From an uncultured Poribacteria bacterium (GTDB lineage: Bacteria; Poribacteria; WGA-4E; WGA-3G): 64,000 nucleotides of DNA. The translations under genes and the position numbers were made by a program. Position 1 is the stretch's first letter; every line of letters begins with the position of its first letter. Shown one piece after another: positions 1-64,000 of this stretch. The stretch is taken from contig OX638351.1 of assembly GCA_951813565.1 (NCBI GenBank), forward strand, positions 3,296,001 to 3,360,000. The letters are read 5' to 3'. Below the pieces are notes generated by a model. That model ran no database searches. It saw nothing but the letters and a program-made list of their open reading frames with translations, and had not been told where the DNA came from.

Positions 1-20
1 GGGTTGGGGGCTAATCTTTA

Positions 21-319
21 CTATAGTTTGGACAATTTCTGTCTGTTTCCAGTTGAGTTTTCAAGTATTTCCTATTTTTCTGTGAGTTATGTGTAGGATC
101 GTAACTCACAAGAAAATAATATTCGGGTGCAGCAAGGGCGCAGCCCCAGCGGGGCGACAGGTGTATAGAAAACGATTTCCTAACCATCATAAGCCCCAGC
201 GGGGCAGCATGCGCGTATGGCATGCTGCATGAGGTGTATCCGTGAAAATTTTATTGGTGTCAAGGTGTTCTATTAACCAGCCTATCGCACAAGAACTCTA
301 AAAATTGTCCAAACTATAG
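21..319. mobile_element. MITE family C, copy 1
   Basis: Terminal inverted repeats CTATAGTTTGGACAATTT / AAATTGTCCAAACTATAG; 9-bp flanking direct repeat TAATCTTTA (12-20 and 320-328); internal GCCCCAGCGGGGC palindromes; no credible ORF. Confidence 0.85.
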
Positions 320-542
320 TAATCTTTAGAATAGAAAGCCATCAATCAAAACTAACAATCCTGAAAATCCTATAATCTTGTAAATCCTGGTTCAGACGAA
401 CAAACGACAGCTGAAAGCCGGAAGTCACATGGTAGTAGGCACACGCCGTGGGTTTCCGTACACCAAAAGAACGGAAGGCAGACGGCACACGGAGCGTGCC
501 TGCTACCTTATAGGTATAACAACCAGCGGACAGCAAAAGAAA

Positions 543-570
543 AGGCAGGTAACGCAACGGTTACCTGCCT
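543..570 (-). terminator. Rho-independent terminator of the 606-1837 minus-strand genes
   Basis: AGGCAGGTAAC-GCAACG-GTTACCTGCCT hairpin with an A-rich tract on its left (U tract on the minus strand). Confidence 0.65.
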
Positions 571-605
571 GATGTAATTCGCTCCCTTGGCACCACTAAT
601 CCGTG

Positions 606-1091
606 TTACCATGGAATCTTGGCTTCACACGAGATACCAGAATTCTCAGTCATACTGGCGGTTGCCTTACACGACTCTATGTCAGGGCTACCCATCCATA
701 TATCTTTTGTTATTTCTTTAGGTTGATAAAAGGAATAATTTCCTTCGTACCCTATATCCAGGAATGTTGCTGCTTTATGCGGAACCTCAACATCTATATA
801 GTATGTTCCAGCGTTCCAGATACTTAAAGACGAAATTGAACCAGTCGCATAATAGTTAATTCTAATAGTCGGATACTGAACATCATCCGTGACGATCCGT
901 CGAGAATGCGTATAAGAATACGAACCTATTAATGGATTATTTCCTGCAGGAGCGTTCTCTGCCGCGAGCCGGAACGTTCCACGGTTAAGTGCAAAGTCCC
1001 CTTCTCTTTCTACAAGACCATTAGTAGCGAAAACGCAAATTGAGAACAACACTAACATTGGGAAAATTAGAAAAAACATCAATCCTTTCAT
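606..1091 (-). CDS. Hypothetical exported protein
   Basis: 161-aa ORF with signal-peptide-like N-terminus, 5 nt downstream of the preceding gene. Confidence 0.65.
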   Translation of the reverse strand: MKGLMFFLIFPMLVLFSICVFATNGLVEREGDFALNRGTFRLAAENAPAGNNPLIGSYSYTHSRRIVTDDVQYPTIRINYYATGSISSLSIWNAGTYYIDVEVPHKAATFLDIGYEGNYSFYQPKEITKDIWMGSPDIESCKATASMTENSGISCEAKIPW

Positions 1092-1096
1092 AACTT

Positions 1097-1837
1097 TTAC
1101 TCCTTTAGATCAAGAAATTGATACGGATCAATTCCTCCATTGAGATAGTTAATTACTTCAATACCTGCTGGCATATCTTTTTCTCTAAGTCTTTGCCCCG
1201 GTAAGTGCCCCGGAATACTATTTATTGTAAAAGGGTCGCCCATCATAAGGCCAACATATCTTTCTTTTTTTACTTCGTTCCATTTCCATTCCACATAGAT
1301 CGTCCCGGGAATAGTGGGATAAACTAACCCATTTAACATACCCGCGCCTGTTACATTTTTGCCTTGTTCTACAAGTTTTATTCGGACGCGAGCAAGCAAT
1401 TCGTTATCTCTGTTTCCAATCCTTTTGTCCCAATAGTCTTCGGGGAAACCTGGAGGAAGCTCTGGATACGGACCAAAGCCGTAAGGAGAAACATGCACCT
1501 TCTTATTCGTCGCCTGCGTTTGCTGTGTCAGAGTTGCAGAGGTTTTGTCGGAGGTAGCATCTTTCAACTCTCTTTTAGTCGTAGGTTTCCTGGTGGTTGG
1601 AGTATAACTTTCTACAGAGGCTGCAGAGGTCACATCGGCTGCTTGTCCCGCCCCGCTATCTGTATCGGAGACCTTTTTGGCTGCCTGCGATTGACGTAGC
1701 ATTTCTTCTGCCTCAGCAGCAGCCTTTCTATCATCTGCCGTATCGTACTGATACCAGAACACACACGCAACGGCAAACACAATTAAGAAGGCAACACCAC
1801 CGAGAATCCATCTGTTGGTCAAAATATCACGGAACAT
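1097..1837 (-). CDS. Hypothetical membrane-anchored protein
   Basis: 246 aa; N-terminal TM helix, low-complexity linker, VSPYGFGPYP motif; GGAGG RBS upstream. Confidence 0.75.
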   Translation of the reverse strand: MFRDILTNRWILGGVAFLIVFAVACVFWYQYDTADDRKAAAEAEEMLRQSQAAKKVSDTDSGAGQAADVTSAASVESYTPTTRKPTTKRELKDATSDKTSATLTQQTQATNKKVHVSPYGFGPYPELPPGFPEDYWDKRIGNRDNELLARVRIKLVEQGKNVTGAGMLNGLVYPTIPGTIYVEWKWNEVKKERYVGLMMGDPFTINSIPGHLPGQRLREKDMPAGIEVINYLNGGIDPYQFLDLKE

Positions 1838-2050
1838 CTAAGACCTCCTTTTGTTGATAAAAAAATGGACACACAATTCAAGCAAAATATAGGTTTGCTT
1901 GCCATTTCACATAATTATGCCACAAAAAAAAGCAAGGAAAAAATGAAATTTAAGGAAATTTAAGGAAATTTTGAGAAAAATTGTTGGAATTTAAGGAAAT
2001 TGCGGCAATTTTTTAACAATTAAACATTTTTTGGCACGCTTAAACATTTT

Positions 2051-3140
2051 CAGGACTTACGCAATAATCAAAAATTGAGTTATACTATTGGATTATGATT
2101 TCATTTACACTTCCTGAAAAGAAGGAAAACCTATTTTCCGATTATTGTCAGTTTTTGATAGCAAGTGTCACGAATTGGACACAAACCTACTTTGCTGCTC
2201 GGACAGAAAAATGGAGCCACGATCAACTCAATCGATACCTGAGGAACGAAAACATTCCTTCAAGCGAACTCTGGAAATCTGTAAAACCGGACATTGAGTT
2301 TGATGAAGATGGATACATTGCCTTTGATGATGTCGTTCTCTCTAAGAAGTTTCAAAACAGATAGAAGCTGTTTACCATCAATGGAGTGGTAGCGACAAAA
2401 AAGTTATTCGTGGCATCGGTATTGTCACGTGTCTCTATGTCAACCCAAAAACTGGCGAGTATTGGGTCATTGATTATCGCATTTTTGACAAATCGCATGA
2501 TGGTAAGACCAAAATAGACCATTTACTGGATATGTTGCATAATGCTGTCTTGAAAAAACAACTCCCGTTTCGGACCGTGTTGATGGATGCTTGGTATGTT
2601 TGTATGCAAGTGATGAAAGCGATTGAGAAACTTTCCAAGGTTTACTATGCGCCTCTGAAACGAAACCGACTTGTGAATGATACGGATGGTGTTGAACCAC
2701 ACCAGCATGTAGAAGATTTATCTTGGACACAGACAGAAAAGCAACAGGGGAAACGGGTTCACATCAAAAACTTTCCGAAAGGGCATCAAGTGAAGTTGTT
2801 CCGGATTGTATCTGAAAACGGACGCACGGAATATATTGTGACAAACGATTTATCTCAATCGGATGCGACTGCGACCAAAAACGAGTGTCGGGTTCGCTGG
2901 AAGATTGAGCAACTTCACCGTGAAATCAAACAGGTTACAGGTATTGATAAATGTCAGTGTCGTAAGTTGCGTGCCCAACGAAACCATATTGCCTGTTGTT
3001 TTCAGGTCTGGGTCTGTCTAATGCGTGCTGCACGGAAAGCCTCTCAAACGATTTACCGACTCAAAGATAGTTTATTGGATGATTACATGCGACATCAACT
3101 CTCTAATCCTTCAATAATTTTCAAAACTGCGTAAGTCCTG
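2051..3140 (+). mobile_element. IS701-like insertion sequence with frameshifted transposase
   Basis: 13-bp TIR CAGGACTTACGCA / TGCGTAAGTCCTG; ATTTT duplication (2046-2050, 3141-3145); DDE motifs FDD, MDAWY, RWKIEQLHRE. Confidence 0.85.
2095..3134 (+). pseudogene. IS701-family transposase, 1-nt frameshift near 2350
   Basis: ORF 2095-2364 continues in another frame (SKQIEAVYHQWSG...) that runs into ORF 2532-3134. Confidence 0.8.
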
Positions 3141-3452
3141 ATTTTTTAACACGCTCGTTTATTTTTGCAAATTTGGTAATCCTTGCAAATCCTGGTTCAG
3201 ACAAACACGGCGCGTTTACAAAACGCGCCTACAGGTTAGGACATGCGGTTATAGGCAAATGTCCAAATATTCTTATATTTTACTATAGTTTGTGCGTCCG
3301 TGGAACGCAAACTAACAGTTTGCGCTACAAAAATTGCTTACACCAAACTCCCGTTATTTTATAATTTACCAAAGAACATTTATGTGCATCCGTCAGTTAA
3401 ATGAAGGATACGCATAAATATCATCGATATTAGAACTTTAAATAAACCAGTT

Positions 3453-4940
3453 TTACCAGTCTTCAACCAATTGTACTAACAACCGCACACCGTACCCGGA
3501 TGCACCTTCAGGAATATACGTAGACCCTTTCATGCCCCACGCAGTACCAGTAATGTCAAGGTGTACCCAAGGGTATCCCTCAGCGAAATTTTTCAGAAAC
3601 GCTGCACCTGCAAGCGTTCCAGCAGTACCATCTCCGATATTCTGCACATCAGCGACTTTGCTTTTTACGCCTTTATCGTAATCGTCCCAGAGTGGCAATT
3701 CCCAGACGCGTTCATGTGTTTTGTCAGCCGCCTTCTTTACTTTTTCCATTAATGCGCCATCGGTCCCCATTGCCCCAGCTGCGACATGCCCAAGACAAGT
3801 GATCACAGCACCGGTAAGCGTGGCTAAATCAATAACACCTTGCGGTTCGTACTGTGCGGTCCATCCGAGTGCATCAGCCAAAATTAGCCTTCCTTCAGCA
3901 TCAGTGTTGAGAATCTCAATTGTTTTTCCACCGTAGGAGGTAATAACATCACCCGGCTTAATTGCAGTTGCCCCTGGCATGTTTTCGGTTGTGGCGATAA
4001 CACCGATGACGCGCACGTTCGGTTTGAGGTTTCCGATTACCTGCATGGCACCTATAACGGCTGCAGCACCCGACATGTCATGTTTCATTTCATGCATACC
4101 GCTTCCGGATTTAAGTGAAATGCCACCAGTATCAAAGGTAATTCCTTTTCCAACGAGTGCGACGGTATCATGTCCTTCACCTTCAGGCGTGTATTCCAAA
4201 ATGATGAACCGTGGATCTTCTGCACTGCCTTGTGCTACTGCTAAAAGCGTTCGGAAACCTTTTTCCTCCAGCGTCGGTTTGTCGAAAACTGTGCAGTTAA
4301 GTCCTGCTGCTTCCGCGACCGATTCTGCCTTCTCAGCAAGTTGTGTCGGTGTGAGATGATTTCCGGGTTGGTTACTAAGATCACGAGCGATGATTGTGCC
4401 GTTCGCGATCGTTTGTCCGCGTTCAACGATGCGTTCTAAGGACGATTTTTCTACTTCGCTCCCTACGAGAAGGGTCATAAATTCAAGCATTTTATCTTCG
4501 TCATCACTATCATCTTTTTTAGTTTTGTGCTGTTTGAATTCATAGAGTGAGAGAAGACTTGCTTCAACAGCTGCCTGCGCCCAATCATCTTGTGTTTCGG
4601 GGGGAATGGGAACTGTGATAGAATTTAGTCCCATATCACGTGCCTGCCGCGCAGTGTGCCCTGCGACCTGACGAACTTTTTCGGCATTGAGTTCCGCGTA
4701 AATACCGAGACCTACCAAAATGATACGTGGTGACTTCATAGCACCGTTTGTATAAAGCACGCTGGTTGTTTTCGGTTTGCCTTTGAAGTCTCCGAGGTTC
4801 AAAAACGCTTGGATGCGTCCCTCTAAAGCAGCATCAGCGGCTAAAAGTAACTCGTTGTGGAAGTCATCTTCAAGCATAGGGATGAGCACAGCATCAGTTT
4901 CTGCTTGGCGAAAATCACCAGTTTCAACAGTAATATTCAT
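3453..4940 (-). CDS. pepA: Leucyl aminopeptidase (M17)
   Basis: VGKGITFDTGG, MKHDMSGAA, NTDAEGRL motifs. Confidence 0.95.
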   Translation of the reverse strand: MNITVETGDFRQAETDAVLIPMLEDDFHNELLLAADAALEGRIQAFLNLGDFKGKPKTTSVLYTNGAMKSPRIILVGLGIYAELNAEKVRQVAGHTARQARDMGLNSITVPIPPETQDDWAQAAVEASLLSLYEFKQHKTKKDDSDDEDKMLEFMTLLVGSEVEKSSLERIVERGQTIANGTIIARDLSNQPGNHLTPTQLAEKAESVAEAAGLNCTVFDKPTLEEKGFRTLLAVAQGSAEDPRFIILEYTPEGEGHDTVALVGKGITFDTGGISLKSGSGMHEMKHDMSGAAAVIGAMQVIGNLKPNVRVIGVIATTENMPGATAIKPGDVITSYGGKTIEILNTDAEGRLILADALGWTAQYEPQGVIDLATLTGAVITCLGHVAAGAMGTDGALMEKVKKAADKTHERVWELPLWDDYDKGVKSKVADVQNIGDGTAGTLAGAAFLKNFAEGYPWVHLDITGTAWGMKGSTYIPEGASGYGVRLLVQLVEDW

Positions 4941-5056
4941 AATATTCCTTTGGGTGTGTAAAGTTTTTGTAGCAACTCTGATGTCCAGAGTTGTTGCGAG
5001 TTACAATAAAAATGGGTATCCTATCCTAATAAATTCAAAAAAGGAAGAGGATACCA

Positions 5057-5149
5057 ATGTTTAATATATCATTAGAGAACCCAGAAGTCAAAGAGATTTT
5101 AGAAGAGATTGCTCAGGTGGCAAGCGAACTTTCGTCATCCCGTTGCATA
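5057..5149 (+). pseudogene. 5' fragment of a gene truncated by IS630
   Basis: RBS plus ATG, reads MFNISLENPEVKEILEEIAQVASELSSSRCI and ends at the TA of the IS left end. Confidence 0.4.
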
Positions 5150-6307
5150 TCATTATAACATATTAACATGATTGTTCTTGCATTTATTTTTTGGATGTGT
5201 TATTGTGATCAGATGAAAAATAAAAAACATGGGGTTTCCCCTCACTTTTCAGTAGAAGTTCTGAAACAAAGGTATCTTGAATGTGAATGTCCTATTGAAC
5301 GGACGCACTGGCATATTATTTGGCTTCTTGCTGATACCACACATCCACGAACACCTCGCGAAGTTGCTGAGATTGTAGGATGCACGCCGGACTGGGTTCG
5401 GAAGTTGCTCAAACGCTACAACGCTGAAGGCGAAGCAGCTATGCGAGACAAACGCAAAAACAATGGACGCCAGCGTATTTTGGATGAAACACAGCAAGCA
5501 GCCCTTGAAGCTGCACTTTCTTCGCCTCCTGCTGATGGCGGTCTGTGGACAGGTCCGAAGGTGGCTGCGTGGATATCCGAGACACTCAAGCGTCCTGTCA
5601 GTGATGTGTCAGGTTGGAAATATCTCAAGCGTCTCGGTTATACTTTACAAACACCTCGTCCTCAACATCAGTCAGCTGCAACACCAGATGAGCAGCAAGC
5701 ATTAAAAAAAACTTAGGGAGCGGGTAGCTGAGCTTGAAGGTCAGCACCCGGAGAAATCGGTAGAAGTCTGGGCAGAAGACGAGGCACGCGTGGGATTATT
5801 GCCGGTTCATCGGCGTGTCTGGGCGAAGCAAGGTGAAAGACCGACAGCCTCGGTGTGTCCGTCATATAAATGGCTTTATGGTTTCGGATTTGTCCGTCCA
5901 CAGACGGGTGAGACCTATTGGCTTCTGATGCCGAGTGTGAGTGTTGAAGTGATGAACCTTGCGTTGGCAGAGTTTGCTCGGGATGTAAACCCGGAAGGCA
6001 AAAAAGAGATAATCCTCTTATTAGATCGTGCCGGTTTTCACACGGGTAAGGATTTAGATGTCCCACAAGGTATTGAGTTATTTTTTTTACCGCCGTATAC
6101 ACCGGAACTTCAACCTGCCGAACGGCTGTGGCCTCTGTTGCGAGAGGTGGTTGCCAATAAAGTTTTTAGAACGCTATCAGACCTTGAAGAAGTGCTTGTG
6201 AAAAGGTGTCAGTGGTTCTCCAAAAACAGAAAGAAGGTGCAAGAACATGTCGGTTTTCAGTGGATTTGCAAAATGGAAAACACAATATGACTTACGTTAA
6301 TTTGGTA
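5148..6307 (+). mobile_element. IS630-family element, transposase split at an A8 run
   Basis: HTH/winged-helix ORF (5213-5716) plus DDE ORF (EDEAR, LDRAGFH, PELQPAERLW) to 6290; TA at both ends; terminal repeats are weak, so boundaries are approximate. Confidence 0.85.
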
Positions 6308-8117
6308 TGAGACCATTGACAGTGAATGAACTTTCCAAGATGTAAAATACGCAAATTGCTGCTTATCTGAATGATTACAAAGAAGCTAAAATCTTAGATT
6401 TGCCAGACATGGAAGGGCAAGGTTTAGCTGATACATTAGTAAAATGTGTGGAAGCAAACCCTCAACGGTTTTCGGATAATCTCCTGCCCTTCCAAGGTGT
6501 TCGCAACTTGTACTTATCTTCACTATTACAAGGTTTCCACAATGCGTGGCGAGACGGAAAAGAATTTGATTGGGCAGCACTGCTGAAATTCATATATCAA
6601 ACCTTCTCGTCCGAACGATTTTGGATCGAGCAGTATGAAACTGGCTTTAACTATAGAAATTGGATTCTTTCTACTGCCGCCGATTTGATAAGAGAGGGAA
6701 CAAAAAATGATAAACATGCATTTGATGTCCAATTTTTGCCTCTTGCTGAAGAAATTCTGTTGATTCTTGTAGAGAAAGCTGAACCAAGCATTTTCGCACC
6801 GAAAGATTCCTCTCTTAATGTCTTGAGTTCAAATAGGGGGAAGGTGTTTTCAGCAATGATAAACTATGCCTTACGGTACGCCCGTACAAACTAAGATGAA
6901 CTTGAAGATTGCCGATGGCCACAGTCCATCAGAACAGATTTCACTAAAAGGTTAGATAGAAATGTAGAACCATCGCTTGAGTTTTCTTATACGCTTGGGT
7001 TTTACTTACCATACCTATTGTATCTTGATAAAGAGTGGGTCGTTAGCAATATAAATCATATCTTCCCGCTACATGACGAAGTTCACTGGCAAGCTGCTTT
7101 TTCAGGATATCTGCTACATCCGGGAGTCCGCGAGGAGTTTTATTCTCTGCTTAAGGTACATGGACACTATCAGAAAGCATTGAGTACTGATTTTGTTGAT
7201 GAAGAGGTTCAGAGTGGTCTTGTTAAACATATCTGCAAGGCTTGGATAGAAGACAGCGAAACCTTGGCTGATAAAAGCAATCTTATTTATCAGTTATAGT
7301 AAATTAACGTGAGTTTGATAAATAGTTAGGATTTCTACATTTCCTCTTAAAGTCCTCTGATAAGGGGGATTTAGGGGTTAAAAACACCAAAATAACGATT
7401 TTTTCAGCAAATATGCCCGTTCTCTGTTCAATTTTTGCCTGTCCAGTTAATTATCAAACTCACGTTAAATTATGTAAATAAGTTCACATATATTCTGTAG
7501 GAGCGATCTCCGAATCGCGACGAAACCACTAATAGTCGGGAATCGGAGTTCCCTCGGACAGCTCAGATGTCCAGTTAATTGTAGACTCCGCTATAATACA
7601 CAGCAGCAACCCCGATCTTCTTTCTGGCGTAGTCTATTTTTTCTCAAGACGAAGTGACAATCTATCCGACAAAGTGAAGGCAAAAGTAATGCCAACATGG
7701 CGCGCATTGTTTCAAGCCCTTTCCGATAGCAGCGATGCGATGGCGTATCAGAAAGTTTCATGTCCGCTATTAGGTTGGCTAGAATTAGTTGATAATATAA
7801 ATTCAGAAGTGTTAAGTTGGGTAAAAAACACCATAGAGGATATAGACAAAGTTCCTGGGTATGGTAGGGTTTTATCGCGTTTTTTCAAAGCTTTACGGAA
7901 GCATGTTCCGATAACGCCAGAGCTGGTCGGAGAAATTTATCTGGAAATCCCTCAGCGTATCATGCGAGATTTACCGACAGAACAAGACGAGATTAAAAAA
8001 GCTGTGCGAATTCTGTACAATAAAGGGTATAAGAATATTGCCGATGAAATCTGTAATCGATTCGGAAAAGCGGGAGTTGACTTCTTAAGGTCCGTTTATG
8101 AAGAATCTAAACATTAG
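6307..8117 (+). pseudogene. 3' part of a large unknown protein, with nonsense codons and a MITE insertion
   Basis: One reading frame across ORFs 6400 and 7018 with in-frame TAA near 6343 and at 6892; resumes at 7596 after the 7297-7593 insertion and runs to 8117. Confidence 0.75.
7297..7593. mobile_element. Nested MITEs: outer TA-targeting element containing an inner element (about 7306-7466)
   Basis: TA duplication at 7295-96 and 7594-95; inner IR TTAACGTGAGTTTGATAA (7304-7321 / 7451-7468) with TAAATTA duplicated. Confidence 0.75.
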
Positions 8118-8414
8118 TTGGTATTCGCCCCACCCAATTTTCAGAGTCACTCCGAAATTACATCTACCCTTAACCTTCCATGAATCCATACCCAGACTAA
8201 TTTTATCGCCACTTCTTTATATTTTCTTTTCAGAGTTACTCTGAAAATTCTGAAATTTCCTCACTTTTCTCATCTTAAAATTCTAATAGAAGATACCAAC
8301 TCATATTACAAATTTTCCTCATTTTAATTCCCACCAACTCAAAAAACATGGTATAATATTAATACAATCTCAAGACGCAAATCTAAATTCTGCTTTTGCA
8401 CCGGAGGAACTAAA

Positions 8415-9161
8415 ATGTTCAAAGTTATCTTTATGTTGTCATTATGTTTGCTTTTATGTATTGCAGGTTACGGTGTTGCTAATGTAGCTGAGAAAGGTTT
8501 AGTCGCTTATTGGGCGTTTGACGAAGGTACTGGAAAAGCCGCGACAGATGCTACAGGCAACGGACATAATGGAGAATTTAACGGAGCGCCCAAATGGGTT
8601 GATGGAAAATTTGGCACCGCACTCGAATTTGACGGTGAGGATGACTATGTTGCAGTTGCCGATGACGACGCATTAGACCTAACAGACAGTATCACGCTGA
8701 TGGCATGGTTCAACCCAAATGATGTTTTAACCAGCCGTCGCTTGATGGTTAAGAATGACTCTATCTTTGTCATATTTGACTTCGGCAACACAAATAGCAT
8801 TGATTTTCTCGTCAAGCCGAACAATACCCATGCAGAATCTACAACAACAGATTGGAAAGTTGGTGAATGGTACCATTTCGCAGGGACGTTTGATGGGAAG
8901 ACTATGAAGGTCTATATAAACGGGAAATTAGAAGGTGAAAAACCGAACGATGTTCCAATCGCGCCGTCCGATTTAGAATTATGGATCGGCGGTGATGATT
9001 ATGGTCGTCCGACAGACTTTTTCCCCGGCAAAATTGATGAGGTGCGGCTTTACGACAAGACTCTAAGCGAAGCGGACATCCAAAGAGTCATGGATACACC
9101 CGCGGACGTGCAAGCACGTGGCAAACTCACCACAACGTGGGCGAAAATAAAAGGTCTATAA
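8415..9161 (+). CDS. LamG/concanavalin A-like jellyroll secreted protein
   Basis: Signal peptide; LVAYWAFDEG, GKFGTALEFDG, WYHFAGTFDG, GKIDEVRLY; C-terminal KLTTTWAKIK. Confidence 0.9.
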   Translation: MFKVIFMLSLCLLLCIAGYGVANVAEKGLVAYWAFDEGTGKAATDATGNGHNGEFNGAPKWVDGKFGTALEFDGEDDYVAVADDDALDLTDSITLMAWFNPNDVLTSRRLMVKNDSIFVIFDFGNTNSIDFLVKPNNTHAESTTTDWKVGEWYHFAGTFDGKTMKVYINGKLEGEKPNDVPIAPSDLELWIGGDDYGRPTDFFPGKIDEVRLYDKTLSEADIQRVMDTPADVQARGKLTTTWAKIKGL

Positions 9162-9171
9162 AGGATTTTGT

Positions 9172-10791
9172 ATGACAAGCCAACAGAAACGCCCTGTCGT
9201 TCTCATTATTAGAGATGGATGGGGCAACAATCCGTATCCTGTATTTCAGGAAGTCAACGCTGTTCATCTGGCAAAAACACCTGTAGATGACTGGTTAAGA
9301 CAAAACTATCCGCATGTCCAAATTCACACCTCTGGCGAGGATGTCGGTTTACCACCAAGCGTCATCGGCAACAGTGAAGTTGGACATCAAAATATCGGCG
9401 CAGGACGCATTGTCCATCAAGAACTCCTGCGCATTAGCAAAATGATTCGTTCCGGTGAGTTCACTCGGAACGAAACGCTTTTAAACGCCATTACCCATGT
9501 CAAAAACAACGGAACGAATCTACATCTCATGGGATTAGCAAGCGATGCGGGTGTTCACAGTTCGCTTGAACACCTCTATGGATTGCTTTCCCTCGCGAAA
9601 AACAACGGATTGGAAACTAACCAAGTCTTCATTCACAACTTCAGCGATGGACGTGATTGCCAACCCGACCTCGGCATTAAGTTTTGTGAACAGATTGAGG
9701 CAAAACTCAAAGAAATCGGTATTGGGCAGATAGCCTCCGTTATTGGTCGTTACTACGCAATGGACCGAGATGACCGATGGGAACGGGTTGAGGTAGCATA
9801 TCGCCTGTTAACCGAAGGTGTCGGTTCAAGCGTTACCGCTGCAACACAGGCATATAACGATTACTACAAAAATCCTGATGATGAAAATCGTAAAGGAGAT
9901 GAGTTTATTAGACCTACTGTGGTTGTTGATAGTAACGGAGAGTCACTACCACGAATTGCTAATGGCGATGCGGTTATTTTCTATAACTTTCGTGGTGACC
10001 GACCCCGTGAACTCACGAAATCTTTCTGTTTAGATACATTTCCTTATGAGGCAGAAGGAAAAGACGGTGTTACGCGAGAAATGGGTTTTAAACGGAATTG
10101 TAAAATGAGCGTTAAGTTTGTTACGATGACTGAATATGAACAGGGAATGCCTGTTGAAGCGGCTGTGACAAAACCGCCGAAAATGCGCAATACACTCGGT
10201 TCGTATGTTAGCGAAGCAGGTCTGACGCAATTCCGATGTGCCGAAACAGAGAAGTTTCCACATGTTACCTTCTTTTTTAATGATTATCGAGATGAGCCTT
10301 ATAAAGGTGAAGAACGTCAAATCATCGCTTCCCCGCGCGACGTTACTACATACGACCAGAAGCCTGAGATGTCAGCACCGGGTGTTACGAATGAGATGTT
10401 ACGACGAATCGCTTCTGACAAATACGACCTGATGGTTTTAAACTACGCCAACGGTGACATGGTAGGTCATACAGGATCGCTTCCTGCAGCTATCAAGGCA
10501 GTTGAAGCGGTTGATATAGGGGTTGGAAAGATTGTTAACGCTGTTCTGGAAAAAGGTGGAGCACTCATTGTCACAGCAGATCACGGCAACTGTGAACAGA
10601 TGATTGATCCAGAAACCGGCGGTATTCATACGGCACACACCACCTATGATGTTGACCTCATCGTTGTAGATGAGCAATATAGAAATCATCAACTACGGAC
10701 AGGGGGACGACTTGCAGATATTGCACCGACAGCACTACGTCTCCTCGGTTTACCACAACCTTCTGAGATGACAGGTGAATCCTTGATCTAA
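9172..10791 (+). CDS. gpmI: 2,3-BPG-independent phosphoglycerate mutase
   Basis: DGWG, GNSEVGH, GRYYAMDRD, AETEK, DMVGHTG, TADHGN. Confidence 0.96.
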   Translation: MTSQQKRPVVLIIRDGWGNNPYPVFQEVNAVHLAKTPVDDWLRQNYPHVQIHTSGEDVGLPPSVIGNSEVGHQNIGAGRIVHQELLRISKMIRSGEFTRNETLLNAITHVKNNGTNLHLMGLASDAGVHSSLEHLYGLLSLAKNNGLETNQVFIHNFSDGRDCQPDLGIKFCEQIEAKLKEIGIGQIASVIGRYYAMDRDDRWERVEVAYRLLTEGVGSSVTAATQAYNDYYKNPDDENRKGDEFIRPTVVVDSNGESLPRIANGDAVIFYNFRGDRPRELTKSFCLDTFPYEAEGKDGVTREMGFKRNCKMSVKFVTMTEYEQGMPVEAAVTKPPKMRNTLGSYVSEAGLTQFRCAETEKFPHVTFFFNDYRDEPYKGEERQIIASPRDVTTYDQKPEMSAPGVTNEMLRRIASDKYDLMVLNYANGDMVGHTGSLPAAIKAVEAVDIGVGKIVNAVLEKGGALIVTADHGNCEQMIDPETGGIHTAHTTYDVDLIVVDEQYRNHQLRTGGRLADIAPTALRLLGLPQPSEMTGESLI

Positions 10792-10863
10792 TTGTGTCTA
10801 CCCAATTTATGTAAATACCGGCTGAATTTGCCGATGCTATAAATTTACTAAGGAGATTTTGGC

Positions 10864-11859
10864 ATGTCCACAATCATTGACCAACAAATTCGCAACGATT
10901 TCAGGCTATTTGCTGGACGCGCGAACCCGGCTTTAGCAAAGGAGATCGCCGCGATTATAGGCGTTGAACTGGGTAAAATTACTATTGGTCCATTTCCTAA
11001 CAGTGAGACACGTGTTCAGATAGAGGAAAGTATCCGCGGTACCGATATCTATATTATTCAACCGACGTGCGAACCCGCCAACGAAAACCTGATGGAACTT
11101 CTCATCACAATTGATGCGATGAAACGTGCATCTGCACGTCAGATTACTGCGATTATTCCATACTTCGGGTACGCTCGTCAAGACCATAAAACAACAGGGC
11201 GCGAACCGATTAGCGCGAAACTTGTGGCAAACCTCCTAACCACCGCAGGCGCAAGCCGTGTTATGGCGATTGATCTGCACGTCCCACAAATCCAAGGTTT
11301 CTTTGATATTCCGATGGATCACCTCACTGCGCTAACGACTCTGGCAAACTATTTTAGGGATAAACAGATTGAAAATGGCGTGATTGTTGCGCCTGATGTT
11401 GGTCGTGCGAAGCTTGCAGAAAAATACGCCAAAATTCTTCGGCTCCCGTTAGCCATTATGCACAAACGGAGAAATGGTGCTGATGGACAAGACGTTGAAT
11501 TCGTTGAGCTTGTTGGTGATGTCAAAGGTAAAACTCCGATTATTATTGATGATGAAATAGCAACGGGTGGTAGTATCTATGAACAAGCACAAGCGTTGGC
11601 AGCAGCTGGTGCAAAGCCTGCTTATGTCAGTATCGCACATGCAGTGCTTGTAGGTCCCGCATTGGAACGGCTCAGTCACCCTTCAATTCGTGAAGTGGTC
11701 ACTACGGATACAATTCCTGTCCCTGCTGAAAAGCAGCTTGATGGAAAAATTAAAGTACTTTCTATCGCATCACTTCTCGCGCAAGCCATTCTAAGGGTTC
11801 ACCAGCACAGATCTGTAAGTCAAGTTTTCCGAGATCAACATCTTGATTTTGCGGTATAA
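10864..11859 (+). CDS. prs: Ribose-phosphate pyrophosphokinase
   Basis: PYFGYARQD, DLHVPQIQGFF, IIDDEIATGGS. Confidence 0.95.
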   Translation: MSTIIDQQIRNDFRLFAGRANPALAKEIAAIIGVELGKITIGPFPNSETRVQIEESIRGTDIYIIQPTCEPANENLMELLITIDAMKRASARQITAIIPYFGYARQDHKTTGREPISAKLVANLLTTAGASRVMAIDLHVPQIQGFFDIPMDHLTALTTLANYFRDKQIENGVIVAPDVGRAKLAEKYAKILRLPLAIMHKRRNGADGQDVEFVELVGDVKGKTPIIIDDEIATGGSIYEQAQALAAAGAKPAYVSIAHAVLVGPALERLSHPSIREVVTTDTIPVPAEKQLDGKIKVLSIASLLAQAILRVHQHRSVSQVFRDQHLDFAV

Positions 11860-11888
11860 TCAGAGATTTCGCTCCTGCTGAAAAACAG

Positions 11889-13004
11889 ATGATTCCTATA
11901 CTTTACCTTAGCCATTGTGGGTCAAGCATCGGTGGGGGCGAAAAACAACTCTATTATCTTGTTACGCATCTGAATAAAAAACTTTATCAACCGATTGTCG
12001 TCTGCCCCGATGATGGTATTTTCGCAAACCAATTAAGAGAGGCGAATATTCCCACCGTTATTCTGAATCTGCCGCCTTGGCGGAAAGTTGTATCCCGCCT
12101 CACTCGCCACTCAGCTGCCGCCGAGTTAACCAATCTTGCCAAAAAACACAATGTCCAATTAGTCCACACCTCCGATTCGTGGCTAAATCCATATCTTTTG
12201 CAAATTAAAACTCAACTGAATGTTCCCGTCATTTCGCATGTTCGGAATCTTCTAACACCTGCACAGGTGTCAAAGTACGACTTCAACCAGATGAGCCACA
12301 TCATTGCAATCTCTGAACAGAGTAAAACTCCACTCGTTCAAGCTGGTATCGTTTCTCAAAAAATTGATATTGTCTTAAACTGTGTAGACCTCTCTGTTTT
12401 TCAACCTGATCCTGCAGAAAATGATAAAAAATCGGAACTGTTTATAGTCGGAATAGTAGGTAGGATTGAACCCTTTAAAAGACAAAAAACTTATGTGGAG
12501 ATAGCGAGCGAGGTTGCCAAGCAATACCAAAACGTTCGCTTTCACATCATCGGTGCTGCGCTTGATACACCCGAACATCGCGCTTATGATAAAGAAGTTC
12601 GCCAATTGGTATCCGAATATCAGTTGGATGACTCAATACATTTCGCTGGACATCGGGACGACATACCGCGCGCCATGCAGGAACTTGACCTTTTGGTTAC
12701 GTTATCCGCCGGGAGTATCATAGCAGAGGCAATGGCATCAGGGAAACCTGTCATCGGCACACCAATCGGCAGCACCTCTGAAATGATTATAGACGGTGTG
12801 ACAGGATACGTGGTTCCGTTAGACTCAATTGAGGCAATCTCAGACAGGATTGTCCAATTGATTACAGATTCTGATAAGTGTAAACAGATGGGTAATGCTG
12901 CAAGAAAACATGCTGAGGAAGCATTCAGCATAGAAAAGCATGTCCAAAAGATTCAGAACATATATGAAAAACTAATTGAAACTAATAATGAGAATGGTGT
13001 ATAA
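11889..13004 (+). CDS. Glycosyltransferase family 4
   Basis: GGGEKQ, VGRIEPFK, EAMASGKPVI (GT-B fold). Confidence 0.9.
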   Translation: MIPILYLSHCGSSIGGGEKQLYYLVTHLNKKLYQPIVVCPDDGIFANQLREANIPTVILNLPPWRKVVSRLTRHSAAAELTNLAKKHNVQLVHTSDSWLNPYLLQIKTQLNVPVISHVRNLLTPAQVSKYDFNQMSHIIAISEQSKTPLVQAGIVSQKIDIVLNCVDLSVFQPDPAENDKKSELFIVGIVGRIEPFKRQKTYVEIASEVAKQYQNVRFHIIGAALDTPEHRAYDKEVRQLVSEYQLDDSIHFAGHRDDIPRAMQELDLLVTLSAGSIIAEAMASGKPVIGTPIGSTSEMIIDGVTGYVVPLDSIEAISDRIVQLITDSDKCKQMGNAARKHAEEAFSIEKHVQKIQNIYEKLIETNNENGV

Positions 13005-13053
13005 TTATGGCATAAATAATATCAAAGCAAAATTATCAAGGGAACAGCGACTT

Positions 13054-13554
13054 ATGAGTGATAGATTTGAAGCCACTAATATCAAAGAAGTTGAAAAAGC
13101 GCTAAAGCATTTTAATAGTTTTCATGATGATTACGTTGCGGGGATTGAAATTAAGTTTGAAAATTACAAAGCCTTAGATGGGGATAGCGCGTCTATAGGG
13201 ATTGGAAGTGCTAATAAGACAATTATCCTCATTGTCAACACCGGCCCTTATAAAAAAGAGCATAATAAGTTCGTTCGAGTTGAATTTAAAGATGTCAAAT
13301 CATTTTTTATCTCATCACCGCTGCAGGATGATGGTCCAAAAGCTGGTCCAACATGGGGAATTTCAGACACATACATAGAGTTTGGGCCTGATGAAATTGA
13401 TATTGATTGGGAATTTAGTTTTATATGTGGTAGGGCAAAGTTTTCAGTCATTTGCTCTAAAATTGTCATTTCACATGAGACAGATGCAAAATACGCCCAA
13501 ATGACCGACAACAAAACCTTAAAACTGATCCGTGGACCGGCAAGAGAGTCTTGA
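13054..13554 (+). CDS. Hypothetical protein (start uncertain; ORF open from 12976)
   Basis: Long ORF co-oriented with its neighbours; FNSFHDD motif. Confidence 0.55.
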   Translation: MSDRFEATNIKEVEKALKHFNSFHDDYVAGIEIKFENYKALDGDSASIGIGSANKTIILIVNTGPYKKEHNKFVRVEFKDVKSFFISSPLQDDGPKAGPTWGISDTYIEFGPDEIDIDWEFSFICGRAKFSVICSKIVISHETDAKYAQMTDNKTLKLIRGPARES

Positions 13555-13670
13555 TGAATTCTCGAAGACACTGAGCAAACAGGAAAGCTTGAAGACAGAT
13601 AAGCGCATATTGAAGTGGTAAGATAGCGCGACATCCGTAGAAAGCAATATCATATCCAGGAGGTTTATGA

Positions 13671-14531
13671 ATGCTAACACAGGAACAACTTGATTCTTAT
13701 GATAAAAACGGCTATATCGGTGTTGAGTCAGTGCTAAATGATGAAGAAGTAGCAGCACTTCGTCGCGTTACCGATGAATTTGTTGAAAAATCCAGAGAAG
13801 TTACAGAACATAACGACATTTTTGATTTAGAGCCGGGACACTCCGCTGCGAACCCGCGTGTACGCCGTATCAAAAGCCCATGCCTATATCACACTGTCTA
13901 TGACCAAACCTTACGCCATCCTAATATACTTGGCATAGTGTCCCAACTCATCGGTTCAGGAATTCGGTATAATGGACACAAACTCAATATGAAATATCCC
14001 GAATTTGGTAGTCCTGTTGAATGGCATCAGGATTGGGCGTTTTATCCGCATACCAACGATGATCTGCTTGCAGTCGGTGTAGTTATTGACGATATGACTG
14101 TAGAGAACGGCGCTTTGATGATACTCCCCGGTTCCCATAAAGGGCCAACCTTGGACCATCACCAAAACGGTGCTTTTATAGGTGCGGTAACCGACCCAGA
14201 TTTTACACCAGAAGGTGCTGTGCCTATTGAATTAGAAGCAGGTGGGATTACAATCCATCACGTTCGAGCCTTACACGGATCTGCCCCGAATACATCCGAT
14301 AAACCGCGCCGCTTGATGCTTTTCCAGTATTGCGCCGTAGATGCTTGGCCTCTGAAAGGTATTCCAGATTGGGATACATTCAATGAATTCATTATTCAAG
14401 GTGAACCCACAAACCAACCGCGTATCGTCCCTACGCCTGTTCGTATGCCAGAACCTTATTCCGAAAAGAAAGGTTCAATCTACGAAGTACAGTCCCTGCT
14501 TGAGAACCCAATGTATGGGAACAAGCAGTAG
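13671..14531 (+). CDS. Phytanoyl-CoA dioxygenase (PhyH) family 2OG-Fe(II) oxygenase
   Basis: WHQD, ENGAL..LPGSH, HGSAPN.S..PRR. Confidence 0.92.
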   Translation: MLTQEQLDSYDKNGYIGVESVLNDEEVAALRRVTDEFVEKSREVTEHNDIFDLEPGHSAANPRVRRIKSPCLYHTVYDQTLRHPNILGIVSQLIGSGIRYNGHKLNMKYPEFGSPVEWHQDWAFYPHTNDDLLAVGVVIDDMTVENGALMILPGSHKGPTLDHHQNGAFIGAVTDPDFTPEGAVPIELEAGGITIHHVRALHGSAPNTSDKPRRLMLFQYCAVDAWPLKGIPDWDTFNEFIIQGEPTNQPRIVPTPVRMPEPYSEKKGSIYEVQSLLENPMYGNKQ

Positions 14532-14811
14532 GTTAAGGTTTCCCTAAGCCATTGAAATTCGCCAAATGCCGTACACGCATTTGGCGTTGATTTTTAACGC
14601 TATTCAGTTCATTCCCACATAACTCCTACCTAAAACAAACTTATTTTTTTAGAACTCATATTGAGTAAAACATAAAGATGTAGTAAAATAGGGAAAGAAA
14701 GTCAGATAGTTTATGTCCCTATTTCCACTGGACATCCACATTTACTTTATGAGAGGTGTTATTATGGCAGACGAAACTCAAAAAACTCCGAGATACAATG
14801 GTATTCCAAAG

Positions 14812-14994
14812 ATGGCGCCGACACACTTCTGCTTGGGAACTTTCACCGCTGAGAGCCTCAAGAACAACTTCGGCTTAAACTCGGGGGTGAAGTTTCTTCG
14901 TTTTCGTTTCGCCATCGGATACTCCTTTCAAGTAGATGGATATTATACCATAATCTTGTCTTAAAGAGTGGCCCGAATTTCCGGTGGCAGTACA
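14812..14994 (-). mobile_element. IS3-family left-end remnant with frameshifted OrfA start
   Basis: Minus strand starts TGTACTGCCACCGGAAATTCGGGCCAC (TG terminus); ATG at 14915 reads MAKRKRRNFTPEFK and, after a 1-nt shift, AEVVLEALSGESSQAEVCRRH (HTH_Tnp_1-like). Confidence 0.7.
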
Positions 14995-15097
14995 CGCTCC
15001 TACAGAATATATGTGAACTTATTTACATAATTTACTATAATAGAGAACAGTTCATTATTCGTCAAATATCGTAGCGCAAATTTTTAGTTTGCGTCCT

Positions 15098-15269
15098 CCT
15101 ATTTCGCAAATGCTCTTGTAGGAGGGTTTCTAACCCCGCCAAATGCCAAACGCGCATTTGGTGTTGATTTGGATTTTAGAACAAAAAACATAAGAATCAG
15201 CGAAAAAGCCTTGTTTTTTCAGTAAAAGCAGTGTTTGCTAACTTGAAATCTTGTCCGTAGCAACTTAGG
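15098..15269 (+). mobile_element. MITE family A, copy 1 (left end missing)
   Basis: Near-identical to 22471-22621 and to the reverse complement of 63268-63452. Confidence 0.8.
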
Positions 15270-15491
15270 TTATTATAGTAAAATCTAAAAATACCTTACA
15301 TTTTCTTTAGGTTAGCAGCGTTTGTAGTCGCGCAATTCATTGCGCCTCGGATATTTGTAGGGCGAGGTCTCTGTGCTTCGCCGATATTTGGAGTGCCAAG
15401 CAACGTGAAGGCACAGGGACGCTCACTCACCATAAGAGCGCGGCGTTGGCTTTGGTAAAAACTTTACACACCCTCCAAAAACATAGTTTTC

Positions 15492-15521
15492 TTGACACAC
15501 CATGCAATTCCATGTTAAACT
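15492..15521 (+). promoter_or_regulatory. Putative sigma-70 promoter of the WD40 gene
   Basis: TTGACA-18 nt-TAAACT with TGn extension. Confidence 0.4.
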
Positions 15522-15649
15522 TTAATCTGACCAAACGCAGACCTTGCCTACTATTCTGAACTTCTCAAGTTTGTTGTTCCAATCACATATTTTGTTTCTA
15601 CAACTTTAAGGAGAAAAACTGATGACAGAACGAAAACAGTTTTTAGGTT

Positions 15650-17557
15650 GTGCTTATGAAAAATAGAAGTCTATATGTGATCCTGTTACTTGCCGTTTTT
15701 GAACTCACTTTTTCATACAGTTTTGCACAAGACTATACTCAATGGCAACTGCCTCAAGGTGCCGTAGCACGTTTGGGGAAAGGAAAATTATTTGAAATTA
15801 AATATTCCCCAAAAGGCGATCTAATCGCAGTCTCCACAGGAATAGGTGTCTGGCTATACGACTCAAACATAGGTGCTGAAGTAGCACTCATCACCGGACA
15901 CACAGATGCTGTTGAGTGTATTGCCTTCAGTCCTGATGGGGATACATTGGCAACAGGTAGTAACGACAACACCATTCGGTTATGGGACATACAGACACGC
16001 ACACGAAAGGCAACTCTCGTCAAGCATTTAGACGATGTTAGATCACTTGCCTTCAGTCCTGATGGGAGTACCCTGGCAAGTACGAGTGAAGACGCAACCG
16101 TTTGTCTGTGGGACACTCAGGCCGCAACACACAAAAAAACCCTTACAGGACATACAGAATGGGGTAGGTCGATAGCCTTTAGTCCTGATGGGAATACGCT
16201 CGCAAGTGGAAATAATGATGCTACGATCCGACTATGGGATGTAAACACTGGACAGCATCTAAAGACACTTTCAGGACATGACCGTGCGGTGACTTCTGTC
16301 GCGTTTAGTCCAGATGGCAAAACAATCGTCAGCGGTTGTGATGATGGAACGGTTGGTTTGTGGGATACATCAACAGGCCAAAACAAGCAGTTTATCACTG
16401 GACACACTTGGTATGTCGTGTCGGTAGCGTATTCTCCAGATGGAGAAACATTGGTGAGTGCAAGTTGGGACAATGACATTCATTTGTGGAACGCGAATAC
16501 TGGAGAGCAATTGAGAACACTCTCTGGGCACACAAGCCATGTTGTTTCGGTTGCATATTCCCCGAAAGGAGACACAATCGCCAGTGGGAGTTACGATGGA
16601 ACAGTTCGTTTGTGGCATCCACGTACAGGACGTGAAAAAAATGCCTTTGTTGGACATAATAGGGATGTCAAAACTGTTGCCTTTTCGCCGGATGGAAAAA
16701 CGTTGGCGAGTGGAAATTCAGGAAGCACTATCCATCTATGGGATCCACGTTCAGGTGCATACAAAAACACCCTTATTGGACACGTTCAGACAGTTGGCAC
16801 TGTGGCATTTTCGCCGGATGGAAAAACACTTGCCAGTGGTAGTTGGGATGCTACAATCCGTTTATGGGACCCAAACACAGGACAAGAAAAGCAAACACTC
16901 ACTGAACATTTCAATAATGTCGCATCAATAACATTTTCTGCGGATGGGAGTATGCTTGTCAGCGGCAGCTATGATAACACAGTCCGTTTGTGGAACGCGC
17001 AAACGGGGCAACTTTTGTATACGCTTGAAGGACACACAGATAAAGTTAGGGCTGTTGCATTTTCACCTGACGGTAACACACTCTCAAGTGGTGATGGTCA
17101 TAATAAAATCCTTTTTTGGGACCCAAACACCGGAACACAAAAGCAACAGACTACATTTCAACGTTTACTTCAGAAACCAGTGGTCCACACGAATGAAATT
17201 ACAGGACTCGCTTTCAGTCCAGATGGTAGCACGTTAGCCAGCGCAAGCGATGACAGAAAAATCGGTTTGTGGAACGCACAAACGATGAGAAACAAACAGA
17301 TGTTGATAGGTCATACATGGTATGTTTTATCTGTTGCCTACTCTCCTGAAGGAGATGTAATTGCAAGCTGCAGCTGGGACAAGATGATCCGATGCTGGGA
17401 TGCAGACACTGGAAAACATAAGATTGGGTTCACAGGGCATACCGGGTACGTTTTATCGGTAGCGTTTTCTCCAGATGGGAAGATGTTGGCGAGTGGAAGT
17501 GCTGACGGAACTGTGCTATTATGGGATGTTTCAACGTTTCAATCCCAAACTGATTAA
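15650..17557 (+). CDS. Secreted WD40-repeat (double beta-propeller) protein
   Basis: Signal peptide, QDYTQWQLPQGAVARLGKG lead-in, about 14 GH...AFSPDG...WD repeats. Confidence 0.93.
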   Translation: MLMKNRSLYVILLLAVFELTFSYSFAQDYTQWQLPQGAVARLGKGKLFEIKYSPKGDLIAVSTGIGVWLYDSNIGAEVALITGHTDAVECIAFSPDGDTLATGSNDNTIRLWDIQTRTRKATLVKHLDDVRSLAFSPDGSTLASTSEDATVCLWDTQAATHKKTLTGHTEWGRSIAFSPDGNTLASGNNDATIRLWDVNTGQHLKTLSGHDRAVTSVAFSPDGKTIVSGCDDGTVGLWDTSTGQNKQFITGHTWYVVSVAYSPDGETLVSASWDNDIHLWNANTGEQLRTLSGHTSHVVSVAYSPKGDTIASGSYDGTVRLWHPRTGREKNAFVGHNRDVKTVAFSPDGKTLASGNSGSTIHLWDPRSGAYKNTLIGHVQTVGTVAFSPDGKTLASGSWDATIRLWDPNTGQEKQTLTEHFNNVASITFSADGSMLVSGSYDNTVRLWNAQTGQLLYTLEGHTDKVRAVAFSPDGNTLSSGDGHNKILFWDPNTGTQKQQTTFQRLLQKPVVHTNEITGLAFSPDGSTLASASDDRKIGLWNAQTMRNKQMLIGHTWYVLSVAYSPEGDVIASCSWDKMIRCWDADTGKHKIGFTGHTGYVLSVAFSPDGKMLASGSADGTVLLWDVSTFQSQTD

Positions 17558-18116
17558 TAAACGCAATTTTGGAGATAATCGCACCAACCACAATCTTGCC
17601 GATATCTACCTGCACAGTTGCACCGAACCCTGCTGCTCTGCGGTCGCGTTCTATGGTGGCATCGCCATGCTGGATAAAGAGTTGTTCGGGGTATTCAAGG
17701 AATACTTGCCATCATCATTGGCCGCCATCAAGATGCTATTTGACACTTTGAAAACATTTAGCTGCGGATAATCTAACGTTATCTCAATGCCGTCTATGCC
17801 TTGCTGATCTTCAGACAAACATCGGCTGTGATGTCCTGCCCAAGCAGGCTAATATGAACATAGGGTATGGTCTGTTTCCCAGATGACGTCTTGTAGTGTT
17901 GGCATGTTTTAAGTTGATTAATTTGTGCTGTTAAGGTTTAATGTAGTTAATAAGTGTATTTGCTATTGCTATAGGAGATATAGACAAATGCCAAAAAATA
18001 GAGATCCATTAGGTTTAACGTTGCCTCCACTTGAAAAATGACATCAATTAACACCTCGTTAACCTTTAACTTGACTTAATACGCACCCTTTATCTATACT
18101 TAACTAAAAATGTTAG

Positions 18117-18308
18117 GTGAAGACAATGAACGAAAATAAATTTGAACAGATACTTGAGATACTCCGTACAGACATCACAACAATGAAAGCCGACATCGCC
18201 TGGATAAAAGGTAAATTAGAAGGACGCGCTGAAACAAGACACGTCATTCTCACAACGATCTCTGTCGTTGCCGCTATCGCCGCTGTCATTGTCGCAATAC
18301 TTAAATAG
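18117..18308 (+). CDS. Small coiled-coil protein with C-terminal TM helix
   Basis: Heptad segment followed by hydrophobic ILTTISVVAAIAAVIVAIL. Confidence 0.55.
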   Translation: MKTMNENKFEQILEILRTDITTMKADIAWIKGKLEGRAETRHVILTTISVVAAIAAVIVAILK

Positions 18309-18323
18309 AAAAGAAGAAATAAA

Positions 18324-18608
18324 ATGTTTGTAAAAACACAATTTGACACAATAGTTAACATTGCGAAATATGATAAAATAAACATTGAAATATGTGTAAA
18401 AAGTGGCAATTGTATTACAGAAGCAGTATGCGAAGAAAAGCATGCTGGACCATTGTCAAAAGAGGAATCGGGAATAATTTCAAAATGTGAACCACTTGCT
18501 CAATTCCCACAGGATAAGATACACCAAGCAAAAGTGGCATATGATGATCTCTTTTCTGCTATTTTAAGCAAAGAAACAGCGTTTGATATGACACACTATA
18601 CCTCCTGA
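18324..18608 (+). CDS. Hypothetical protein
   Basis: 94-aa ORF tightly spaced between co-oriented genes. Confidence 0.45.
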   Translation: MFVKTQFDTIVNIAKYDKINIEICVKSGNCITEAVCEEKHAGPLSKEESGIISKCEPLAQFPQDKIHQAKVAYDDLFSAILSKETAFDMTHYTS

Positions 18609-18610
18609 TT

Positions 18611-20785
18611 ATGTCTCAAATAAAAAACCGAACAATTTTTGAAGGCGATAACCTTCCAATCCTCCGCGGGATAGACCCCAAATGCATAGACCTGACATAC
18701 CTTGATCCGCCTTTCAACTCCAATCATAAATATAATACGATATTCAGAGGCAGCGGACTACGCAACATTACGCCACAAATCAAAGCATTTGACGACACAT
18801 CGGAACGGAACACCGAGTCTGCCGACCGCGTCCAACGCGTGAAATCTGTGATCGCCAATCCTGCCTCTATGAAAAAACTAAATACCCTTAGCATATTTAT
18901 AATTCTCATTCTGCTGTTGTGTCGGTCAACTGGCTTCGCTCAAGAATACACAAAATGGCATTTACCTGAAGGGGCTACATATCGTTTTGGAAAGGGAATC
19001 ATACGCGACATTGCCTATTTTCCAGATGGTGATAAACTTGCTGTCAGCAGCTCGATTGGTATCTGGATTTATGATGTTAACAGTGGTGAGGAACTTGACT
19101 TACTTACAGATGGCATGCATAATATTACTCAAATTGTGTTCAGTCCCGATGGTAAAACACTGGCAAGCGCGAACCGCAGCAATATACAATTGTGGAATAC
19201 AAATGAAAATAAACCACAAGACATCTTCACAGGACACACCTCAACTATCACTTCATTGGTATTTAGTCCAAATGGAAAATTATTGGCATCTGGAAGTGTA
19301 GATACTACTGTGAGGTTATGGAATATTGACACAGGTGAAGTTGTCCGGACTCTCTTCGGACACACTGATACTGTCCGGTCTGTGGCATTTTCACCGAATG
19401 GTAAAACACTGGCAAGTGTTGGCGATACTGACGATAAAACAATCCAACTTTGGGAGGTAAACAGCGGAGAACTTCAAAAAACTGTTTCTGTGGATTTAGA
19501 CCGTATTTCCAGCAGTACTTTTTCACCTGATGGACATAAGTTCACAACTGGAAATTGGGATGGAAAAATTCGTTTTTGGGATGTCAGTACTGGTCAACTA
19601 CTCGAAACCTTCACAGGACAAGGGCGTACCGGTACGATTACATCTCTTGTGTATTCACCTGATGGTACATCCTTGGTGAGTGGCGGTGGCGGTATTGACA
19701 GAACAATTCGTATTTGGGATGTTAATACCGGAAGTGTTTTACATACACTCATCGGGCATACTGATGATGTTATTACTGTCGCGTATTCACCTGATGGCGG
19801 AACACTTGCAAGCGCGAGTGTTAGAGACGGGGCGATTTGTATTTGGGATGTCGCTATGGGAAAACTCTTGAAAACTATTGATGGACACTCATATTATGTT
19901 AGATCAATTGCGTTTTCTCCTGACAGCACAACCATAGCCACTACAGAGAGAGCAGACAAGGTAATTCCACTTAGGGATGTGAAGACCGGAGAGATCAAGA
20001 AGAAACTCATTGGACATAATTGGCACCCCAGTTCAGTTGTGTTTTCGCCTAATGGTAAGACACTCGCAAGTGGTAGTTGGAACGGTCAAATCTTATTATG
20101 GGATGTAGAAACCGGACAATTCTTGGACAAAATTATTGCGCATACAAGACGTATTCCTTCTCTTGCATTTTCTTCCGCAGGCACAACGTTGATTAGCGGC
20201 AGTTGGGACAATTCAATCCGTTTTTGGGATGTGCAAAACGGCAATCTCTTAAAGACAATTTCTGCAAAATCTTCAAATCCAAATTCTTATTTTGAAATCA
20301 GTGCTATTTCTCTCAGTCCAGATGGCAATTTAGTTGCTGCTGCAACAAATATGCAAGATATACAGTTATGGGATATACACACAGGTGAGCAAAGAGAAAA
20401 TACCTTCGCGCATGATGGTAATATAACATCAGTCGCATTCTCTCCACAGGGAACCGTACTTGCCAGTGGAAGCTACGACAACACAGTCAAATTGTGGGAT
20501 TTGCAATCCGACAATCTATTGGGTAGTTTTACAGAACCAACATCCAACAATGCATACTGTGTAGCATTTAGTCCAGATGGAAATACAATCGCAAGCGGAA
20601 GTTATAAGGTGATTCGATTGTGGGATACCGTCACAGGTAAAAACAATGCAGCATTTACCGGTCATACAACTTGGATTCGCACGGTGGCTTTTAGTCCTGA
20701 CGGTAGTATGTTGGCAAGTGGTGCTTCTGATGGCACAGTCCTACTATGGGATGTTAGCAATAAACAACTGGCTGACAATAGGTAG
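18611..20785 (+). CDS. WD40-repeat protein (native start probably 18869) preceded in frame by a DNA methyltransferase N-terminal remnant
   Basis: GDNL...YLDPPFNS in the first 86 aa; then signal peptide MKKLNTLSIF, QEYTKWHLPEGA and about 14 WD repeats. Confidence 0.88.
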   Translation: MSQIKNRTIFEGDNLPILRGIDPKCIDLTYLDPPFNSNHKYNTIFRGSGLRNITPQIKAFDDTSERNTESADRVQRVKSVIANPASMKKLNTLSIFIILILLLCRSTGFAQEYTKWHLPEGATYRFGKGIIRDIAYFPDGDKLAVSSSIGIWIYDVNSGEELDLLTDGMHNITQIVFSPDGKTLASANRSNIQLWNTNENKPQDIFTGHTSTITSLVFSPNGKLLASGSVDTTVRLWNIDTGEVVRTLFGHTDTVRSVAFSPNGKTLASVGDTDDKTIQLWEVNSGELQKTVSVDLDRISSSTFSPDGHKFTTGNWDGKIRFWDVSTGQLLETFTGQGRTGTITSLVYSPDGTSLVSGGGGIDRTIRIWDVNTGSVLHTLIGHTDDVITVAYSPDGGTLASASVRDGAICIWDVAMGKLLKTIDGHSYYVRSIAFSPDSTTIATTERADKVIPLRDVKTGEIKKKLIGHNWHPSSVVFSPNGKTLASGSWNGQILLWDVETGQFLDKIIAHTRRIPSLAFSSAGTTLISGSWDNSIRFWDVQNGNLLKTISAKSSNPNSYFEISAISLSPDGNLVAAATNMQDIQLWDIHTGEQRENTFAHDGNITSVAFSPQGTVLASGSYDNTVKLWDLQSDNLLGSFTEPTSNNAYCVAFSPDGNTIASGSYKVIRLWDTVTGKNNAAFTGHTTWIRTVAFSPDGSMLASGASDGTVLLWDVSNKQLADNR

Positions 20786-20847
20786 AGATACTGAAAAGCG
20801 GTATACTACTGGAAAATAATCACTGAAAACTTAAATCCGCATGTCCG

Positions 20848-22254
20848 TTAATAGGGTGTATCTCGTGTTGTAAGTGCACACCACCTTGTAGAAAGCAGAT
20901 GATTGAATAGCACTTCTCGTGCTTCTGGCGTATCAATATGCTTTAACGCTAATGCAGCATGAAAACGCACGTATCGGTTCTCATCTTCCAGTTGAGCGAT
21001 TAAGTTTGGCAGTGCTGGTTCAGAGAGCGGTCCCAGTTTTGCTAAGCTACGAGCAGCGTTATAGCGCACCCAATATTGCTCATCGGTTAGCCCTTCTGTC
21101 AATACCTGTACTGTCTGTGCTAAATCGGTGTCCGCAACTGTTTGTTGTCCAATGATGCCTAAACCTTCAATTGCATGTCGGCGAACTAATGGAGATTCAT
21201 CTTTTGCAGCGTGTGCTAATACAGGAATTGCTTCAGCTGCTGCTTTTCCGATATCTGCTAACGCATAGGCTGCAGTTGCACGTACCGAATCATCTGTCCC
21301 CTGCAGTGCGTCAATGAGTTTAGGAACAGCAGGTGTGCCTGTAAGGCTTAATGCGTATCCTGCATAGTTGCGGATTGAGTCAGAAGTCCCATGTAATGCC
21401 CGATTCAAAGTGGGTACTGCCGCTTCGCCAACTCTCCCCAAGCGATATGCAGCATTCAACCGAATCTTCTCATCCTCATGCTGCAAAGTTTCAACCAAAT
21501 TTTTCACTTCGGAAGATGAAACACCGTTAGTCATCCCGTTCTCTTTCCCGTAATACCAATCCCACTGCGATTCCCACAATTCAGGATGGTCGGATCCTGC
21601 ACCGTTGTCAACGGTATGCCAATCTGCAGTATCACTTTGCCAAGAAGGTGTGCTCGGTTCATGAAGTCGTGAGAAAAGAAACTTTAACATATACCGTTTC
21701 TTATCGCTCCGATTCGGCGTGGCACGGTGCCACAGGTCATAGTGGACGATAGTTACGGTACCTGCTTCTCCGCAGAGAGAAATATCTGGCTGTTCGTGTG
21801 CGCTTTCACTGGTGTCATAATATTGCGATCCGGGCAGCACAGCAGTTGGTCCTCTGTCCTCAGGTACATCTTGTGGATAATAGAACGCCATCGTCCAACG
21901 GCATTTGTGCCTCCGGATCTGTTCGTCTCCTTCATAAGTATCCTTATGAAAACCTTGTCCACCACTTCCTTCTGGATTGTAATGGCAGTATCGGTGTGGG
22001 TGCATCATATAGTTTTCGCCAAGCACCCCCTGCATAGCACCATCTACCACTGGATGGTCAAACACTTGTTGAATTTCAGGTATCAGAGGGAGAACATTGT
22101 TTCCCAAGTTACCTGTGTGTTCAAACATAGCATCCAGATGTTGAAAAATGTCTTCATGAAAACTTGGAGGAAAATCGGTTTTGATCGTAATATATCCGTT
22201 GATGATGAAATCCCGCATCTGTTCATCGGTAAGTTGTACCGCCTGATTCTTCAT
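20848..22254 (-). CDS. PhyH-family dioxygenase fused to HEAT repeats
   Basis: FHKD, GPTAVLPGS, LWHRA motifs, then repeated VR..AA.AL helical repeats. Confidence 0.88.
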   Translation of the reverse strand: MKNQAVQLTDEQMRDFIINGYITIKTDFPPSFHEDIFQHLDAMFEHTGNLGNNVLPLIPEIQQVFDHPVVDGAMQGVLGENYMMHPHRYCHYNPEGSGGQGFHKDTYEGDEQIRRHKCRWTMAFYYPQDVPEDRGPTAVLPGSQYYDTSESAHEQPDISLCGEAGTVTIVHYDLWHRATPNRSDKKRYMLKFLFSRLHEPSTPSWQSDTADWHTVDNGAGSDHPELWESQWDWYYGKENGMTNGVSSSEVKNLVETLQHEDEKIRLNAAYRLGRVGEAAVPTLNRALHGTSDSIRNYAGYALSLTGTPAVPKLIDALQGTDDSVRATAAYALADIGKAAAEAIPVLAHAAKDESPLVRRHAIEGLGIIGQQTVADTDLAQTVQVLTEGLTDEQYWVRYNAARSLAKLGPLSEPALPNLIAQLEDENRYVRFHAALALKHIDTPEAREVLFNHLLSTRWCALTTRDTPY

Positions 22255-22470
22255 ATTGTCTCTCCTCTACGGTTTTTAATCATTTCTCTGTATTTGAAGC
22301 ATTGAATTGCAGATTACCTGATACATAAACATCATTGTCGTTTTGGGCGCTGTTTTAAGTATATTACAATGTAGTGTTGATGTCAAGAAATGGATATAGT
22401 GATTATCAAAGAGGTGTGTAAAAATTTTGTAAATTTTTGAATCTCGGATTACACGAATAAATTAAAATAA

Positions 22471-22621
22471 CCCAAGTTGCCACCTATTTCGCAAATGCTC
22501 TTGTAGGAGGGGTTTCTAACCCCGATTTAGAACAAAAAACATAAGAATCAGCGAAAAAGCCTTGTTTTTTCAGTAAAAAGCAGTATTTGCTAACTTGAAA
22601 TCTTGTCCGTAGCAACTTAGG
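22471..22621 (+). mobile_element. MITE family A, copy 2
   Basis: Ends CCCAAGTTGC / GCAACTTAGG; 9-bp duplication TTAAAATAA (22462-22470, 22622-22630). Confidence 0.85.
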
Positions 22622-23332
22622 TTAAAATAAGAAACCGATCGCAAGAACAAAAAGCACCTCTATCAAGTAAAAAATGATAAGCGTGACCGAAAAAATAGCA
22701 GATATCCAACTACATTTTGGTTTGTCTTTGTACTTGCCGAGATCCATATTGAAATCGGTGTCAGTTTGTTCTCTTATATCATCATAGACATGTCGGAACA
22801 ACCGTTCCTGCCAAAGAAAGTAACCATCTAAAATCCCACAATAGGAAGGAAAAGGACTAAAACATAATATGAATTTTGCATATCCTCCTTGGCGATTAAT
22901 ACCATTGCTGCAACGAGAATTACCATACTCCAACTTTTTAACAAGGAACTGTTCCGTGCCAAACGGTTAATTGAGGGGTGTGCATAAATATTTGGCGCAT
23001 CAACACAGACACGGACAGACGCCAGGTGCCGCTTGATTTATAGAAATGCGTTTGTAGTCGCGCAATTCATTGCAGTCGCGCAATTCATTGCCAAATCAAC
23101 GCAGCATGCGCCAAATCAACGGTCCGAATGCCTTATGGCATTCCCCGTGTGGCATGCTGCGCCTCTTTGAACTTGTGGACGGAAACCCACGGCGTGTGCG
23201 GACTACCTTTAAGCGCATATTTAACATCGGAATTATTTATGCACACCCCTCACGGTTAATTACAATTTGGGTCATTTTCAGATGCTTTACGACCTTTTCA
23301 ATACCGTTCATGGATTTATCATCCTTCACCAT
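22622..23332 (-). pseudogene. Multi-TM membrane protein gene broken by a MITE and a frameshift
   Basis: Removing 22973-23251 and one copy of the duplication gives ...KHLKMTQIVINRLARNSSLLKSWSMV...LPIVGF; a shift near 22830 joins ILDGYFLWQERLFRHVYD. Confidence 0.7.
22973..23251 (+). mobile_element. MITE family B, copy 1
   Basis: TIR GAGGGGTGTGCATAAATA / TATTTATGCACACCCCTC; ACGGTTAATT duplicated on both sides. Confidence 0.88.
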
Positions 23333-23674
23333 GTTTTGCAATCTGATTGTCCGTATGTTAAACTGTACAATTAATAGGTGAATTTGTCAATATCATTTTA
23401 GGGCGTTGGAACGTTCGCATGGGTTTGTATGCTCAGGATCTGTTATCGACAATAGTGATTTCTTTTCTCTGAATCTCGGATTATTACGGATTACACTGAT
23501 TGCGCGGATTGAAAATTTGTAATATCAGGTAATCCTCTAAGGGAATAGTTTTGTGTTTTATTGCTTTTCTTGCGGTGTTAGCATTGCAGCGATGTCTTCT
23601 GGTAGTTTTATATTGTATTCTGTTCAAAATGATGACAAATTACGTAGATCCCAAGTTATTAGAGTTTAAGCCAA

Positions 23675-24007
23675 TTACCGCAGGATAAATAATCCTGCAT
23701 GTGTATCTCTTGCAAATTCTTTAATAACCGCAAAATGCTTTCTCAAATTGTATTCGACAGCACTTGTAGAACAATTCCCTATCCTGATCCAAATCACTTT
23801 TGGAGGATAGCCGTGAATAACGCTCCTGTTCCTGAAGTCTGTGTCCTTTGAAACGATGAAATAATTGTTATCACGAGCGTAATCCCATAACTCGGTATCT
23901 GTTGCTGTATCTAATCCTATAGTTTTGACATGAATAGAATTAGGAAACAGATCTGCCAGCAGCACCATCAGTTGGTCGGATAGGTTCTGATCGAATAGAA
24001 GTTTCAT
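23675..24007 (-). CDS. DUF5615 PIN-like toxin
   Basis: MKLLFDQNLS, D.ELWDYA, IVSKDTDF, PPKVIWIRIGN. Confidence 0.85.
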   Translation of the reverse strand: MKLLFDQNLSDQLMVLLADLFPNSIHVKTIGLDTATDTELWDYARDNNYFIVSKDTDFRNRSVIHGYPPKVIWIRIGNCSTSAVEYNLRKHFAVIKEFARDTHAGLFILR

Positions 24008-24233
24008 CTGTGTAAACGACCACCTGCGATTTTTCCTTGTCCGCAGCATAAGCGAAACAAGCACGAATGTCTGTTTCCGTTAACTCCGGAAAATCGTGGA
24101 GAACTTCTGCTACTGTCATACCTGATGCGAGGTATTCAAAAATATCGTAAACGGTAAGCCGCATTCCCCGAATACATGGCTGCCCGCTGCGTTTACCCGG
24201 TTCAATGGTAATAATGTCTCTATAGTTGTTCAT
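23940..24233 (-). CDS. DUF433 antitoxin
   Basis: PGKRSGQPCIRGMRLTV...DFPELT..DIRAC. Confidence 0.88.
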   Translation of the reverse strand: MNNYRDIITIEPGKRSGQPCIRGMRLTVYDIFEYLASGMTVAEVLHDFPELTETDIRACFAYAADKEKSQVVVYTDETSIRSEPIRPTDGAAGRSVS

Positions 24234-24433
24234 GATATCCACCTCTTCCTATAAACAGTTGAAAAAAGTATATCACAACTTGCGCCAGTTATCAATGGAT
24301 TTAAATGGAAGTTTCTTAATTGGTGGGATTAGGGATTCGTTGTTATTATTGTCTGAATCGCGGATTACACAGATTTCGCGGATTGAAATCTGTAAGATCA
24401 AGTAATCCAAGAAGGGTCGTATTGGTTTTACTG

Positions 24434-24865
24434 TTATGCTTGTGGGGGAGTTAGCATTGCGGCGATGTCTGGCGGTAATTTTACATTATAATCCTGCCAT
24501 CTTTGTCATGAGAACCGTCACAGGCGAAGAAAAGAGTTCTTAGGTAGTCATTAGCAAAGTCGATAAGGTTGGTTTTACCGCCGTAGTGCCGGAGTTGGGT
24601 TAGGATTTCAAAAAATCGCTATTAGCGTCCATTTCATTAGTAAACTCTCTCGCCTCTTTCAGCATTTGGATTTGGATAGCCTCTATATCAAAAAGCTCCG
24701 CTTCAATACAATATTCACGCCAAAGATTTGATGAAACTTTTCCATGAAATGGATCCGCTTTAAAATGTTGGGGTTCCCGGCGATAGATGAACACTCCATC
24801 AGATGATTTTCCCTCTATCTCGTTGATTTTTCCTTAATCCGACTTATGTCGTTTTCTGTGCTCAT
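24434..24865 (-). pseudogene. FRG-domain protein pseudogene with large internal deletion
   Basis: FIYR start and TQLRHYGGKTNLIDF...LFFACDG in shifted frames, joined to the C-terminal DYNVKLPPDIAAMLTPPQA. Confidence 0.65.
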
Positions 24866-25267
24866 AATTTATACTCCAGAGTTTGAATGGTGGATATAGA
24901 TGACTTGACTCAAAAATCCGCGTGATTTGCGCAATCCGAGATTCAGACACACTCCTCCATAACACAATTCTATTGGTGTTAAGTCGTATAACGATTATAA
25001 CAGAGAATCAGTTCATACACAATGGAAACGTTGGATTGAGGTTGTGCGTTGGGCAAGGTCTTAGTTTATTTACATATCCATTTCTATTCACAAAAAAGTT
25101 GACATCTAATTACATATCCTATACAATTCCGTTCAGAAACCATCTCATAATATGGACTATCGCGCTGGGAAACCGTGCCTACAGACATTTATGAGACATG
25201 TTTTATAAAAATAAGCTAAAGATGAATACCATCTACAAACATAAAAGAATTGCCTAAGGAGGCGGAC

Positions 25268-26437
25268 ATGGCAGAACGAATAAAAATGGGTTTAGTCGGA
25301 TGTGGCGGTATGTCTGGTGCCCACATGGGTGGATATCGCGAGTTGTGGTCAAAAGAGGTCCGAGAATTCGATATTGTCGCTGCGTGTGATATTGACAAGG
25401 GTAGGGCAGAGAATCGAGCGAATGAGGCACACGAGTTCCAAGGCGGCACAAAACCTGCTGTTTATACCGAACTTGACGAGATGCTTGATAAGCACCCGGA
25501 TTTAGAGTGCGTTGACATCTGCGCGTTGCATAGTGCACACCACGTACTTGCCGTGCCAGCATTGGAAGCAGGCAAACATGTTATCATTGAAAAACCCTTT
25601 GGTATCACGATGCGCGCATGCAAACTGATGATGGAAGCAGCAGATCGCAACGATAAAATCATTTCTGTCGCAGAAAACTATCGGTTGAGTCGTATGGAAC
25701 GTACGCGTAGCTGGGTAATTGCGCAGGGACGCGTCGGTGAGCCCCGGATGTTCTTCTGGATTGATGTCGGCGAGGCATTAGGCAAATGGGGTTGGCGCAA
25801 CTTCAAGATGGATGCTGGCGGCGGATGGGCATTAGATGGTGGCGTGCATTTCACCGATCTGATGCGCTATATTCTCGGGCTGGAGGCTGAAGAAGTTTAC
25901 GCTATCAACAAAGCTTATGAACCTTACCGTTACGATAATGCAGGCGCACGTGAAGGCGGTTATTCAGTTGATGTAGAAGACGCAATGATTGCGACAATTA
26001 AGTTTGAACAAGGCGTTACCGCGCAGTGGACTTGGGTCGGTTCTGCTCCTGCCCACGGTTTCGGTCAGAAAGTCATCTATGGTAGTGAAGGCGCTCTCGA
26101 TTGGGGTAGAGGTTTGGTGCCACGCGGTGGTGAGGCAATTTCTAATGATGATTTACAGAAGGAATTCACTGATAGCCTTAGCGATGATGAGAAGGAATAC
26201 TACTTCCCCGCCGGAATCGGTAATACAGTTGCGATTGAACTGAAATACTTTGCAGATGCTATTCGTAGTGGTGGTAAACCGGAAGTAGATGCAGTGGAAG
26301 GAATGAAGTCTGAAGCGATCTGCATGGCAGCTTATGAATCTGGATATTGGGGTCGCCCAGTGACAATTGCCGAAATTGAAAACTGTGAACTGGAAGGCTA
26401 CCAGAAGGAAATTAACGACCACTTGGGAATAAAATAG
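25268..26437 (+). CDS. Gfo/Idh/MocA oxidoreductase
   Basis: GLVGCGG, GKHVIIEKP, LDGGVHFTD; GGAGG RBS. Confidence 0.92.
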   Translation: MAERIKMGLVGCGGMSGAHMGGYRELWSKEVREFDIVAACDIDKGRAENRANEAHEFQGGTKPAVYTELDEMLDKHPDLECVDICALHSAHHVLAVPALEAGKHVIIEKPFGITMRACKLMMEAADRNDKIISVAENYRLSRMERTRSWVIAQGRVGEPRMFFWIDVGEALGKWGWRNFKMDAGGGWALDGGVHFTDLMRYILGLEAEEVYAINKAYEPYRYDNAGAREGGYSVDVEDAMIATIKFEQGVTAQWTWVGSAPAHGFGQKVIYGSEGALDWGRGLVPRGGEAISNDDLQKEFTDSLSDDEKEYYFPAGIGNTVAIELKYFADAIRSGGKPEVDAVEGMKSEAICMAAYESGYWGRPVTIAEIENCELEGYQKEINDHLGIK

Positions 26438-26613
26438 TAAAACACCGACCTTTTTCCGATGCCACGTATTTCTAAGTGATTATATTGCATATAGGTAGGC
26501 GCGCTTTCCAAGCGCGCCTTGTCATTGTTTAATCTTTGGCTCCCTACTTAAACCTTAACTTGCAATCATGGATTTCAGAGACATCTTTTATAACGTATCC
26601 CGAGGGAATTTGA

Positions 26614-27315
26614 GTGAAAACAGTCATATCACAATTGTGTTTTATTGGGTTACTCGCTACTTTTTTTGTGCAACCTACATCAGAGAATGCGCACGCGTTT
26701 GGTCGTGAAGACAGAAATCTAATTTACGAACGCCGTGATATTCTGCGTCGATCTAAAAATCTACGTGGTAGACGTCAAGGCTTTATTTTTGGTATCGGAA
26801 CTGGTGTTGGCCTCACTAATTTTGAAGCACCGCTTGCGCAGTATTGGGGAAGCGCGTACGAAGGGAATTGGCCAGATCCACGTGGCACGACGTCTGCCTT
26901 TGCCACAGAGCTTAAGGTCGGACACGGATTTACAGATCAATTCCTTCTCTATTACACCAGTCGTATCGCATGGTTTCCGCTATCAAACCTCTATCGGGAC
27001 ACTATGGTTGCGAATGGGACTGCTGGCGTGGGAATGATGCTTTACCCACGCCGCAGTTCCGATCTTTATCTTGTCGGTTCTGCCGGTCTTGCAGTTCTTG
27101 TAACTTACCAACCTCCTTTCAAATTGGAAAAGGCACGACAAACTGGACTTGCCGTATCTGGTGGAGTCGGCTACGAGTTTTTTCGTCACCTAACCGTTGA
27201 CTGTACCGTGAATTTTGGAAACGCTAATTCGTCACAACTTGATGCGGCTAATGAGATAACACTTACAAATGAGATTGTCACTTTTTTAGTGAATGTTAAC
27301 CTCATTTTCTACTAA
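26614..27315 (+). CDS. Outer-membrane beta-barrel protein
   Basis: Signal peptide, alternating amphipathic strands, terminal aromatic residue (NLIFY). Confidence 0.7.
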   Translation: MKTVISQLCFIGLLATFFVQPTSENAHAFGREDRNLIYERRDILRRSKNLRGRRQGFIFGIGTGVGLTNFEAPLAQYWGSAYEGNWPDPRGTTSAFATELKVGHGFTDQFLLYYTSRIAWFPLSNLYRDTMVANGTAGVGMMLYPRRSSDLYLVGSAGLAVLVTYQPPFKLEKARQTGLAVSGGVGYEFFRHLTVDCTVNFGNANSSQLDAANEITLTNEIVTFLVNVNLIFY

Positions 27316-27335
27316 GTGCATTCAATGAGAAACCT

Positions 27336-27977
27336 ATGCCATCAAAAAGAATTGCAAAATCTGCTACAACCTTCCTGCTACTCATAGTTGTGTTTGCATT
27401 CCTCCTGAGTTGCGGGAATAATGAGGAATCTACGGAACGAATCCGATTTACCGAATTTGTGCTTTTCCCGACAGCACCTTACGTTGATAAGTCATACATT
27501 GAAATAGTCCCAGAAGACGAAGTTGCGTCCTTGGAAATTGATTATGAGGCGGAAATAGCAGCAATTCAGGAGGTATATAGTGCTTTCATAAAAGCCTATC
27601 TGGAAAAGGATATGGTAGCACTCATCAAAACATTTGACACAGCAGAAGGAATGGAATACGGCACATCCACCGTGAATGTTTATGGATGGAACAATATTAA
27701 AAATTATATTGAAGCTAACTGGCATGGGCCGTGGGGTGGAGAATGTACGAGTGATCCAAATTGGGAACTGACAGATTTCTATATTCGCCCTAAAAATACG
27801 CAAGCTGCCTGGACAGAAGCAAGTGCAAAGGGACCTATGTTCTACTACGTACCCAATTTGCCTGAGTGCTATAACGACATAGGACAATTTTACCTGACCA
27901 AAAAGTCTGGCAAATGGCGCATTCATCAGATTGATGGAGCAAAATCCTTTACAGACTCAAAATACAAAGCACCTTGA
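27336..27977 (+). CDS. Lipoprotein with NTF2/SnoaL-like domain
   Basis: Lipobox LLSC; AIQEVYSAF..AY...D and GKWRIHQ ends. Confidence 0.7.
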   Translation: MPSKRIAKSATTFLLLIVVFAFLLSCGNNEESTERIRFTEFVLFPTAPYVDKSYIEIVPEDEVASLEIDYEAEIAAIQEVYSAFIKAYLEKDMVALIKTFDTAEGMEYGTSTVNVYGWNNIKNYIEANWHGPWGGECTSDPNWELTDFYIRPKNTQAAWTEASAKGPMFYYVPNLPECYNDIGQFYLTKKSGKWRIHQIDGAKSFTDSKYKAP

Positions 27978-28045
27978 CATTGAACTAATCCAAACAAACC
28001 GTATCATAAAATTTCTTGTACACCTATCACAAATATGAGGAAAAT

Positions 28046-29398
28046 ATGCCAAAACCTACAGATATTCGCATCCTTGACGTTCAATATGATTTTGAAGAAC
28101 ACCAATACCGAACTCCGCTTAAATTCGGTGGCGTGCCAACAGATCACTGTGTCCTTTTTAACGTCCGTTTGCAAGTGCAAACACGTGATGGTAAAGAGGC
28201 AGAAGGAAGAGGCTCTATGCCGCTCGGTAATGTTTGGGCATTTCCACCGCGTTATGTGCCTTTTGACCAAAGTCTCGCTGCCATGAAAAATCTCGCTGAA
28301 TTGGCAATTGATGCAACAAGAGATTGCACACGCTGTGCACATCCGCTTGAGCTCTCTGAAGTGCTGGAACCAGAATTTCTACAAATCGCAGATGAATTGC
28401 CGCAGACGATACAGCTTACAGCACCGATACCGAAACTTTGTACTGTTGTCACGACAAGTCCGATAGACGCTGCAATTCATGACGGGTTTGGAAAGGCAAA
28501 CGGTATCAATAGTTATAATGGTTTGGACGAAGATTTCATTGAATCGGATCTGTCGCATTTCTTGGATGGTGAATTCGCAGGAAAATACCTTGATCGGTAT
28601 ACAACACGCCATCCGAAGCCGGATATGCCGCTCTATCATTTGATTGGCGCGCTTGACCCGCTTACGGAAGCGGATATTACAGAACGTCTCAACGACGGAT
28701 TACCAGAAACGTTACCTGAATGGATTGTCGCCGATGGGTTAACACACCTAAAGATAAAACTGAATGGCGACGACTTGGAGTGGGACGTGGCGCGTGTTCT
28801 TGCAATTGACAAAATCACCGCTGAAACACAGGCTAAACGAGGCGTTAACACTTGGCACTATTCCGCTGATTTTAACGAGACATGTCAAGATGTGGAATAT
28901 CTGTTGGAATTTCTTAATCGGATTCAGGAAAAGGAAGCACAAGCATTTGAACGTCTTGCTTACATTGAGCAACCGACCAATCGTGACTTAGAAGCGCATC
29001 CAGAAAATAAGATGCACAAAGCTGCCGAGATAAAACCGGTAGTGATCGACGAATCACTCACTGACTTTGAAACCTTACTATTGGCACGCGATCAGGGATA
29101 TTCAGGTGTTGCGCTAAAAGCGTGTAAGGGACAGTCGCAGGCGTTGCTTATGGGTGCCGCTGCGCAAGAGTATGACATGTTTCTTGCTGTTCAAGATTTA
29201 ACGTGTCCGGGGGCATCGTTTTTACATTCTGCTGGACTCGCTGCGCGCATACGGGGGGTGACTGCTATTGAGGGGAATGCACGTCAATTTTGCCCCAGTG
29301 CGAATGATGGCTGGCGAGACGAATTTCCATCAATTTTCAACATTGCTGATGGTACTGTGGGGACACAAGTGCTAATGGGTCCCGGTCTTGGACATTGA
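28046..29398 (+). CDS. Mandelate racemase/enolase superfamily protein
   Basis: HLKIKL, DFNE, YIEQP, VVIDES, GPGLG. Confidence 0.85.
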   Translation: MPKPTDIRILDVQYDFEEHQYRTPLKFGGVPTDHCVLFNVRLQVQTRDGKEAEGRGSMPLGNVWAFPPRYVPFDQSLAAMKNLAELAIDATRDCTRCAHPLELSEVLEPEFLQIADELPQTIQLTAPIPKLCTVVTTSPIDAAIHDGFGKANGINSYNGLDEDFIESDLSHFLDGEFAGKYLDRYTTRHPKPDMPLYHLIGALDPLTEADITERLNDGLPETLPEWIVADGLTHLKIKLNGDDLEWDVARVLAIDKITAETQAKRGVNTWHYSADFNETCQDVEYLLEFLNRIQEKEAQAFERLAYIEQPTNRDLEAHPENKMHKAAEIKPVVIDESLTDFETLLLARDQGYSGVALKACKGQSQALLMGAAAQEYDMFLAVQDLTCPGASFLHSAGLAARIRGVTAIEGNARQFCPSANDGWRDEFPSIFNIADGTVGTQVLMGPGLGH

Positions 29399-29425
29399 AC
29401 TGTCCATCATGGTCGTAAAACATAA

Positions 29426-30418
29426 TTATTTTCTTTGTTTTATTTCTCCCCAAACCGTCGTGAGTAATCCTTCAGGTTCAAGAGCGTACCGCCTGGTTGC
29501 CCATTCAAACGCCGACAAACCTCCGTTGGAATACGTTTCCAATACTCGCTCAGTCACCCCACTTTCAATATGCACTGCAAAATTAACATAGCTAAATATG
29601 GGAATACGATCAATGTAGGATGAGTAAACAAGGTACTTGCCATCAGCTGACCAGGTGAGGTACTCAATGTAAGCATCTTCTTCAGGTTCTATGTACCGCA
29701 AGTTGTGAGGTCCCACAACGGAGACAATGCCAAGTTTATAGGGTTTAGTTTTAGTCAGAAAAGCTAATTGTTTTGAATTGGGTGAGAAAACAGGAAATTC
29801 ACCGTCTTTGATAATATGTGAAGTCTTTTTCAGAAAAGTATCAAAGAGAAAAACACCGAAGTCTGTGCTGTAGGCGATTTGTTTTCCATTAGGTGCCCAG
29901 TCCACCTGATATGGATTTTCTTTCAATAACAGTTCTGCGATCGGTTTCTTTCTCTCTATCTCCTGATTTGAAATGAGGTAGAGCCCGCGTTCCAGAGGCT
30001 GCTTAATAATAATGAACGAATGGTTCGTGAATATCACATCTCCGTCCGGTGAGACGTCGGCATCAATGATTTCATTATATTCTCCTTGTGTCAGTTTTTT
30101 CGGCGCTGCATTCGGATTCTCTCTATCAAGTAAGTAAACATCATCGAAAGAGTCAAACTCATCTTTGCCTTTTATCCTAACAACAGCTACGATATAGCGG
30201 CCATCTTTTTGTATAGAGAACTTCGTAATATCATGCGGCAATCTGAAAAGCGGTTGTGCGCTGCGTCCATCATTTACGTTGCCAATCCATAATTCTCGGT
30301 AGTCCTTTGGGTATCTAAAGATGATCTCGCCAGTGGGAGCGGCGTGCGTTGCCACTGGCAAGAGAAGAACAAGACTTAAACAGATCGTTTTGAGTGTCTT
30401 TTTAAAACTGGATTTCAT
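29426..30418 (-). CDS. Secreted TolB-like (PD40) beta-propeller
   Basis: RBS plus MKSSFKK signal peptide; WAPNGKQIAY, FSPNSKQLAF, WSADGKYLVY; C-terminal LLTTVWGEIK. Confidence 0.82.
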   Translation of the reverse strand: MKSSFKKTLKTICLSLVLLLPVATHAAPTGEIIFRYPKDYRELWIGNVNDGRSAQPLFRLPHDITKFSIQKDGRYIVAVVRIKGKDEFDSFDDVYLLDRENPNAAPKKLTQGEYNEIIDADVSPDGDVIFTNHSFIIIKQPLERGLYLISNQEIERKKPIAELLLKENPYQVDWAPNGKQIAYSTDFGVFLFDTFLKKTSHIIKDGEFPVFSPNSKQLAFLTKTKPYKLGIVSVVGPHNLRYIEPEEDAYIEYLTWSADGKYLVYSSYIDRIPIFSYVNFAVHIESGVTERVLETYSNGGLSAFEWATRRYALEPEGLLTTVWGEIKQRK

Positions 30419-30564
30419 GATTACTCCTCCTGGAGAGGTGTAAACTGTCTCATTTCCATCGGGAATTCCTAAATCAATGATTTCGCCATCTGGTCGGTGC
30501 GATGGCATCCAAAAACTAAAAAATCAGAGAGAAATTTGAAGAATACGCGAAAACGTCATAATGT

Positions 30565-32435
30565 TCACTTAGATTCCGAAGAAGTCTTCTTGATTTCTCC
30601 CCATTGCGTTTGCATCTTACTTTTTGGGAAACCGATAACGCATTGCCACTAATCCAATCGACCTCATAATCATTACCAGGGTGATCCGTTAATTGGGTTG
30701 TTTTCTTTGTTGCAACCTACATTCCACAGTTGTTAAATCAGATTTTAAGTATTTATGTTATACCCTACATTCCGCAGTTGTTAAATCAGATTTTAAGTAT
30801 TTATGTTATACTGTTGTATCTTGAATAATAGGAGATGATACCATAACTGAACCTACTTTTACAACCCTACGCTTAGATCATCTTGGCATTGTTGCTGGTG
30901 TATGTGATCGTATTGACTTGATTGACACGATTGATACCTTTATTGGTCTAACGAAACGGAAAGTCTCAGTGGGTGAAGCTGTGATGGCAATGGTCTTGAA
31001 TGCTTTAGGCTTTGTCTCACGCCCTCTCTACTTGACACCTGAGTTTTTTTCTAATAAACCCGTGGACTTGTTGGTCCGGTCTCACCGCTGTGCTGCCGAT
31101 TTTTCGGACGATAGTCTTGGGCGTGCTTTAGATACTCTTTATGAAAACGGAGTTACCGAACTTTTTGCGATAGTTGCGTCCAAGGCATTATCAACATTTG
31201 ACATAGCCCATCGTTTTGTCCATCTGGATAGTAGCACGTTTAGTTTGCATGGAGACTATGATACCGAAACGGACGATGAACACGCCATTCACATCACCTA
31301 CGGATATAGTCGGGATCAGCGTCCGGACCTCAAACAGGTGGTTGTCCAACTCATTTGTTCTTATCGGTCTCAGTTCCCGGTATAGTTCAAAGCACTTGGC
31401 GGTGTTCCTCAAAGGTGGTTAGTTGTTTATTCCGATGCAGCGTCCCATCGTGAAGTGGCGACTTTGGAAAAAAAGATTGCCAAAGCACAGGGGGTTGCCG
31501 AGACATCCTTCAAGCGATTGCAGCATAAAACGTTTGACACCTATTCAGCTGCTGAAGCCGCTGTGGCAGATATATCCAAATCTTGGAAGTATCATCAACC
31601 TTGTGCCCCCATCATCTCTGTTCCACATTATACAACTCCGGGACGACCTAACAAAACGGATAAACCGACACACTTCCGTTATCGGATTGAGGGTAAAGTC
31701 GTTGCGAATGTGGAAGCAATTGAAAAACTCAAGCGCAGCAAAGGCAGATTTGTGCTCGCCACGAATGAGTTAGACACAACTTTACTTGACGATGCCACTT
31801 TACTTGATGTGTATAAAGCACAGAACATCTCTGTAGAACGCAGTTTTCGCTTTTTGAAAGACCCTTTATTCTTTGCCGCCAGTCTATATCTAAAAAACAA
31901 CCAACGCATCATGGCATTGCTGATGGTGATGGGACTTTCGCTGCTTGTTTATGCGCTTGCGGAACGATGGGTTCAAACCGAGTTGGTCAAACAAGAACAA
32001 ACGATACCCAACCAAGTTGGTAAGTCAACGCAGAACCCAACACGCCGACGCATCTTTCAAATGTTTGAGGGTATTGATGTCCTATTGATAGAACAAAACG
32101 GTCATATACAACGCACTATCGTGAACATAACAGTGATAAAGTCTCAAATTATCAACATATTAGGTATAGAAGTCAAAAAAGTTTATTTTCCAGATCCGTA
32201 ACTGCGGAATGTAGGATGTATACTCAGATTCTGTATACAGAATCTGCGTTCCATCTGGCGACCACCGCGGATAATTAGACGTTAGTTTATCAGTCAGTAG
32301 CGTTACATTGCTGCCATCGTCGTTCATGACGTAGATTCCAGAAATACCATCGCGTTTAGAACTAAAAACGACTTTAGTATCCGCTACTGTTGAAAGCAAG
32401 ACAATGAGGCAGAAAATCATTAATAATATACGCAT
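30565..32435 (-). pseudogene. TolB-like secreted protein gene disrupted by IS1634 (5' part 32216-32435, 3' part 30565-30715)
   Basis: N-terminal signal peptide, FSSKRDG and PRWSPDG; C-terminal TQLTDHPGNDYEVDWISG and, after a frameshift, KSKMQTQWGEIKK. Confidence 0.65.
30716..32215 (+). mobile_element. IS1634-family element, defective
   Basis: 16-bp TIR CCTACATTCCGCAGTT / AACTGCGGAATGTAGG; LDHLGIVAG, HLDSS, YGYSRDQRPDLKQ, VERSFRFLK; in-frame TAG at 31383, internal deletion, ATA at the expected start. Confidence 0.88.
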
Positions 32436-32539
32436 TACGGACCTCCATTGAAATTGTAGGTTTTACCATAACCTTTTGGATTTAGATTTCCATGACTTCG
32501 TGCCGACTAACGCCCGCTAATTGCTGATTTGCCAAAACC

Positions 32540-32908
32540 TTATGAGATAGGATTCAAATTCTCTGGTTCGTTAGTCTCTGGATCAGTAACAGTGATATTG
32601 GTGACTACGTTCCGCTGTTCCGGATGCCGAACCGGAAAATCTTTGATTACTTCATTGATCAGTTCTTTTATTATCGTTTTAACTTGATCAAATGGGATAC
32701 ATTCTAAAATGATAATGGCGCGATGTTTGGAAGGTGCAATGTTGTATGTCAACCCGTACTGTATACCTAACTGCAGCAGTTCCGGTTCGACGTTGATAGA
32801 GATCTGCCTGCGTTCCTGTTCTGTAATAAAATAGCTATCAACGATGAAGTGTGTGTGAATCCACGCTTCTTTTTCTTCTATAATCTTCATGTTTTTGCAC
32901 TGTAGCAT
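32540..32908 (-). CDS. Hypothetical protein
   Basis: 122-aa ORF with normal composition. Confidence 0.55.
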   Translation of the reverse strand: MLQCKNMKIIEEKEAWIHTHFIVDSYFITEQERRQISINVEPELLQLGIQYGLTYNIAPSKHRAIIILECIPFDQVKTIIKELINEVIKDFPVRHPEQRNVVTNITVTDPETNEPENLNPIS

Positions 32909-32957
32909 GAAAAACGGTAAGTGTCAACGTTGCCGGAGGGTTATTATAACAAAAGGT

Positions 32958-33872
32958 CTATTTCTTTATTTTTGGACGCGGGCGGACGACCCGAAATCCA
33001 ATCGTATGTGTTGAATCGAGAGGATAGAATTTGAACCGTAAACTTGAACGGAGAAACGCACTGCCGACATCCCATGCGCCACCGCGAATGACTCGTGCAC
33101 GTAACACATCGCGGAAACGGAGGTTAATCGGATTTCGTTTAACATTCTTGCTGTTTTGTTGGTAAAAAGATGGGTTATATTCATCAAGACACCACTCCCA
33201 GACATTTCCAGCAAGATCGGCAATACCATTGGGAGAAGTGCCATTTGGGAATTGTCCGATAGGTGTTGGTCGATTGTAACGGCGTGCAAAATTTGCATGG
33301 TGTCGTGCTTTAGGTGGATCGTTCCCCCACGGATATGTTCGTCCTTCCGTGCCACGCGCCGCGCGTTCCCACTGTGCCTCAGTCGGCAAACTTCCACCGA
33401 TCCATTCTGCAAACGCTTGTGCGTCAAACCATGTAACACCGACAACGGGTTGCGTATCGGTGTTGAAGTTTCCATCTTTCCATATCTCTTCACCTTGATG
33501 TCCGCGAGGTGAAGGGCGTCCAGTCGCTTCAATGAAGGCGCGGTATTGTGCATTTGTAATTTCGTATCGTGAGATTTGGTAGGCAGAGAGATAGACGGTG
33601 TGTTGTGGGACTTCAGCGTCAAAGGTATGTTTTTCGAGCAGGGAACTTCGTAACTTAGCGTCTGTATAGGCGGTTTCTGCTTCCTCTGGTGTAGAACCCA
33701 TTATGAATTTGCCCTCTGGAATAGCAACCCATTCTATAGTTGTGAGTGTCTTTTCAGCGGCAGAACTTAATTCGGCAGTAATAACACCCTCCCAAGCAGA
33801 AAGAAGAAATATCAGAATCGTAATACAGACGCATCGCATAACCAGAAAAGTCCTTTTAGCATATTTTACCAT
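32958..33872 (-). CDS. FGE-sulfatase (SUMF1-like) domain protein
   Basis: FIMGS, LPTEAQWERAARG, DLAGNVWEW, RVIRGGAW, IGFRVV. Confidence 0.9.
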   Translation of the reverse strand: MVKYAKRTFLVMRCVCITILIFLLSAWEGVITAELSSAAEKTLTTIEWVAIPEGKFIMGSTPEEAETAYTDAKLRSSLLEKHTFDAEVPQHTVYLSAYQISRYEITNAQYRAFIEATGRPSPRGHQGEEIWKDGNFNTDTQPVVGVTWFDAQAFAEWIGGSLPTEAQWERAARGTEGRTYPWGNDPPKARHHANFARRYNRPTPIGQFPNGTSPNGIADLAGNVWEWCLDEYNPSFYQQNSKNVKRNPINLRFRDVLRARVIRGGAWDVGSAFLRSSLRFKFYPLDSTHTIGFRVVRPRPKIKK

Positions 33873-33906
33873 GCCAGCAAGAATATGTCAATTTTTACAG
33901 ATTGGC

Positions 33907-35366
33907 GGGGGTGTGTAAAGTTTTTGGCATGAATATCACGCTGCTTTTGTGTTTGTATACCAATAATTATTCCATGCTTCATTTTTCAACAAACACCTCC
34001 ACTTCAGCACAGCATTGATACCCGGTTTCTCCCATCTCATAGCAGCTTGTTTGCATCTTTGTCCGACAACATGTTTACACGCACTTTCAATCACACCACT
34101 GCCAATCTGATACCCTTTTTCTCTAAACGCTTTATACTGCATTCGCTTCGCGTGTTTTTCGAAATACCGCGCTTCTCTTTCTAAAATATCCGATACTTCC
34201 GGGGTCTGTGTATCTAAGCCACGAATGCGTGCGGCTACTTCTGTAATGTTGCCATCATAAAGGATAGGTTCTGTCGTTTTTACCCAGTCTTGTATCGCCT
34301 CTGTTTCAGTCTCTCCGAACGCAACTTTAGCAACATCATATAGATGAGACTTCGCATGCATATAATCCACAATCTCTACAGCATTGGGGAAGTATTCATC
34401 CGCTAAGTTCCATATCCACGCTGCACCATCACCAAGAAACACAATCTCTTGCGTATCTATCGCTTCTTGGTAGATGCCACTATGGTTGCTAACGCATATA
34501 ACTCCTTACCAAAATGTGCTGCATCATTACGCGTTGCGACATAACGGATACTTGTCTCTCTCGCACTTGACACCGCATCAGAACCACATTGTGGATAATC
34601 TCTGTAAACACAACCAACTTTTGTCTCTTTCCACCCATCAGGGGAGTTGGTATGACACCCATCACAACTCACATGCCATCGCTCATTTTCTGCGAGTTTT
34701 TGAGGTGCCACTTGTTCACAGACGCTCAAATCTTCTGACCATTCACTCACTTTGTGTTGGAGCGTCGTGTGGCTGACTTCTATACCTTGATGCGACAACT
34801 CCGATGCCGCTTCTCTATAGTCAAGAAGGGCAGACAGACGACACATCGTTTCAGCAACACGACGCGTGTATTGACCCAATAACTTCTGTTTGACCTCCCA
34901 CGGCGCGTGACGATGTCCTTGTTCACAACAATACACCCAACGATTTACGCTTGTTTTTCCACAAAGTGTTGTGAAATAACGCGCACGCATACGCAATGGA
35001 CGACAAAGTTCTTGACACGCTGGACATTCAACTGGTTCACGCTCTTTCTTATTTGACTTTTTAGAAACACACATTTCTAAAAACTTTTGTTTAAAAGAAC
35101 AAAATGCTTCGGAAACACGGACTTCAACATCACCTAAAGATAAACCCTCGTCAGAATTGATGTCTACATAAAGATCGTTGATCTCTTTTACAAACTCGTT
35201 AAAATCTGCTTTGTAATCGTTGCCTTCACAAGGACTTAATGATATACTTGGCATTGGTATCCTCTCCTATAATAGTGTGATAATTATTAGGGTAGGATAC
35301 CAGTTATATACATTTTCTACAAGAACTCCATTCATTTCAATTTCATGCCAAAAACTTTACACACCC
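33907..35366 (-). mobile_element. ISKra4-like (IS256/Mutator superfamily) element, transposase frameshifted near 34482
   Basis: TIR GGGTGTGTAAAGTTTTTGGCATGAA / TTCATGCCAAAAACTTTACACACCC; AGATTGGC duplication; CDG, GDGAAWIW, DYMHA, IGSGVIESACK. Confidence 0.88.
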
Positions 35367-35471
35367 AGATTGGCTAATGAGAAGCGCGATTTTGGCTTGA
35401 TGCTTATAACAAATTCTGTTATATTAAAAGACAAGCAATTTGTCGGATTAAGGAAACCTACACGCAACGTA

Positions 35472-36455
35472 ATGCACAAGATTAACTCTAACAAACTGGT
35501 TGTCGGTTCTTTGGTTGCCGAGCCCGGTACACGGGTAGAAGGGCGTTTGTCCGTCGGCAATATGGCGGATGGAACACCGATTCGTGTGCCTGTTGTCCTT
35601 ATCAATGGAAAACAACCCGGAAAAACCCTCTATCTCCAAGCGATTAGCGATGGAAATGAACTGAACGGTATCGCTGTTATCCATGAAATCTTAGGTAAAA
35701 TTGATCCTACAGAATTAAGTGGTAGACTCATCGTAGTACCTGTTGTCAATGTTCACGCTTTTCATGCGAAGCAAGCGTACAGTCCAGTTGATAACGTCAA
35801 GATGAACCGCTGTTTTCCCGGACGATCCGATGGCACATCAAGTGAACGTATAGCGTATCAGCTGTTTGGAAAAGCCATCCGAAACGCTGACTATTGCATC
35901 GACCTGCATCAGGGAGGTGTCCAACCGATGATTGATGAGGTGCGTGTGCGTGTTGGTAAGAAGCATCAATGCCACAGTGCTTGCCTTACATTAGCGCGTG
36001 TCTTCGGTATCGGTTATATTCTTGACCAAAAGGGGCCGAAGGGACAACTGGCACAAGCTGCGCCGGATATTGGAATACCGACAATTGACCCAGAACTCGG
36101 TGGAACACACGGATGGGACACCACCAGTATCAATAAAGGTGTGCAAGGTGTCTTAAACGTACTCAAACATTATCAATTTATCAACGGAACGTCTGAAATT
36201 CCTGATCAACAAATCGTTGTCAATAAGTTTGTGTCTATCCTCAGCAATAAAGGTGGATTTGTCTACTATAAGGCAAATTTATATGATCGGCTTGAGGTGC
36301 GGCAGCCGATAGCTGAAATCTGTGATGTATTCGGAAATGTATCCGAAGTTATTCGTGCCCCTGATGAGGGTATATTCTGGTCCCACCCGGTTTATCCAAT
36401 GGTTGCGAGCGGAGGCATTATCGGTAAAATAGGCACACCAATTAGTTATCTCTGA
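35472..36455 (+). CDS. Succinylglutamate desuccinylase/aspartoacylase (M14-like) family
   Basis: DGNELNG, MNRCFPG, IDLHQG, PELGG. Confidence 0.85.
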   Translation: MHKINSNKLVVGSLVAEPGTRVEGRLSVGNMADGTPIRVPVVLINGKQPGKTLYLQAISDGNELNGIAVIHEILGKIDPTELSGRLIVVPVVNVHAFHAKQAYSPVDNVKMNRCFPGRSDGTSSERIAYQLFGKAIRNADYCIDLHQGGVQPMIDEVRVRVGKKHQCHSACLTLARVFGIGYILDQKGPKGQLAQAAPDIGIPTIDPELGGTHGWDTTSINKGVQGVLNVLKHYQFINGTSEIPDQQIVVNKFVSILSNKGGFVYYKANLYDRLEVRQPIAEICDVFGNVSEVIRAPDEGIFWSHPVYPMVASGGIIGKIGTPISYL

Positions 36456-36586
36456 AATGGCTATCAGCTGTTAATTTTCGGCAGTCGGTTAAAGAGATTC
36501 TTTCAGAAAGTTGATTTAATTGGGTTTACAAAACCCTCTTATGAAAAGAGGAATCAGGCTTACAAAGCCCTCCTATAAGAGAGCGT

Positions 36587-37888
36587 ATGCATAAAAAAAA
36601 TCGAGAAAACTTCATAGAGCAGATGGATTCTGGTAGCGTAGCAATTTTTGTCAATGCCCCTGCTGCAATGCGGAACCACGATACAGAACACATTTATAAT
36701 CCCGATCCGAATTTTTACTATCTCACAGGTTTTGAAGAACCCGATTCAATTTGTGTGATTGCACCTGACCATCCGAAACATCAATATATCCTGTTTGTGC
36801 TTCCTAAAGATGAAAAAGCCGAAATCTGGAACGGAAAACGGGCTGGTGTCAAAGATGCCTGCACACACTACGGAGCAGACAAAGCGTTCCCGATAGGCAA
36901 ATTTGAGGAAAAGATAGGCAGATACTTAGAAGGGGCTGAACGACTCTATTACACACTCGGATCTGACTCACACATTGATGCAAAAATCCTTGACCGTTTC
37001 AAAAGAGGTGTTAGATCACGCATTGGCACTGGAAAAGGAATTCATACACTTATTGATCCAAGTCCGATTCTCAGTGAAATGCGATTAATCAAAAACGAAG
37101 CGGAACTGAATCGTATAAGGCAGGCAGCAGATATTACGGTTGATGGTCATATCGCTGCTATGGTCGCAGCGCGTCCAGGAATGTACGAATACGAATTGGA
37201 GGCGATTGTAGACGCAACTTTCCGTAGCAGCGGGGCAAACAGCACCGCATTCCCAACTATTGTTGCAAGCGGTGGAAACGCAACAACACTCCATTACACA
37301 ACCAACGACTGTCGAATCGAGGATAATACACTCGTCCTCATTGATGCGGGGGCAGAATATAAACGCTACTGCGGTGACGTTACCCGAACCTTCCCCGCTA
37401 ACGGCACATTTACCGATGCGCAAAAAGAGATATATCAACTTGTTCTTGATGCGCAATATGAGATTATTAACACTATTCGTCCGGGTGTTTCTATTGACGA
37501 ACCGCACCAAAAATCCATTGAGTTGTTGACAGAAGGCATGCTCAGTCTCGGCCTTCTAAAGGGAAAAACGAAGAAATTGATAAAAAAGGAGAAATATAGA
37601 CAATTTTATATGTATCGTGTTGGTCACATGATTGGACTGGATGTTCACGATGTTAATTGTGTGCGCGACGCAGCGGGTGAGTTCAAAACGTTTGAACCGG
37701 GGATGGTTATCACAATTGAACCTGGACTCTACGTTGCGGAAGGTACAAAGAAGGTTCCTACTGATTACCTCGGCATCGGTGTGCGTATTGAGGACGATAT
37801 TCTCGTAACGGAGTCCGGTTGTGAAGTGTTAACAGATGCTGTGCCGAAAGAGATTAATGCAATTGAGGAGCTCATGGAACAGAGGTAG
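36587..37888 (+). CDS. pepP: Xaa-Pro aminopeptidase (M24B)
   Basis: FYYLTGFEEP, LIDAGAE, DVTRTFP, GLDVHD, TIEPGLY, GVRIEDD. Confidence 0.93.
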   Translation: MHKKNRENFIEQMDSGSVAIFVNAPAAMRNHDTEHIYNPDPNFYYLTGFEEPDSICVIAPDHPKHQYILFVLPKDEKAEIWNGKRAGVKDACTHYGADKAFPIGKFEEKIGRYLEGAERLYYTLGSDSHIDAKILDRFKRGVRSRIGTGKGIHTLIDPSPILSEMRLIKNEAELNRIRQAADITVDGHIAAMVAARPGMYEYELEAIVDATFRSSGANSTAFPTIVASGGNATTLHYTTNDCRIEDNTLVLIDAGAEYKRYCGDVTRTFPANGTFTDAQKEIYQLVLDAQYEIINTIRPGVSIDEPHQKSIELLTEGMLSLGLLKGKTKKLIKKEKYRQFYMYRVGHMIGLDVHDVNCVRDAAGEFKTFEPGMVITIEPGLYVAEGTKKVPTDYLGIGVRIEDDILVTESGCEVLTDAVPKEINAIEELMEQR

Positions 37889-37897
37889 GTAGCCTTC

Positions 37898-38209
37898 GTG
37901 TCGTCTACTGAGAGGTTTATCATGATTGAAGCAGTAAAAAAATTGGTCGCTGAAGAAAAGGACGAAATCCGCCAGCAGTTCAAAGCCGAAATTAAAGCTA
38001 TCTTCGGTTCGTACGCACGGGGAGATAACCATGTGGATAGTGATCTGGATATTCTGGTGGATTTGGATGATGGAGCAGATATCTTTGACCTTGTCGGTCT
38101 TCAGCAATTTTTAGAGGATAAACTCGGGTGCGGTGTGGATGTCGTGCCACGTGATTCACTCCGAGAGGAACTTCGTGCTTCTGTATTCAGTGAAGCCATA
38201 TACCTATGA
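37898..38209 (+). CDS. Minimal nucleotidyltransferase (MNT) antitoxin
   Basis: IFGSYARGD...SDLDILVD. Confidence 0.9.
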   Translation: MSSTERFIMIEAVKKLVAEEKDEIRQQFKAEIKAIFGSYARGDNHVDSDLDILVDLDDGADIFDLVGLQQFLEDKLGCGVDVVPRDSLREELRASVFSEAIYL

Positions 38210-38550
38210 GAAATTACAGACTTTATCTCAAAGACATACTTGAAGCAATGACTTCTATCCAATCATTTATTGAAGGCATGGATTTTGATGCGTTTATCGC
38301 AGATGACAAAACAGTTTCTGCTGTTGTTATGAAACTTCAAATTATCGGAGAAGCGACTAAAAATGTTCCAGAAACGATTCGCGAAAAGTACGAACATGTG
38401 CCTTGGTGGTTGATGGCAGGAATGCGTGACCGACTCGTCCATGGATACTTTGAGGTTAACTATTCTGTAGTTTGGGATACCATCAAGAACCGGATACCAC
38501 CGCTACAACCTATCGTCGCGCAAATTCTTGAAGATATGGAAATGGAGTAA
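38206..38550 (+). CDS. HEPN (DUF86) RNase toxin
   Basis: YLKDILEA, IIGEA, MRDRLVHGY (RX4H); 4-nt overlap with the MNT gene. Confidence 0.9.
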   Translation: MRNYRLYLKDILEAMTSIQSFIEGMDFDAFIADDKTVSAVVMKLQIIGEATKNVPETIREKYEHVPWWLMAGMRDRLVHGYFEVNYSVVWDTIKNRIPPLQPIVAQILEDMEME

Positions 38551-38635
38551 ATCAAAATCGCAACTCCTTGCAAACGTTGTTCTTGAAACATTTATTGTAC
38601 ACAAATACATATAGTAAAGTAATGGAGCATACCTA

Positions 38636-41443
38636 ATGGAATACAAAGCACGTATTGAAGTTGCTACGCCACCAGGTAGTCCAAATAAAGAAAAAGGTGA
38701 TTTACTTGAGAATTTGGCAGAAGACTTGTTAAGAATACAGAACTACATAGTTGCCAAACAGATTCGATTAATTGCTACTGAGCTTGACCTTTTGTGTGAA
38801 CACCAAGTAAATCGAAGAACCGTTTATGTAGAGTGCAAAGCATATAGGGATCCTATCAGTGCAGATGTTCTTACCAAACTATTAGGTACAGTGCACTCGC
38901 AAGGACACCAAGAAGGTTGGCTTATATCTACTGGACCTCTGAGCAAAGACGCAAAAGGTTTTCAACATGAATGGGAGAAAAAACCACAGGAAGAATCGCA
39001 AAAATTAAGTATTTACACACCTGAAAGGGTTATTGGAGCTCTCATATCATCTGGAATGGTTAAACGACTACCCTATGACTTGGCCGTCAAAACGATAGGA
39101 AATGAAGATCTAATCGGGGATCCGACATTATTAATTACTGAATATGGTGTGTTTTGGACGATAGTTTGCTTGGAAGGAGGTGTTCCTGTTGGTGTTTTGG
39201 TATATTCTACTAAAACAGGTGTCTTAATCAAGGATCAAGAATTGCTCCGAAAACTCTCACAAACTGACACAAGTCAAAATGGGCTTGATTTTGAGTATGT
39301 CTATAACTCATCTAAATCGAGTTCAGAACCTAATCAAAATTGTGTTGTCGAAGTTGAGCATGGAGAAACTTGGACAGATTACAGGCCTGCCCGACCTCAG
39401 GATTTTGTTGGTCGTCAGGATGTACAAGAACAGATTCTCCGTTTTCTTGAAGAAGTTAGGGTAGGCAATTCAATTACTCGTGTGTTCGCGGTAAAAGGCG
39501 ACTCAGGGATGGGCAAAAGTTCATTGATTGCAAAACTCAGAGATCATGTACGTAATAGACATTATAAAAGGAAATTCTTTATTTATGCTGTTGATATTAG
39601 AGCTGCCGCTGGAGCTAACTATATATTATGGTCAGTCCTTGAATGCTTGCGGAAAGCAGCAGAATTAGGATTTGGAGGGGAAAATTTAAATAATTTAAAA
39701 ATCACAAATTCCGCGAATCCATTTGAGAGTCCCTCAATACAGGAATTCTTAACTCAACTTGAACACAGGAAGCAAGTAATTTGTCTTGTATTTGACCAGT
39801 TTGAAGAATTATACTCAAAACCTGAGTTGTTTGCTGTTTTTGAGGCAACACAAAGTCTTTTACTCTCAGCTGTTGCAGCGCAGTCAAACCTTGTTTTAGG
39901 TTTTGCTTGGAAAACTGACAGTACCGTACATCAAGATCATCCAGCATATTATATGTGGCATAGTTTAGCGGACCATCGCATGGAGGTAGAACTCGGACGG
40001 TTTACGAGTTCAGAAGCCTCAAAAGCTATCAGAATTTTTCAAACAGAACTTGGTCAAGAATTAAAGTCTGATTTACGGAGACAACTTGTTGAGAATAGTC
40101 AAGGGTATCCATGGTTATTAAAAAAATTGTGTATCCATGTATATGATGCGGTAATGTCTGGAAATAGTCAATCTGATCTTGTCAATAAAGCCTTGGATGT
40201 AAAATCGTTATTTGACAAAGATCTTCAACAGCTTACCCCTTCTGAAAATACTTGTCTTAAGATGATTGCTGAAAGTGCCCCAACTGATTGGTATGAAATT
40301 CTTGAGGTATCTGATAAAGAAGTAGTCCGCGCTCTTCAAAACAAACGATTAATTATTCGGAGCGGTGATCGTTTAAATCTTTATTGGGATATATTTCGTG
40401 AATATGTTCAAACTCAGACTGTACCATCAATTCCATTCAATTATCTACCTTCTTCTCCTTCAATTAGTGCCTTGTTAAAAGTAGTAAAGCAACTTCACTC
40501 AGAAAAAAGTCAAAACTATGCAAGACTTAGTGAACTTTGCGGTTTTGTTGAAAAAACAATAGTGAATGTGATTCGCGACCTAAAAATGTTTGACATAGCT
40601 ACTGTAGATCAATCAGAAGTCAGACTCGCACCATCTATGGAAGTTTTTGATGAGGAAAAGATTTTGCAGAGGCTTAGACATGTCCTCAGGAATCATGCAT
40701 TGACTTTGCGATTGTCAAAACGTGATCCTGGAAAAATTATTACAACGCAAAATATAATTCAATTGCTTAAACAGATTAATCCAACCGCTAGACATAAGGA
40801 GAAGACCTGGAAAGTATATGCAGAAAGGATGGAGTATTGGTTGTCTGTAACAGGATACCTTGTTCAAAGAGAAAACGATTGGAAATTTGAAGATCAAGGA
40901 AAAGTAAATCTTGAATATATTGCCAAAACCCGCAAAGGTCGCAAAATTGGTGGATCTATCATTTTTTTAGGCGACACCTCTCCCGTAAAAACCATTGAAG
41001 CCCTTGAATACCTTAGAAATAACCAACCGCTTTCAAGTCAAGAAATGGAAAGAAAAGGCTTTCGTAATGCCTTGGCAGTATTACGCCGAATGGACGCGGT
41101 TAAAAATGAACTTGGTAGATACTTTGTTTCTGAATCGACTCAACTTAATTCGAAGTCCTCATTAGAAACTGTATGGGATGCAGCTTGCAGTGAAAAAACT
41201 ATACAATCAGTAATTGATTATTTGGAAAACCATCCTGCTGTTGATGGAAGAGCCGTCGGAGAGTATATTAATAAAGAGTACAAGCGTGATTGGTCAGCTG
41301 CTTCGAAACTAAGGATAGGTAATAGTCTTCGTCAATGGGCAAGATGGGTGCTTATTGGAAATCAAGAGAAACGAATTCCTAAACCACCCGGGCGCACTGA
41401 AGTTGAATCAGAAGATCAAATGCTGCTATTTGAAGATGGTTAA
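38636..41443 (+). CDS. Mrr-like restriction endonuclease fused to STAND-type P-loop NTPase
   Basis: KGDLLE...ELDL...VECKAY; Walker A GDSGMGKS; Walker B LVFDQFEE; GYPW. Confidence 0.8.
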   Translation: MEYKARIEVATPPGSPNKEKGDLLENLAEDLLRIQNYIVAKQIRLIATELDLLCEHQVNRRTVYVECKAYRDPISADVLTKLLGTVHSQGHQEGWLISTGPLSKDAKGFQHEWEKKPQEESQKLSIYTPERVIGALISSGMVKRLPYDLAVKTIGNEDLIGDPTLLITEYGVFWTIVCLEGGVPVGVLVYSTKTGVLIKDQELLRKLSQTDTSQNGLDFEYVYNSSKSSSEPNQNCVVEVEHGETWTDYRPARPQDFVGRQDVQEQILRFLEEVRVGNSITRVFAVKGDSGMGKSSLIAKLRDHVRNRHYKRKFFIYAVDIRAAAGANYILWSVLECLRKAAELGFGGENLNNLKITNSANPFESPSIQEFLTQLEHRKQVICLVFDQFEELYSKPELFAVFEATQSLLLSAVAAQSNLVLGFAWKTDSTVHQDHPAYYMWHSLADHRMEVELGRFTSSEASKAIRIFQTELGQELKSDLRRQLVENSQGYPWLLKKLCIHVYDAVMSGNSQSDLVNKALDVKSLFDKDLQQLTPSENTCLKMIAESAPTDWYEILEVSDKEVVRALQNKRLIIRSGDRLNLYWDIFREYVQTQTVPSIPFNYLPSSPSISALLKVVKQLHSEKSQNYARLSELCGFVEKTIVNVIRDLKMFDIATVDQSEVRLAPSMEVFDEEKILQRLRHVLRNHALTLRLSKRDPGKIITTQNIIQLLKQINPTARHKEKTWKVYAERMEYWLSVTGYLVQRENDWKFEDQGKVNLEYIAKTRKGRKIGGSIIFLGDTSPVKTIEALEYLRNNQPLSSQEMERKGFRNALAVLRRMDAVKNELGRYFVSESTQLNSKSSLETVWDAACSEKTIQSVIDYLENHPAVDGRAVGEYINKEYKRDWSAASKLRIGNSLRQWARWVLIGNQEKRIPKPPGRTEVESEDQMLLFEDG

Positions 41444-41554
41444 ACCTAAACGAGAAGGGCAATGGCTATTGCGACTATAAACAGAGTTTGCCTTGCCAAT
41501 TAAACTTGAAAAACCGCAAAAACCATGTCATAATTCTGTTAACAGAGAAGAGAG

Positions 41555-42100
41555 ATGCCGAAAAAATTAACTGGGATGAACAGATATCAGAAGAAAGCAC
41601 ACCGACGACGCGAAGACCGCTTGCGTGGTGATGGCGTAGAATATTACCTTTCTCTTGCCTACTCTGCTAACCCGGAAGAGCGCGCACTGGCAATGGAGAA
41701 CCTCTGTCCATGCCACGTTCGGAAACGAATTGATGCAGTCTGGGTGGCATTATATAAGGGCTTGGTTGATCCCGATCTGCGCGTACGCCGTGCCGCATGG
41801 CATACGCTTGACGATGGTGGAAATCCGAACGATCCAAGGCTACAACCGCTCCTTCAAAAGATTGTTAAAACAGAAACCGATCGAACCTTACGGCAACGCG
41901 CACTTGACCTCATCAAAGCAACGCAAAAGGTAGAAGAACAGAAACAGGCACTCTTGGCACAGAAAGCACACACCTTTTCTGGACGATGTGATTGGTGTGG
42001 CACATCAAATATACTAGTGAGTTATGATTACGAAACAGAGTTTGAGACCGATGGTGTTAAACGTTTCGCGTTGGTCTGTGACACATGTTACACCGTGTAA
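41555..42100 (+). CDS. HEAT-repeat protein with C-terminal CxxC...CxxC
   Basis: DPDLRVRRAA repeats; CDWC and CDTC. Confidence 0.7.
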   Translation: MPKKLTGMNRYQKKAHRRREDRLRGDGVEYYLSLAYSANPEERALAMENLCPCHVRKRIDAVWVALYKGLVDPDLRVRRAAWHTLDDGGNPNDPRLQPLLQKIVKTETDRTLRQRALDLIKATQKVEEQKQALLAQKAHTFSGRCDWCGTSNILVSYDYETEFETDGVKRFALVCDTCYTV

Positions 42101-42180
42101 TTTTCCCTACAATAAAAAAAATGAAGAAATTATAATTCCGATGCAACTAATTCAGTAACATCTGCGCAAGGTGAACTTTT

Positions 42181-42738
42181 ATGATTCCAGATGATGTTTT
42201 TGTGCACAAAACAGTAGAGGGCGATATTGAGGCATTTAACGAATTGGTCAATCGCCACCATACCAAAATTTATGCGCTTGCATACCGAATGCTCGGCAAT
42301 TCCGAGGATGCTGAGGATGCTACGCAAGAGACGTTTTTAGAGGCGTATAAGTCAATTAAAACGTTTCGATTCCAGTCGCAATTTGGAACGTGGTTGTATC
42401 GTGTTGGTCTAAACACTTGCAATCAATACATCCGCAAAGCCAAATCCCGTAATAGAATGCTGGAGGCTTATACAGAAGAAACTTCGGCACATGGCATGAC
42501 AGAGGAACGGGATATACCTGATCGGATGGTAATCAAGACTGAACAGAGTGAGATCGTTCAAGCCGCTATTGACTGTCTGCCTCCGAAGCAGCGTGAGGTT
42601 GTGACGCTGTATTATATGCAACACCTTAAATATAAAGAGATCGCTGAAATTCTTAACTGCTCTCTCGGAACTGTCGCCTCACGGTTAAATAAAGCTATAC
42701 AGAATCTCAAAGCGAAGTTGGAAAAACACTATTTTTGA
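42181..42738 (+). CDS. ECF sigma factor
   Basis: DAEDATQETF, FGTWLYR, YKEIAEIL..SLGTVASRL. Confidence 0.93.
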   Translation: MIPDDVFVHKTVEGDIEAFNELVNRHHTKIYALAYRMLGNSEDAEDATQETFLEAYKSIKTFRFQSQFGTWLYRVGLNTCNQYIRKAKSRNRMLEAYTEETSAHGMTEERDIPDRMVIKTEQSEIVQAAIDCLPPKQREVVTLYYMQHLKYKEIAEILNCSLGTVASRLNKAIQNLKAKLEKHYF

Positions 42739-42795
42739 GAAGTTTAGGTTGCTACGTGAATATATTCTTACCTTATAAAAGCGAGGATTGTTAAA

Positions 42796-43476
42796 ATGAA
42801 TTGTAAACAGACTCGTGAAAATCTGGTTTTACACCGTCAAGATTCCATGTTGCAAGGGACAAAGCGGCATGAATTCTTACAACATCTACGAGGCTGCAAG
42901 GCGTGCCAAGTTGAATATGAAGGATTGTGGCATACCGCTACGGTACTGGGTAGTCTTGAAGCACCAGAACCACCTCCCGAATTACTGGGAAATATCCAAG
43001 GTCAAATCCGAGAAGTCCATAGGAGGAATCAAACCGCCTTCTTCGCGGCCCCTATCTCATGGCTTTTCGGTAAGTTTAAGTTAGAAATATCTCCGCAGTT
43101 TGTGAATTGTGTCGCGTTGCTTTGTTATCTGATCGTATCAGTCTTCTTCGTGAAGCTTGTGTTCTTTACAGATACACCAGAGCAGGATTTCGGTTTGACC
43201 GCAATGGAAGAGACACGTCTCCAACGCGTGCGAATTGCCCCATCACCTTGGGCATCACTTAAGCACGGGAGCGCGCAGGTTGAGAAAACACTTCCTACAG
43301 AAGCACCGAAAAAGACACATGTGAATCTTGCCAGTCCATTTGCTGATATTGAGTCAACAGAGTTGTGGCACACGCATCCTATTAATAAAGGCACAGAAGT
43401 CTTTGATGCTCATTTTTCAAACACAGTAAGCAAGAAACTTACCGTCATTTGGAGCGATATCAAAACAAATCTGTAA
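42796..43476 (+). CDS. Zinc-binding anti-sigma factor (zf-HC2)
   Basis: MNC...HLRGCKAC plus TM helix, downstream of the ECF sigma. Confidence 0.82.
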   Translation: MNCKQTRENLVLHRQDSMLQGTKRHEFLQHLRGCKACQVEYEGLWHTATVLGSLEAPEPPPELLGNIQGQIREVHRRNQTAFFAAPISWLFGKFKLEISPQFVNCVALLCYLIVSVFFVKLVFFTDTPEQDFGLTAMEETRLQRVRIAPSPWASLKHGSAQVEKTLPTEAPKKTHVNLASPFADIESTELWHTHPINKGTEVFDAHFSNTVSKKLTVIWSDIKTNL

Positions 43477-43528
43477 GGAGGATGTGTATTTATTTGAAAT
43501 CTCAAATATATGAAGGTGGTTGATAAGT

Positions 43529-43559
43529 AAGAGGCGCAATTTGTTGTGCCTCTTTTTTT
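43529..43559 (+). terminator. Rho-independent terminator
   Basis: AAGAGGCGCAA-TTTG-TTGTGCCTCTT followed by a T tract. Confidence 0.7.
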
Positions 43560-43683
43560 ATGGGACAATAAACATTGGCATTTATACCCGTAAACCATAT
43601 CCAACTAAAAAGTTGACCTACGATTTATTTTCCTGTAAAATATTCATATATCCAGAATCATAACTGCAATATCGGATAAAAAG

Positions 43684-44760
43684 TTGACACATTTACTACT
43701 TGAAGTTTCTAATTTAAAAACAGTATTTCCTACAGATGGTGGCGTTGTAAACGCTGTAAACGATGTCAGTTTTTCTATTGAACGCGGCAAAACGGTTGGC
43801 ATTGTCGGTGAAAGCGGTTGTGGAAAAAGTATCACTGGACTTTCCCTTCTCCAACTTGTACCAAATCCAGGTAGGATCGAAGCGGGCGAGATTCTGTTCT
43901 ATCGTGATGACGTAGACGAACCTTTAGATATAGCGCAAATATCACCGCGAAGTGAGTTAATGCGTCAGATTCGTGGCAACGAAATTGCTATCATTTTCCA
44001 AGAACCGATGACATCACTTAACCCTGTCTATACCGTTGGAGAGCAAATTGCTGAGGCAATTGTGTTACACCAAGAGCATAAGCGTTCGCCTCTGGAAAGT
44101 TTCGGTTTGCAGAAGATACCAAAATGGGCACGTGAACGCGCTGTTGAGATGCTTGCACGCGTCGGTATCCCTGCCCCTGAACAACGTTTTGATGAGTATC
44201 CGCATCAACTCTCCGGCGGGATGCGTCAACGCGTGATGATTGCGATTGCACTCTGTTGTGCGCCCGCGCTTCTTATTGCAGATGAACCGACTACGGCACT
44301 TGATGTCACGATTCAAGCACAAGTGCTTGCACTCATGCAGGAGCTGCAAGCGGATATTGGAATGGCGATTATGCTGATTACGCACGACTTAGGGGTTATC
44401 GCTGACATGGCTGACGAGGTAGTTGTTATGTATGCTGGACGTGTCGTTGAAAAGGGAAGTGTTGATGACATTTTCTATAATCCCTTACATCCTTACACAC
44501 GTGGCTTGCTCAACTCTATTCCGACACTTGGTGGACATCAACAAAAAACACTGCCCTCTATTCACGGAACGGTGCCGCACCCACTGGCACTTCCTATCGG
44601 GTGTTCGTTTCAACCGCGATGTGCCGAACGAATTCAGGTTTGCGAAGAAATGCCTACACTTAGCACGATTGATGCTCCAAAAAATATTAATACCGGAAAA
44701 GAGAAACATGCTGTAAGATGCTGGCTTTGTGAGGGAAAAACCGATGTCAATACTGCTTGA
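43684..44760 (+). CDS. Oligopeptide ABC transporter ATPase (OppD/DppD-like)
   Basis: [28 protein letters not shown]. Confidence 0.92.
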
Positions 44761-45745
44761 AGTCAAAGACTTACGAAAGTATTTTCCGATACGAAAAGGA
44801 ATTCTTCGACAGACTGTTGGACATGTGAAAGCGGTAGACGGGATTAGTTTTGATGTCCAACGCGGCGAGACCCTTGGGTTAGTAGGCGAAAGCGGTTGTG
44901 GAAAGACTACCGCAAGTCGATGTCTCCTCCGTTTAATTTCACCTACAAGTGGTAGTTTCACTTTTGGGGATGAACAAGTGGATTTAGCAAAGTTGACGTC
45001 TCAACAGGTACGTCCCTTTCGTCGGCGTATCCAGATGGTTTTCCAAGACCCACAATCATCTCTTAACCCACGGTTGACGGTGGCAGATATCGTCAGTGAG
45101 CCGCTACGCGTCAATCGCGCTATAAAAAGGAACGAACTTCAAGATAGAATTGTTGAACTGTTGGAATCTGTTGGTTTAAAATCACAAGACATGCGGCGTT
45201 ACCCACACGCCTTTAGCGGTGGACAACGCCAACGTATTGGGATTGCACGTGCATTAGCACTTAACCCCGAACTGATCGTCGCTGATGAACCAGTATCGGC
45301 ACTTGATGTCTCCGTGCAAGCCCAAATTCTCAACCTTCTGGCGGAATTGCGGAAGAAATTCCGACTTTCCTATATCTTTATCGCACATGATTTGAGCATT
45401 GTCAAGCATATCAGCGACCGTGTGGCAGTTATGTATCTCGGTAAGATCGTTGAGATTAGTGATGCTGAAACACTTTATCAATCACCGAAACACCCTTATA
45501 CAGAGGCGTTGATATCCGCAGTACCATTGCCTGATCCGAAGGAACAACGTAAGCGTGAACTAATTCGCCTTGAAGGAGATGTTCCTGATCCATCTCAACC
45601 ACCAATGGGTTGCCATTTTCATCCACGGTGCCGCTACGCAACCGATATTTGTAAACAGGAAACACCCGAACTTCGAGAGATTACACAGGGCGTAAAAGTT
45701 GCGTGTCATCTGAGTGAAACGTTGGAATTACAAGGAGTGTCGTGA
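44744..45745 (+). CDS. Oligopeptide ABC transporter ATPase (OppF/DppF-like)
   Basis: [32 protein letters not shown]. Confidence 0.92.
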
Positions 45746-46692
45746 TGCCAAAATCAAATCAGATAACATCTGAACAACTTGCATCCTTTCGAAAGCAGCT
45801 TGAACGCCGATGGATAAACCGAAAAGTTGATGAGGCGTTATTAGAACGTGCGTGGCAGGTCGCATACAAGATCGCAACACTTCTTTATGAAGAATTCGAT
45901 GCGACACAGGTTGCTGTTTTCGGGTCACTTGCGGAACCGATCAGTTTCACAAAGTCATCGGATATTGATATTGCAGTGTGGGGTCTCTCTGATAAGACAC
46001 ATTCAGCTGCATACTGGAAAGTTAAAAGCATTGATACGGGATTCAAAATAGACCTGATTAATTTTGATACAACCAAAGGGCTTTTCCAAGAAAGAATCCA
46101 GCAGCAAGCGATTCTTGTGAAAAAAGGAGAACAACCCACATTATGGAAAACACTTTATGAGCATCTACAACGTCAAGTTTTCCCTGTCGTGGAGGAAGAA
46201 ATATACGAGATGAACCGAAAAAAACTCACCCAACGTATCAACGATGAACTTGTAAAGATAGAGGATACGCTTGCAAGAATCCAGAGAGGGTTGGAAAAAA
46301 TTAAAGTTGTTCCCTCTGATGTCACAGAATTTGTTGAAAATACGATTGCGACAGACCTTGCCGATATCTATAGTGGGATTGAACGGATTTTTGAGCGAAT
46401 TGCCAACGAAGTTGATGGACAATTACCGAGAGGGAGTAGATGGCATAAAAACCTACTTGAGCAAATGACAAAACAACGCGCTGAGAGACCGCCTGTTATT
46501 TCTGACGATACATTTCTCAAATTAGGAGAACTTTTAGCGTTTCGCCACAAAGTAACCAACATCTACGGGCGAGAATTGAAATATGACAATACATTGGGGC
46601 ATGCAGAGACAATCCATGAATTGTTTGCGGCAGTTTCACAGGATTTCAATACCTTCACTGATTCTCTTGCGCAGCATCAGGAGGATGTCTGA
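45742..46692 (+). CDS. Fused MNT-HEPN protein, copy 1
   Basis: VFGSLA...SDIDIAV N-terminal domain; [12 protein letters not shown]...WHKNLL...[10 protein letters not shown]-terminal domain. Confidence 0.85.
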
Positions 46693-46693
46693 A

Positions 46694-47662
46694 ATGCAAC
46701 AGGCTACAAACACAAAGCAAACAGCTAAAGAGATGTCATCAGAACAACTTGCATCCTGCCGAAAGCAGCTTGAACGCCGATGGAAAAACCGAAAAGTTGA
46801 TGAGGCGTTATTAGAACGTGCGTGGCAGGTCGCATACGAGATCGCAACACTTCTTTATGAAGAATTCGATGCGACACAGGTTGCTGTTTTTGGATCGCTT
46901 GCGGAACCGATCAGTTTCACAAAGTCATCGGATATTGATATTGCAGTGTGGGGGCTCTCTGATAAGACACATTCAGCTGCATACTGGAAAGTTAAAGGCA
47001 TTGATACGGGATTCAAAATAGACCTGATTAATTTTGATACAACCAAAGGGCTTTTCCAAGAAAGAATCCAGCAGCAAGCGATTCCTATTAAAAAAGGGGA
47101 GCAGCCTACATTATGGAAAACACTTTATGAACACTTACAACGTCAAGTTTTTCCTGTCGTGGAGGAAGAAATATACGAGATGAACCGAAAAAAACTCACC
47201 CAACGTATCAACGATGAATGCACAAAAATTGAATCTACTGTTGATGCAATTGTCAAAGCTTTAGAAGACATTGAAGTACTACCTGCTGCAGCAAGAGAAT
47301 ATATAGAGGAATCAATTGCCAACAAACTTGCCGATGTTTATCGGGGTATAGAGCGAATTTTTGAGCGAATTGCCAACGAAGTTGACACGCATCTGTCGCG
47401 TGGAAGTCGGTGGCATAAAAACCTACTTGAACAGATGACAAAACAACGCCCTGAAAGACCAACTGTGATTTCGCAGGAGACTTTTTTGCTTTTAGAAGCG
47501 CTCTTAGAATTTCGACATAAAGTTAACAACATCTATGCAGATGAACTAATTTATAAAAATACGGAGGAGCATGCAAAGGGTATCAAAGAACTGTTTCAGA
47601 GTTTCTCCGATGATCTCAATATGTTTACCGATTTTCTTGCACAGCATCAGGATGAATCTTGA
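46694..47662 (+). CDS. Fused MNT-HEPN protein, copy 2
   Basis: Same architecture (FRHKVNNIY); AGGAGG RBS at 46679-46684. Confidence 0.85.
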   Translation: MQQATNTKQTAKEMSSEQLASCRKQLERRWKNRKVDEALLERAWQVAYEIATLLYEEFDATQVAVFGSLAEPISFTKSSDIDIAVWGLSDKTHSAAYWKVKGIDTGFKIDLINFDTTKGLFQERIQQQAIPIKKGEQPTLWKTLYEHLQRQVFPVVEEEIYEMNRKKLTQRINDECTKIESTVDAIVKALEDIEVLPAAAREYIEESIANKLADVYRGIERIFERIANEVDTHLSRGSRWHKNLLEQMTKQRPERPTVISQETFLLLEALLEFRHKVNNIYADELIYKNTEEHAKGIKELFQSFSDDLNMFTDFLAQHQDES

Positions 47663-47677
47663 AAGGAATAAAACTAC

Positions 47678-48505
47678 ATGCCAACACACACAGACCCCGG
47701 TTTCTTTGCTACAGACGTTTCATTTGAAAATAGTGCTGCAATCGTAACAGGTTCCAGTCGCGGTATTGGACGCGCAATCGCTATTGAATTAGCACGACAA
47801 GGTGCTGATGTGCTTATTAACTACAATCAAAATCGCGATGCAGCCGAAGCAGTACAGCGTGAAGTAGAGGCACTCGGTAGAAAAGCAGTCATTATTCAAG
47901 CAGATATCAGCGACTTAGATGCACACGCTAAACTCCTTGAAACCGCACACGATGCCTTTGGGAAGGTGAACATCCTTATTAACAATGCAGGGATAACCCG
48001 TATTGCTGATGTTCTTGAAGAAACGCCAGAACAGTTCGATCTACTGCTAAATACGAACCTGAAGGCACCGCATTTTCTTACACAACGCGTTGCAAATTAC
48101 ATGGTAGAGAATGAGATTCTCGGATGTATTATCTATACCCTTTCCATTTCGGATACGATGGCATCTGACAACCGGACTGCCTACTGCATCTCAAAAGCAG
48201 GATTAGAGATGAGCATGCGGGCTTATGCGGGGAGGTTGGCGATGCACGGCATTAAGGTAAACGGTATCGCTGCAGGTGTCATTGATACTGACCTGTCACG
48301 TGTCCGTATTCCGGATTACGAAGAGGCAGCTGAGAAAGGATATATTTTTATGGTGCGTCCCGGTACACCGGAAGATGTAGCACATGCGACCGTCGCTGCG
48401 ATGCGGCTTTACGATACAGGGGTTGTCCTGCCTGCGTCTGGTGGTGTGATGACGCCGCTGCTTAATCTCAGAACCATGGCGGAATTAGATATGAACAAAT
48501 CCTAA
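47678..48505 (+). CDS. SDR family oxidoreductase
   Basis: TGSSRGIG, NNAG, YCISK. Confidence 0.92.
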   Translation: MPTHTDPGFFATDVSFENSAAIVTGSSRGIGRAIAIELARQGADVLINYNQNRDAAEAVQREVEALGRKAVIIQADISDLDAHAKLLETAHDAFGKVNILINNAGITRIADVLEETPEQFDLLLNTNLKAPHFLTQRVANYMVENEILGCIIYTLSISDTMASDNRTAYCISKAGLEMSMRAYAGRLAMHGIKVNGIAAGVIDTDLSRVRIPDYEEAAEKGYIFMVRPGTPEDVAHATVAAMRLYDTGVVLPASGGVMTPLLNLRTMAELDMNKS

Positions 48506-48531
48506 ACTGCGCCGAATCTGGTATATCTCCG

Positions 48532-49455
48532 TTATTTCCAAATCCCAATGTCTCGTAATATCAACTTCTTGATTTTACATACCATCGTATATGCTGGATC
48601 AAACACGTTTCCCATATCGTATTCAACGGTTTGCCCTAACAAGATGTGCGCAGCACGTTTCTCCAAACCGAGTTCTCCTAACCATCGGAGCAGTTCGGTA
48701 GTAGCGTGCTGCACTGCTTGATCCAAGGGACGCGCATTGCCTGCTGTGAGGATATATTCCGCGTTTTCAGCACGCGGCCAATTAATAGACTTTTCCTTGA
48801 TTACTTCAACTGTGAACTGAACATCAAAAGAGATTTCAATCCCGGTACCGACAATTTCTCCGTCACCTTGTACTGCATGACCATCGCCGAGGTGAAAGAG
48901 CGCACCCGGAACAAAGACGGGAAGATAGACAGTAACACCCTCTTTAAACCCACGATAGTCCATATTTCCGCCGTGTGTAGAGGAGGTCGCCGTAGAAATG
49001 GCTTGTCCGCGCGGTGGTGCAACACCAAAACATCCCACCATCGGCTCAAGCGGCAGTGTAAGTCTACCTAACTGTGTTTCTGGCGACATTAAAGTTGCTG
49101 TCCATGCTTCAATATCAACGTGCCATTCAGCACGATCCCCTTCAGGCATTTCGGATGCAACATAATATGGATCAAGCACATTCGGCACAACAACCGTAGC
49201 AGTTCTCCCAATTTTACGATTCGGTAGCAGTTTATCGAAATGCACTGCAAGCGTATCTCCCAGTTGCGCGGTTTGAATATAAAACGGACCTGTTTGTGGA
49301 TTACCACCCGGTGTTACCTGTGTATCGGTAGCATCATAACCCGCGTTATCTACGGTTGTAGTAAAAACAGTATCACCACTATTGATATGAAGCACTGGCT
49401 CATGTGTACCTATTGCTGTGTGGTATACAGTCGGTTTAAAATGATGTATTGCCAT
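48532..49455 (-). CDS. Acetamidase/formamidase family protein
   Basis: NPQTGPFYI, HGGNMD, GDGHAVQGDGE. Confidence 0.9.
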   Translation of the reverse strand: MAIHHFKPTVYHTAIGTHEPVLHINSGDTVFTTTVDNAGYDATDTQVTPGGNPQTGPFYIQTAQLGDTLAVHFDKLLPNRKIGRTATVVVPNVLDPYYVASEMPEGDRAEWHVDIEAWTATLMSPETQLGRLTLPLEPMVGCFGVAPPRGQAISTATSSTHGGNMDYRGFKEGVTVYLPVFVPGALFHLGDGHAVQGDGEIVGTGIEISFDVQFTVEVIKEKSINWPRAENAEYILTAGNARPLDQAVQHATTELLRWLGELGLEKRAAHILLGQTVEYDMGNVFDPAYTMVCKIKKLILRDIGIWK

Positions 49456-49681
49456 AGTATATCCTTTCTATCGTCTGAAGTGCCTTGTAAGTTTGATGTC
49501 CAATTCTGTGTCTATACCATAATATACCATATCAGCAGTGTTGCGTCTACAAGGGATGTATTGCAGCAGGGTTATTTAGTTTTAGGGTTTTTGCACATTT
49601 TCGTCAAAAAGTCGCGAGCTGGAGCTCGCTCCTACAGTAAGAGGGGCATTCAAGAATAACCGAAAATATGGAGAACTAAAT

Positions 49682-50026
49682 GAGGGGTGTGCATAAATAT
49701 TTGGCGCATCAACACAGACAGGGACAGACGCCAGGTGCCGCTTGATTTATAGAAATGCGTTTGTAGTCGCGCAATTCATTGCCAAATCAACACAGCATGC
49801 GCCAAATCAAGAAATCAACGGTATGAATCATGGCGAATCATGTAGAATACCAAAAGCGTATTCTACCAAGCGCATTCGTCTTTAGTCATTCACCGGGTCC
49901 GAATGCCTTATGGCATTCCCCGTGTGGCATGCTGCGCCTCTTTGAACTTGCGGACGGAAACCCACGCCGTGTGCCGTCCACCTTTAAGCGCATATTTAAC
50001 ATCGGAATTATTTATGCACACCCCTC
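49682..50026 (+). mobile_element. MITE family B, copy 2
   Basis: Same TIR as 22973-23251; 8-bp duplication AACTAAAT (49674-49681, 50027-50034). Confidence 0.88.
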
Positions 50027-50145
50027 AACTAAATAACCCTGGTGTTGCAATTGGAAAGAACGATTAACATCGCGGCATTTAGCAAGGAGATCACCCTATG
50101 ATAATAAATAAAACGCACCTTTGAAGTGGCAAAATTCTAAAAGAA

Positions 50146-50175
50146 TTGACACTTCTTGGACTAAAATGTTAGAAT
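50146..50175 (+). promoter_or_regulatory. Putative sigma-70 promoter
   Basis: TTGACA-18 nt-TAGAAT with TGn extension upstream of the protease. Confidence 0.45.
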
Positions 50176-50230
50176 TTCAGAATAAATCTACAAACGAATC
50201 TATTTCATTGTATAAACAAAAAGGAGTATC

Positions 50231-51646
50231 ATGAAACAAATTTTTCAAAAAACATCCATCCTTTTACTGCTTTTCACATTTATTACAGCAAACGCCAACG
50301 CAGCGCACAACTGGACAGAACAGATTGCCAGTTTTAAACCGATGGTAGTGAATGTCGAAACTGCTTCTGAGGTTGTCTTCGAAACGGAATCAAAAGGCAC
50401 AAGCTTCGCTACCGGTTTCGTAGTTGATGCAGAACGTGGGATTATCGCCACGAACCGACATGTTACAGGCAGCAGTCCTGCCTATGTTAAAATCAACTTT
50501 CATGATGGTAGCTTTACAGAAGCAAATATTCTTTACTATGACCCAACGCACGACTTCGGATTTTATAAGATTGATCCTGCTGAAGTTGATTTTGAACTGC
50601 AAGCCGTTGAACTTGGTGAATGGGATAAACTCGCGCTCGGCGATGAACTACTGCTGATTGGCAACAACGAAAAAGAGGAATATTCTATCAAATTTGGTAC
50701 GATTGCGAACCTCAATGTCAACAAAGGTGATAGACATTCAAGTTACATCCATACCACGTTCGACAGAACAGGCGGGTCAAGTGGTAGTCCTGTATGGAAC
50801 ACCGCGGGCGAGGTTATTGCTATCCATGCACGCGGAACAGACACCTCCAGTTTTGAATTACCCATTGATTACCTTATTGATGCGCTGGAATTAATTCAGA
50901 ACGAGATGCCTATTCAACGTGGCGAAATCGGTGTTGATCTTGAACTTATCTCCATTGGAGAAGCCATAAAACATTTTAATTTTCCAGAGGTTTTACGCAA
51001 AGAGATTGGTCCTTCCAAAGCTGGCACACCGAAAGTTATTCAGGTAGAATCTATGGTGCCGCGGACAACAGGTGAAACCATCCTCCGAGCATCCGATATT
51101 ATCTATCGCATTAACGATGAACTTATCCGAGATGATTTATACACCTTTGATGCTATTCTGAATCAGAACGTCGGTAAAGAAGTCACTTTGGACATCTACC
51201 GTAATGGAGAAAACCTCAGTCTTCAGGTGCCCGTAGAGAATTTAGAGAAAAAGAAAGTTCAGAGATTCGTTCGATTCGGTGGTGCTGTTTTTCACGACAT
51301 AACGCCGCAGCTGCGTCGGTTGCTCTACTTGGAAGCTAACGGTGTCTATATGCCCCATGCCGCTGCGGGTAGTAGTTTTTCACGTGTCGGTGTACAAGAG
51401 CGGAACGGTAATTCTAAGGTGGTTATTCTTGATGTAAATGGAAAGCAGATTCGGAATCTGGACGATTTCATTGAGGCATGCAAAACCATTACCGATGGAC
51501 AACACACTTATGTTGTTGTCCGAGATTTCAATCTGTTTGACAGCTCCCCAACCCCGAAAAGTTTAACGGTCAACCTTAAATTCGGTCCATTGCAACAATT
51601 TAAATGGGATTCTGAGAAGTTAGATTGGGAAGAAGTAGTTGAGTAA
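50231..51646 (+). CDS. Secreted HtrA-type serine protease with PDZ domains (Nma111/Deg7-like)
   Basis: TNRHV, HDFGF, GGSSGSPV catalytic triad; signal peptide; PDZ-like C-terminal half. Confidence 0.88.
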   Translation: MKQIFQKTSILLLLFTFITANANAAHNWTEQIASFKPMVVNVETASEVVFETESKGTSFATGFVVDAERGIIATNRHVTGSSPAYVKINFHDGSFTEANILYYDPTHDFGFYKIDPAEVDFELQAVELGEWDKLALGDELLLIGNNEKEEYSIKFGTIANLNVNKGDRHSSYIHTTFDRTGGSSGSPVWNTAGEVIAIHARGTDTSSFELPIDYLIDALELIQNEMPIQRGEIGVDLELISIGEAIKHFNFPEVLRKEIGPSKAGTPKVIQVESMVPRTTGETILRASDIIYRINDELIRDDLYTFDAILNQNVGKEVTLDIYRNGENLSLQVPVENLEKKKVQRFVRFGGAVFHDITPQLRRLLYLEANGVYMPHAAAGSSFSRVGVQERNGNSKVVILDVNGKQIRNLDDFIEACKTITDGQHTYVVVRDFNLFDSSPTPKSLTVNLKFGPLQQFKWDSEKLDWEEVVE

Positions 51647-51679
51647 TACCAAATTAACGGGATTTATCGCATTTTCCGG

Positions 51680-52180
51680 ACGGTAGGTGCGGTTTCCTAA
51701 ACGCTCCATAACTGTCAATTTAAGAAAAAAAGCGTAGTCGCGCAATTCATTGCCAAATCAACGCCAAGCGCACTTGGGCGAATACGCCAAATCAACGGTC
51801 CGAATCATGGCGAATGCCGGACGGGGAATGCCAAAGGGCATTCATACCCGGTGAATGACTAAAGACGAATGCGCTTTTGGCATTCGCCATGATTCATACC
51901 GTTGATTTCTTGATTTGGCGCATTCGTCTTTAGGCACTCCCCGTGTGGTATTCGCCATGACTTGTCGCCTCGGACATTCTGTAGGAGCGAGCTCCAGCTC
52001 GCGACCGGGAGGTCGCTCCTACAGAAGAAAATCGGGGTTGAAAACCCGCCAAATGCCAAAAAGCGCATTTGGCGTTGATTTGGCAGCATGCCAAACGCGC
52101 ATGCTGCGTTGATTCGCTCCCACAAGAGGGTATATCCTTAAATTGACGCATAAGGCGCGTTTTCCTAACTGCTCCATAAA
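51680..52180. repeat. Composite cluster of short palindromic repeats
   Basis: Modules shared with MITE B (GTAGTCGCGCAATTCATTGCCAAATCAAC and the reverse complement of about 49800-49895) and GTAGGAGCG...CGCTCCTAC. Confidence 0.7.
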
Positions 52181-52563
52181 TATGAATCAAGTTAATGTGG
52201 TATAAGAAAACGCGCTAAAATAAAAGTAAACGAACCTTTTATTTTTAGCTATGTCTAATTGAAAATGAGGGCAATTGATTTTCGCCCAGATTTAGGTCAC
52301 CGCTTCCTTCAAGAGGAATTCAAGGTCATCCGATATTGAATGCCTTTTAAGAGTTAGATTCTTCTTTCTCATTTTAGTAAAATTCAGTATACTCTTACCA
52401 TTGATTGCGAGCGTGGTCAAGAGTTTCTTCACTTACAGAATCCCAATGGGTAGATTCTATTATCCGATGCTGACCCTGCGCGTTGTGGACTCGGATTCCG
52501 TCTTGATCCAGGCGATGGCTCGGGTTACGCGTTTCTTATTCATCATTTTTTGAATAAAAAACT

Positions 52564-52591
52564 TTGACATCACCAAATAATATTGTATAAT
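52564..52591 (+). promoter_or_regulatory. Consensus sigma-70 promoter
   Basis: TTGACA-16 nt-TATAAT. Confidence 0.6.
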
Positions 52592-52715
52592 GTATACAAT
52601 TTGCTGGATCAGTAAAGATTGGTATGGTAGAATGGGTGCAGTTTATTCAAGCTTATGTAACTTAACGCGAAACTCACGTAAAAGTGAGATTCATTTTTAT
52701 AGGAGGTTGAACGGC

Positions 52716-53411
52716 ATGAAAATTATATTGGTATTAGTAGGATTTGTGTTGATGATAGCCTATTCTGTTATCGGCACGAGCGACATGGCACAGGCGGAGG
52801 AAGTCTTGGGAGTAGGAACGGATTCGCTGCTCGGAGGAGACCTAACCGACCCAGAAGACGATGGTAATCCTGAAGCAGATGACGGTTACGACGCCATTTT
52901 CACTGCCAACGATGAACCTGGATTCGCTGGCGGGGAATTTGCGTTTAACGTCTTTGATAACACCCTTGGCCCCGGCAATGCCAAATGGTGCTGAGGACGT
53001 GCAGGCGGCATTCCGGAGGAAGGCCTACACATTACAGCTGAGTTTGAGGAGCCGTACGCATTGACACACTTCACCGTATCTTCAGCGAACGATGTTCCTG
53101 CGAGGGACCCTACAGTGTGGGAGGTTCAGGGGTCGAACGACGGCGAAGATTTTACGACTATCTATGCTCACGACGGGGACAGTTTTTGGGATCAGCGACT
53201 GCAAGTCGTCCTTTTTGAGGCAGGGGTAGATTACGACGTTCAAAAAATCGGATATCGGTTTTTTCGGCATGTTACTTTTGACACCGTAGCGAACCCGGCT
53301 GGGGCGTACTTTCAAATTGGCGAAATTGAGTACTTCGGCGATGATAGTTATCCCGTAGACCCTAAAGCCAAGGTCACAACCACATGGGGAAGCATCAAAA
53401 ACATCCGATAA
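52716..53411 (+). CDS. Secreted discoidin/F5-8-type-C-like protein with in-frame TGA (candidate selenoprotein, 231 aa, C92-U93)
   Basis: ORFs 52590-52994 and 53061-53411 are in the same frame, separated by one TGA; AGGAGG RBS; signal peptide; SANDVPARDP..WEVQGSNDG; C-terminal KVTTTWGSIK. Confidence 0.75.
52999..53030 (+). promoter_or_regulatory. Putative bacterial SECIS hairpin
   Basis: GTG-C-AGGC-GGCA-TTCC-[GGA]-GGAA-G-GCCT-A-CAC; G-starting loop 21 nt after the UGA. Confidence 0.6.
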
Positions 53412-53433
53412 ACACAAATATCGGACATTTTCT

Positions 53434-53476
53434 AAATCGGCTTGAATCCAGTAATAACTTGGTTTGAGCCGATTTT
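53434..53476 (+). terminator. Terminator-like hairpin
   Basis: AAATCGGCTTGAATCCA...TGGTTTGAGCCGATTTT. Confidence 0.6.
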
Positions 53477-53573
53477 CATATCTGCTTGAAACCGTATGGA
53501 CTATACTGGTGAGGACCTTTTTGATTTTGAACCGCGAAAATCTTCATGCTCATATTGATTATGAGTTTATAAC

Positions 53574-53957
53574 ATGGAATTCCTCAATGACCATCGTGCT
53601 TGGAAGCAGAATGATACTAATCCTCCGTTTGGTGCGGTAAAAATCGGCACTTGGTACTGGATGAAGGCTGAAATATCAGACGATGGTTTTACGGGCAAAA
53701 TCTGGGAAGATGGCGAAGCAGAACCGAGAGATTGGCTCCTTGAAAGCGCACTTGGTTTTGGTGGTCTTAGACCGAAAAGTGGTCAAGTGGGTCTAAATGG
53801 AGGATCAAGCAGTGATCCGCCTGGGCTTACGGTTGTATCATTTGATAATTGGACGATCTGCGAAACAGCTGATGAGTGCACACCGGATGAGATTCTTGCT
53901 GTTCAAGCAGCTGGCAAACTTCCAACGGTTTGGGGAGTACTCAAAGCGCACTATTAA
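53574..53957 (+). pseudogene. Probable 3' fragment of a secreted beta-sandwich protein
   Basis: No signal peptide or clear RBS; GTWYWMKAEI...GQVGL...FDNW; C-terminal AVQAAGKLPTVWGVLK. Confidence 0.55.
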
Positions 53958-54047
53958 AGGTCGTGCCACAAAATTGACATACTTCAAGTCTAAAGCCTTG
54001 GAATTCTATAGGATCCCAAGGCTTTAAATTTGCAGATTGCAGAGCAT

Positions 54048-54893
54048 TCAAAATTGTAGTTCAGCAGAGATAAAATCCGAAGCGAAACGTTCTTCATAAA
54101 TTCGGGCGTAATTTATATATACATCAATAATTCGCAGGCCAACACCACCAGTTAAAGCACCGTTTGAACTGCCAACCCGTAGAGAAAAAAACGATGACGG
54201 AGTCCATTCGACACCGAAATAAAACTCCGGTTCTGCATCTTCGGTAGAGAGGGCAATGTCTGCGGAGAATTGATATGAAGTATAACGATAGGCGATGCCG
54301 AGTGTCACCCATTGAATACCGCGTCCGTCAAGGTTTTGCAACAGACATCCGAATTTGAGTTCTGGACGCGGTTTGAAAAGCAAACCGATGTCGTAAGAGG
54401 TATGGTATCCAAAGAATTGGTAATAATCGGACGGGTGCTGTCGTTTGAATTTGAGGCTTAATCCTGCAGCAAAATACGCACCGAGTTGACGTGCAAAACT
54501 ATAGTAATTAAAGTCAGGAATGCCATTTGCCACGTCAATAGCAATCTTATTTCCCCAATAGAGACTGTAGCCGCGCCAACTATAGCCAACACCTTTCGGA
54601 TCGAACCGATAATAGTGTCGATCATGAAACTTGGTAACACCGAAAAGCTTAACACCCTGCCACTGAATTAATCCTGCAGGATTCCAAAAACCGGCGGTCC
54701 CATCGTCAGCGACAGCAGTAAAAGCATTCCCCATCGCCAATGCGCGAGCACCTACATAAAGCGGACGCGCCGTTTCAAAAGGAAATTCTGTCTGTCCTAA
54801 AACAGGTGCCGTTAGAAAAAGAAAACAAACAGTAAAAAAACAGAAACGAGATTTCTGTAAATAACGTCCTGAACCCCCTATTTCAATCATCAC
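54048..54893 (-). CDS. PorV/FadL-like outer-membrane beta-barrel
   Basis: GARALAMGNAFTAVADD...FWNPAGL N-terminal motif; terminal Phe. Confidence 0.78.
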   Translation of the reverse strand: MMIEIGGSGRYLQKSRFCFFTVCFLFLTAPVLGQTEFPFETARPLYVGARALAMGNAFTAVADDGTAGFWNPAGLIQWQGVKLFGVTKFHDRHYYRFDPKGVGYSWRGYSLYWGNKIAIDVANGIPDFNYYSFARQLGAYFAAGLSLKFKRQHPSDYYQFFGYHTSYDIGLLFKPRPELKFGCLLQNLDGRGIQWVTLGIAYRYTSYQFSADIALSTEDAEPEFYFGVEWTPSSFFSLRVGSSNGALTGGVGLRIIDVYINYARIYEERFASDFISAELQF

Positions 54894-55431
54894 TTTCTCG
54901 GTAATTGCTTTTGAACATTTGCATGAGTCTGCATCAAAATTGTGCTATTACTTATAGATATTTTATCAAATATAGGTGAAATTGCAAGGGAAATCAGTAT
55001 TGCTCAATAGATTGCCACTAAACTTTTATACTCGAATTGCGTCAAAATTGCTAATATACTTTATCAAGAAATTTCTGCACTCAGAATTTGTTCTGAACTT
55101 TTGAAATTGATTATTGTCAAAAATAAAAGGCTTGTTAAAATTACGACTTGTGCCAGTTAAGTGAAAGTTTTGTTGTTTTTCACAATTGTTCATATTTTGG
55201 AATCAACGCCAAATACGCTTTTGGCATTTGGCCGGAGCGATCTCCGAATCGCGACACGTTTGCAGTCGGGAATCGGAGTTCCCTCCTACCTTGAGGACAG
55301 CAGCTATCGGAAAAGTTGCGGAATGCAAACCCAAACAAGAGGAACATGTGAAATATAAATATACCAAATGTTAACTGGCATAACGCGTTAAAATTACAAT
55401 TTTCTACAATATAAGTTTTAAGTTTAAGGAG

Positions 55432-56772
55432 ATGCTAATGCTTCGATGGAGAATTGGGTTTACTCTTTTCCTGTTTAGTTTGCAGTTTGTCGTAATTCTT
55501 TGTGTAAACGCACAAGAACCAGAGGAAATTGACTTATCTCAACCACTAACACTTGAACAGTGTATTCAAATGGGGTTAGAAAAGGCGACGAGTATGCGAA
55601 ATGCTCGGTTGAGTCTTGCTATTCAGGAACTACGTATAAAAAATGCACGTGCAGGTTATTTTCCTACAATTTCGTCTTCTGGACGGTATGATTTTTCTGA
55701 TCGGTTGGATTTCGGTTTTGAACGTGAGAATTACAATTTAGGATTGACAGGACGTTATACGCTTTGGGATAATGGGCAGCGTGAAGTAAATTACGCACAA
55801 GCAAAAGAAGGATTGGTATCTACAACGAGTCGGAATGAAGGAATTAAACAAGGTTTAATTCTTCAAATCACCCAAGCATATTACGACGTGCTTAAAGACA
55901 CAGAACTTGTTAAGGTTAGCTTAGACGTGTTGGAACGTTCAAGGGAAAACACAGCACAAACCGTAGCATTAGAGGAAGCAGGTGTCCTTATACCCGCTGA
56001 TGTCGCAACAGCCAGAGTGCGTGAAGCAAATAGCGAATTGGGGCTGGTAAACAATCAAAATTCACTTCAGATTTCACAAGCGACTTTGCCACGACTTATG
56101 GGGTTAGACCCTGGACTGCTAATTACCGTAGCAGTGGATGAATCCTTCCAAATGTATCTGGAACGGGGTACCATTGAGAAGATAGATATTACTGTTGAGG
56201 AAGCGATACAAGTAGCGCTTGAAAATCGTCCGGAATTTAAAGAAACCGAAGCACAAATTAAACAACAGCAATGGAGTTTGACACTTTCAAAATTGCAACG
56301 TTGGCCCCGGTTGGGTGCAGACGTGAATTATAATGTAAACCTTGATGATTACCTTCACGAACGTCAAAATTTCTCAGACTTTCGGAGTTGGAGCGTTGGC
56401 GCTTCACTCAACTTCACTCTGTTTGATAGCGGCGTTTTGGGGAATCGTGTCAAAGAATTGAACATGCAGTTAGAACAGGCACGCGAAAATGCAAGTGACT
56501 TGGAACGTTCCGTTGCACTTGGTGTCAGACAAAGCTATCTAAATCTGAAACGAAGTGAAACAGCAGTAGAAATCTCTAATACACAGGTAGTTAACGCACA
56601 ACTGAGTTTAGACGTCATCCAAGGGCGCTATAAGGTAGGGAAAGCGATTCTCCTTGAGGTGCTTGATGCGCAAACAAGTTACGCGCAAGCATTGACAAAT
56701 CAGGTGAATGCATTTTACGATTACAAAATTGCGCGAGTACGATTACAGGATGCAATGGGGGTCCTACAGTAA
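55432..56772 (+). CDS. TolC-family outer-membrane efflux protein
   Basis: LTLEQCI, AYYDVL, ALENRPE, LEVLDAQ. Confidence 0.9.
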   Translation: MLMLRWRIGFTLFLFSLQFVVILCVNAQEPEEIDLSQPLTLEQCIQMGLEKATSMRNARLSLAIQELRIKNARAGYFPTISSSGRYDFSDRLDFGFERENYNLGLTGRYTLWDNGQREVNYAQAKEGLVSTTSRNEGIKQGLILQITQAYYDVLKDTELVKVSLDVLERSRENTAQTVALEEAGVLIPADVATARVREANSELGLVNNQNSLQISQATLPRLMGLDPGLLITVAVDESFQMYLERGTIEKIDITVEEAIQVALENRPEFKETEAQIKQQQWSLTLSKLQRWPRLGADVNYNVNLDDYLHERQNFSDFRSWSVGASLNFTLFDSGVLGNRVKELNMQLEQARENASDLERSVALGVRQSYLNLKRSETAVEISNTQVVNAQLSLDVIQGRYKVGKAILLEVLDAQTSYAQALTNQVNAFYDYKIARVRLQDAMGVLQ

Positions 56773-56777
56773 TTATT

Positions 56778-58739
56778 ATGAAGATCGGCAAAAAATGGAT
56801 TATTATTGGCACAGTTGCTATCATTGTTATTGCTGTAGCAGTGATAGGGGCAACCCGAATGAACTTTGGACAAAAGAAAGATGGTGAAGAGGACAAGCGG
56901 GAAGTTGTTCGGCGCGGAGAATTCCTTGTAAAAGTCCAAGAAACTGGATATCTCCGTTCCTTTATTGAAGTAGATGTCCGGTCCAACGTGGAAGGTGAAA
57001 TAACGGAAATTCACGTTGAAGAGAGTGACCCTGTTCAAGAAGGCGATCCATTGCTCAAAATTGACGATGAGCAAATTCGAGAGGATATGAAGCAGGCAGA
57101 AGCCTACCGTGATGCGCGAAAAGCTGAACTTGAACAATCAGACCTCCGAATAAAGATTGCTGACCAACGCGAAAAAAGTGACCTGCTGCAGGCACAAAAT
57201 GCTGTTGCTAAAGCTGAAGCTAACCTCCAATCCTTTATCGCAAACAAACAACAACGCATCACTGAAGCGGAAACCCTCGTTGCCACAACGAAGAACTTAC
57301 TGAACCGAGACAAAATCTCACTGAAGCAGGGTGAAATCTCTTTAACACAAGCAAATTTAACGCTTGATCGGGCGAAAGCAAATGTAACATCCGCAAAAAT
57401 TACCTTAGAGACAACCCAATCCGAACATGAGCGCAACAAAGAACTATTTGATAAGGAATTAATTTCAGAACAAGCGTTAGAGGAATCTCAAAAACAACTT
57501 GTTTTGAAGACTTCGCAATACGAAACAGCACAAAAAGAGGTTGAATCCCAAAATGAGACCATTAAATCCCAAGATGAAAGCATCAAGGCGATGAAGGAGG
57601 CTATTCAGAGCCGAGAAGCAACGCTTGCACTTAATAAAAAGAATGTAGAAACGGTGAAAGAATCCCAAAATGCACAGGAAAAGCAACTGGAAGCGGAATT
57701 AGGAAATACACGTACCCGACTGAAGCAGACTGAAGAAACAACTGAGGAAGAAAAAGCACTCACAAAACATGCGAAAGTTAGCGCAGAAGCAAACCTGCTT
57801 CAAGCAGAAAGCCGTCTCAAATCACAGCAGGATCGATACAAATGGACAACTGTCAAAGCACCTATGTCCGGCACGATTACACGTCTTTCTGTAGAAGAGG
57901 GCGAGATTATCACTTCAGGTCGATCAGCATTTTCACGCGGTGAGGCGATCATGCGCATCGCCGACCTTTCCCAGATGATTGTCAAAACCCAAATCAATCA
58001 GGTTGAAATCGGTAGGATAAAAGAAGGACAACGCGCAGAAATACGGGTGGATAGTTTTCGCAAAAAAATCTTTAATGGTAGAGTCAGTGAAATCTCACCC
58101 AGCTCTACCCCACGTGGTCAAGGCGGTGGTGGTGTGATTACCTTTGAGGTTGATATAGAGGTAGATATACCGGATCAAGAATTTCAACTATTACCCGGAA
58201 TGTCGGCAGATGTAGATATTATTGTCTTTGAAAAACCTGATATTCTTCAGATTCCGATAGCAGCCGTGTTAAGTCCGGAGGTGTTTACTGTAAAAGCCAC
58301 AGTTGATTCAAATGCTCTTGGTCAGTTCCAGCAGGGGCAAAAAATAAAAATCCAGAACCTTATCGGCAAACAATTTGACGGACAAGTTACAAAAATTTCC
58401 CCTTCGGAAACTCGTCGCAATCTTGAAATTCTGTTTGATGAACCCCCAAAAGGTATGCGTCCTGGTCCGACAGAGATTGTCATTGTAATCTCTGAAAACA
58501 AGCGATTATCCGGTATAGAAGCAGAGATTAGGAGTGAGCGTCAACACTTTGTTAAGCTTGACACAGGCGAACCTCAGAAAAATAAAGACGGCGAAAAAGG
58601 TGTTAAAACACATATTAAAGTTGGTAGACGCAACAACACACATTTTGAAATAATTAGCGGCTTAAAAGAAGGCGATCGCGTTTTTGTCCCTTCTATGATG
58701 GAATTGACAAGGGGAGAAGAAAATAGAAATAACAGATAA
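56778..58739 (+). CDS. Periplasmic adaptor (membrane fusion protein) with very long coiled coil
   Basis: N-terminal TM, lipoyl halves (V.SNVEGEI..., VKAPMSGTI), LLPGMSADV, SGLKEGDRV. Confidence 0.88.
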   Translation: MKIGKKWIIIGTVAIIVIAVAVIGATRMNFGQKKDGEEDKREVVRRGEFLVKVQETGYLRSFIEVDVRSNVEGEITEIHVEESDPVQEGDPLLKIDDEQIREDMKQAEAYRDARKAELEQSDLRIKIADQREKSDLLQAQNAVAKAEANLQSFIANKQQRITEAETLVATTKNLLNRDKISLKQGEISLTQANLTLDRAKANVTSAKITLETTQSEHERNKELFDKELISEQALEESQKQLVLKTSQYETAQKEVESQNETIKSQDESIKAMKEAIQSREATLALNKKNVETVKESQNAQEKQLEAELGNTRTRLKQTEETTEEEKALTKHAKVSAEANLLQAESRLKSQQDRYKWTTVKAPMSGTITRLSVEEGEIITSGRSAFSRGEAIMRIADLSQMIVKTQINQVEIGRIKEGQRAEIRVDSFRKKIFNGRVSEISPSSTPRGQGGGGVITFEVDIEVDIPDQEFQLLPGMSADVDIIVFEKPDILQIPIAAVLSPEVFTVKATVDSNALGQFQQGQKIKIQNLIGKQFDGQVTKISPSETRRNLEILFDEPPKGMRPGPTEIVIVISENKRLSGIEAEIRSERQHFVKLDTGEPQKNKDGEKGVKTHIKVGRRNNTHFEIISGLKEGDRVFVPSMMELTRGEENRNNR

Positions 58740-58820
58740 CGATTGAATTTAGCAGTCTAACTTCCTATCAGTAAGTGCTGAATTCAAAACTGATGACTAC
58801 GATCAAGGCAGGGTAAATAT

Positions 58821-59501
58821 ATGTTAATAGATGTTAAAGACATAACGAAAATCTATGAGATGGGTGATGTGCAGGTGCATGCGTTACGAGGGGTTACCTT
58901 CACTGTAGAGCCAGGCGAGTTTATCGCAATTATGGGTCCCTCCGGTTCTGGCAAATCAACTATGATGGATATTTTAGGTTGCCTTGCTACTCCAACAGAT
59001 GGTGAGTATTTCTTTGAAGGTGAAGAGGTAGGTAAACTTTCGGATAACCAATTAGCAGACATCCGAAATAAAAAGATCGGATTCGTGTTTCAGTCATTCA
59101 ACCTTCTGCCGAGAACAAGTGCACTACACAACGTTGAACTCCCGCTTATCTATTCTGGCTTGGGGCGAAAAGAACGTAAGCGCAGAGCATTTGAATCTCT
59201 GGAAGCAGTCGGATTAGCTGATCGGGTTGACCACAAATCAACTGAACTGTCCGGTGGACAAGTTCAACGTGTCGCTATTGCCCGTGCGCTTGTGAATAAA
59301 CCGTCACTCGTTTTCGCAGATGAACCAACTGGAAACTTGGACACACGCTCTGGTGCCGAAATTCTTGCTATTTTTGATCGCCTTAATGAGGAGGGAAACA
59401 CCATCATCATGGTTACGCATGAACCGGAAGTTGCGGAACATGCAAGACGTGTGCTACACATTCGGGACGGCCTCATTGAGCAAGATGAAAGGCGAAACTA
59501 A
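58821..59501 (+). CDS. MacB/LolD-type ABC ATPase
   Basis: [24 protein letters not shown]. Confidence 0.93.
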
Positions 59502-60480
59502 CCCAAGAATCAACCGAGTCAGAATTAGCACGCCCGCTCGATTGCATTTTTCACTGATAGACTTGAACGGACAACTCGGTCGAATTGATGGCGGGTTCGG
59601 ATTAGCCATCACTGAACCGAATTTTAAGATCGTTGCCGAAGCGTCAACAGAAATTCATGTTGAATCCGCTGCTTATCGTGAGCGTGCATGTGCTATTCTG
59701 GCAAAGCTTCAAACAATCTATCAGTTCCCCGGAATTAAACTAAAATTCATCTCCGAAATCCCGACACATAGCGGCTTCGGTTCAGGAACACAACTCTCAC
59801 TTGGTATCGCTGCTGCCGTAAATATCCTTTACGATCTAAAATTAAGTGTCTTGGAGTTAGCGAATGCTGTTGGGCGTGGTGGCACTTCTGGTATTGGAGT
59901 TGCTGCGTTTGAAACTGGCGGTTTTATCCTAGATGGAGGACACCGGTACCCCGAACAGAAATCCTCTTTTCTTCCCTCTTCTGCTGCAGACGATATTTCT
60001 CCTCCCCCAATTTTATTCCAACACGCATTTCCAAAATGGCCGCTTCTTATTGTCCTGCCTAACTGTTCGCGTATTTACGGAGAAGAAGAATTAGAACTTT
60101 TCCGGACGTTGTGTCCGCAACCTCCGTCTGTTGCACCAAAGTTGTCACATCTTCTGTTGCTACAATTATTACCTGCAATCCTTGAGAAAGATATGCTTAG
60201 TTTTGGAAAGGCTTTGAACGAGATCCAAACATTCGGTTGGAAAAGAGTGGAGATTGATGCACAAGGTGCTGAATTACAGCAAACACTGGAGTTTTTACAA
60301 GCTAACGGGGCATTAGGTGCTGGCGTGAGTAGTTGGGGACCGGCGATTTGTGCTGTAAGTGAGGAAATTGAGAAGTTGAAACGGGGAACAGAAGAATATC
60401 TAACAAATTTACCAAACGGTGGTACCTGCTTTATTACCTATGCCAACAATACAGGTGCGGAAATTAGAAAAGTTGGCTAA
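59485..60480 (+). CDS. Beta-ribofuranosylaminobenzene 5'-phosphate (RFAP) synthase-like GHMP protein
   Basis: [54 protein letters not shown]. Confidence 0.85.
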
Positions 60481-61027
60481 GGCACCATCGCTCTAACCAA
60501 CCTTCACTATAATTATCCGAATCATCTTTGAATTCGATTTTAAATCTTATGTATAACTAACTTCTGAAATCGGAAGTACTCCGATAGTTTTAAACTATAT
60601 ATTTCCGTGTAATACATTGGATATCGCGGGAAATACACGTTTTGCAAGGTATCCGAGGATACCCAGGGTCTATCTACCAAAGCGTGTCTACAATAGGCAC
60701 GCGCCTATTTTCTCTTTATGCAATTGTCTGCTTGGTTTGTTATGCGCTGCGACGACACGCTACCAGACAGGTTTTTTATGCTTTCCGCCTGTCATTTTTT
60801 ATCAACGCTTTTCGGCTTGCTTGAGACATATCCAAGTATCCACCGAGAATCCGTCTATCATCTCTAAAGGCACTCTTGCAGCCAAAGTGTTATGATACGT
60901 GACACATGTCAAAAACTACAGATAGAAAACTGAGATACAGACACAATCATGTCAAAAGACAAGCATAGTATTATGCCCGTAAATATAAAGAAATATATAG
61001 ATTATTAAATACTGTTACTTAACCTTA

Positions 61028-61642
61028 CTATCCTTTTCCAGAAGAATAGTAAGGATTAGTACCCGATGCATGGTCAGTTGTATCAATGACCTGCTTGATT
61101 TCTGGGAACACTTCTTGAATCATCGCTTCAATACCGTGTTTGAGTGTGACATTTGCCATGCCACAACCTTGGCACCCACCGCCCATGTGAATATAGATAG
61201 CATCATCTTCGACGTTCAAGAGTTCTATTTGCCCACCGTGTGCTGCGACAGCAGGATTAATTCGTTCGTCAATTAGTTCTTGAATCTTCTGTGCCTTCGG
61301 ATTGTCCCAAGTTGGCTTATTCGGATTTTCTATTTTAAATCCGCTTGAATTGAGGTCTTCAACATAGTCAATAACAGCGCCTTTAAGGTCTTCTGCACTT
61401 TTTGCATCAACCAAGACCTTAAAACTCCCAATGTCAAGGGCGATGTCGTCTTCCTCGGCTTCCGTAGCTAAGCCTAAACTATATTGAAAGTCGGTAGCAC
61501 TACGACCTTCAATGCTAATGCGCAGCCCTGCCACATCCACGTCTTCAGCATCAATCACAGCTTGAATTTTTTCTTGCGCGGTTTTTGTAACTTCCAATAG
61601 AGATGCTTCAGTTCCCGCGATCTTTTTAAATAAATTCTTCAT
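61028..61642 (-). CDS. nfuA: Fe-S biogenesis protein NfuA (degenerate ATC domain plus NifU-C)
   Basis: GFKIENPN, INPAVAAHGG, GGGCQGC. Confidence 0.88.
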   Translation of the reverse strand: MKNLFKKIAGTEASLLEVTKTAQEKIQAVIDAEDVDVAGLRISIEGRSATDFQYSLGLATEAEEDDIALDIGSFKVLVDAKSAEDLKGAVIDYVEDLNSSGFKIENPNKPTWDNPKAQKIQELIDERINPAVAAHGGQIELLNVEDDAIYIHMGGGCQGCGMANVTLKHGIEAMIQEVFPEIKQVIDTTDHASGTNPYYSSGKG

Positions 61643-61664
61643 AACTGCCTTTTGTGAATCCGAC

Positions 61665-62633
61665 TCAAGCGGCTGTTTGATCAACCTTGTATTCTGAGCG
61701 GAATTCACCCATTTCGTTGTAAAGGTTGCTTAACTGAGAAATTGCATAGATTTCCAACTGTCGGATGCGTTCTCGGGTTACATCAAGGGCATCTCCAATT
61801 TCCCGGAGTGTTTTCCGTTCACCATCTTCAAGCCCAAAACGCATTTTCAAAACTTGTTGCTCCCGTTCAGGGAGTTTGCTGAGGAATTGTTCTACCAAAT
61901 CATGTGTGATTAATTGTCCAATCGGTCCGTCTTCGGAAGATGTTGCTGGGTCTTCAATCAAATCTCCGAGTGTTGCAGCCGAACGTGATGAGCGTTCTTC
62001 ACCAAGTGGTAAGTCCATTGACACGGTATCCGCATTAAATGTAAGAATTTCTTCTACCTGTTGGAGGGTTAGGTCAAGTGCTTCCGCGATTTCTGCGCGT
62101 GTAGGTTCACGTTGAAGTTCTTGGCAAAGCGCCGCGTACGTTGCATCAAACTTATTCATCTTGGCAACAATATATGCTGGCAACCGAATAGAACGAGCAA
62201 AGTTATCAAGCGTCCGCATAATTGATTGCTTGATCCACCAGATAGCATAAGTACTAAACTTAAAACCCTTCCGATAATCAAATTTACCTGCTGCTTTAAT
62301 TAACCCAATATTTCCTTCCTGAATTAGGTCTTCAAGCGGGACTTTGTTTCCTTGATACTTAACCGCAATAGAAATGACAAGCCGCAAATTAGCCTGAACA
62401 AGCTCGTCGCGTGCGGCAGTATCACCAGCTTCAATTCGTTTCGCTAACTCAACTTCTTCTTCGCGAGATAATAAACGATGTCCCGCAACACTACGTAACC
62501 AACTCGTTAAAGCGCTCCTATCACTACCCTTGTAGTCGTTTGTATACCCCGTTTCTTCCGTAGGATATACTTCATCTATATATGAGTCAACACCTTCAAT
62601 GTCTTCTGTTTCACCGAAAAACTCGGTTTCCAT
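61665..62633 (-). CDS. RpoD/RpoS-type sigma-70 factor (no region 1.1)
   Basis: ANLRLVISIA, DLIQEGNIGL, FSTYAIWWIKQ, VTRERIRQ. Confidence 0.92.
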   Translation of the reverse strand: METEFFGETEDIEGVDSYIDEVYPTEETGYTNDYKGSDRSALTSWLRSVAGHRLLSREEEVELAKRIEAGDTAARDELVQANLRLVISIAVKYQGNKVPLEDLIQEGNIGLIKAAGKFDYRKGFKFSTYAIWWIKQSIMRTLDNFARSIRLPAYIVAKMNKFDATYAALCQELQREPTRAEIAEALDLTLQQVEEILTFNADTVSMDLPLGEERSSRSAATLGDLIEDPATSSEDGPIGQLITHDLVEQFLSKLPEREQQVLKMRFGLEDGERKTLREIGDALDVTRERIRQLEIYAISQLSNLYNEMGEFRSEYKVDQTAA

Positions 62634-62892
62634 TCGTCTCCTCTCCTTATCATAAATTTCTATAAAAATCTGCCAAATAGATATAATACATTATACTATA
62701 ACGTTTTGTCAAGCAAATTGTTTAAAAAAAAATGAATTTATTGTGAATTTTGCTAAAAAAACCCAAAAAAACAATCTACGTTTCATTTTTCTGAAAATTC
62801 GAACTTATATACAGAATTTTGGTCTAATAGAATAATACGACAATTCATAGCAACTATTTACAAGGGCATATATGAAACTTGTCTTCTGGTAA

Positions 62893-63222
62893 CTATACTT
62901 TGGACAATTTTAGTTGTTTTCGTGAGGTTGGGTTAGACAGAAACATCTTAGAAATATATATAGTTTTCATATTATGCACCTGTCGCCCCGCTGGGGCTGC
63001 CCAAAAGGTATTTTTGGACGAGTTCTTTCAGCCAGCAAAATCGCAGAAAATATAAATACTATAAGATGACACCTTAGCCCCAGGGGGCGATAGGTGTATA
63101 GAAGAAGGTAATTGCCGCTGTCTAAAGCCCCCGCGGGGCGACAGGTGTCCAATATTTTGCTTTGGACACCTAACAGTTTCTCAGCAAGTCCTCAAACAGT
63201 ATGTAAATTGTCCAAACTATAG
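62893..63222. mobile_element. MITE family C, copy 2
   Basis: CTATACTTTGGACAATTT / AAATTGTCCAAACTATAG; 9-bp duplication TTCTGGTAA (62884-62892, 63223-63231). Confidence 0.85.
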
Positions 63223-63267
63223 TTCTGGTAAATGACTACAAGTTTAAGTAAATGTCTATTAATTTAA

Positions 63268-63452
63268 CCTAAGTTGCTACGGACAAGATTTCAAGTTAGC
63301 AAACACTGCTTTTTACTGAAAAAACAAGGCTTTTCGCTGATTCTTATGTTTTTTGTTCTAAAATCCAAATCAACACCAAATGCGCGTTTGGCATTTGGCG
63401 GGGTTAGAAACCCCTCCTACAAGAGCATTTGCGGAATAGGTGGCAACTTGGG
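63268..63452 (-). mobile_element. MITE family A, copy 3
   Basis: Reverse complement of 22471-22621 plus an internal insert; flanks TTAATTTAA / TTAATTTAC. Confidence 0.85.
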
Positions 63453-63893
63453 TTAATTTACATGGGTTTGAAATATAAAACGTCACAATTAAATTTAATT
63501 CCGCATTAATGCAAAAAGATCAGATAAGGTGGATTTTAACGTAGGTACGGTGATAAAATTTAATTATGATGTAAAAACGTTTTGGTAGGTATATTAAACC
63601 TATTGCCAATTTGTTTCGTCTTAAAATGGGTCACACATACAGTAAACCGTCCGTCATTGCTTTTTCAAGACATGGATTGAGAAAGTATCAATAATTCCCC
63701 GATAAGGTATTAATCCCAGTAAGATATTATTTTCTTGGCACGAAACCGCAATCGTGGTGGTAGAGATTAAATGTATTGGTAAACGAAAAATTATAGTAAG
63801 TATATTTGAGCAGTTGAATTCTAAGCTATGTTAACTTACGCTGCGTCAAAAAATACTGGTTAATCTGAAAATCAATAAGGAACTATTTATACT

Positions 63894-64000
63894 ATGTACG
63901 GTGCATCACAAAAAAAATCGCTCGTTGAAGTGTTACGGGAAGCAGACCTAATTTCAGAACAGGAATATCATCAAATTCATGAGAAAATTCTGGCAGGTTG
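63894..64000 (+). CDS. Partial gene at the window edge, possibly a GspE/PilB MshEN-like N-terminus
   Basis: AAGGA RBS-like sequence; MYGASQKKSLVEVLREADLISEQEY. Confidence 0.4.
   Translation, partial: MYGASQKKSLVEVLREADLISEQEYHQIHEKILAG

Follow-up and report, generated by a model that had tools for sequence, protein, structure and literature searches.

A short C-terminal tail on exported proteins of Poribacteria: a candidate peptide-sized signal for T9SS

Introduction

The window analysed here, 64,000 nucleotides from the genome of an uncultured Poribacteria bacterium, encodes several proteins of different folds that end in the same short peptide. What is this tail for, and which machinery would read it? 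In the original prediction, it was regarded as a lineage-specific export or surface-attachment signal, too short and polar for a PEP-CTERM or LPXTG anchor and shorter than a T9SS CTD. T9SS-type domains, and no structural genes, had been described in Poribacteria (Kamke et al. 2014, PMC3909097), an open point that is answered by the SprA-, PorU- and PorV-like genes found here. We give about an even chance to the explanation that the tail is a peptide-sized T9SS signal, which would be read by SprA and an orphan clade of PorV-like barrels common to the tail-bearing lineages tested; any reading of the tail, as well as the protein and the compartment involved, we infer.

The relevant features of the window are:

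8415..9161, + strand: LamG (Laminin_G_3) protein with signal peptide (PF13385, E 6e-33); tail at 9102-9161
29426..30418, - strand: TolB-like beta-propeller with signal peptide, start at 30418 (PD40 repeats); tail at 29426-29488
30565..32435, - strand: broken TolB-like gene, read in three frames; N-terminal piece at 32160-32435
30565-30700, - strand: C-terminal piece of the broken TolB-like gene with the frameshifted tail
about 30760-32217: insertion sequence inside the broken TolB-like gene, with copies elsewhere at 98-99%
42181..42738, + strand: ECF-type sigma factor, read from sequence, upstream of the anti-sigma factor
42796..43476, + strand: membrane-anchored anti-sigma factor (NF052375), one membrane helix
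52716..53411, + strand: discoidin (F5/8 type C)-like protein with signal peptide; tail at 53349-53411
53574..53957, + strand: N-terminally truncated gene fragment; tail at 53895-53957
54048..54893, - strand: divergent PorV/PorQ-family outer-membrane barrel (NF033709, E 7.6e-11, under cut-off)

A terminal and portable feature

The five predicted tails are all present, their coordinates are confirmed, and the damaged TolB-like copy proved to be split: the insertion sequence divides the gene and a frameshift divides its tail. The fragment at 53574..53957 has no open frame upstream and weakly matches a tail-bearing paralogue. A sixth, tail-like end had been missed: the last residues of the anti-sigma factor correspond to the tail's second half (KLTVIWSDIKTNL, 43426-43476), an ending kept in 30 of 30 orthologues read.

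Genome-wide, about 150 proteins with many unrelated folds share the 18-residue C-terminal peptide. The consensus of 133 copies is [LTF]-[AP]-V-[EDS]-[PA]-x-[GD]-K-L-[TA]-T-T-W-[GA]-x-[LI]-K, followed by 0-10 residues, with V, K, T, W, G and K near-invariant. A regular expression applied to all six frames of the 5.43 Mb genome found 137 places, scattered across the genome, 133 of them at most 12 aa from a stop; among the 4,514 called proteins, 129 terminate in this pattern, as against a mean of 0.02 (maximum 1) when the last 30 residues were shuffled 50 times. A profile scan of the proteome, proposed along with the original prediction, likewise gave terminal rather than internal matches (145/148 within 12 residues of a stop). 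Because the codons beneath the conserved residues are a synonymous mixture, the tail is preserved as a peptide and not as a DNA repeat.

The claim that different folds carry the tail holds well beyond the window: 35 sequence clusters bear it, and Pfam domains on 28 representatives include LamG, CBM4/9, CBM9, NPCBM, F5/8, 3-keto-disaccharide hydrolase, ankyrin and Ig. In the window proteins and these representatives, the tail lies outside every Pfam match. The idea that each domain simply ends in it as a final structural strand, or that the likeness arose by chance, draws on nothing beyond one abundant fold (the largest cluster holds 72 of the 148 tail proteins); given the clusters, the unrelated folds, the position outside Pfam matches, the disorder of the tail in the one structural model made (see below) and the shuffle control, it is largely refuted and extremely improbable. 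The tail has no Pfam or NCBIfam model, we found no paper on it, and an Atlas search with the tail alone gave a best score of 0.85 and no family.

Every intact copy had been expected to carry a signal peptide. By our own hydrophobicity rule on our own gene calls (not SignalP), a hydrophobic N-terminus is found in 139 of 143 tail proteins as compared with 32% of other proteins, and three of the four that fail the rule have a signal peptide by eye; the anti-sigma factor, which has no signal peptide and a membrane helix instead, departs from the expectation. A possible lipobox occurs in one of the 143, a doubtful case, and the tail is missing from two LamG homologues with the look of lipoproteins. 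The tail is therefore a real, terminal and portable feature. In a dominant sponge symbiont, some 3% of the genes are marked by it, most of them for sugar-binding modules, and it hence delineates a sizeable set of candidate surface proteins where symbiont and host meet.

Comparison with membrane-anchoring signals

The tail resembles tripartite signals (LPXTG, PEP-CTERM, GlyGly-CTERM, MYXO-CTERM) in being short and terminal, in its many copies, invariant signature residues and basic end, and in the accompanying signal peptides; such signals also occur on proteins related to the discoidin domain of the window. It differs from them as had been proposed: tripartite signals have a transmembrane helix between motif and basic end (feature list of 10.1101/2023.06.07.544157), whereas none of 142 tails contains a transmembrane segment, LPxTG, PEP or Cys motif. 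Exosortase, present in four other genomes, is absent from this one.

The tail signals known for T2SS depend on a membrane helix, which speaks against a T2SS role. Three secretins belong to a T2SS-like cluster that starts 3 kb beyond the window, and secretins were found in five of five genomes tested, so that a signal for T2SS or another non-T9SS route has to be considered; secretins also match in 6 of 14 control genomes, however, this genome has no exosortase, and the fusion partner of the tail is a T9SS domain, all of which makes this route improbable. We attach similarly little probability to a cationic amphipathic peptide that would adhere to lipid or lipopolysaccharide without being read by a protein. 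The net charge of +2.2 over the last 12 residues would suit such a peptide, as would the spacing in the sister tails described below (W-G-x-I-K-x-L-Y-R), which seems helical, but peak hydrophobicity is low (best 11-residue stretch within the last 25 residues: mean 0.39, maximum 1.81) and, in Poribacteria, only the W and one aliphatic residue lie beyond the T run. The near-invariant residues point to a shaped pocket rather than to lipid.

T9SS genes and proteins with tail and CTD

The genome holds a SprA-like protein (E 9e-46, under the family cut-off; no PDB sequence match), a PorU at 420 bits (cut-off 420) whose gene is immediately followed by one of the PorV family, and 14 PorV-family barrels, six of them over cut-off. 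The SprA-like gene is present in 150 of 150 genomes of the phylum and 30 of 32 sister-tail genomes, and SprA-like or PorV-like genes occur in every tail-bearing lineage tested. Searches for GldM, a part of the GldLM motor, and GldN, a part of the GldKN ring, gave no match in five of five genomes, and no positive control rang either. T9SS genes lie at most five genes from a tail gene in 10 of 17 cases, compared with 22% of other exported genes (five distances were tried).

That the tail is shorter than a T9SS CTD is correct, yet it is tied to T9SS: in 4 of 22 proteins with a NYPNPF-type CTD it directly precedes the CTD, an arrangement kept in 30 of 30 orthologues aligned. All four of these proteins have a match to the folded 7-strand domain of T9SS type A (28.5 bits over a cut-off of 23 for g4381), and in one model the tail before the folded CTD is disordered (pLDDT under 50, residues 1-22). 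The likeness to the type A system (TIGR04183; SprA, PorV, PorU) thus comprises a C-terminal element on signal-peptide proteins of many folds with scattered genes, SprA-, PorV- and PorU-like genes in the same genomes, the linker position before the CTD in these four proteins, and a motif at the start of the tail that resembles the cleavage site. In contrast to a type A CTD, the tail has 18 residues and no folded domain rather than 70-80 residues, lacks the B, D and E motifs, and occurs where motor genes were not found; neither NCBIfam nor Pfam gave a match on the tails, and no TIGR04131-type domain was matched by NCBIfam on the window proteins. The shortest type A CTD, in Prevotella intermedia, has 40-55 residues (PMC11969387), and a CTD bound to SprA/PorV has some 1,850 A2 of its surface buried (PMC10994853). 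Type B, as portrayed in PMC12618676, is similar in being a separate signal class with its own carrier barrel, and offers a precedent for pairing orphan cargo with an orphan shuttle; it differs in using a long folded domain and PorP/SprF shuttles, whereas the candidate here belongs to the PorV family and the pairing is presumptive.

A peptide-sized T9SS signal could operate in the following manner: Predicted Sec export would come first, a SprA-like pore would then catch the small folded proteins of glycan-binding type by the tail, and a PorV-family barrel would carry them to the cell surface. Binding is likely to depend on the K-L-T-T-T-W-G-x-I-K half. In the [LT]-[AP]-V-E half there is a likeness to the motif cleaved by PorU; cutting and linkage to surface glycan might follow, which is a weak step of this scheme. 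PorU prefers a small residue before V (PMC11969387), from which the tails deviate with Pro (40 of 146 own tails) or, in Zixibacteria, Glu or Asp. CTD linkers (12/24), sister tails (26/125) and own tails (24/146) hold the pattern T-[GASPD]-[VIA], picked after inspection of the data, more often than shuffled sequences do; a strict T/V/L-small-V/I-E/D motif before CTDs is not enriched (4/38 versus 1.9).

Terminal position, portability, co-occurrence with hydrophobic N-termini, placement before a CTD and the SprA-, PorU- and PorV-like genes all speak for this reading. The presence of tail and CTD on one protein is awkward for it if the two are alternatives. These proteins would be accounted for by a non-covalent docking tag with a dockerin-like role, which would bind a resident envelope partner, be it a surface barrel, a scaffold or a periplasmic protein, and fix the protein while another signal provides any outer-membrane passage: the CTD would export and the tail would dock. 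The disorder of the tail before the CTD fits such a tag, and so does the inner-membrane anti-sigma factor, which retains only the KLTxxWxxIK half and suggests a reader reachable from the periplasm. Furthermore, some of the 120 best-matching longer proteins related to the discoidin domain carry anchors (dockerin-like 8, PEP-CTERM 8, MYXO-CTERM 1); none of them lists a T9SS CTD, a point against the T9SS reading. On the other hand, no scaffold was identified, some 145 tail-only proteins would need their own way out or stay periplasmic, and the W decays in three of the four tails that a CTD follows; we consider a docking tag rather unlikely. The predicted label of export or surface attachment agrees with a terminal, portable, anchor-free tail on proteins with hydrophobic N-terminal segments, which may drive export or solely docking. 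We know of no T9SS cargo that lacks a folded CTD, which speaks against a peptide-sized T9SS signal. Should T9SS read an 18-residue peptide, the folded-domain rule for cargo would fall and a very small export tag for folded proteins would become available.

Sister tails in other phyla

The label 'lineage-specific' proves too narrow: all 176 genomes of the phylum have the tail, and a sister form exists in at least four other phylum-level groups, among them Eisenbacteria and Krumholzibacteria, and, as one gene, Zixibacteria. A [VT]-[PAS]-[VT]-E motif, absent from the search pattern, lies upstream of the sister tail. Comparison of own and sister profiles gave 93%, a likeness that is partly circular because the search pattern fixed TWG and K. 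Eight of nine marginal profile matches examined are real tails, and the profile missed an LF[KR] variant. Zixibacteria were considered as a tail-free negative control and rejected: their apparently clean gap stemmed from a single-sequence query and the missed LF[KR] variant, and they hold the single tail gene as well as the barrel clade. The T9SS reading thus lacks a true negative-control lineage.

A candidate carrier barrel

As a reader of the tail, the orphan barrel at G000 4167124-4168179 and its clade make the best candidate. With a profile built from sister lineages only, this barrel ranks first of the 14 barrels at 248 bits (non-members under 160); its nearest Atlas clusters are from Poribacteria, then Eisenbacteria, and its model is a barrel (pLDDT 93) with PorV as best PDB matches. 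All 8 Poribacteria tested and 28 of the 29 sister genomes with multiple tails match the clade at E 2e-25 or better. Genome G176 has 21 tails and no clade barrel was found in it, and five Eisenbacteria-phylum genomes with no tail match retain the barrel. In a phylum labelled Elusimicrobia, the best score with the barrel profile, 185 bits, is in the range of non-members. Five Zixibacteria have 14-18 PorV matches each, so expansion of the family is not specific to the tail. The genes that flank the barrel orthologues show no conservation in the part of them that was listed, and ten barrel relatives are annotated as 'hypothetical protein' only. Complex prediction for the candidate barrel and the discoidin tail scored 0.00 twice with controls that did not fold either, and counts neither way.

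The barrel within the window, one of the 14, is convergent with two tail genes. Its best matches among the compared loci lie in the candidate clade; in two trees, one of them a sample (30 loci out of more matches) and the later one from a quick search, it forms a long branch outside the clade. As a tail reader, the HtrA-like protease encoded at 50231-51646 was set aside, since the last residues of the tail are variable.

Possible links to envelope regulators

Tentatively, the tail may represent a third, peptide-sized class of T9SS signals, spread over several uncultured phyla, with its own PorV-like carrier and a motor-less system; this is possible rather than probable. Judged from sequence, such a class would be wired to envelope regulators: in one Poribacteria family, the anti-sigma factor may hold out a decoy copy on the periplasmic side, and the single small tail protein of Zixibacteria, encoded within an anti-sigma/phosphatase operon of the partner-switching kind, may be a tailed reporter. 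A cargo-type signal tied to an envelope regulator recalls the PorA-PorXY-SigP feedback of Porphyromonas gingivalis, as outlined in PMC7712824; unlike in that system, there is no homology, and the link consists of gene context and sequence.

The discoidin-like gene is whole with one in-frame TGA (52992-52994), at which paralogues have Cys; it probably encodes a selenoprotein in which the TGA is read as selenocysteine, forming a Cys-Sec pair.

Distribution of the tail

The five C-terminal tails of the original prediction are all present in the window as stated, and the tail is real, widespread and uncatalogued. In the source genome (5.43 Mb, a single contig, 95% complete), a regular expression matches 137 sites, 133 of which lie at most 12 residues from a stop; the profile scan suggested with the prediction, built from these copies and run over the whole genome, gives 148 matches of at least 13 bits, 145 of them terminal. 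Shuffled last residues yield 0.02 matches versus 129 observed, codon usage under the tail is mixed, and a relaxed pattern adds 24 proteins, ~18 of which were judged tail variants by eye. The source organism was assigned to Poribacteria because of the Atlas taxa listed for one of its proteins and its agreement with PMC3909097.

According to our own gene calls (4,514 genes), the N-terminus is hydrophobic in 139 of 143 full-length carriers, versus 1,107 of 3,487 other proteins. A signal peptide, claimed for every intact copy, is also visible by eye in three of the four remaining carriers, the exception being an anti-sigma factor. Carriers have a median length of 261, and their bodies form 35 clusters, the largest being LamG with 72 members; Pfam hits among 28 representatives are mostly carbohydrate-binding modules, and 11 have none. 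The tail has a net charge of +2.2, and a search of the tails for a membrane segment, Cys, LPxTG or PEP motif found none, in line with the earlier argument against a PEP-CTERM- or LPXTG-type anchor. Comparison with NCBIfam and Pfam, likewise proposed there, found no model for the Poribacteria tail or its sister form, and a search of the open-access literature found no paper on the tail or on type 9 secretion system (T9SS) machinery in tail-bearing phyla.

All 176 genomes of the phylum, from 11 families, carry the Poribacteria tail (up to 47 loci scored per genome). A variant pattern run over 185,579 genomes matched at least 128 loci, which among the matches listed are mostly labelled Eisenbacteria, Krumholzibacteria, Latescibacterota or unclassified; all loci read except one close a reading frame. 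Five residues before W, this sister tail has a motif lying outside the search pattern, [VT]-[PAS]-[VT]-[ERK], whereas the Poribacteria tail has [LT]-[AP]-V-E ten residues before W. In the phylum labelled Eisenbacteria, 146 of the 151 genomes carry the sister tail, as do 9/9 in a third, small phylum. Of the 121 genomes in the phylum labelled Zixibacteria, 10 have one match apiece, nine of them marginal; eight of these nine proved to be genuine tails, all borne by one small exported protein, whose ending is shared by 33/33 homologues. Its loci (L395-L402) read rex, tail gene, STAS, anti-sigma kinase and membrane SpoIIE phosphatase, the tail gene and the three genes downstream being conserved in 8/8 and the rex-like gene in seven.

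T9SS components and a candidate reader

Kamke et al. (PMC3909097) report NYPNPF-type domains in Poribacteria and no structural genes. In the source genome (G000), ~34 proteins end in a C-terminal domain (CTD) of T9SS. The genome also encodes a SprA-like protein of 2,160 residues, 14 barrels of the PorV family and three C25 peptidases, the single one scanned scoring at the PorU cut-off. Two loci each adjoin clusters of tail-bearing TolB-like genes:

G000:C1:2022285-2028767, SprA-like pore
G000:C1:1987742-1995562, porU-porV gene pair

SprA-like genes occur in 150/150 Poribacteria-phylum genomes, with every match under the cut-off, and in 30 of the 32 sister genomes, where 29 exceed it; GldM and GldN were not found in five genomes searched with no positive control. 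T9SS genes lie at most five genes from a tail gene in 10/17 cases (22% for other exported genes) and directly beside one in 3/17 (versus 5%), a proximity above expectation that is a weak sign of a link. Several barrel genes are preceded by one for a large protein whose end is CTD-like, an arrangement also described for T9SS type B shuttles (PMC12618676). Elsewhere, as many as 30 PorV-family barrels per genome occur in Elusimicrobia-labelled genomes (G468-G507), and G191 of the same phylum has a weak SprA-like match.

In trees of sampled barrels, three paralogues of the source genome group with sister-lineage barrels. The orphan barrel at G000 4167124-4168179, modelled as PorV-like and containing a D-x-N-G loop, is the top scorer among the 14 when the profile excludes Poribacteria sequences; its orthologues occur in 8/8 Poribacteria genomes and, among 29 sister genomes with several tails, in 28 (27 over full length). 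A divergent relative lies in the window:

54048-54893, PorV-family barrel

The pairing of clade and tail is not exclusive: five genomes without tail matches retain the barrel, and it was not found in one tail-rich draft genome. Zixibacteria were dropped as a negative control, as four of their barrels nest within the clade, which is consistent with their single tail gene. The orphan barrel and its clade are the best candidate for a tail reader.

Possible mechanism and alternatives

Most likely, the tail represents a signal of a new class within a known secretion system; that it is a peptide-sized T9SS signal has, in our estimate, about an even chance. Carriers would cross the inner membrane by predicted Sec export. 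A carrier barrel may then capture the tail inside the SprA lumen, by analogy with type A domains, for which such capture is described (PMC10994853), and the cargo would be let go at the cell surface, PorU cleavage being optional. The start of the tail resembles the PorU cleavage consensus PT/GI (PMC11969387); this likeness is weakened because Pro occupies the compared position in 40 of 146 own tails, and Zixibacteria have acidic residues there.

A link to T9SS is seen in 4 of 22 proteins with an NYPNPF-type domain, where this domain comes immediately after the tail or its W-to-L variant, an arrangement kept in 30 orthologues; a model from 33 sequences shows a folded domain and an unfolded tail. 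Proteins with both signals would be explained if the tail were a docking tag without an export role, which we consider rather unlikely; so would the anti-sigma factor with a tail-like end:

42181-43476 (+), ECF sigma and anti-sigma pair, the latter ending in a half tail after a variable linker in orthologues of family f1

This end, KLT[LV]FW[SN][DHN]IK, is conserved in 30/30 orthologues read, and matches in families f2-f4 stop short of it. The anti-sigma factor may serve to sense the export route. Among 301 relatives of the discoidin domain elsewhere, 17 of the 120 best use PEP-CTERM, MYXO-CTERM or dockerin-like anchors, which supports a surface role but does not point to a route.

Other genes

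52716-53411 (+), discoidin gene, probable exported selenoprotein
50231-51646 (+), exported HtrA-like PDZ protease, near tail genes
30565-32435 (-), TolB-like gene split by an insertion sequence; a 48-base duplication lies alongside, and the tail is frameshifted
45742-47662 (+), tandem pair of nearly identical genes for nucleotidyltransferase-HEPN-like fusions, as read from the sequence

In the discoidin gene, a TGA codon at 52992-52994 stands in place of the second Cys in W-C-C-G; of 109 homologue matches, 26 contain a single TGA and otherwise no stop (position verified in four), and the genome holds tRNA-SeC and a SelB-like gene. A T2SS-like cluster 3 kb past the window (G000:C1:3363255-3380352) contains a tandem array of three secretin genes, nearly identical and each encoding 960 residues.

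Follow-up and report, generated by a model that had tools for sequence, protein, structure and literature searches.

Within the window, the 64,000-nucleotide stretch of DNA from an uncultured Poribacteria bacterium that was analysed as a whole, we identified a reading frame that opens with ATG at 52716, closes with TAA at 53409-53411 and contains a single in-frame interruption, a TGA at codon 93 (...NAKW-C-TGA-GRAGGIPEEG; Table 1). The open reading frame list made with translation table 11 splits this gene into 52590..52994 and 53061..53411. A preliminary description of the sequence had read these two frames as one, broken only by the TGA, and a frame check over 52716-53411 agreed. The consensus promoter, strong ribosome-binding site and terminator that it had proposed were also located, the first as a consensus match, the second by reading the sequence and the last as a pattern match. 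Residues 1-27 probably form a signal peptide, as it had suggested, judging from the translation and from their conservation in homologs. Apart from the TGA the frame is open, in line with the earlier statement that no other lesion is present. Cys92 and the residue at codon 93 (Sec93 if the UGA is read as selenocysteine) are the sole Cys/Sec residues of the mature protein.

Table 1. Features of the selenoprotein locus (positions in the window)
Feature	Position	Strand	Basis or remark
Sigma-70-type promoter, TTGACA-16 nt-TATAAT	52564..52591	+	12/12 consensus matches; consensus match only
Ribosome-binding site, AGGAGG	52701..52706	+	9 nt before ATG; read from sequence
Candidate selenoprotein gene	52716..53411	+	231 codons + TAA, one Sec-UGA
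Predicted signal peptide, residues 1-27 (MK + hydrophobic core + AQA|EE)	52716..52796	+	Translation and homolog conservation
CBM32/discoidin-like beta-sandwich module, residues ~28-210	52797..53345	+	Predicted structure, fold search
Cys92 codon TGC, vicinal partner of Sec	52989..52991	+	Invariant across 84 copies
Putative Sec93 codon TGA	52992..52994	+	Same codon in 25 full-length copies (22 genomes)
SECIS-like stem-loop	52999..53030	+	Core 53007-53025, GGA triloop 53015-53017, outer GUG/CAC extension
C-terminal tag, PVDP-KAK-VTTTWGSIK-NIR	53352..53408	+	Common to 55 ORFs of the genome
Terminator-like hairpin and T-run, overlapping the stop codon	53404..53435	+	Pattern match only

In the window, the gene is flanked by genes for an HtrA-like protease, a 127-aa tagged protein and a 281-aa protein. 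None of these three had a counterpart within 1.5 kb of the three closest Sec orthologs, and the Pfam matches of the neighbours included no metal-handling gene adjacent to the selenoprotein gene. The gene stands on its own, and nothing in its surroundings hints at a function.

We compared codon 93 among the relatives of the gene. The matches listed comprised 84 full-length copies in 56 genomes, 25 with TGA and 59 with a Cys codon at this position (TGC in 57, TGT in 2). A family-wide copy search gave 48 further matches beyond these, and the partial copy L065 as well as L066, L067, L068 and L069 were left out of all counts as partial or frameshifted. The TGA copies, 67-93% identical, came from 22 of the 40 genomes of the genus, and among the matches listed the Sec form was confined to this one genus of the family. 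The TGA is thus not unique to this strain, and homologs carry Cys at position 93, not the Trp, Arg or Gly that the preliminary description had considered as alternatives. The context was KWC-TGA-G in the TGA copies and WCCG in the Cys copies, the latter invariant in 38/38 aligned homologs and 59/59 non-Sec copies. All 25 TGA copies ran through to the normal stop without a second lesion. The NG86 dN/dS of the Sec copies was 0.33 upstream of the UGA and 0.25 downstream (300 pairs), and that of the Cys copies downstream of codon 93 was 0.24, indicating that purifying selection acts on the downstream 138 codons just as it does in paralogs with Cys. When in-frame TGA sites were ranked by coding potential on both sides, the gene stood at 31 (counted from 0) of 25,383. 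Because the same codon is kept in 25 diverged copies, the UGA is very probably decoded and does not terminate translation. In the gene tree, Sec copies occurred in at least five places, interleaved with Cys copies, and the two forms have interconverted several times. A Cys paralog was also present in 18 of the 22 Sec-bearing genomes.

The stem-loop with a G-starting apical loop 21 nt after the UGA, which had been noted before, was present. Its core reads GGC-A-UUCC / GGA / GGAA-G-GCC, a 4+3 bp stem whose triloop starts 21 nt after the UGA (20 nt spacing), with an energy of -8.1 to -8.6 kcal/mol. The constraints on bSECIS elements quoted in the text of PMC13188914 are a loop of 3-9 nt with G in the first two loop positions, a stem of 4-16 bp, a spacing of 16-37 nt and an MFE <= -7.5, and the hairpin of the window gene satisfies all of them. 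Across the UGA copies, a hairpin with a GGA/GGC triloop began 18-21 nt after the UGA. On a 24-nt hairpin segment, the MFE averaged -9.0 kcal/mol in Sec copies (range -12.0 to -6.8, n=25) versus -3.2 kcal/mol in Cys copies (range -8.1 to -1.5, n=59), a comparison drawn, like all our Sec-versus-Cys comparisons, between relatives that are not independent. Values <= -7.5 were reached by 21/25 Sec copies versus 3/59 Cys copies (L032, L046 and L092), the other 4/25 Sec copies being weaker. This energy gap arises from synonymous choices (GAG versus GAA/GAT/AAA; GGC versus GGT) together with E->A changes (GCG), and in each of five neighbouring Sec/Cys contrasts the Sec copy had the stronger hairpin.

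The earlier expectation of a conserved hairpin was borne out: the hairpin is kept, and it is stabilised specifically in the TGA copies, but formal covariation is weak, and we do not claim it as proof. The hairpin overlaps the conserved coding stretch GGIPEEG; 4/8 of its pairs are invariant, and a double change occurs once in each of just 2 pairs. The covariation score was 0.100 versus 0.087 in shuffles, with 19/500 shuffles reaching 0.100, and RNAalifold on the 25 Sec segments retained only the invariant 4-bp stem (-1.66 kcal/mol). The global fold of 52985-53060, a measure uninformative for a 19-nt hairpin, was no more stable than shuffles (z = +0.99); the hairpin alone would therefore not rise above chance, and its significance derives from the comparative data, namely the recurrence of the TGA among the copies, the Sec-versus-Cys energies and the hairpins of other selenoprotein genes. 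An Rfam scan of 51500-53700 gave chance-level matches only, none of them on the hairpin.

The genome was found to encode the selenocysteine machinery for which the preliminary description had proposed a check, with selA, selB, selC (tRNA-Sec) and selD all above curated cut-offs. The tRNA-Sec adjoins selB and is the sole tRNA of the genome with anticodon TCA, and selD carries its own in-frame TGA (Sec-containing). Twelve other TGA-read-through genes matched Pfam domains, namely AhpC/TSA (six), HMA (three, with the motif GMT-U-xx-C), thioredoxin (two) and GRDB-like (one). The TGA fell inside the best-matched stretch or at its end; in L098, the stretch around the TGA is a second, partial match. 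Control folds of these 12 genes, selD and two genes of unknown family placed the start of most loops 15-25 nt after the UGA, three of them with a GGA triloop at +22/+24, and the window hairpin resembles its counterparts in roughly twelve other selenoprotein genes of this genome.

Because the UGA is conserved, the downstream codons are under purifying selection, a SECIS-like hairpin follows and the Sec machinery is encoded, we conclude that the locus very probably (about 0.92) is an intact gene for an exported 231-residue selenoprotein with the in-frame UGA read as Sec. By the standard bacterial mechanism, SelB-GTP-Sec-tRNA(Sec) would be tethered by the GGA-loop hairpin and would insert Sec at codon 93, and the finished selenoprotein would be exported via the predicted signal peptide. 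A pseudogene or sequencing error, with a TGC-to-TGA nonsense change truncating the protein at residue 92, would require a single substitution; public gene calls take the TGA as a stop, and in L046, one of the relatives, a TGA replaces an invariant Trp codon and looks like a lesion. This reading is nevertheless already contradicted by the recurrence of the TGA in 25 copies that are 67-93% identical, come from 22 independent assemblies and show no second lesion, and by the downstream dN/dS of 0.25; the hairpin is moreover co-conserved with the TGA, and we regard an error or pseudogene as extremely improbable. A near-cognate tRNA for Cys or Trp might instead decode the UGA, the hairpin serving to stimulate read-through in general; the Cys at position 93 of the paralogs would fit this. 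Against it stand the tRNA-Sec as the only tRNA with anticodon TCA, the full Sec machinery, and a hairpin whose loop, spacing and energy match bSECIS and the genome's own selenoprotein genes. If Cys were wanted, TGC, used in 57 copies, is one base away, and near-cognate decoding is highly unlikely.

The structure of the protein was predicted with AF2. A first model rested on 39 close sequences and was of low quality near residues 67-94. It was replaced by a model with a mean pLDDT of 87.7, made from a more diverse 46-row alignment in which Cys92 is also invariant. Foldseek with the first model gave E = 1e-6 to 1e-5 to galactose-binding-domain-like folds. VIA-align gave Z 16.5 to 7nsn_B (147 residues, 2.2 A rmsd), Z 12.8-14.1 to several CBM32 structures (2j1a, Z 12.9), and Z 13.8 and 12.1 to the F-type lectins 3cqo and 1k12, which are neighbours at the level of the fold. 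The HMM match to 7nsn had E = 1.6e-12. Pfam PF00754 scored 27.5 bits for the window protein, just under the curated cut-off of 28.2; it is the precomputed label on many close homologs and reaches 118 bits in multi-domain relatives. The model and the fold search bear out the discoidin-like fold claimed earlier. The mature protein is accordingly best modelled as a CBM32/discoidin beta-sandwich, predicted to bear the Cys92-Sec93 pair in a KWCC motif; the module span includes the acidic N-terminal stretch LGGDLTDPEDDG.

The C-terminal tag had low pLDDT in the AF2 model and matched neither Pfam nor NCBIfam. Some homologs are named after a PEP-CTERM sorting domain, in which a C-terminal PEP motif precedes a hydrophobic helix and a basic cluster. 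We rejected this name for the tail, as PVDPKAKVTTTWGSIKNIR has no hydrophobic helix and Pfam PF07589 gave no match at E <= 1 in the window protein. The tail appears to be a lineage-specific tag, different from PEP-CTERM and carried by 55 ORFs.

In related domains, the CC of the KWCC motif was kept in 159/168 instances, mostly in large adhesin-like proteins without any Sec, whose domain partners include TSP3, PA14, LamG, cadherin, PKD and dockerin. The KWCC module family numbered 1,377 representative proteins at E <= 0.001. An HMM alignment to 2j1a (E = 0.5) paired K90/W91/C92/U93/G94/R95 with F656/W657/H658/S659/K660/W661, and the text of PMC12926856 gives F656, H658 and W661 as galactose-pocket residues of the 2j1a CBM32. 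By this weak alignment, the Cys-Sec pair may map onto the CBM32 sugar-binding loop.

We tentatively propose, at somewhat less than even odds, that the pair lies in the canonical CBM32 ligand-pocket loop and acts as a redox-active vicinal centre. Cys92-Sec93 would then cycle between selenenylsulfide and selenol/thiol in the ligand pocket, the module would be a redox-gated or covalent-capture binding domain at the cell surface of the sponge-symbiont bacterium, and the less reactive version would be the Cys-Cys paralog, which most of these genomes retain. It is possible, if rather doubtful, that the protein is the first 'seleno-lectin', a CBM32/discoidin-fold selenoprotein acting outside the cell with a reactive Cys-Sec in its ligand pocket, where the pair might, for example, exchange its selenenylsulfide reversibly or capture a host-matrix ligand covalently.

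We compared the protein with known systems. The Cys-form paralogs and orthologs of Candidatus Poribacteria, publicly named 'discoidin domain-containing protein' or 'PEP-CTERM sorting domain-containing protein', share its length class (225-232 aa), signal peptide, fold and C-terminal tag at 67-93% identity, but have TGC/TGT at codon 93 and a weaker hairpin; one lies in the same genome at C1:3653108-3653803. Mammalian thioredoxin reductase has a C-terminal Gly-Cys-Sec-Gly redox centre. It thus resembles the window protein (W-C-U-G) in a vicinal Cys-Sec followed by Gly, for which an eight-membered selenenylsulfide is possible, whereas in the window protein, which is putatively exported and lacks a flavin or NADPH domain, the pair lies within the chain, on a loop of the beta-sandwich. 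In the same genome, the exported Prx-like or thiol:disulfide selenoproteins (AhpC/TSA) have signal-peptide or lipoprotein-type N-termini and a Sec-UGA followed some 22 nt later by a hairpin with a GGA/AGG loop, but combine a thioredoxin fold with UxxC where the window protein has a lectin-type fold with CU. CBM32 and F5/8 type C domains (CpGH84C CBM32, 2J1A; GH92 mannosidase CBM, 7NSN) share the beta-sandwich, and the window motif after the conserved Trp aligns with their galactose-pocket loop (2j1a, E = 0.5); the solved CBM32 structures compared, however, lack both a vicinal Cys pair and Sec in this loop, where 2j1a has His-Ser. Sec directly after Cys occurs, according to the table of a 2026 review, in SaoL (MerB-like), HgcA, SaoC, SaoB, MbdU, KCU-star and CopZ-like form 2, but these CU-dipeptide families have unrelated folds and are cytoplasmic or membrane proteins of organometallic or metal biochemistry.

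Neither export nor a Cys-Sec dipeptide is in itself new among selenoproteins, since other families are known for each. The suggestion that this is an unrecognised type of selenoprotein nevertheless held up: the family is absent from the 119-family selenoprotein table of a 2026 review, and the NCBIfam models of known CU-motif families gave no match to the window protein at E <= 1. NCBIfam as a whole had no family for the window protein, its neighbour or the second CU protein. The terms discoidin, carbohydrate and lectin are absent from the main texts of PMC13188914, PMC12013277 and PMC13326102. Among the texts returned by a full-text literature search there was no bacterial discoidin-type selenoprotein, and Poribacteria with selenoprotein gave only NiFe hydrogenase work.

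The same selenoprotein could use its Cys-Sec pair in other ways. On a beta-sandwich exposed outside the cell, the pair may bind a thiophilic metal or metalloid (Cu, Zn, Hg, As etc.) and have no redox role: metal or organometal biochemistry accounts for most of the CU-motif families tabulated in the 2026 review (CopZ-like, MerB-like SaoL, HgcA and MbdU, which binds metal), three HMA-domain selenoproteins are encoded in the same genome, and the mature protein has no Cys/Sec residues other than C92 and U93. Two adjacent residues alone make a poor chelate, however, the invariant columns hold no further conserved His/Cys ligand, no metal-handling genes are adjacent, and the fold and the relatives' domain partners suggest glycan or matrix binding, so that we consider metal binding rather unlikely. 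The vicinal pair may also be purely structural, a strained eight-membered S-S or S-Se ring that shapes the loop or forms a flat hydrophobic sugar platform, with Sec as a near-neutral or merely stabilising Cys substitute. In F-type fucose lectins, a vicinal disulfide is set against the sugar ring, and these lectins are among the fold neighbours found here; the retention of CC in mostly Sec-free adhesin-like proteins and the several Sec/Cys interconversions in the gene tree point the same way. On the other side, a costly UGA/SECIS system with a tuned hairpin kept in 22 species argues for a selenium advantage, and the retention of a Cys paralog in 18/22 Sec-bearing genomes suggests different roles for the two forms. 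Sec/Cys pairs elsewhere are also said, in work of Fomenko et al. from 2007, to mark catalytic redox cysteines and not structural ones. A purely structural role seems to us improbable on balance.

Bacterial selenoproteins are overwhelmingly thioredoxin-fold or metal-centre oxidoreductases, and a secreted lectin-fold selenoprotein would broaden the range of chemistry that uses selenium. The Sec form also offers a testable clue to the role of the vicinal Cys-Cys motif in a very large surface-module family. Should the pair prove to be a reactive centre in a lectin-type pocket, the Sec/Cys-pair rule would mark KWCC, the motif that typifies a large and uncharacterised family of modules in bacterial surface proteins, as a reactive centre and not a structural disulfide. 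The locus corrects a recurrent annotation error as well. Databases usually cut CU-motif selenoprotein genes short at the UGA, according to the 2026 review table and bioRxiv 10.1101/2022.07.06.499078. Of the 120 short database relatives listed here, 62 end in ...K[W/F]C, and at least 62 public clusters are 92-residue "hypothetical proteins" cut at the UGA. The genome as a whole has at least 14 selenoprotein genes, an unexpectedly rich selenoproteome for the uncultivated sponge-symbiont Poribacteria, to which the window gene adds.

The gene at 52716-53411 of the window (forward strand) is a single frame of 231 codons that ends in TAA and is interrupted only by the TGA at 52992-52994 (...GPGNAKW-C-TGA-GRAGGIPEEG...); translation table 11 splits it into ORFs 52590..52994 and 53061..53411. 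The preliminary description had read it as an exported selenoprotein with an adjacent Cys-Sec pair, an interpretation that the present results support overall. Translation bore out the single frame, the stem-loop after the UGA was present as claimed, with its GGA triloop beginning 21 nt past the UGA, and sequence and pattern matches recovered the consensus promoter, RBS and terminator. By these patterns the gene is a stand-alone unit. It is flanked by an HtrA-like protease gene, with TolC/HlyD/ABC export genes farther downstream; none of these neighbours was found beside the three Sec orthologs closest to it. The stretch of about 900 bases that separates the selenoprotein promoter from the HtrA-like gene (window 51650-52550) holds no long ORF, and an Rfam scan gave only chance-level hairpin matches there (51788-51914). 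The sel genes, proposed as a check, were all present in the genome, a single 5.43-Mb contig (the window is C1:3296001-3360000): selA (525 bits), selB (344 bits), selD (372 bits, with one in-frame TGA of its own) and, adjoining selB, a tRNA-Sec that is the only one of 49 tRNAs with anticodon TCA.

A protein search returned 290 relatives of about 231 residues, which, where named, were discoidin-domain or "PEP-CTERM" proteins of Candidatus Poribacteria. W91-C92-C93-G94 was invariant when the window protein was aligned with 38 of the 120 matches listed. Because the UGA form is impossible in standard gene calls, DNA was searched. Family-wide, 99 of 112 genomes gave a match (48 matches lay beyond those listed), and many own-genus matches carried "1 TGA". 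For the genus itself, 40 genomes were searched with all matches listed. Every full-length copy of the genus and the 24 best of the sister genus g6 were read by script, giving 84 full-length copies from 56 genomes, with the partial or frameshifted L065-L069 left out. The results showed one in-frame TGA in 26 copies, 25 of them exactly at codon 93 (KWC-TGA-G); the other 59 copies carried TGC (57) or TGT (2) there, so that homologs have either Cys or a conserved TGA at this position, the alternatives that the preliminary description had named. The 25 Sec copies came from 22 of the 40 genomes, shared 67-93% identity with the window protein and fell into two subtypes (...GxGGGIPxEG, 226-231 aa; ...GPxxLPAxGI, 225-227 aa). 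All reached the normal stop, in keeping with the claim of no other lesion. Genus g6 had no TGA among the matches listed, and one match with TAG. A Cys copy was also kept in 18 of the 22 Sec-bearing genomes, including the window's own, and the two forms there probably have differing uses; Sec occurred alone in four genomes and Cys copies alone in ten.

The bacterial SECIS (bSECIS) model given in PMC13188914 has a stem of 4-16 bp, a loop of 3-9 nt that starts with G at its first two positions, a UGA-loop distance of 16-37 nt and an MFE <= -7.5 kcal/mol, and the window hairpin agrees with it on all four points. Taken alone, the hairpin was unremarkable, a 76-nt fold containing it giving z = +0.99 against shuffles. 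Across the Sec copies, the UUCC/GG(A/G)A core was kept in 25/25 and the triloop was GG(A/C) in 24 (AGA in L063). In subtype A, an A·G mismatch (U·G in L048) divides the stem into 4 + 3 bp; in subtype B, six or seven pairs run without interruption and the loop lies 18 nt past the UGA. Over a fixed 24-nt segment, Sec copies averaged -9.0 kcal/mol (-12.0 to -6.8) and Cys copies -3.2 (-8.1 to -1.5), and 21/25 versus 3/59 reached -7.5; the Mann-Whitney p of 1.5e-12 is no real probability, since the copies are relatives. The encoded amino acids here are nearly identical, and the gap arises from synonymous choices (GAG vs GAA/GAT/AAA; GGC vs GGT) plus E-to-A changes via GCG. In a gene tree built with the Sec codon masked, Sec copies were scattered among Cys copies at five or more places, and the Sec member had the stronger hairpin in all five neighbouring Sec/Cys contrasts compared. 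The covariation that had been suggested as a check was weak in formal tests: four of eight pairs were constant, a double change was seen once in each of two pairs, paired cells were 84.8% vs 81.0% in shuffles (0/500 reached it), the covariation score was 0.100 vs 0.087 (19/500 reached it), and RNAalifold retained only four invariant pairs.

The 26th TGA copy, L046, is a Cys form (KWCCG) in which the TGA takes the place of the invariant Trp135 codon and has the look of a true lesion or an error. Its SECIS-like hairpin is still strong (-8.1 kcal/mol); the copy may have changed from Sec to Cys recently and since been broken, or the TGA may be a miscalled base. In some genomes, Sec and Cys forms stand side by side in arrays of two or three. 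The gene tree makes the G032 Sec copy the sister of the Cys form next to it in the array, suggesting gene conversion or a recent switch between Sec and Cys.

Among Sec copies, pairwise NG86 dN/dS was 0.33 before the UGA and 0.25 after it (300 pairs); the Cys copies gave 0.30 and 0.24. In a genome-wide ranking by coding potential on both sides, the window TGA ranked 31 (from 0) of 25,383 in-frame TGA sites. These results exclude an assembly error or a pseudogene for practical purposes, and the poorly supported pseudogene reading is left with a negligible share. Non-Sec read-through, also poorly supported, would be very improbable. Insertion of Sec at the UGA by the standard bacterial decoding step is well supported, and we put the probability that the gene genuinely decodes Sec at about 92%.

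As controls, 14 further TGA-read-through candidates were chosen from the genome-wide ranking. Twelve had Pfam domains (AhpC/TSA in six, HMA with GMT-U-xx-C in three, thioredoxin-like in two, GRDB-like in one), and in each the best-matched stretch contained the TGA or ended at it; for L098 this stretch was a second, partial match. Among the hairpins of these 12, selD and two unknown-family genes, most loops lay 15-25 nt past the UGA, several at +22; in three the triloop was GGA, at +22 or +24, others had AGG, GGU, GUC or GUA, and the window hairpin (GGA at +21, -8.6 kcal/mol) was mid-range. Several control proteins had signal-peptide or lipoprotein-type N-termini, indicating that exported selenoproteins are normal in this organism. 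The twelve Pfam-domain genes and selD make a rich selenoproteome for an uncultivated symbiont; one HMA candidate is a fusion with a WD40 propeller and a planctomycete cytochrome domain, and one thioredoxin-like candidate carries a dockerin. The paralogs L096 and L105 (517 and 526 aa) contain a second Cys-Sec dipeptide; their hairpin loops (GGUC/AGGU) lie 24-25 nt past the UGA, and neither Pfam nor NCBIfam assigns them a family. Truncation at this TGA, leaving an ..SC end, was seen in 27 of the 120 relatives listed; the six full-length relatives inspected had Gly or Thr, not Cys, at the Sec position. The two may represent another selenoprotein family missing from the lists, with less certainty than for the window gene.

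Residues 1-27 of the window protein read as the claimed signal peptide (MK, hydrophobic core, AQA|EE). The discoidin-like fold, for which the Pfam F5/8 type C score is sub-threshold (27.5 bits; cut-off 28.2), was upheld by modelling. AF2 at first modelled the Cys-Sec region poorly; a model from a diverse 46-row alignment reached mean pLDDT 87.7 and pTM 0.79 (residues 30-210 above 90). In a fold search with it, the CBM of GH92 mannosidase 7nsn scored Z 16.5 (147 residues, 2.2 A), several CBM32 modules scored 12.8-14.1, F-type lectins 13.8 and 12.1, and discoidin domains of eukaryotes about 12-13.5; Foldseek, run with the first model, gave E = 1e-6 to 1e-5. The module is widespread (1,377 representative proteins, E <= 0.001), often in multi-domain surface proteins with TSP3, PA14, LamG, CHRD, cadherin, PKD, RTX or dockerin. 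Cys-Cys, mostly KWCC, occupied the motif in 159 of 168 domain instances from the 149 best representatives, C92 and C93 were among only ten invariant columns of the diverse alignment, and the mature window protein has no Cys or Sec besides C92 and U93.

The preliminary description had not recognised this selenoprotein type. A 2026 review tabulates 119 prokaryotic families and subfamilies, none with a discoidin, CBM or lectin fold; its CU-motif families (SaoL, HgcA, SaoC, SaoB, MbdU, KCU-star and a CopZ-like form) are unrelated to the window protein. No NCBIfam model matches, and "discoidin", "carbohydrate" and "lectin" do not occur in the main texts of the review, deep-Sep and BSepDB papers. 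On these grounds we class the gene, as judged from sequence, as a new family among bacterial selenoproteins. Its public entries are pieces: of 120 listed clusters of short relatives, 62 end ...K[W/F]C, 57 of these 62 being exactly 92 aa, and about 30 are C-terminal fragments from an internal start codon; the few with names are all "hypothetical protein".

A site where homologs pair Sec with Cys is usually that of a reactive redox cysteine. When solved structures were searched by profile, residues 85-150 aligned with 2j1a, the CBM32 of C. perfringens GH84C, at a weak E = 0.5. With the numbering offset implied by the fold search, K90/W91/C92/U93/G94/R95 pair with F656/W657/H658/S659/K660/W661, and according to PMC12926856 the galactose pocket of that module includes F656, H658 and W661; the Cys-Sec pair may thus lie in the canonical CBM32 ligand loop. 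Our preferred reading, held tentatively and at somewhat less than even odds, is that the pair would act, at the binding face of a lectin-like surface module, as a redox-active vicinal centre (selenenylsulfide/selenol-thiol). A thiophilic metal site, a rival reading that we consider unlikely, is supported by the metal-related nature of most known CU families (2026 review table) and by the three HMA selenoproteins in the same genome; a purely structural or sugar-stacking bridge is about equally unlikely.

A C-terminal tag, roughly [A/P]-V-[E/D]-P-x2-3-K-L-[T/A]-T-T-W-G-x-[I/L]-K-x2-4, is common to the window protein and others among 55 of 13,720 ORFs (at least 80 aa), mostly of 210-300 aa and often in tandem. 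No Pfam or NCBIfam model matches the tag, which AF2 shows as disordered and which, lacking a hydrophobic helix, is not classical PEP-CTERM; it resembles a signal for sorting or anchoring that is specific to the lineage.

Coordinates of features (plain numbers, window positions; C, contig, of the window's genome unless preceded by a genome, G)
Feature	Position	Strand	Remark
Sigma-70 promoter, TTGACA-16-TATAAT	52564-52591	+	perfect consensus match
AGGAGG before window gene	9 nt 5' of ATG	+	read from sequence
SECIS-like hairpin	52999-53030, core 53007-53025	+	GGC-A-UUCC/GGA/GGAA-G-GCC
Terminator-like hairpin and T-run	53404-53435	+	pattern match; stop codon overlapped
Cys paralog, window's genome	C1:3653108-3653803		
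Cys form L046	G033:C3:623242-623934	-	TGA at Trp135
Tandem array, L044	G043:C1:2340500-2344700		
Tandem array, L064	G027:C6:334152-337864		
Tandem array, L048	G032:C3:1663575-1666640		
L096, DESC-U-xxGK protein	C1:1717410-1718963	-	in-frame TGA
L105, DESC-U-xxGK protein	C1:2853089-2854669	+	in-frame TGA
Selenoproteome examples	C1:5149535-5150635, 5151170-5152039, 4466788-4467432, 4296720-4297736, 2064374-2065447, 4462021-4463007, 359944-361539, 1110236-1111264, 4948339-4948965, 3553890-3554627		
C-terminal tag, window protein	53352-53408		
Other tag ORFs (examples)	53574-53957; C1:102965-103750, C1:1316735-1319265, C1:3930430-3932601
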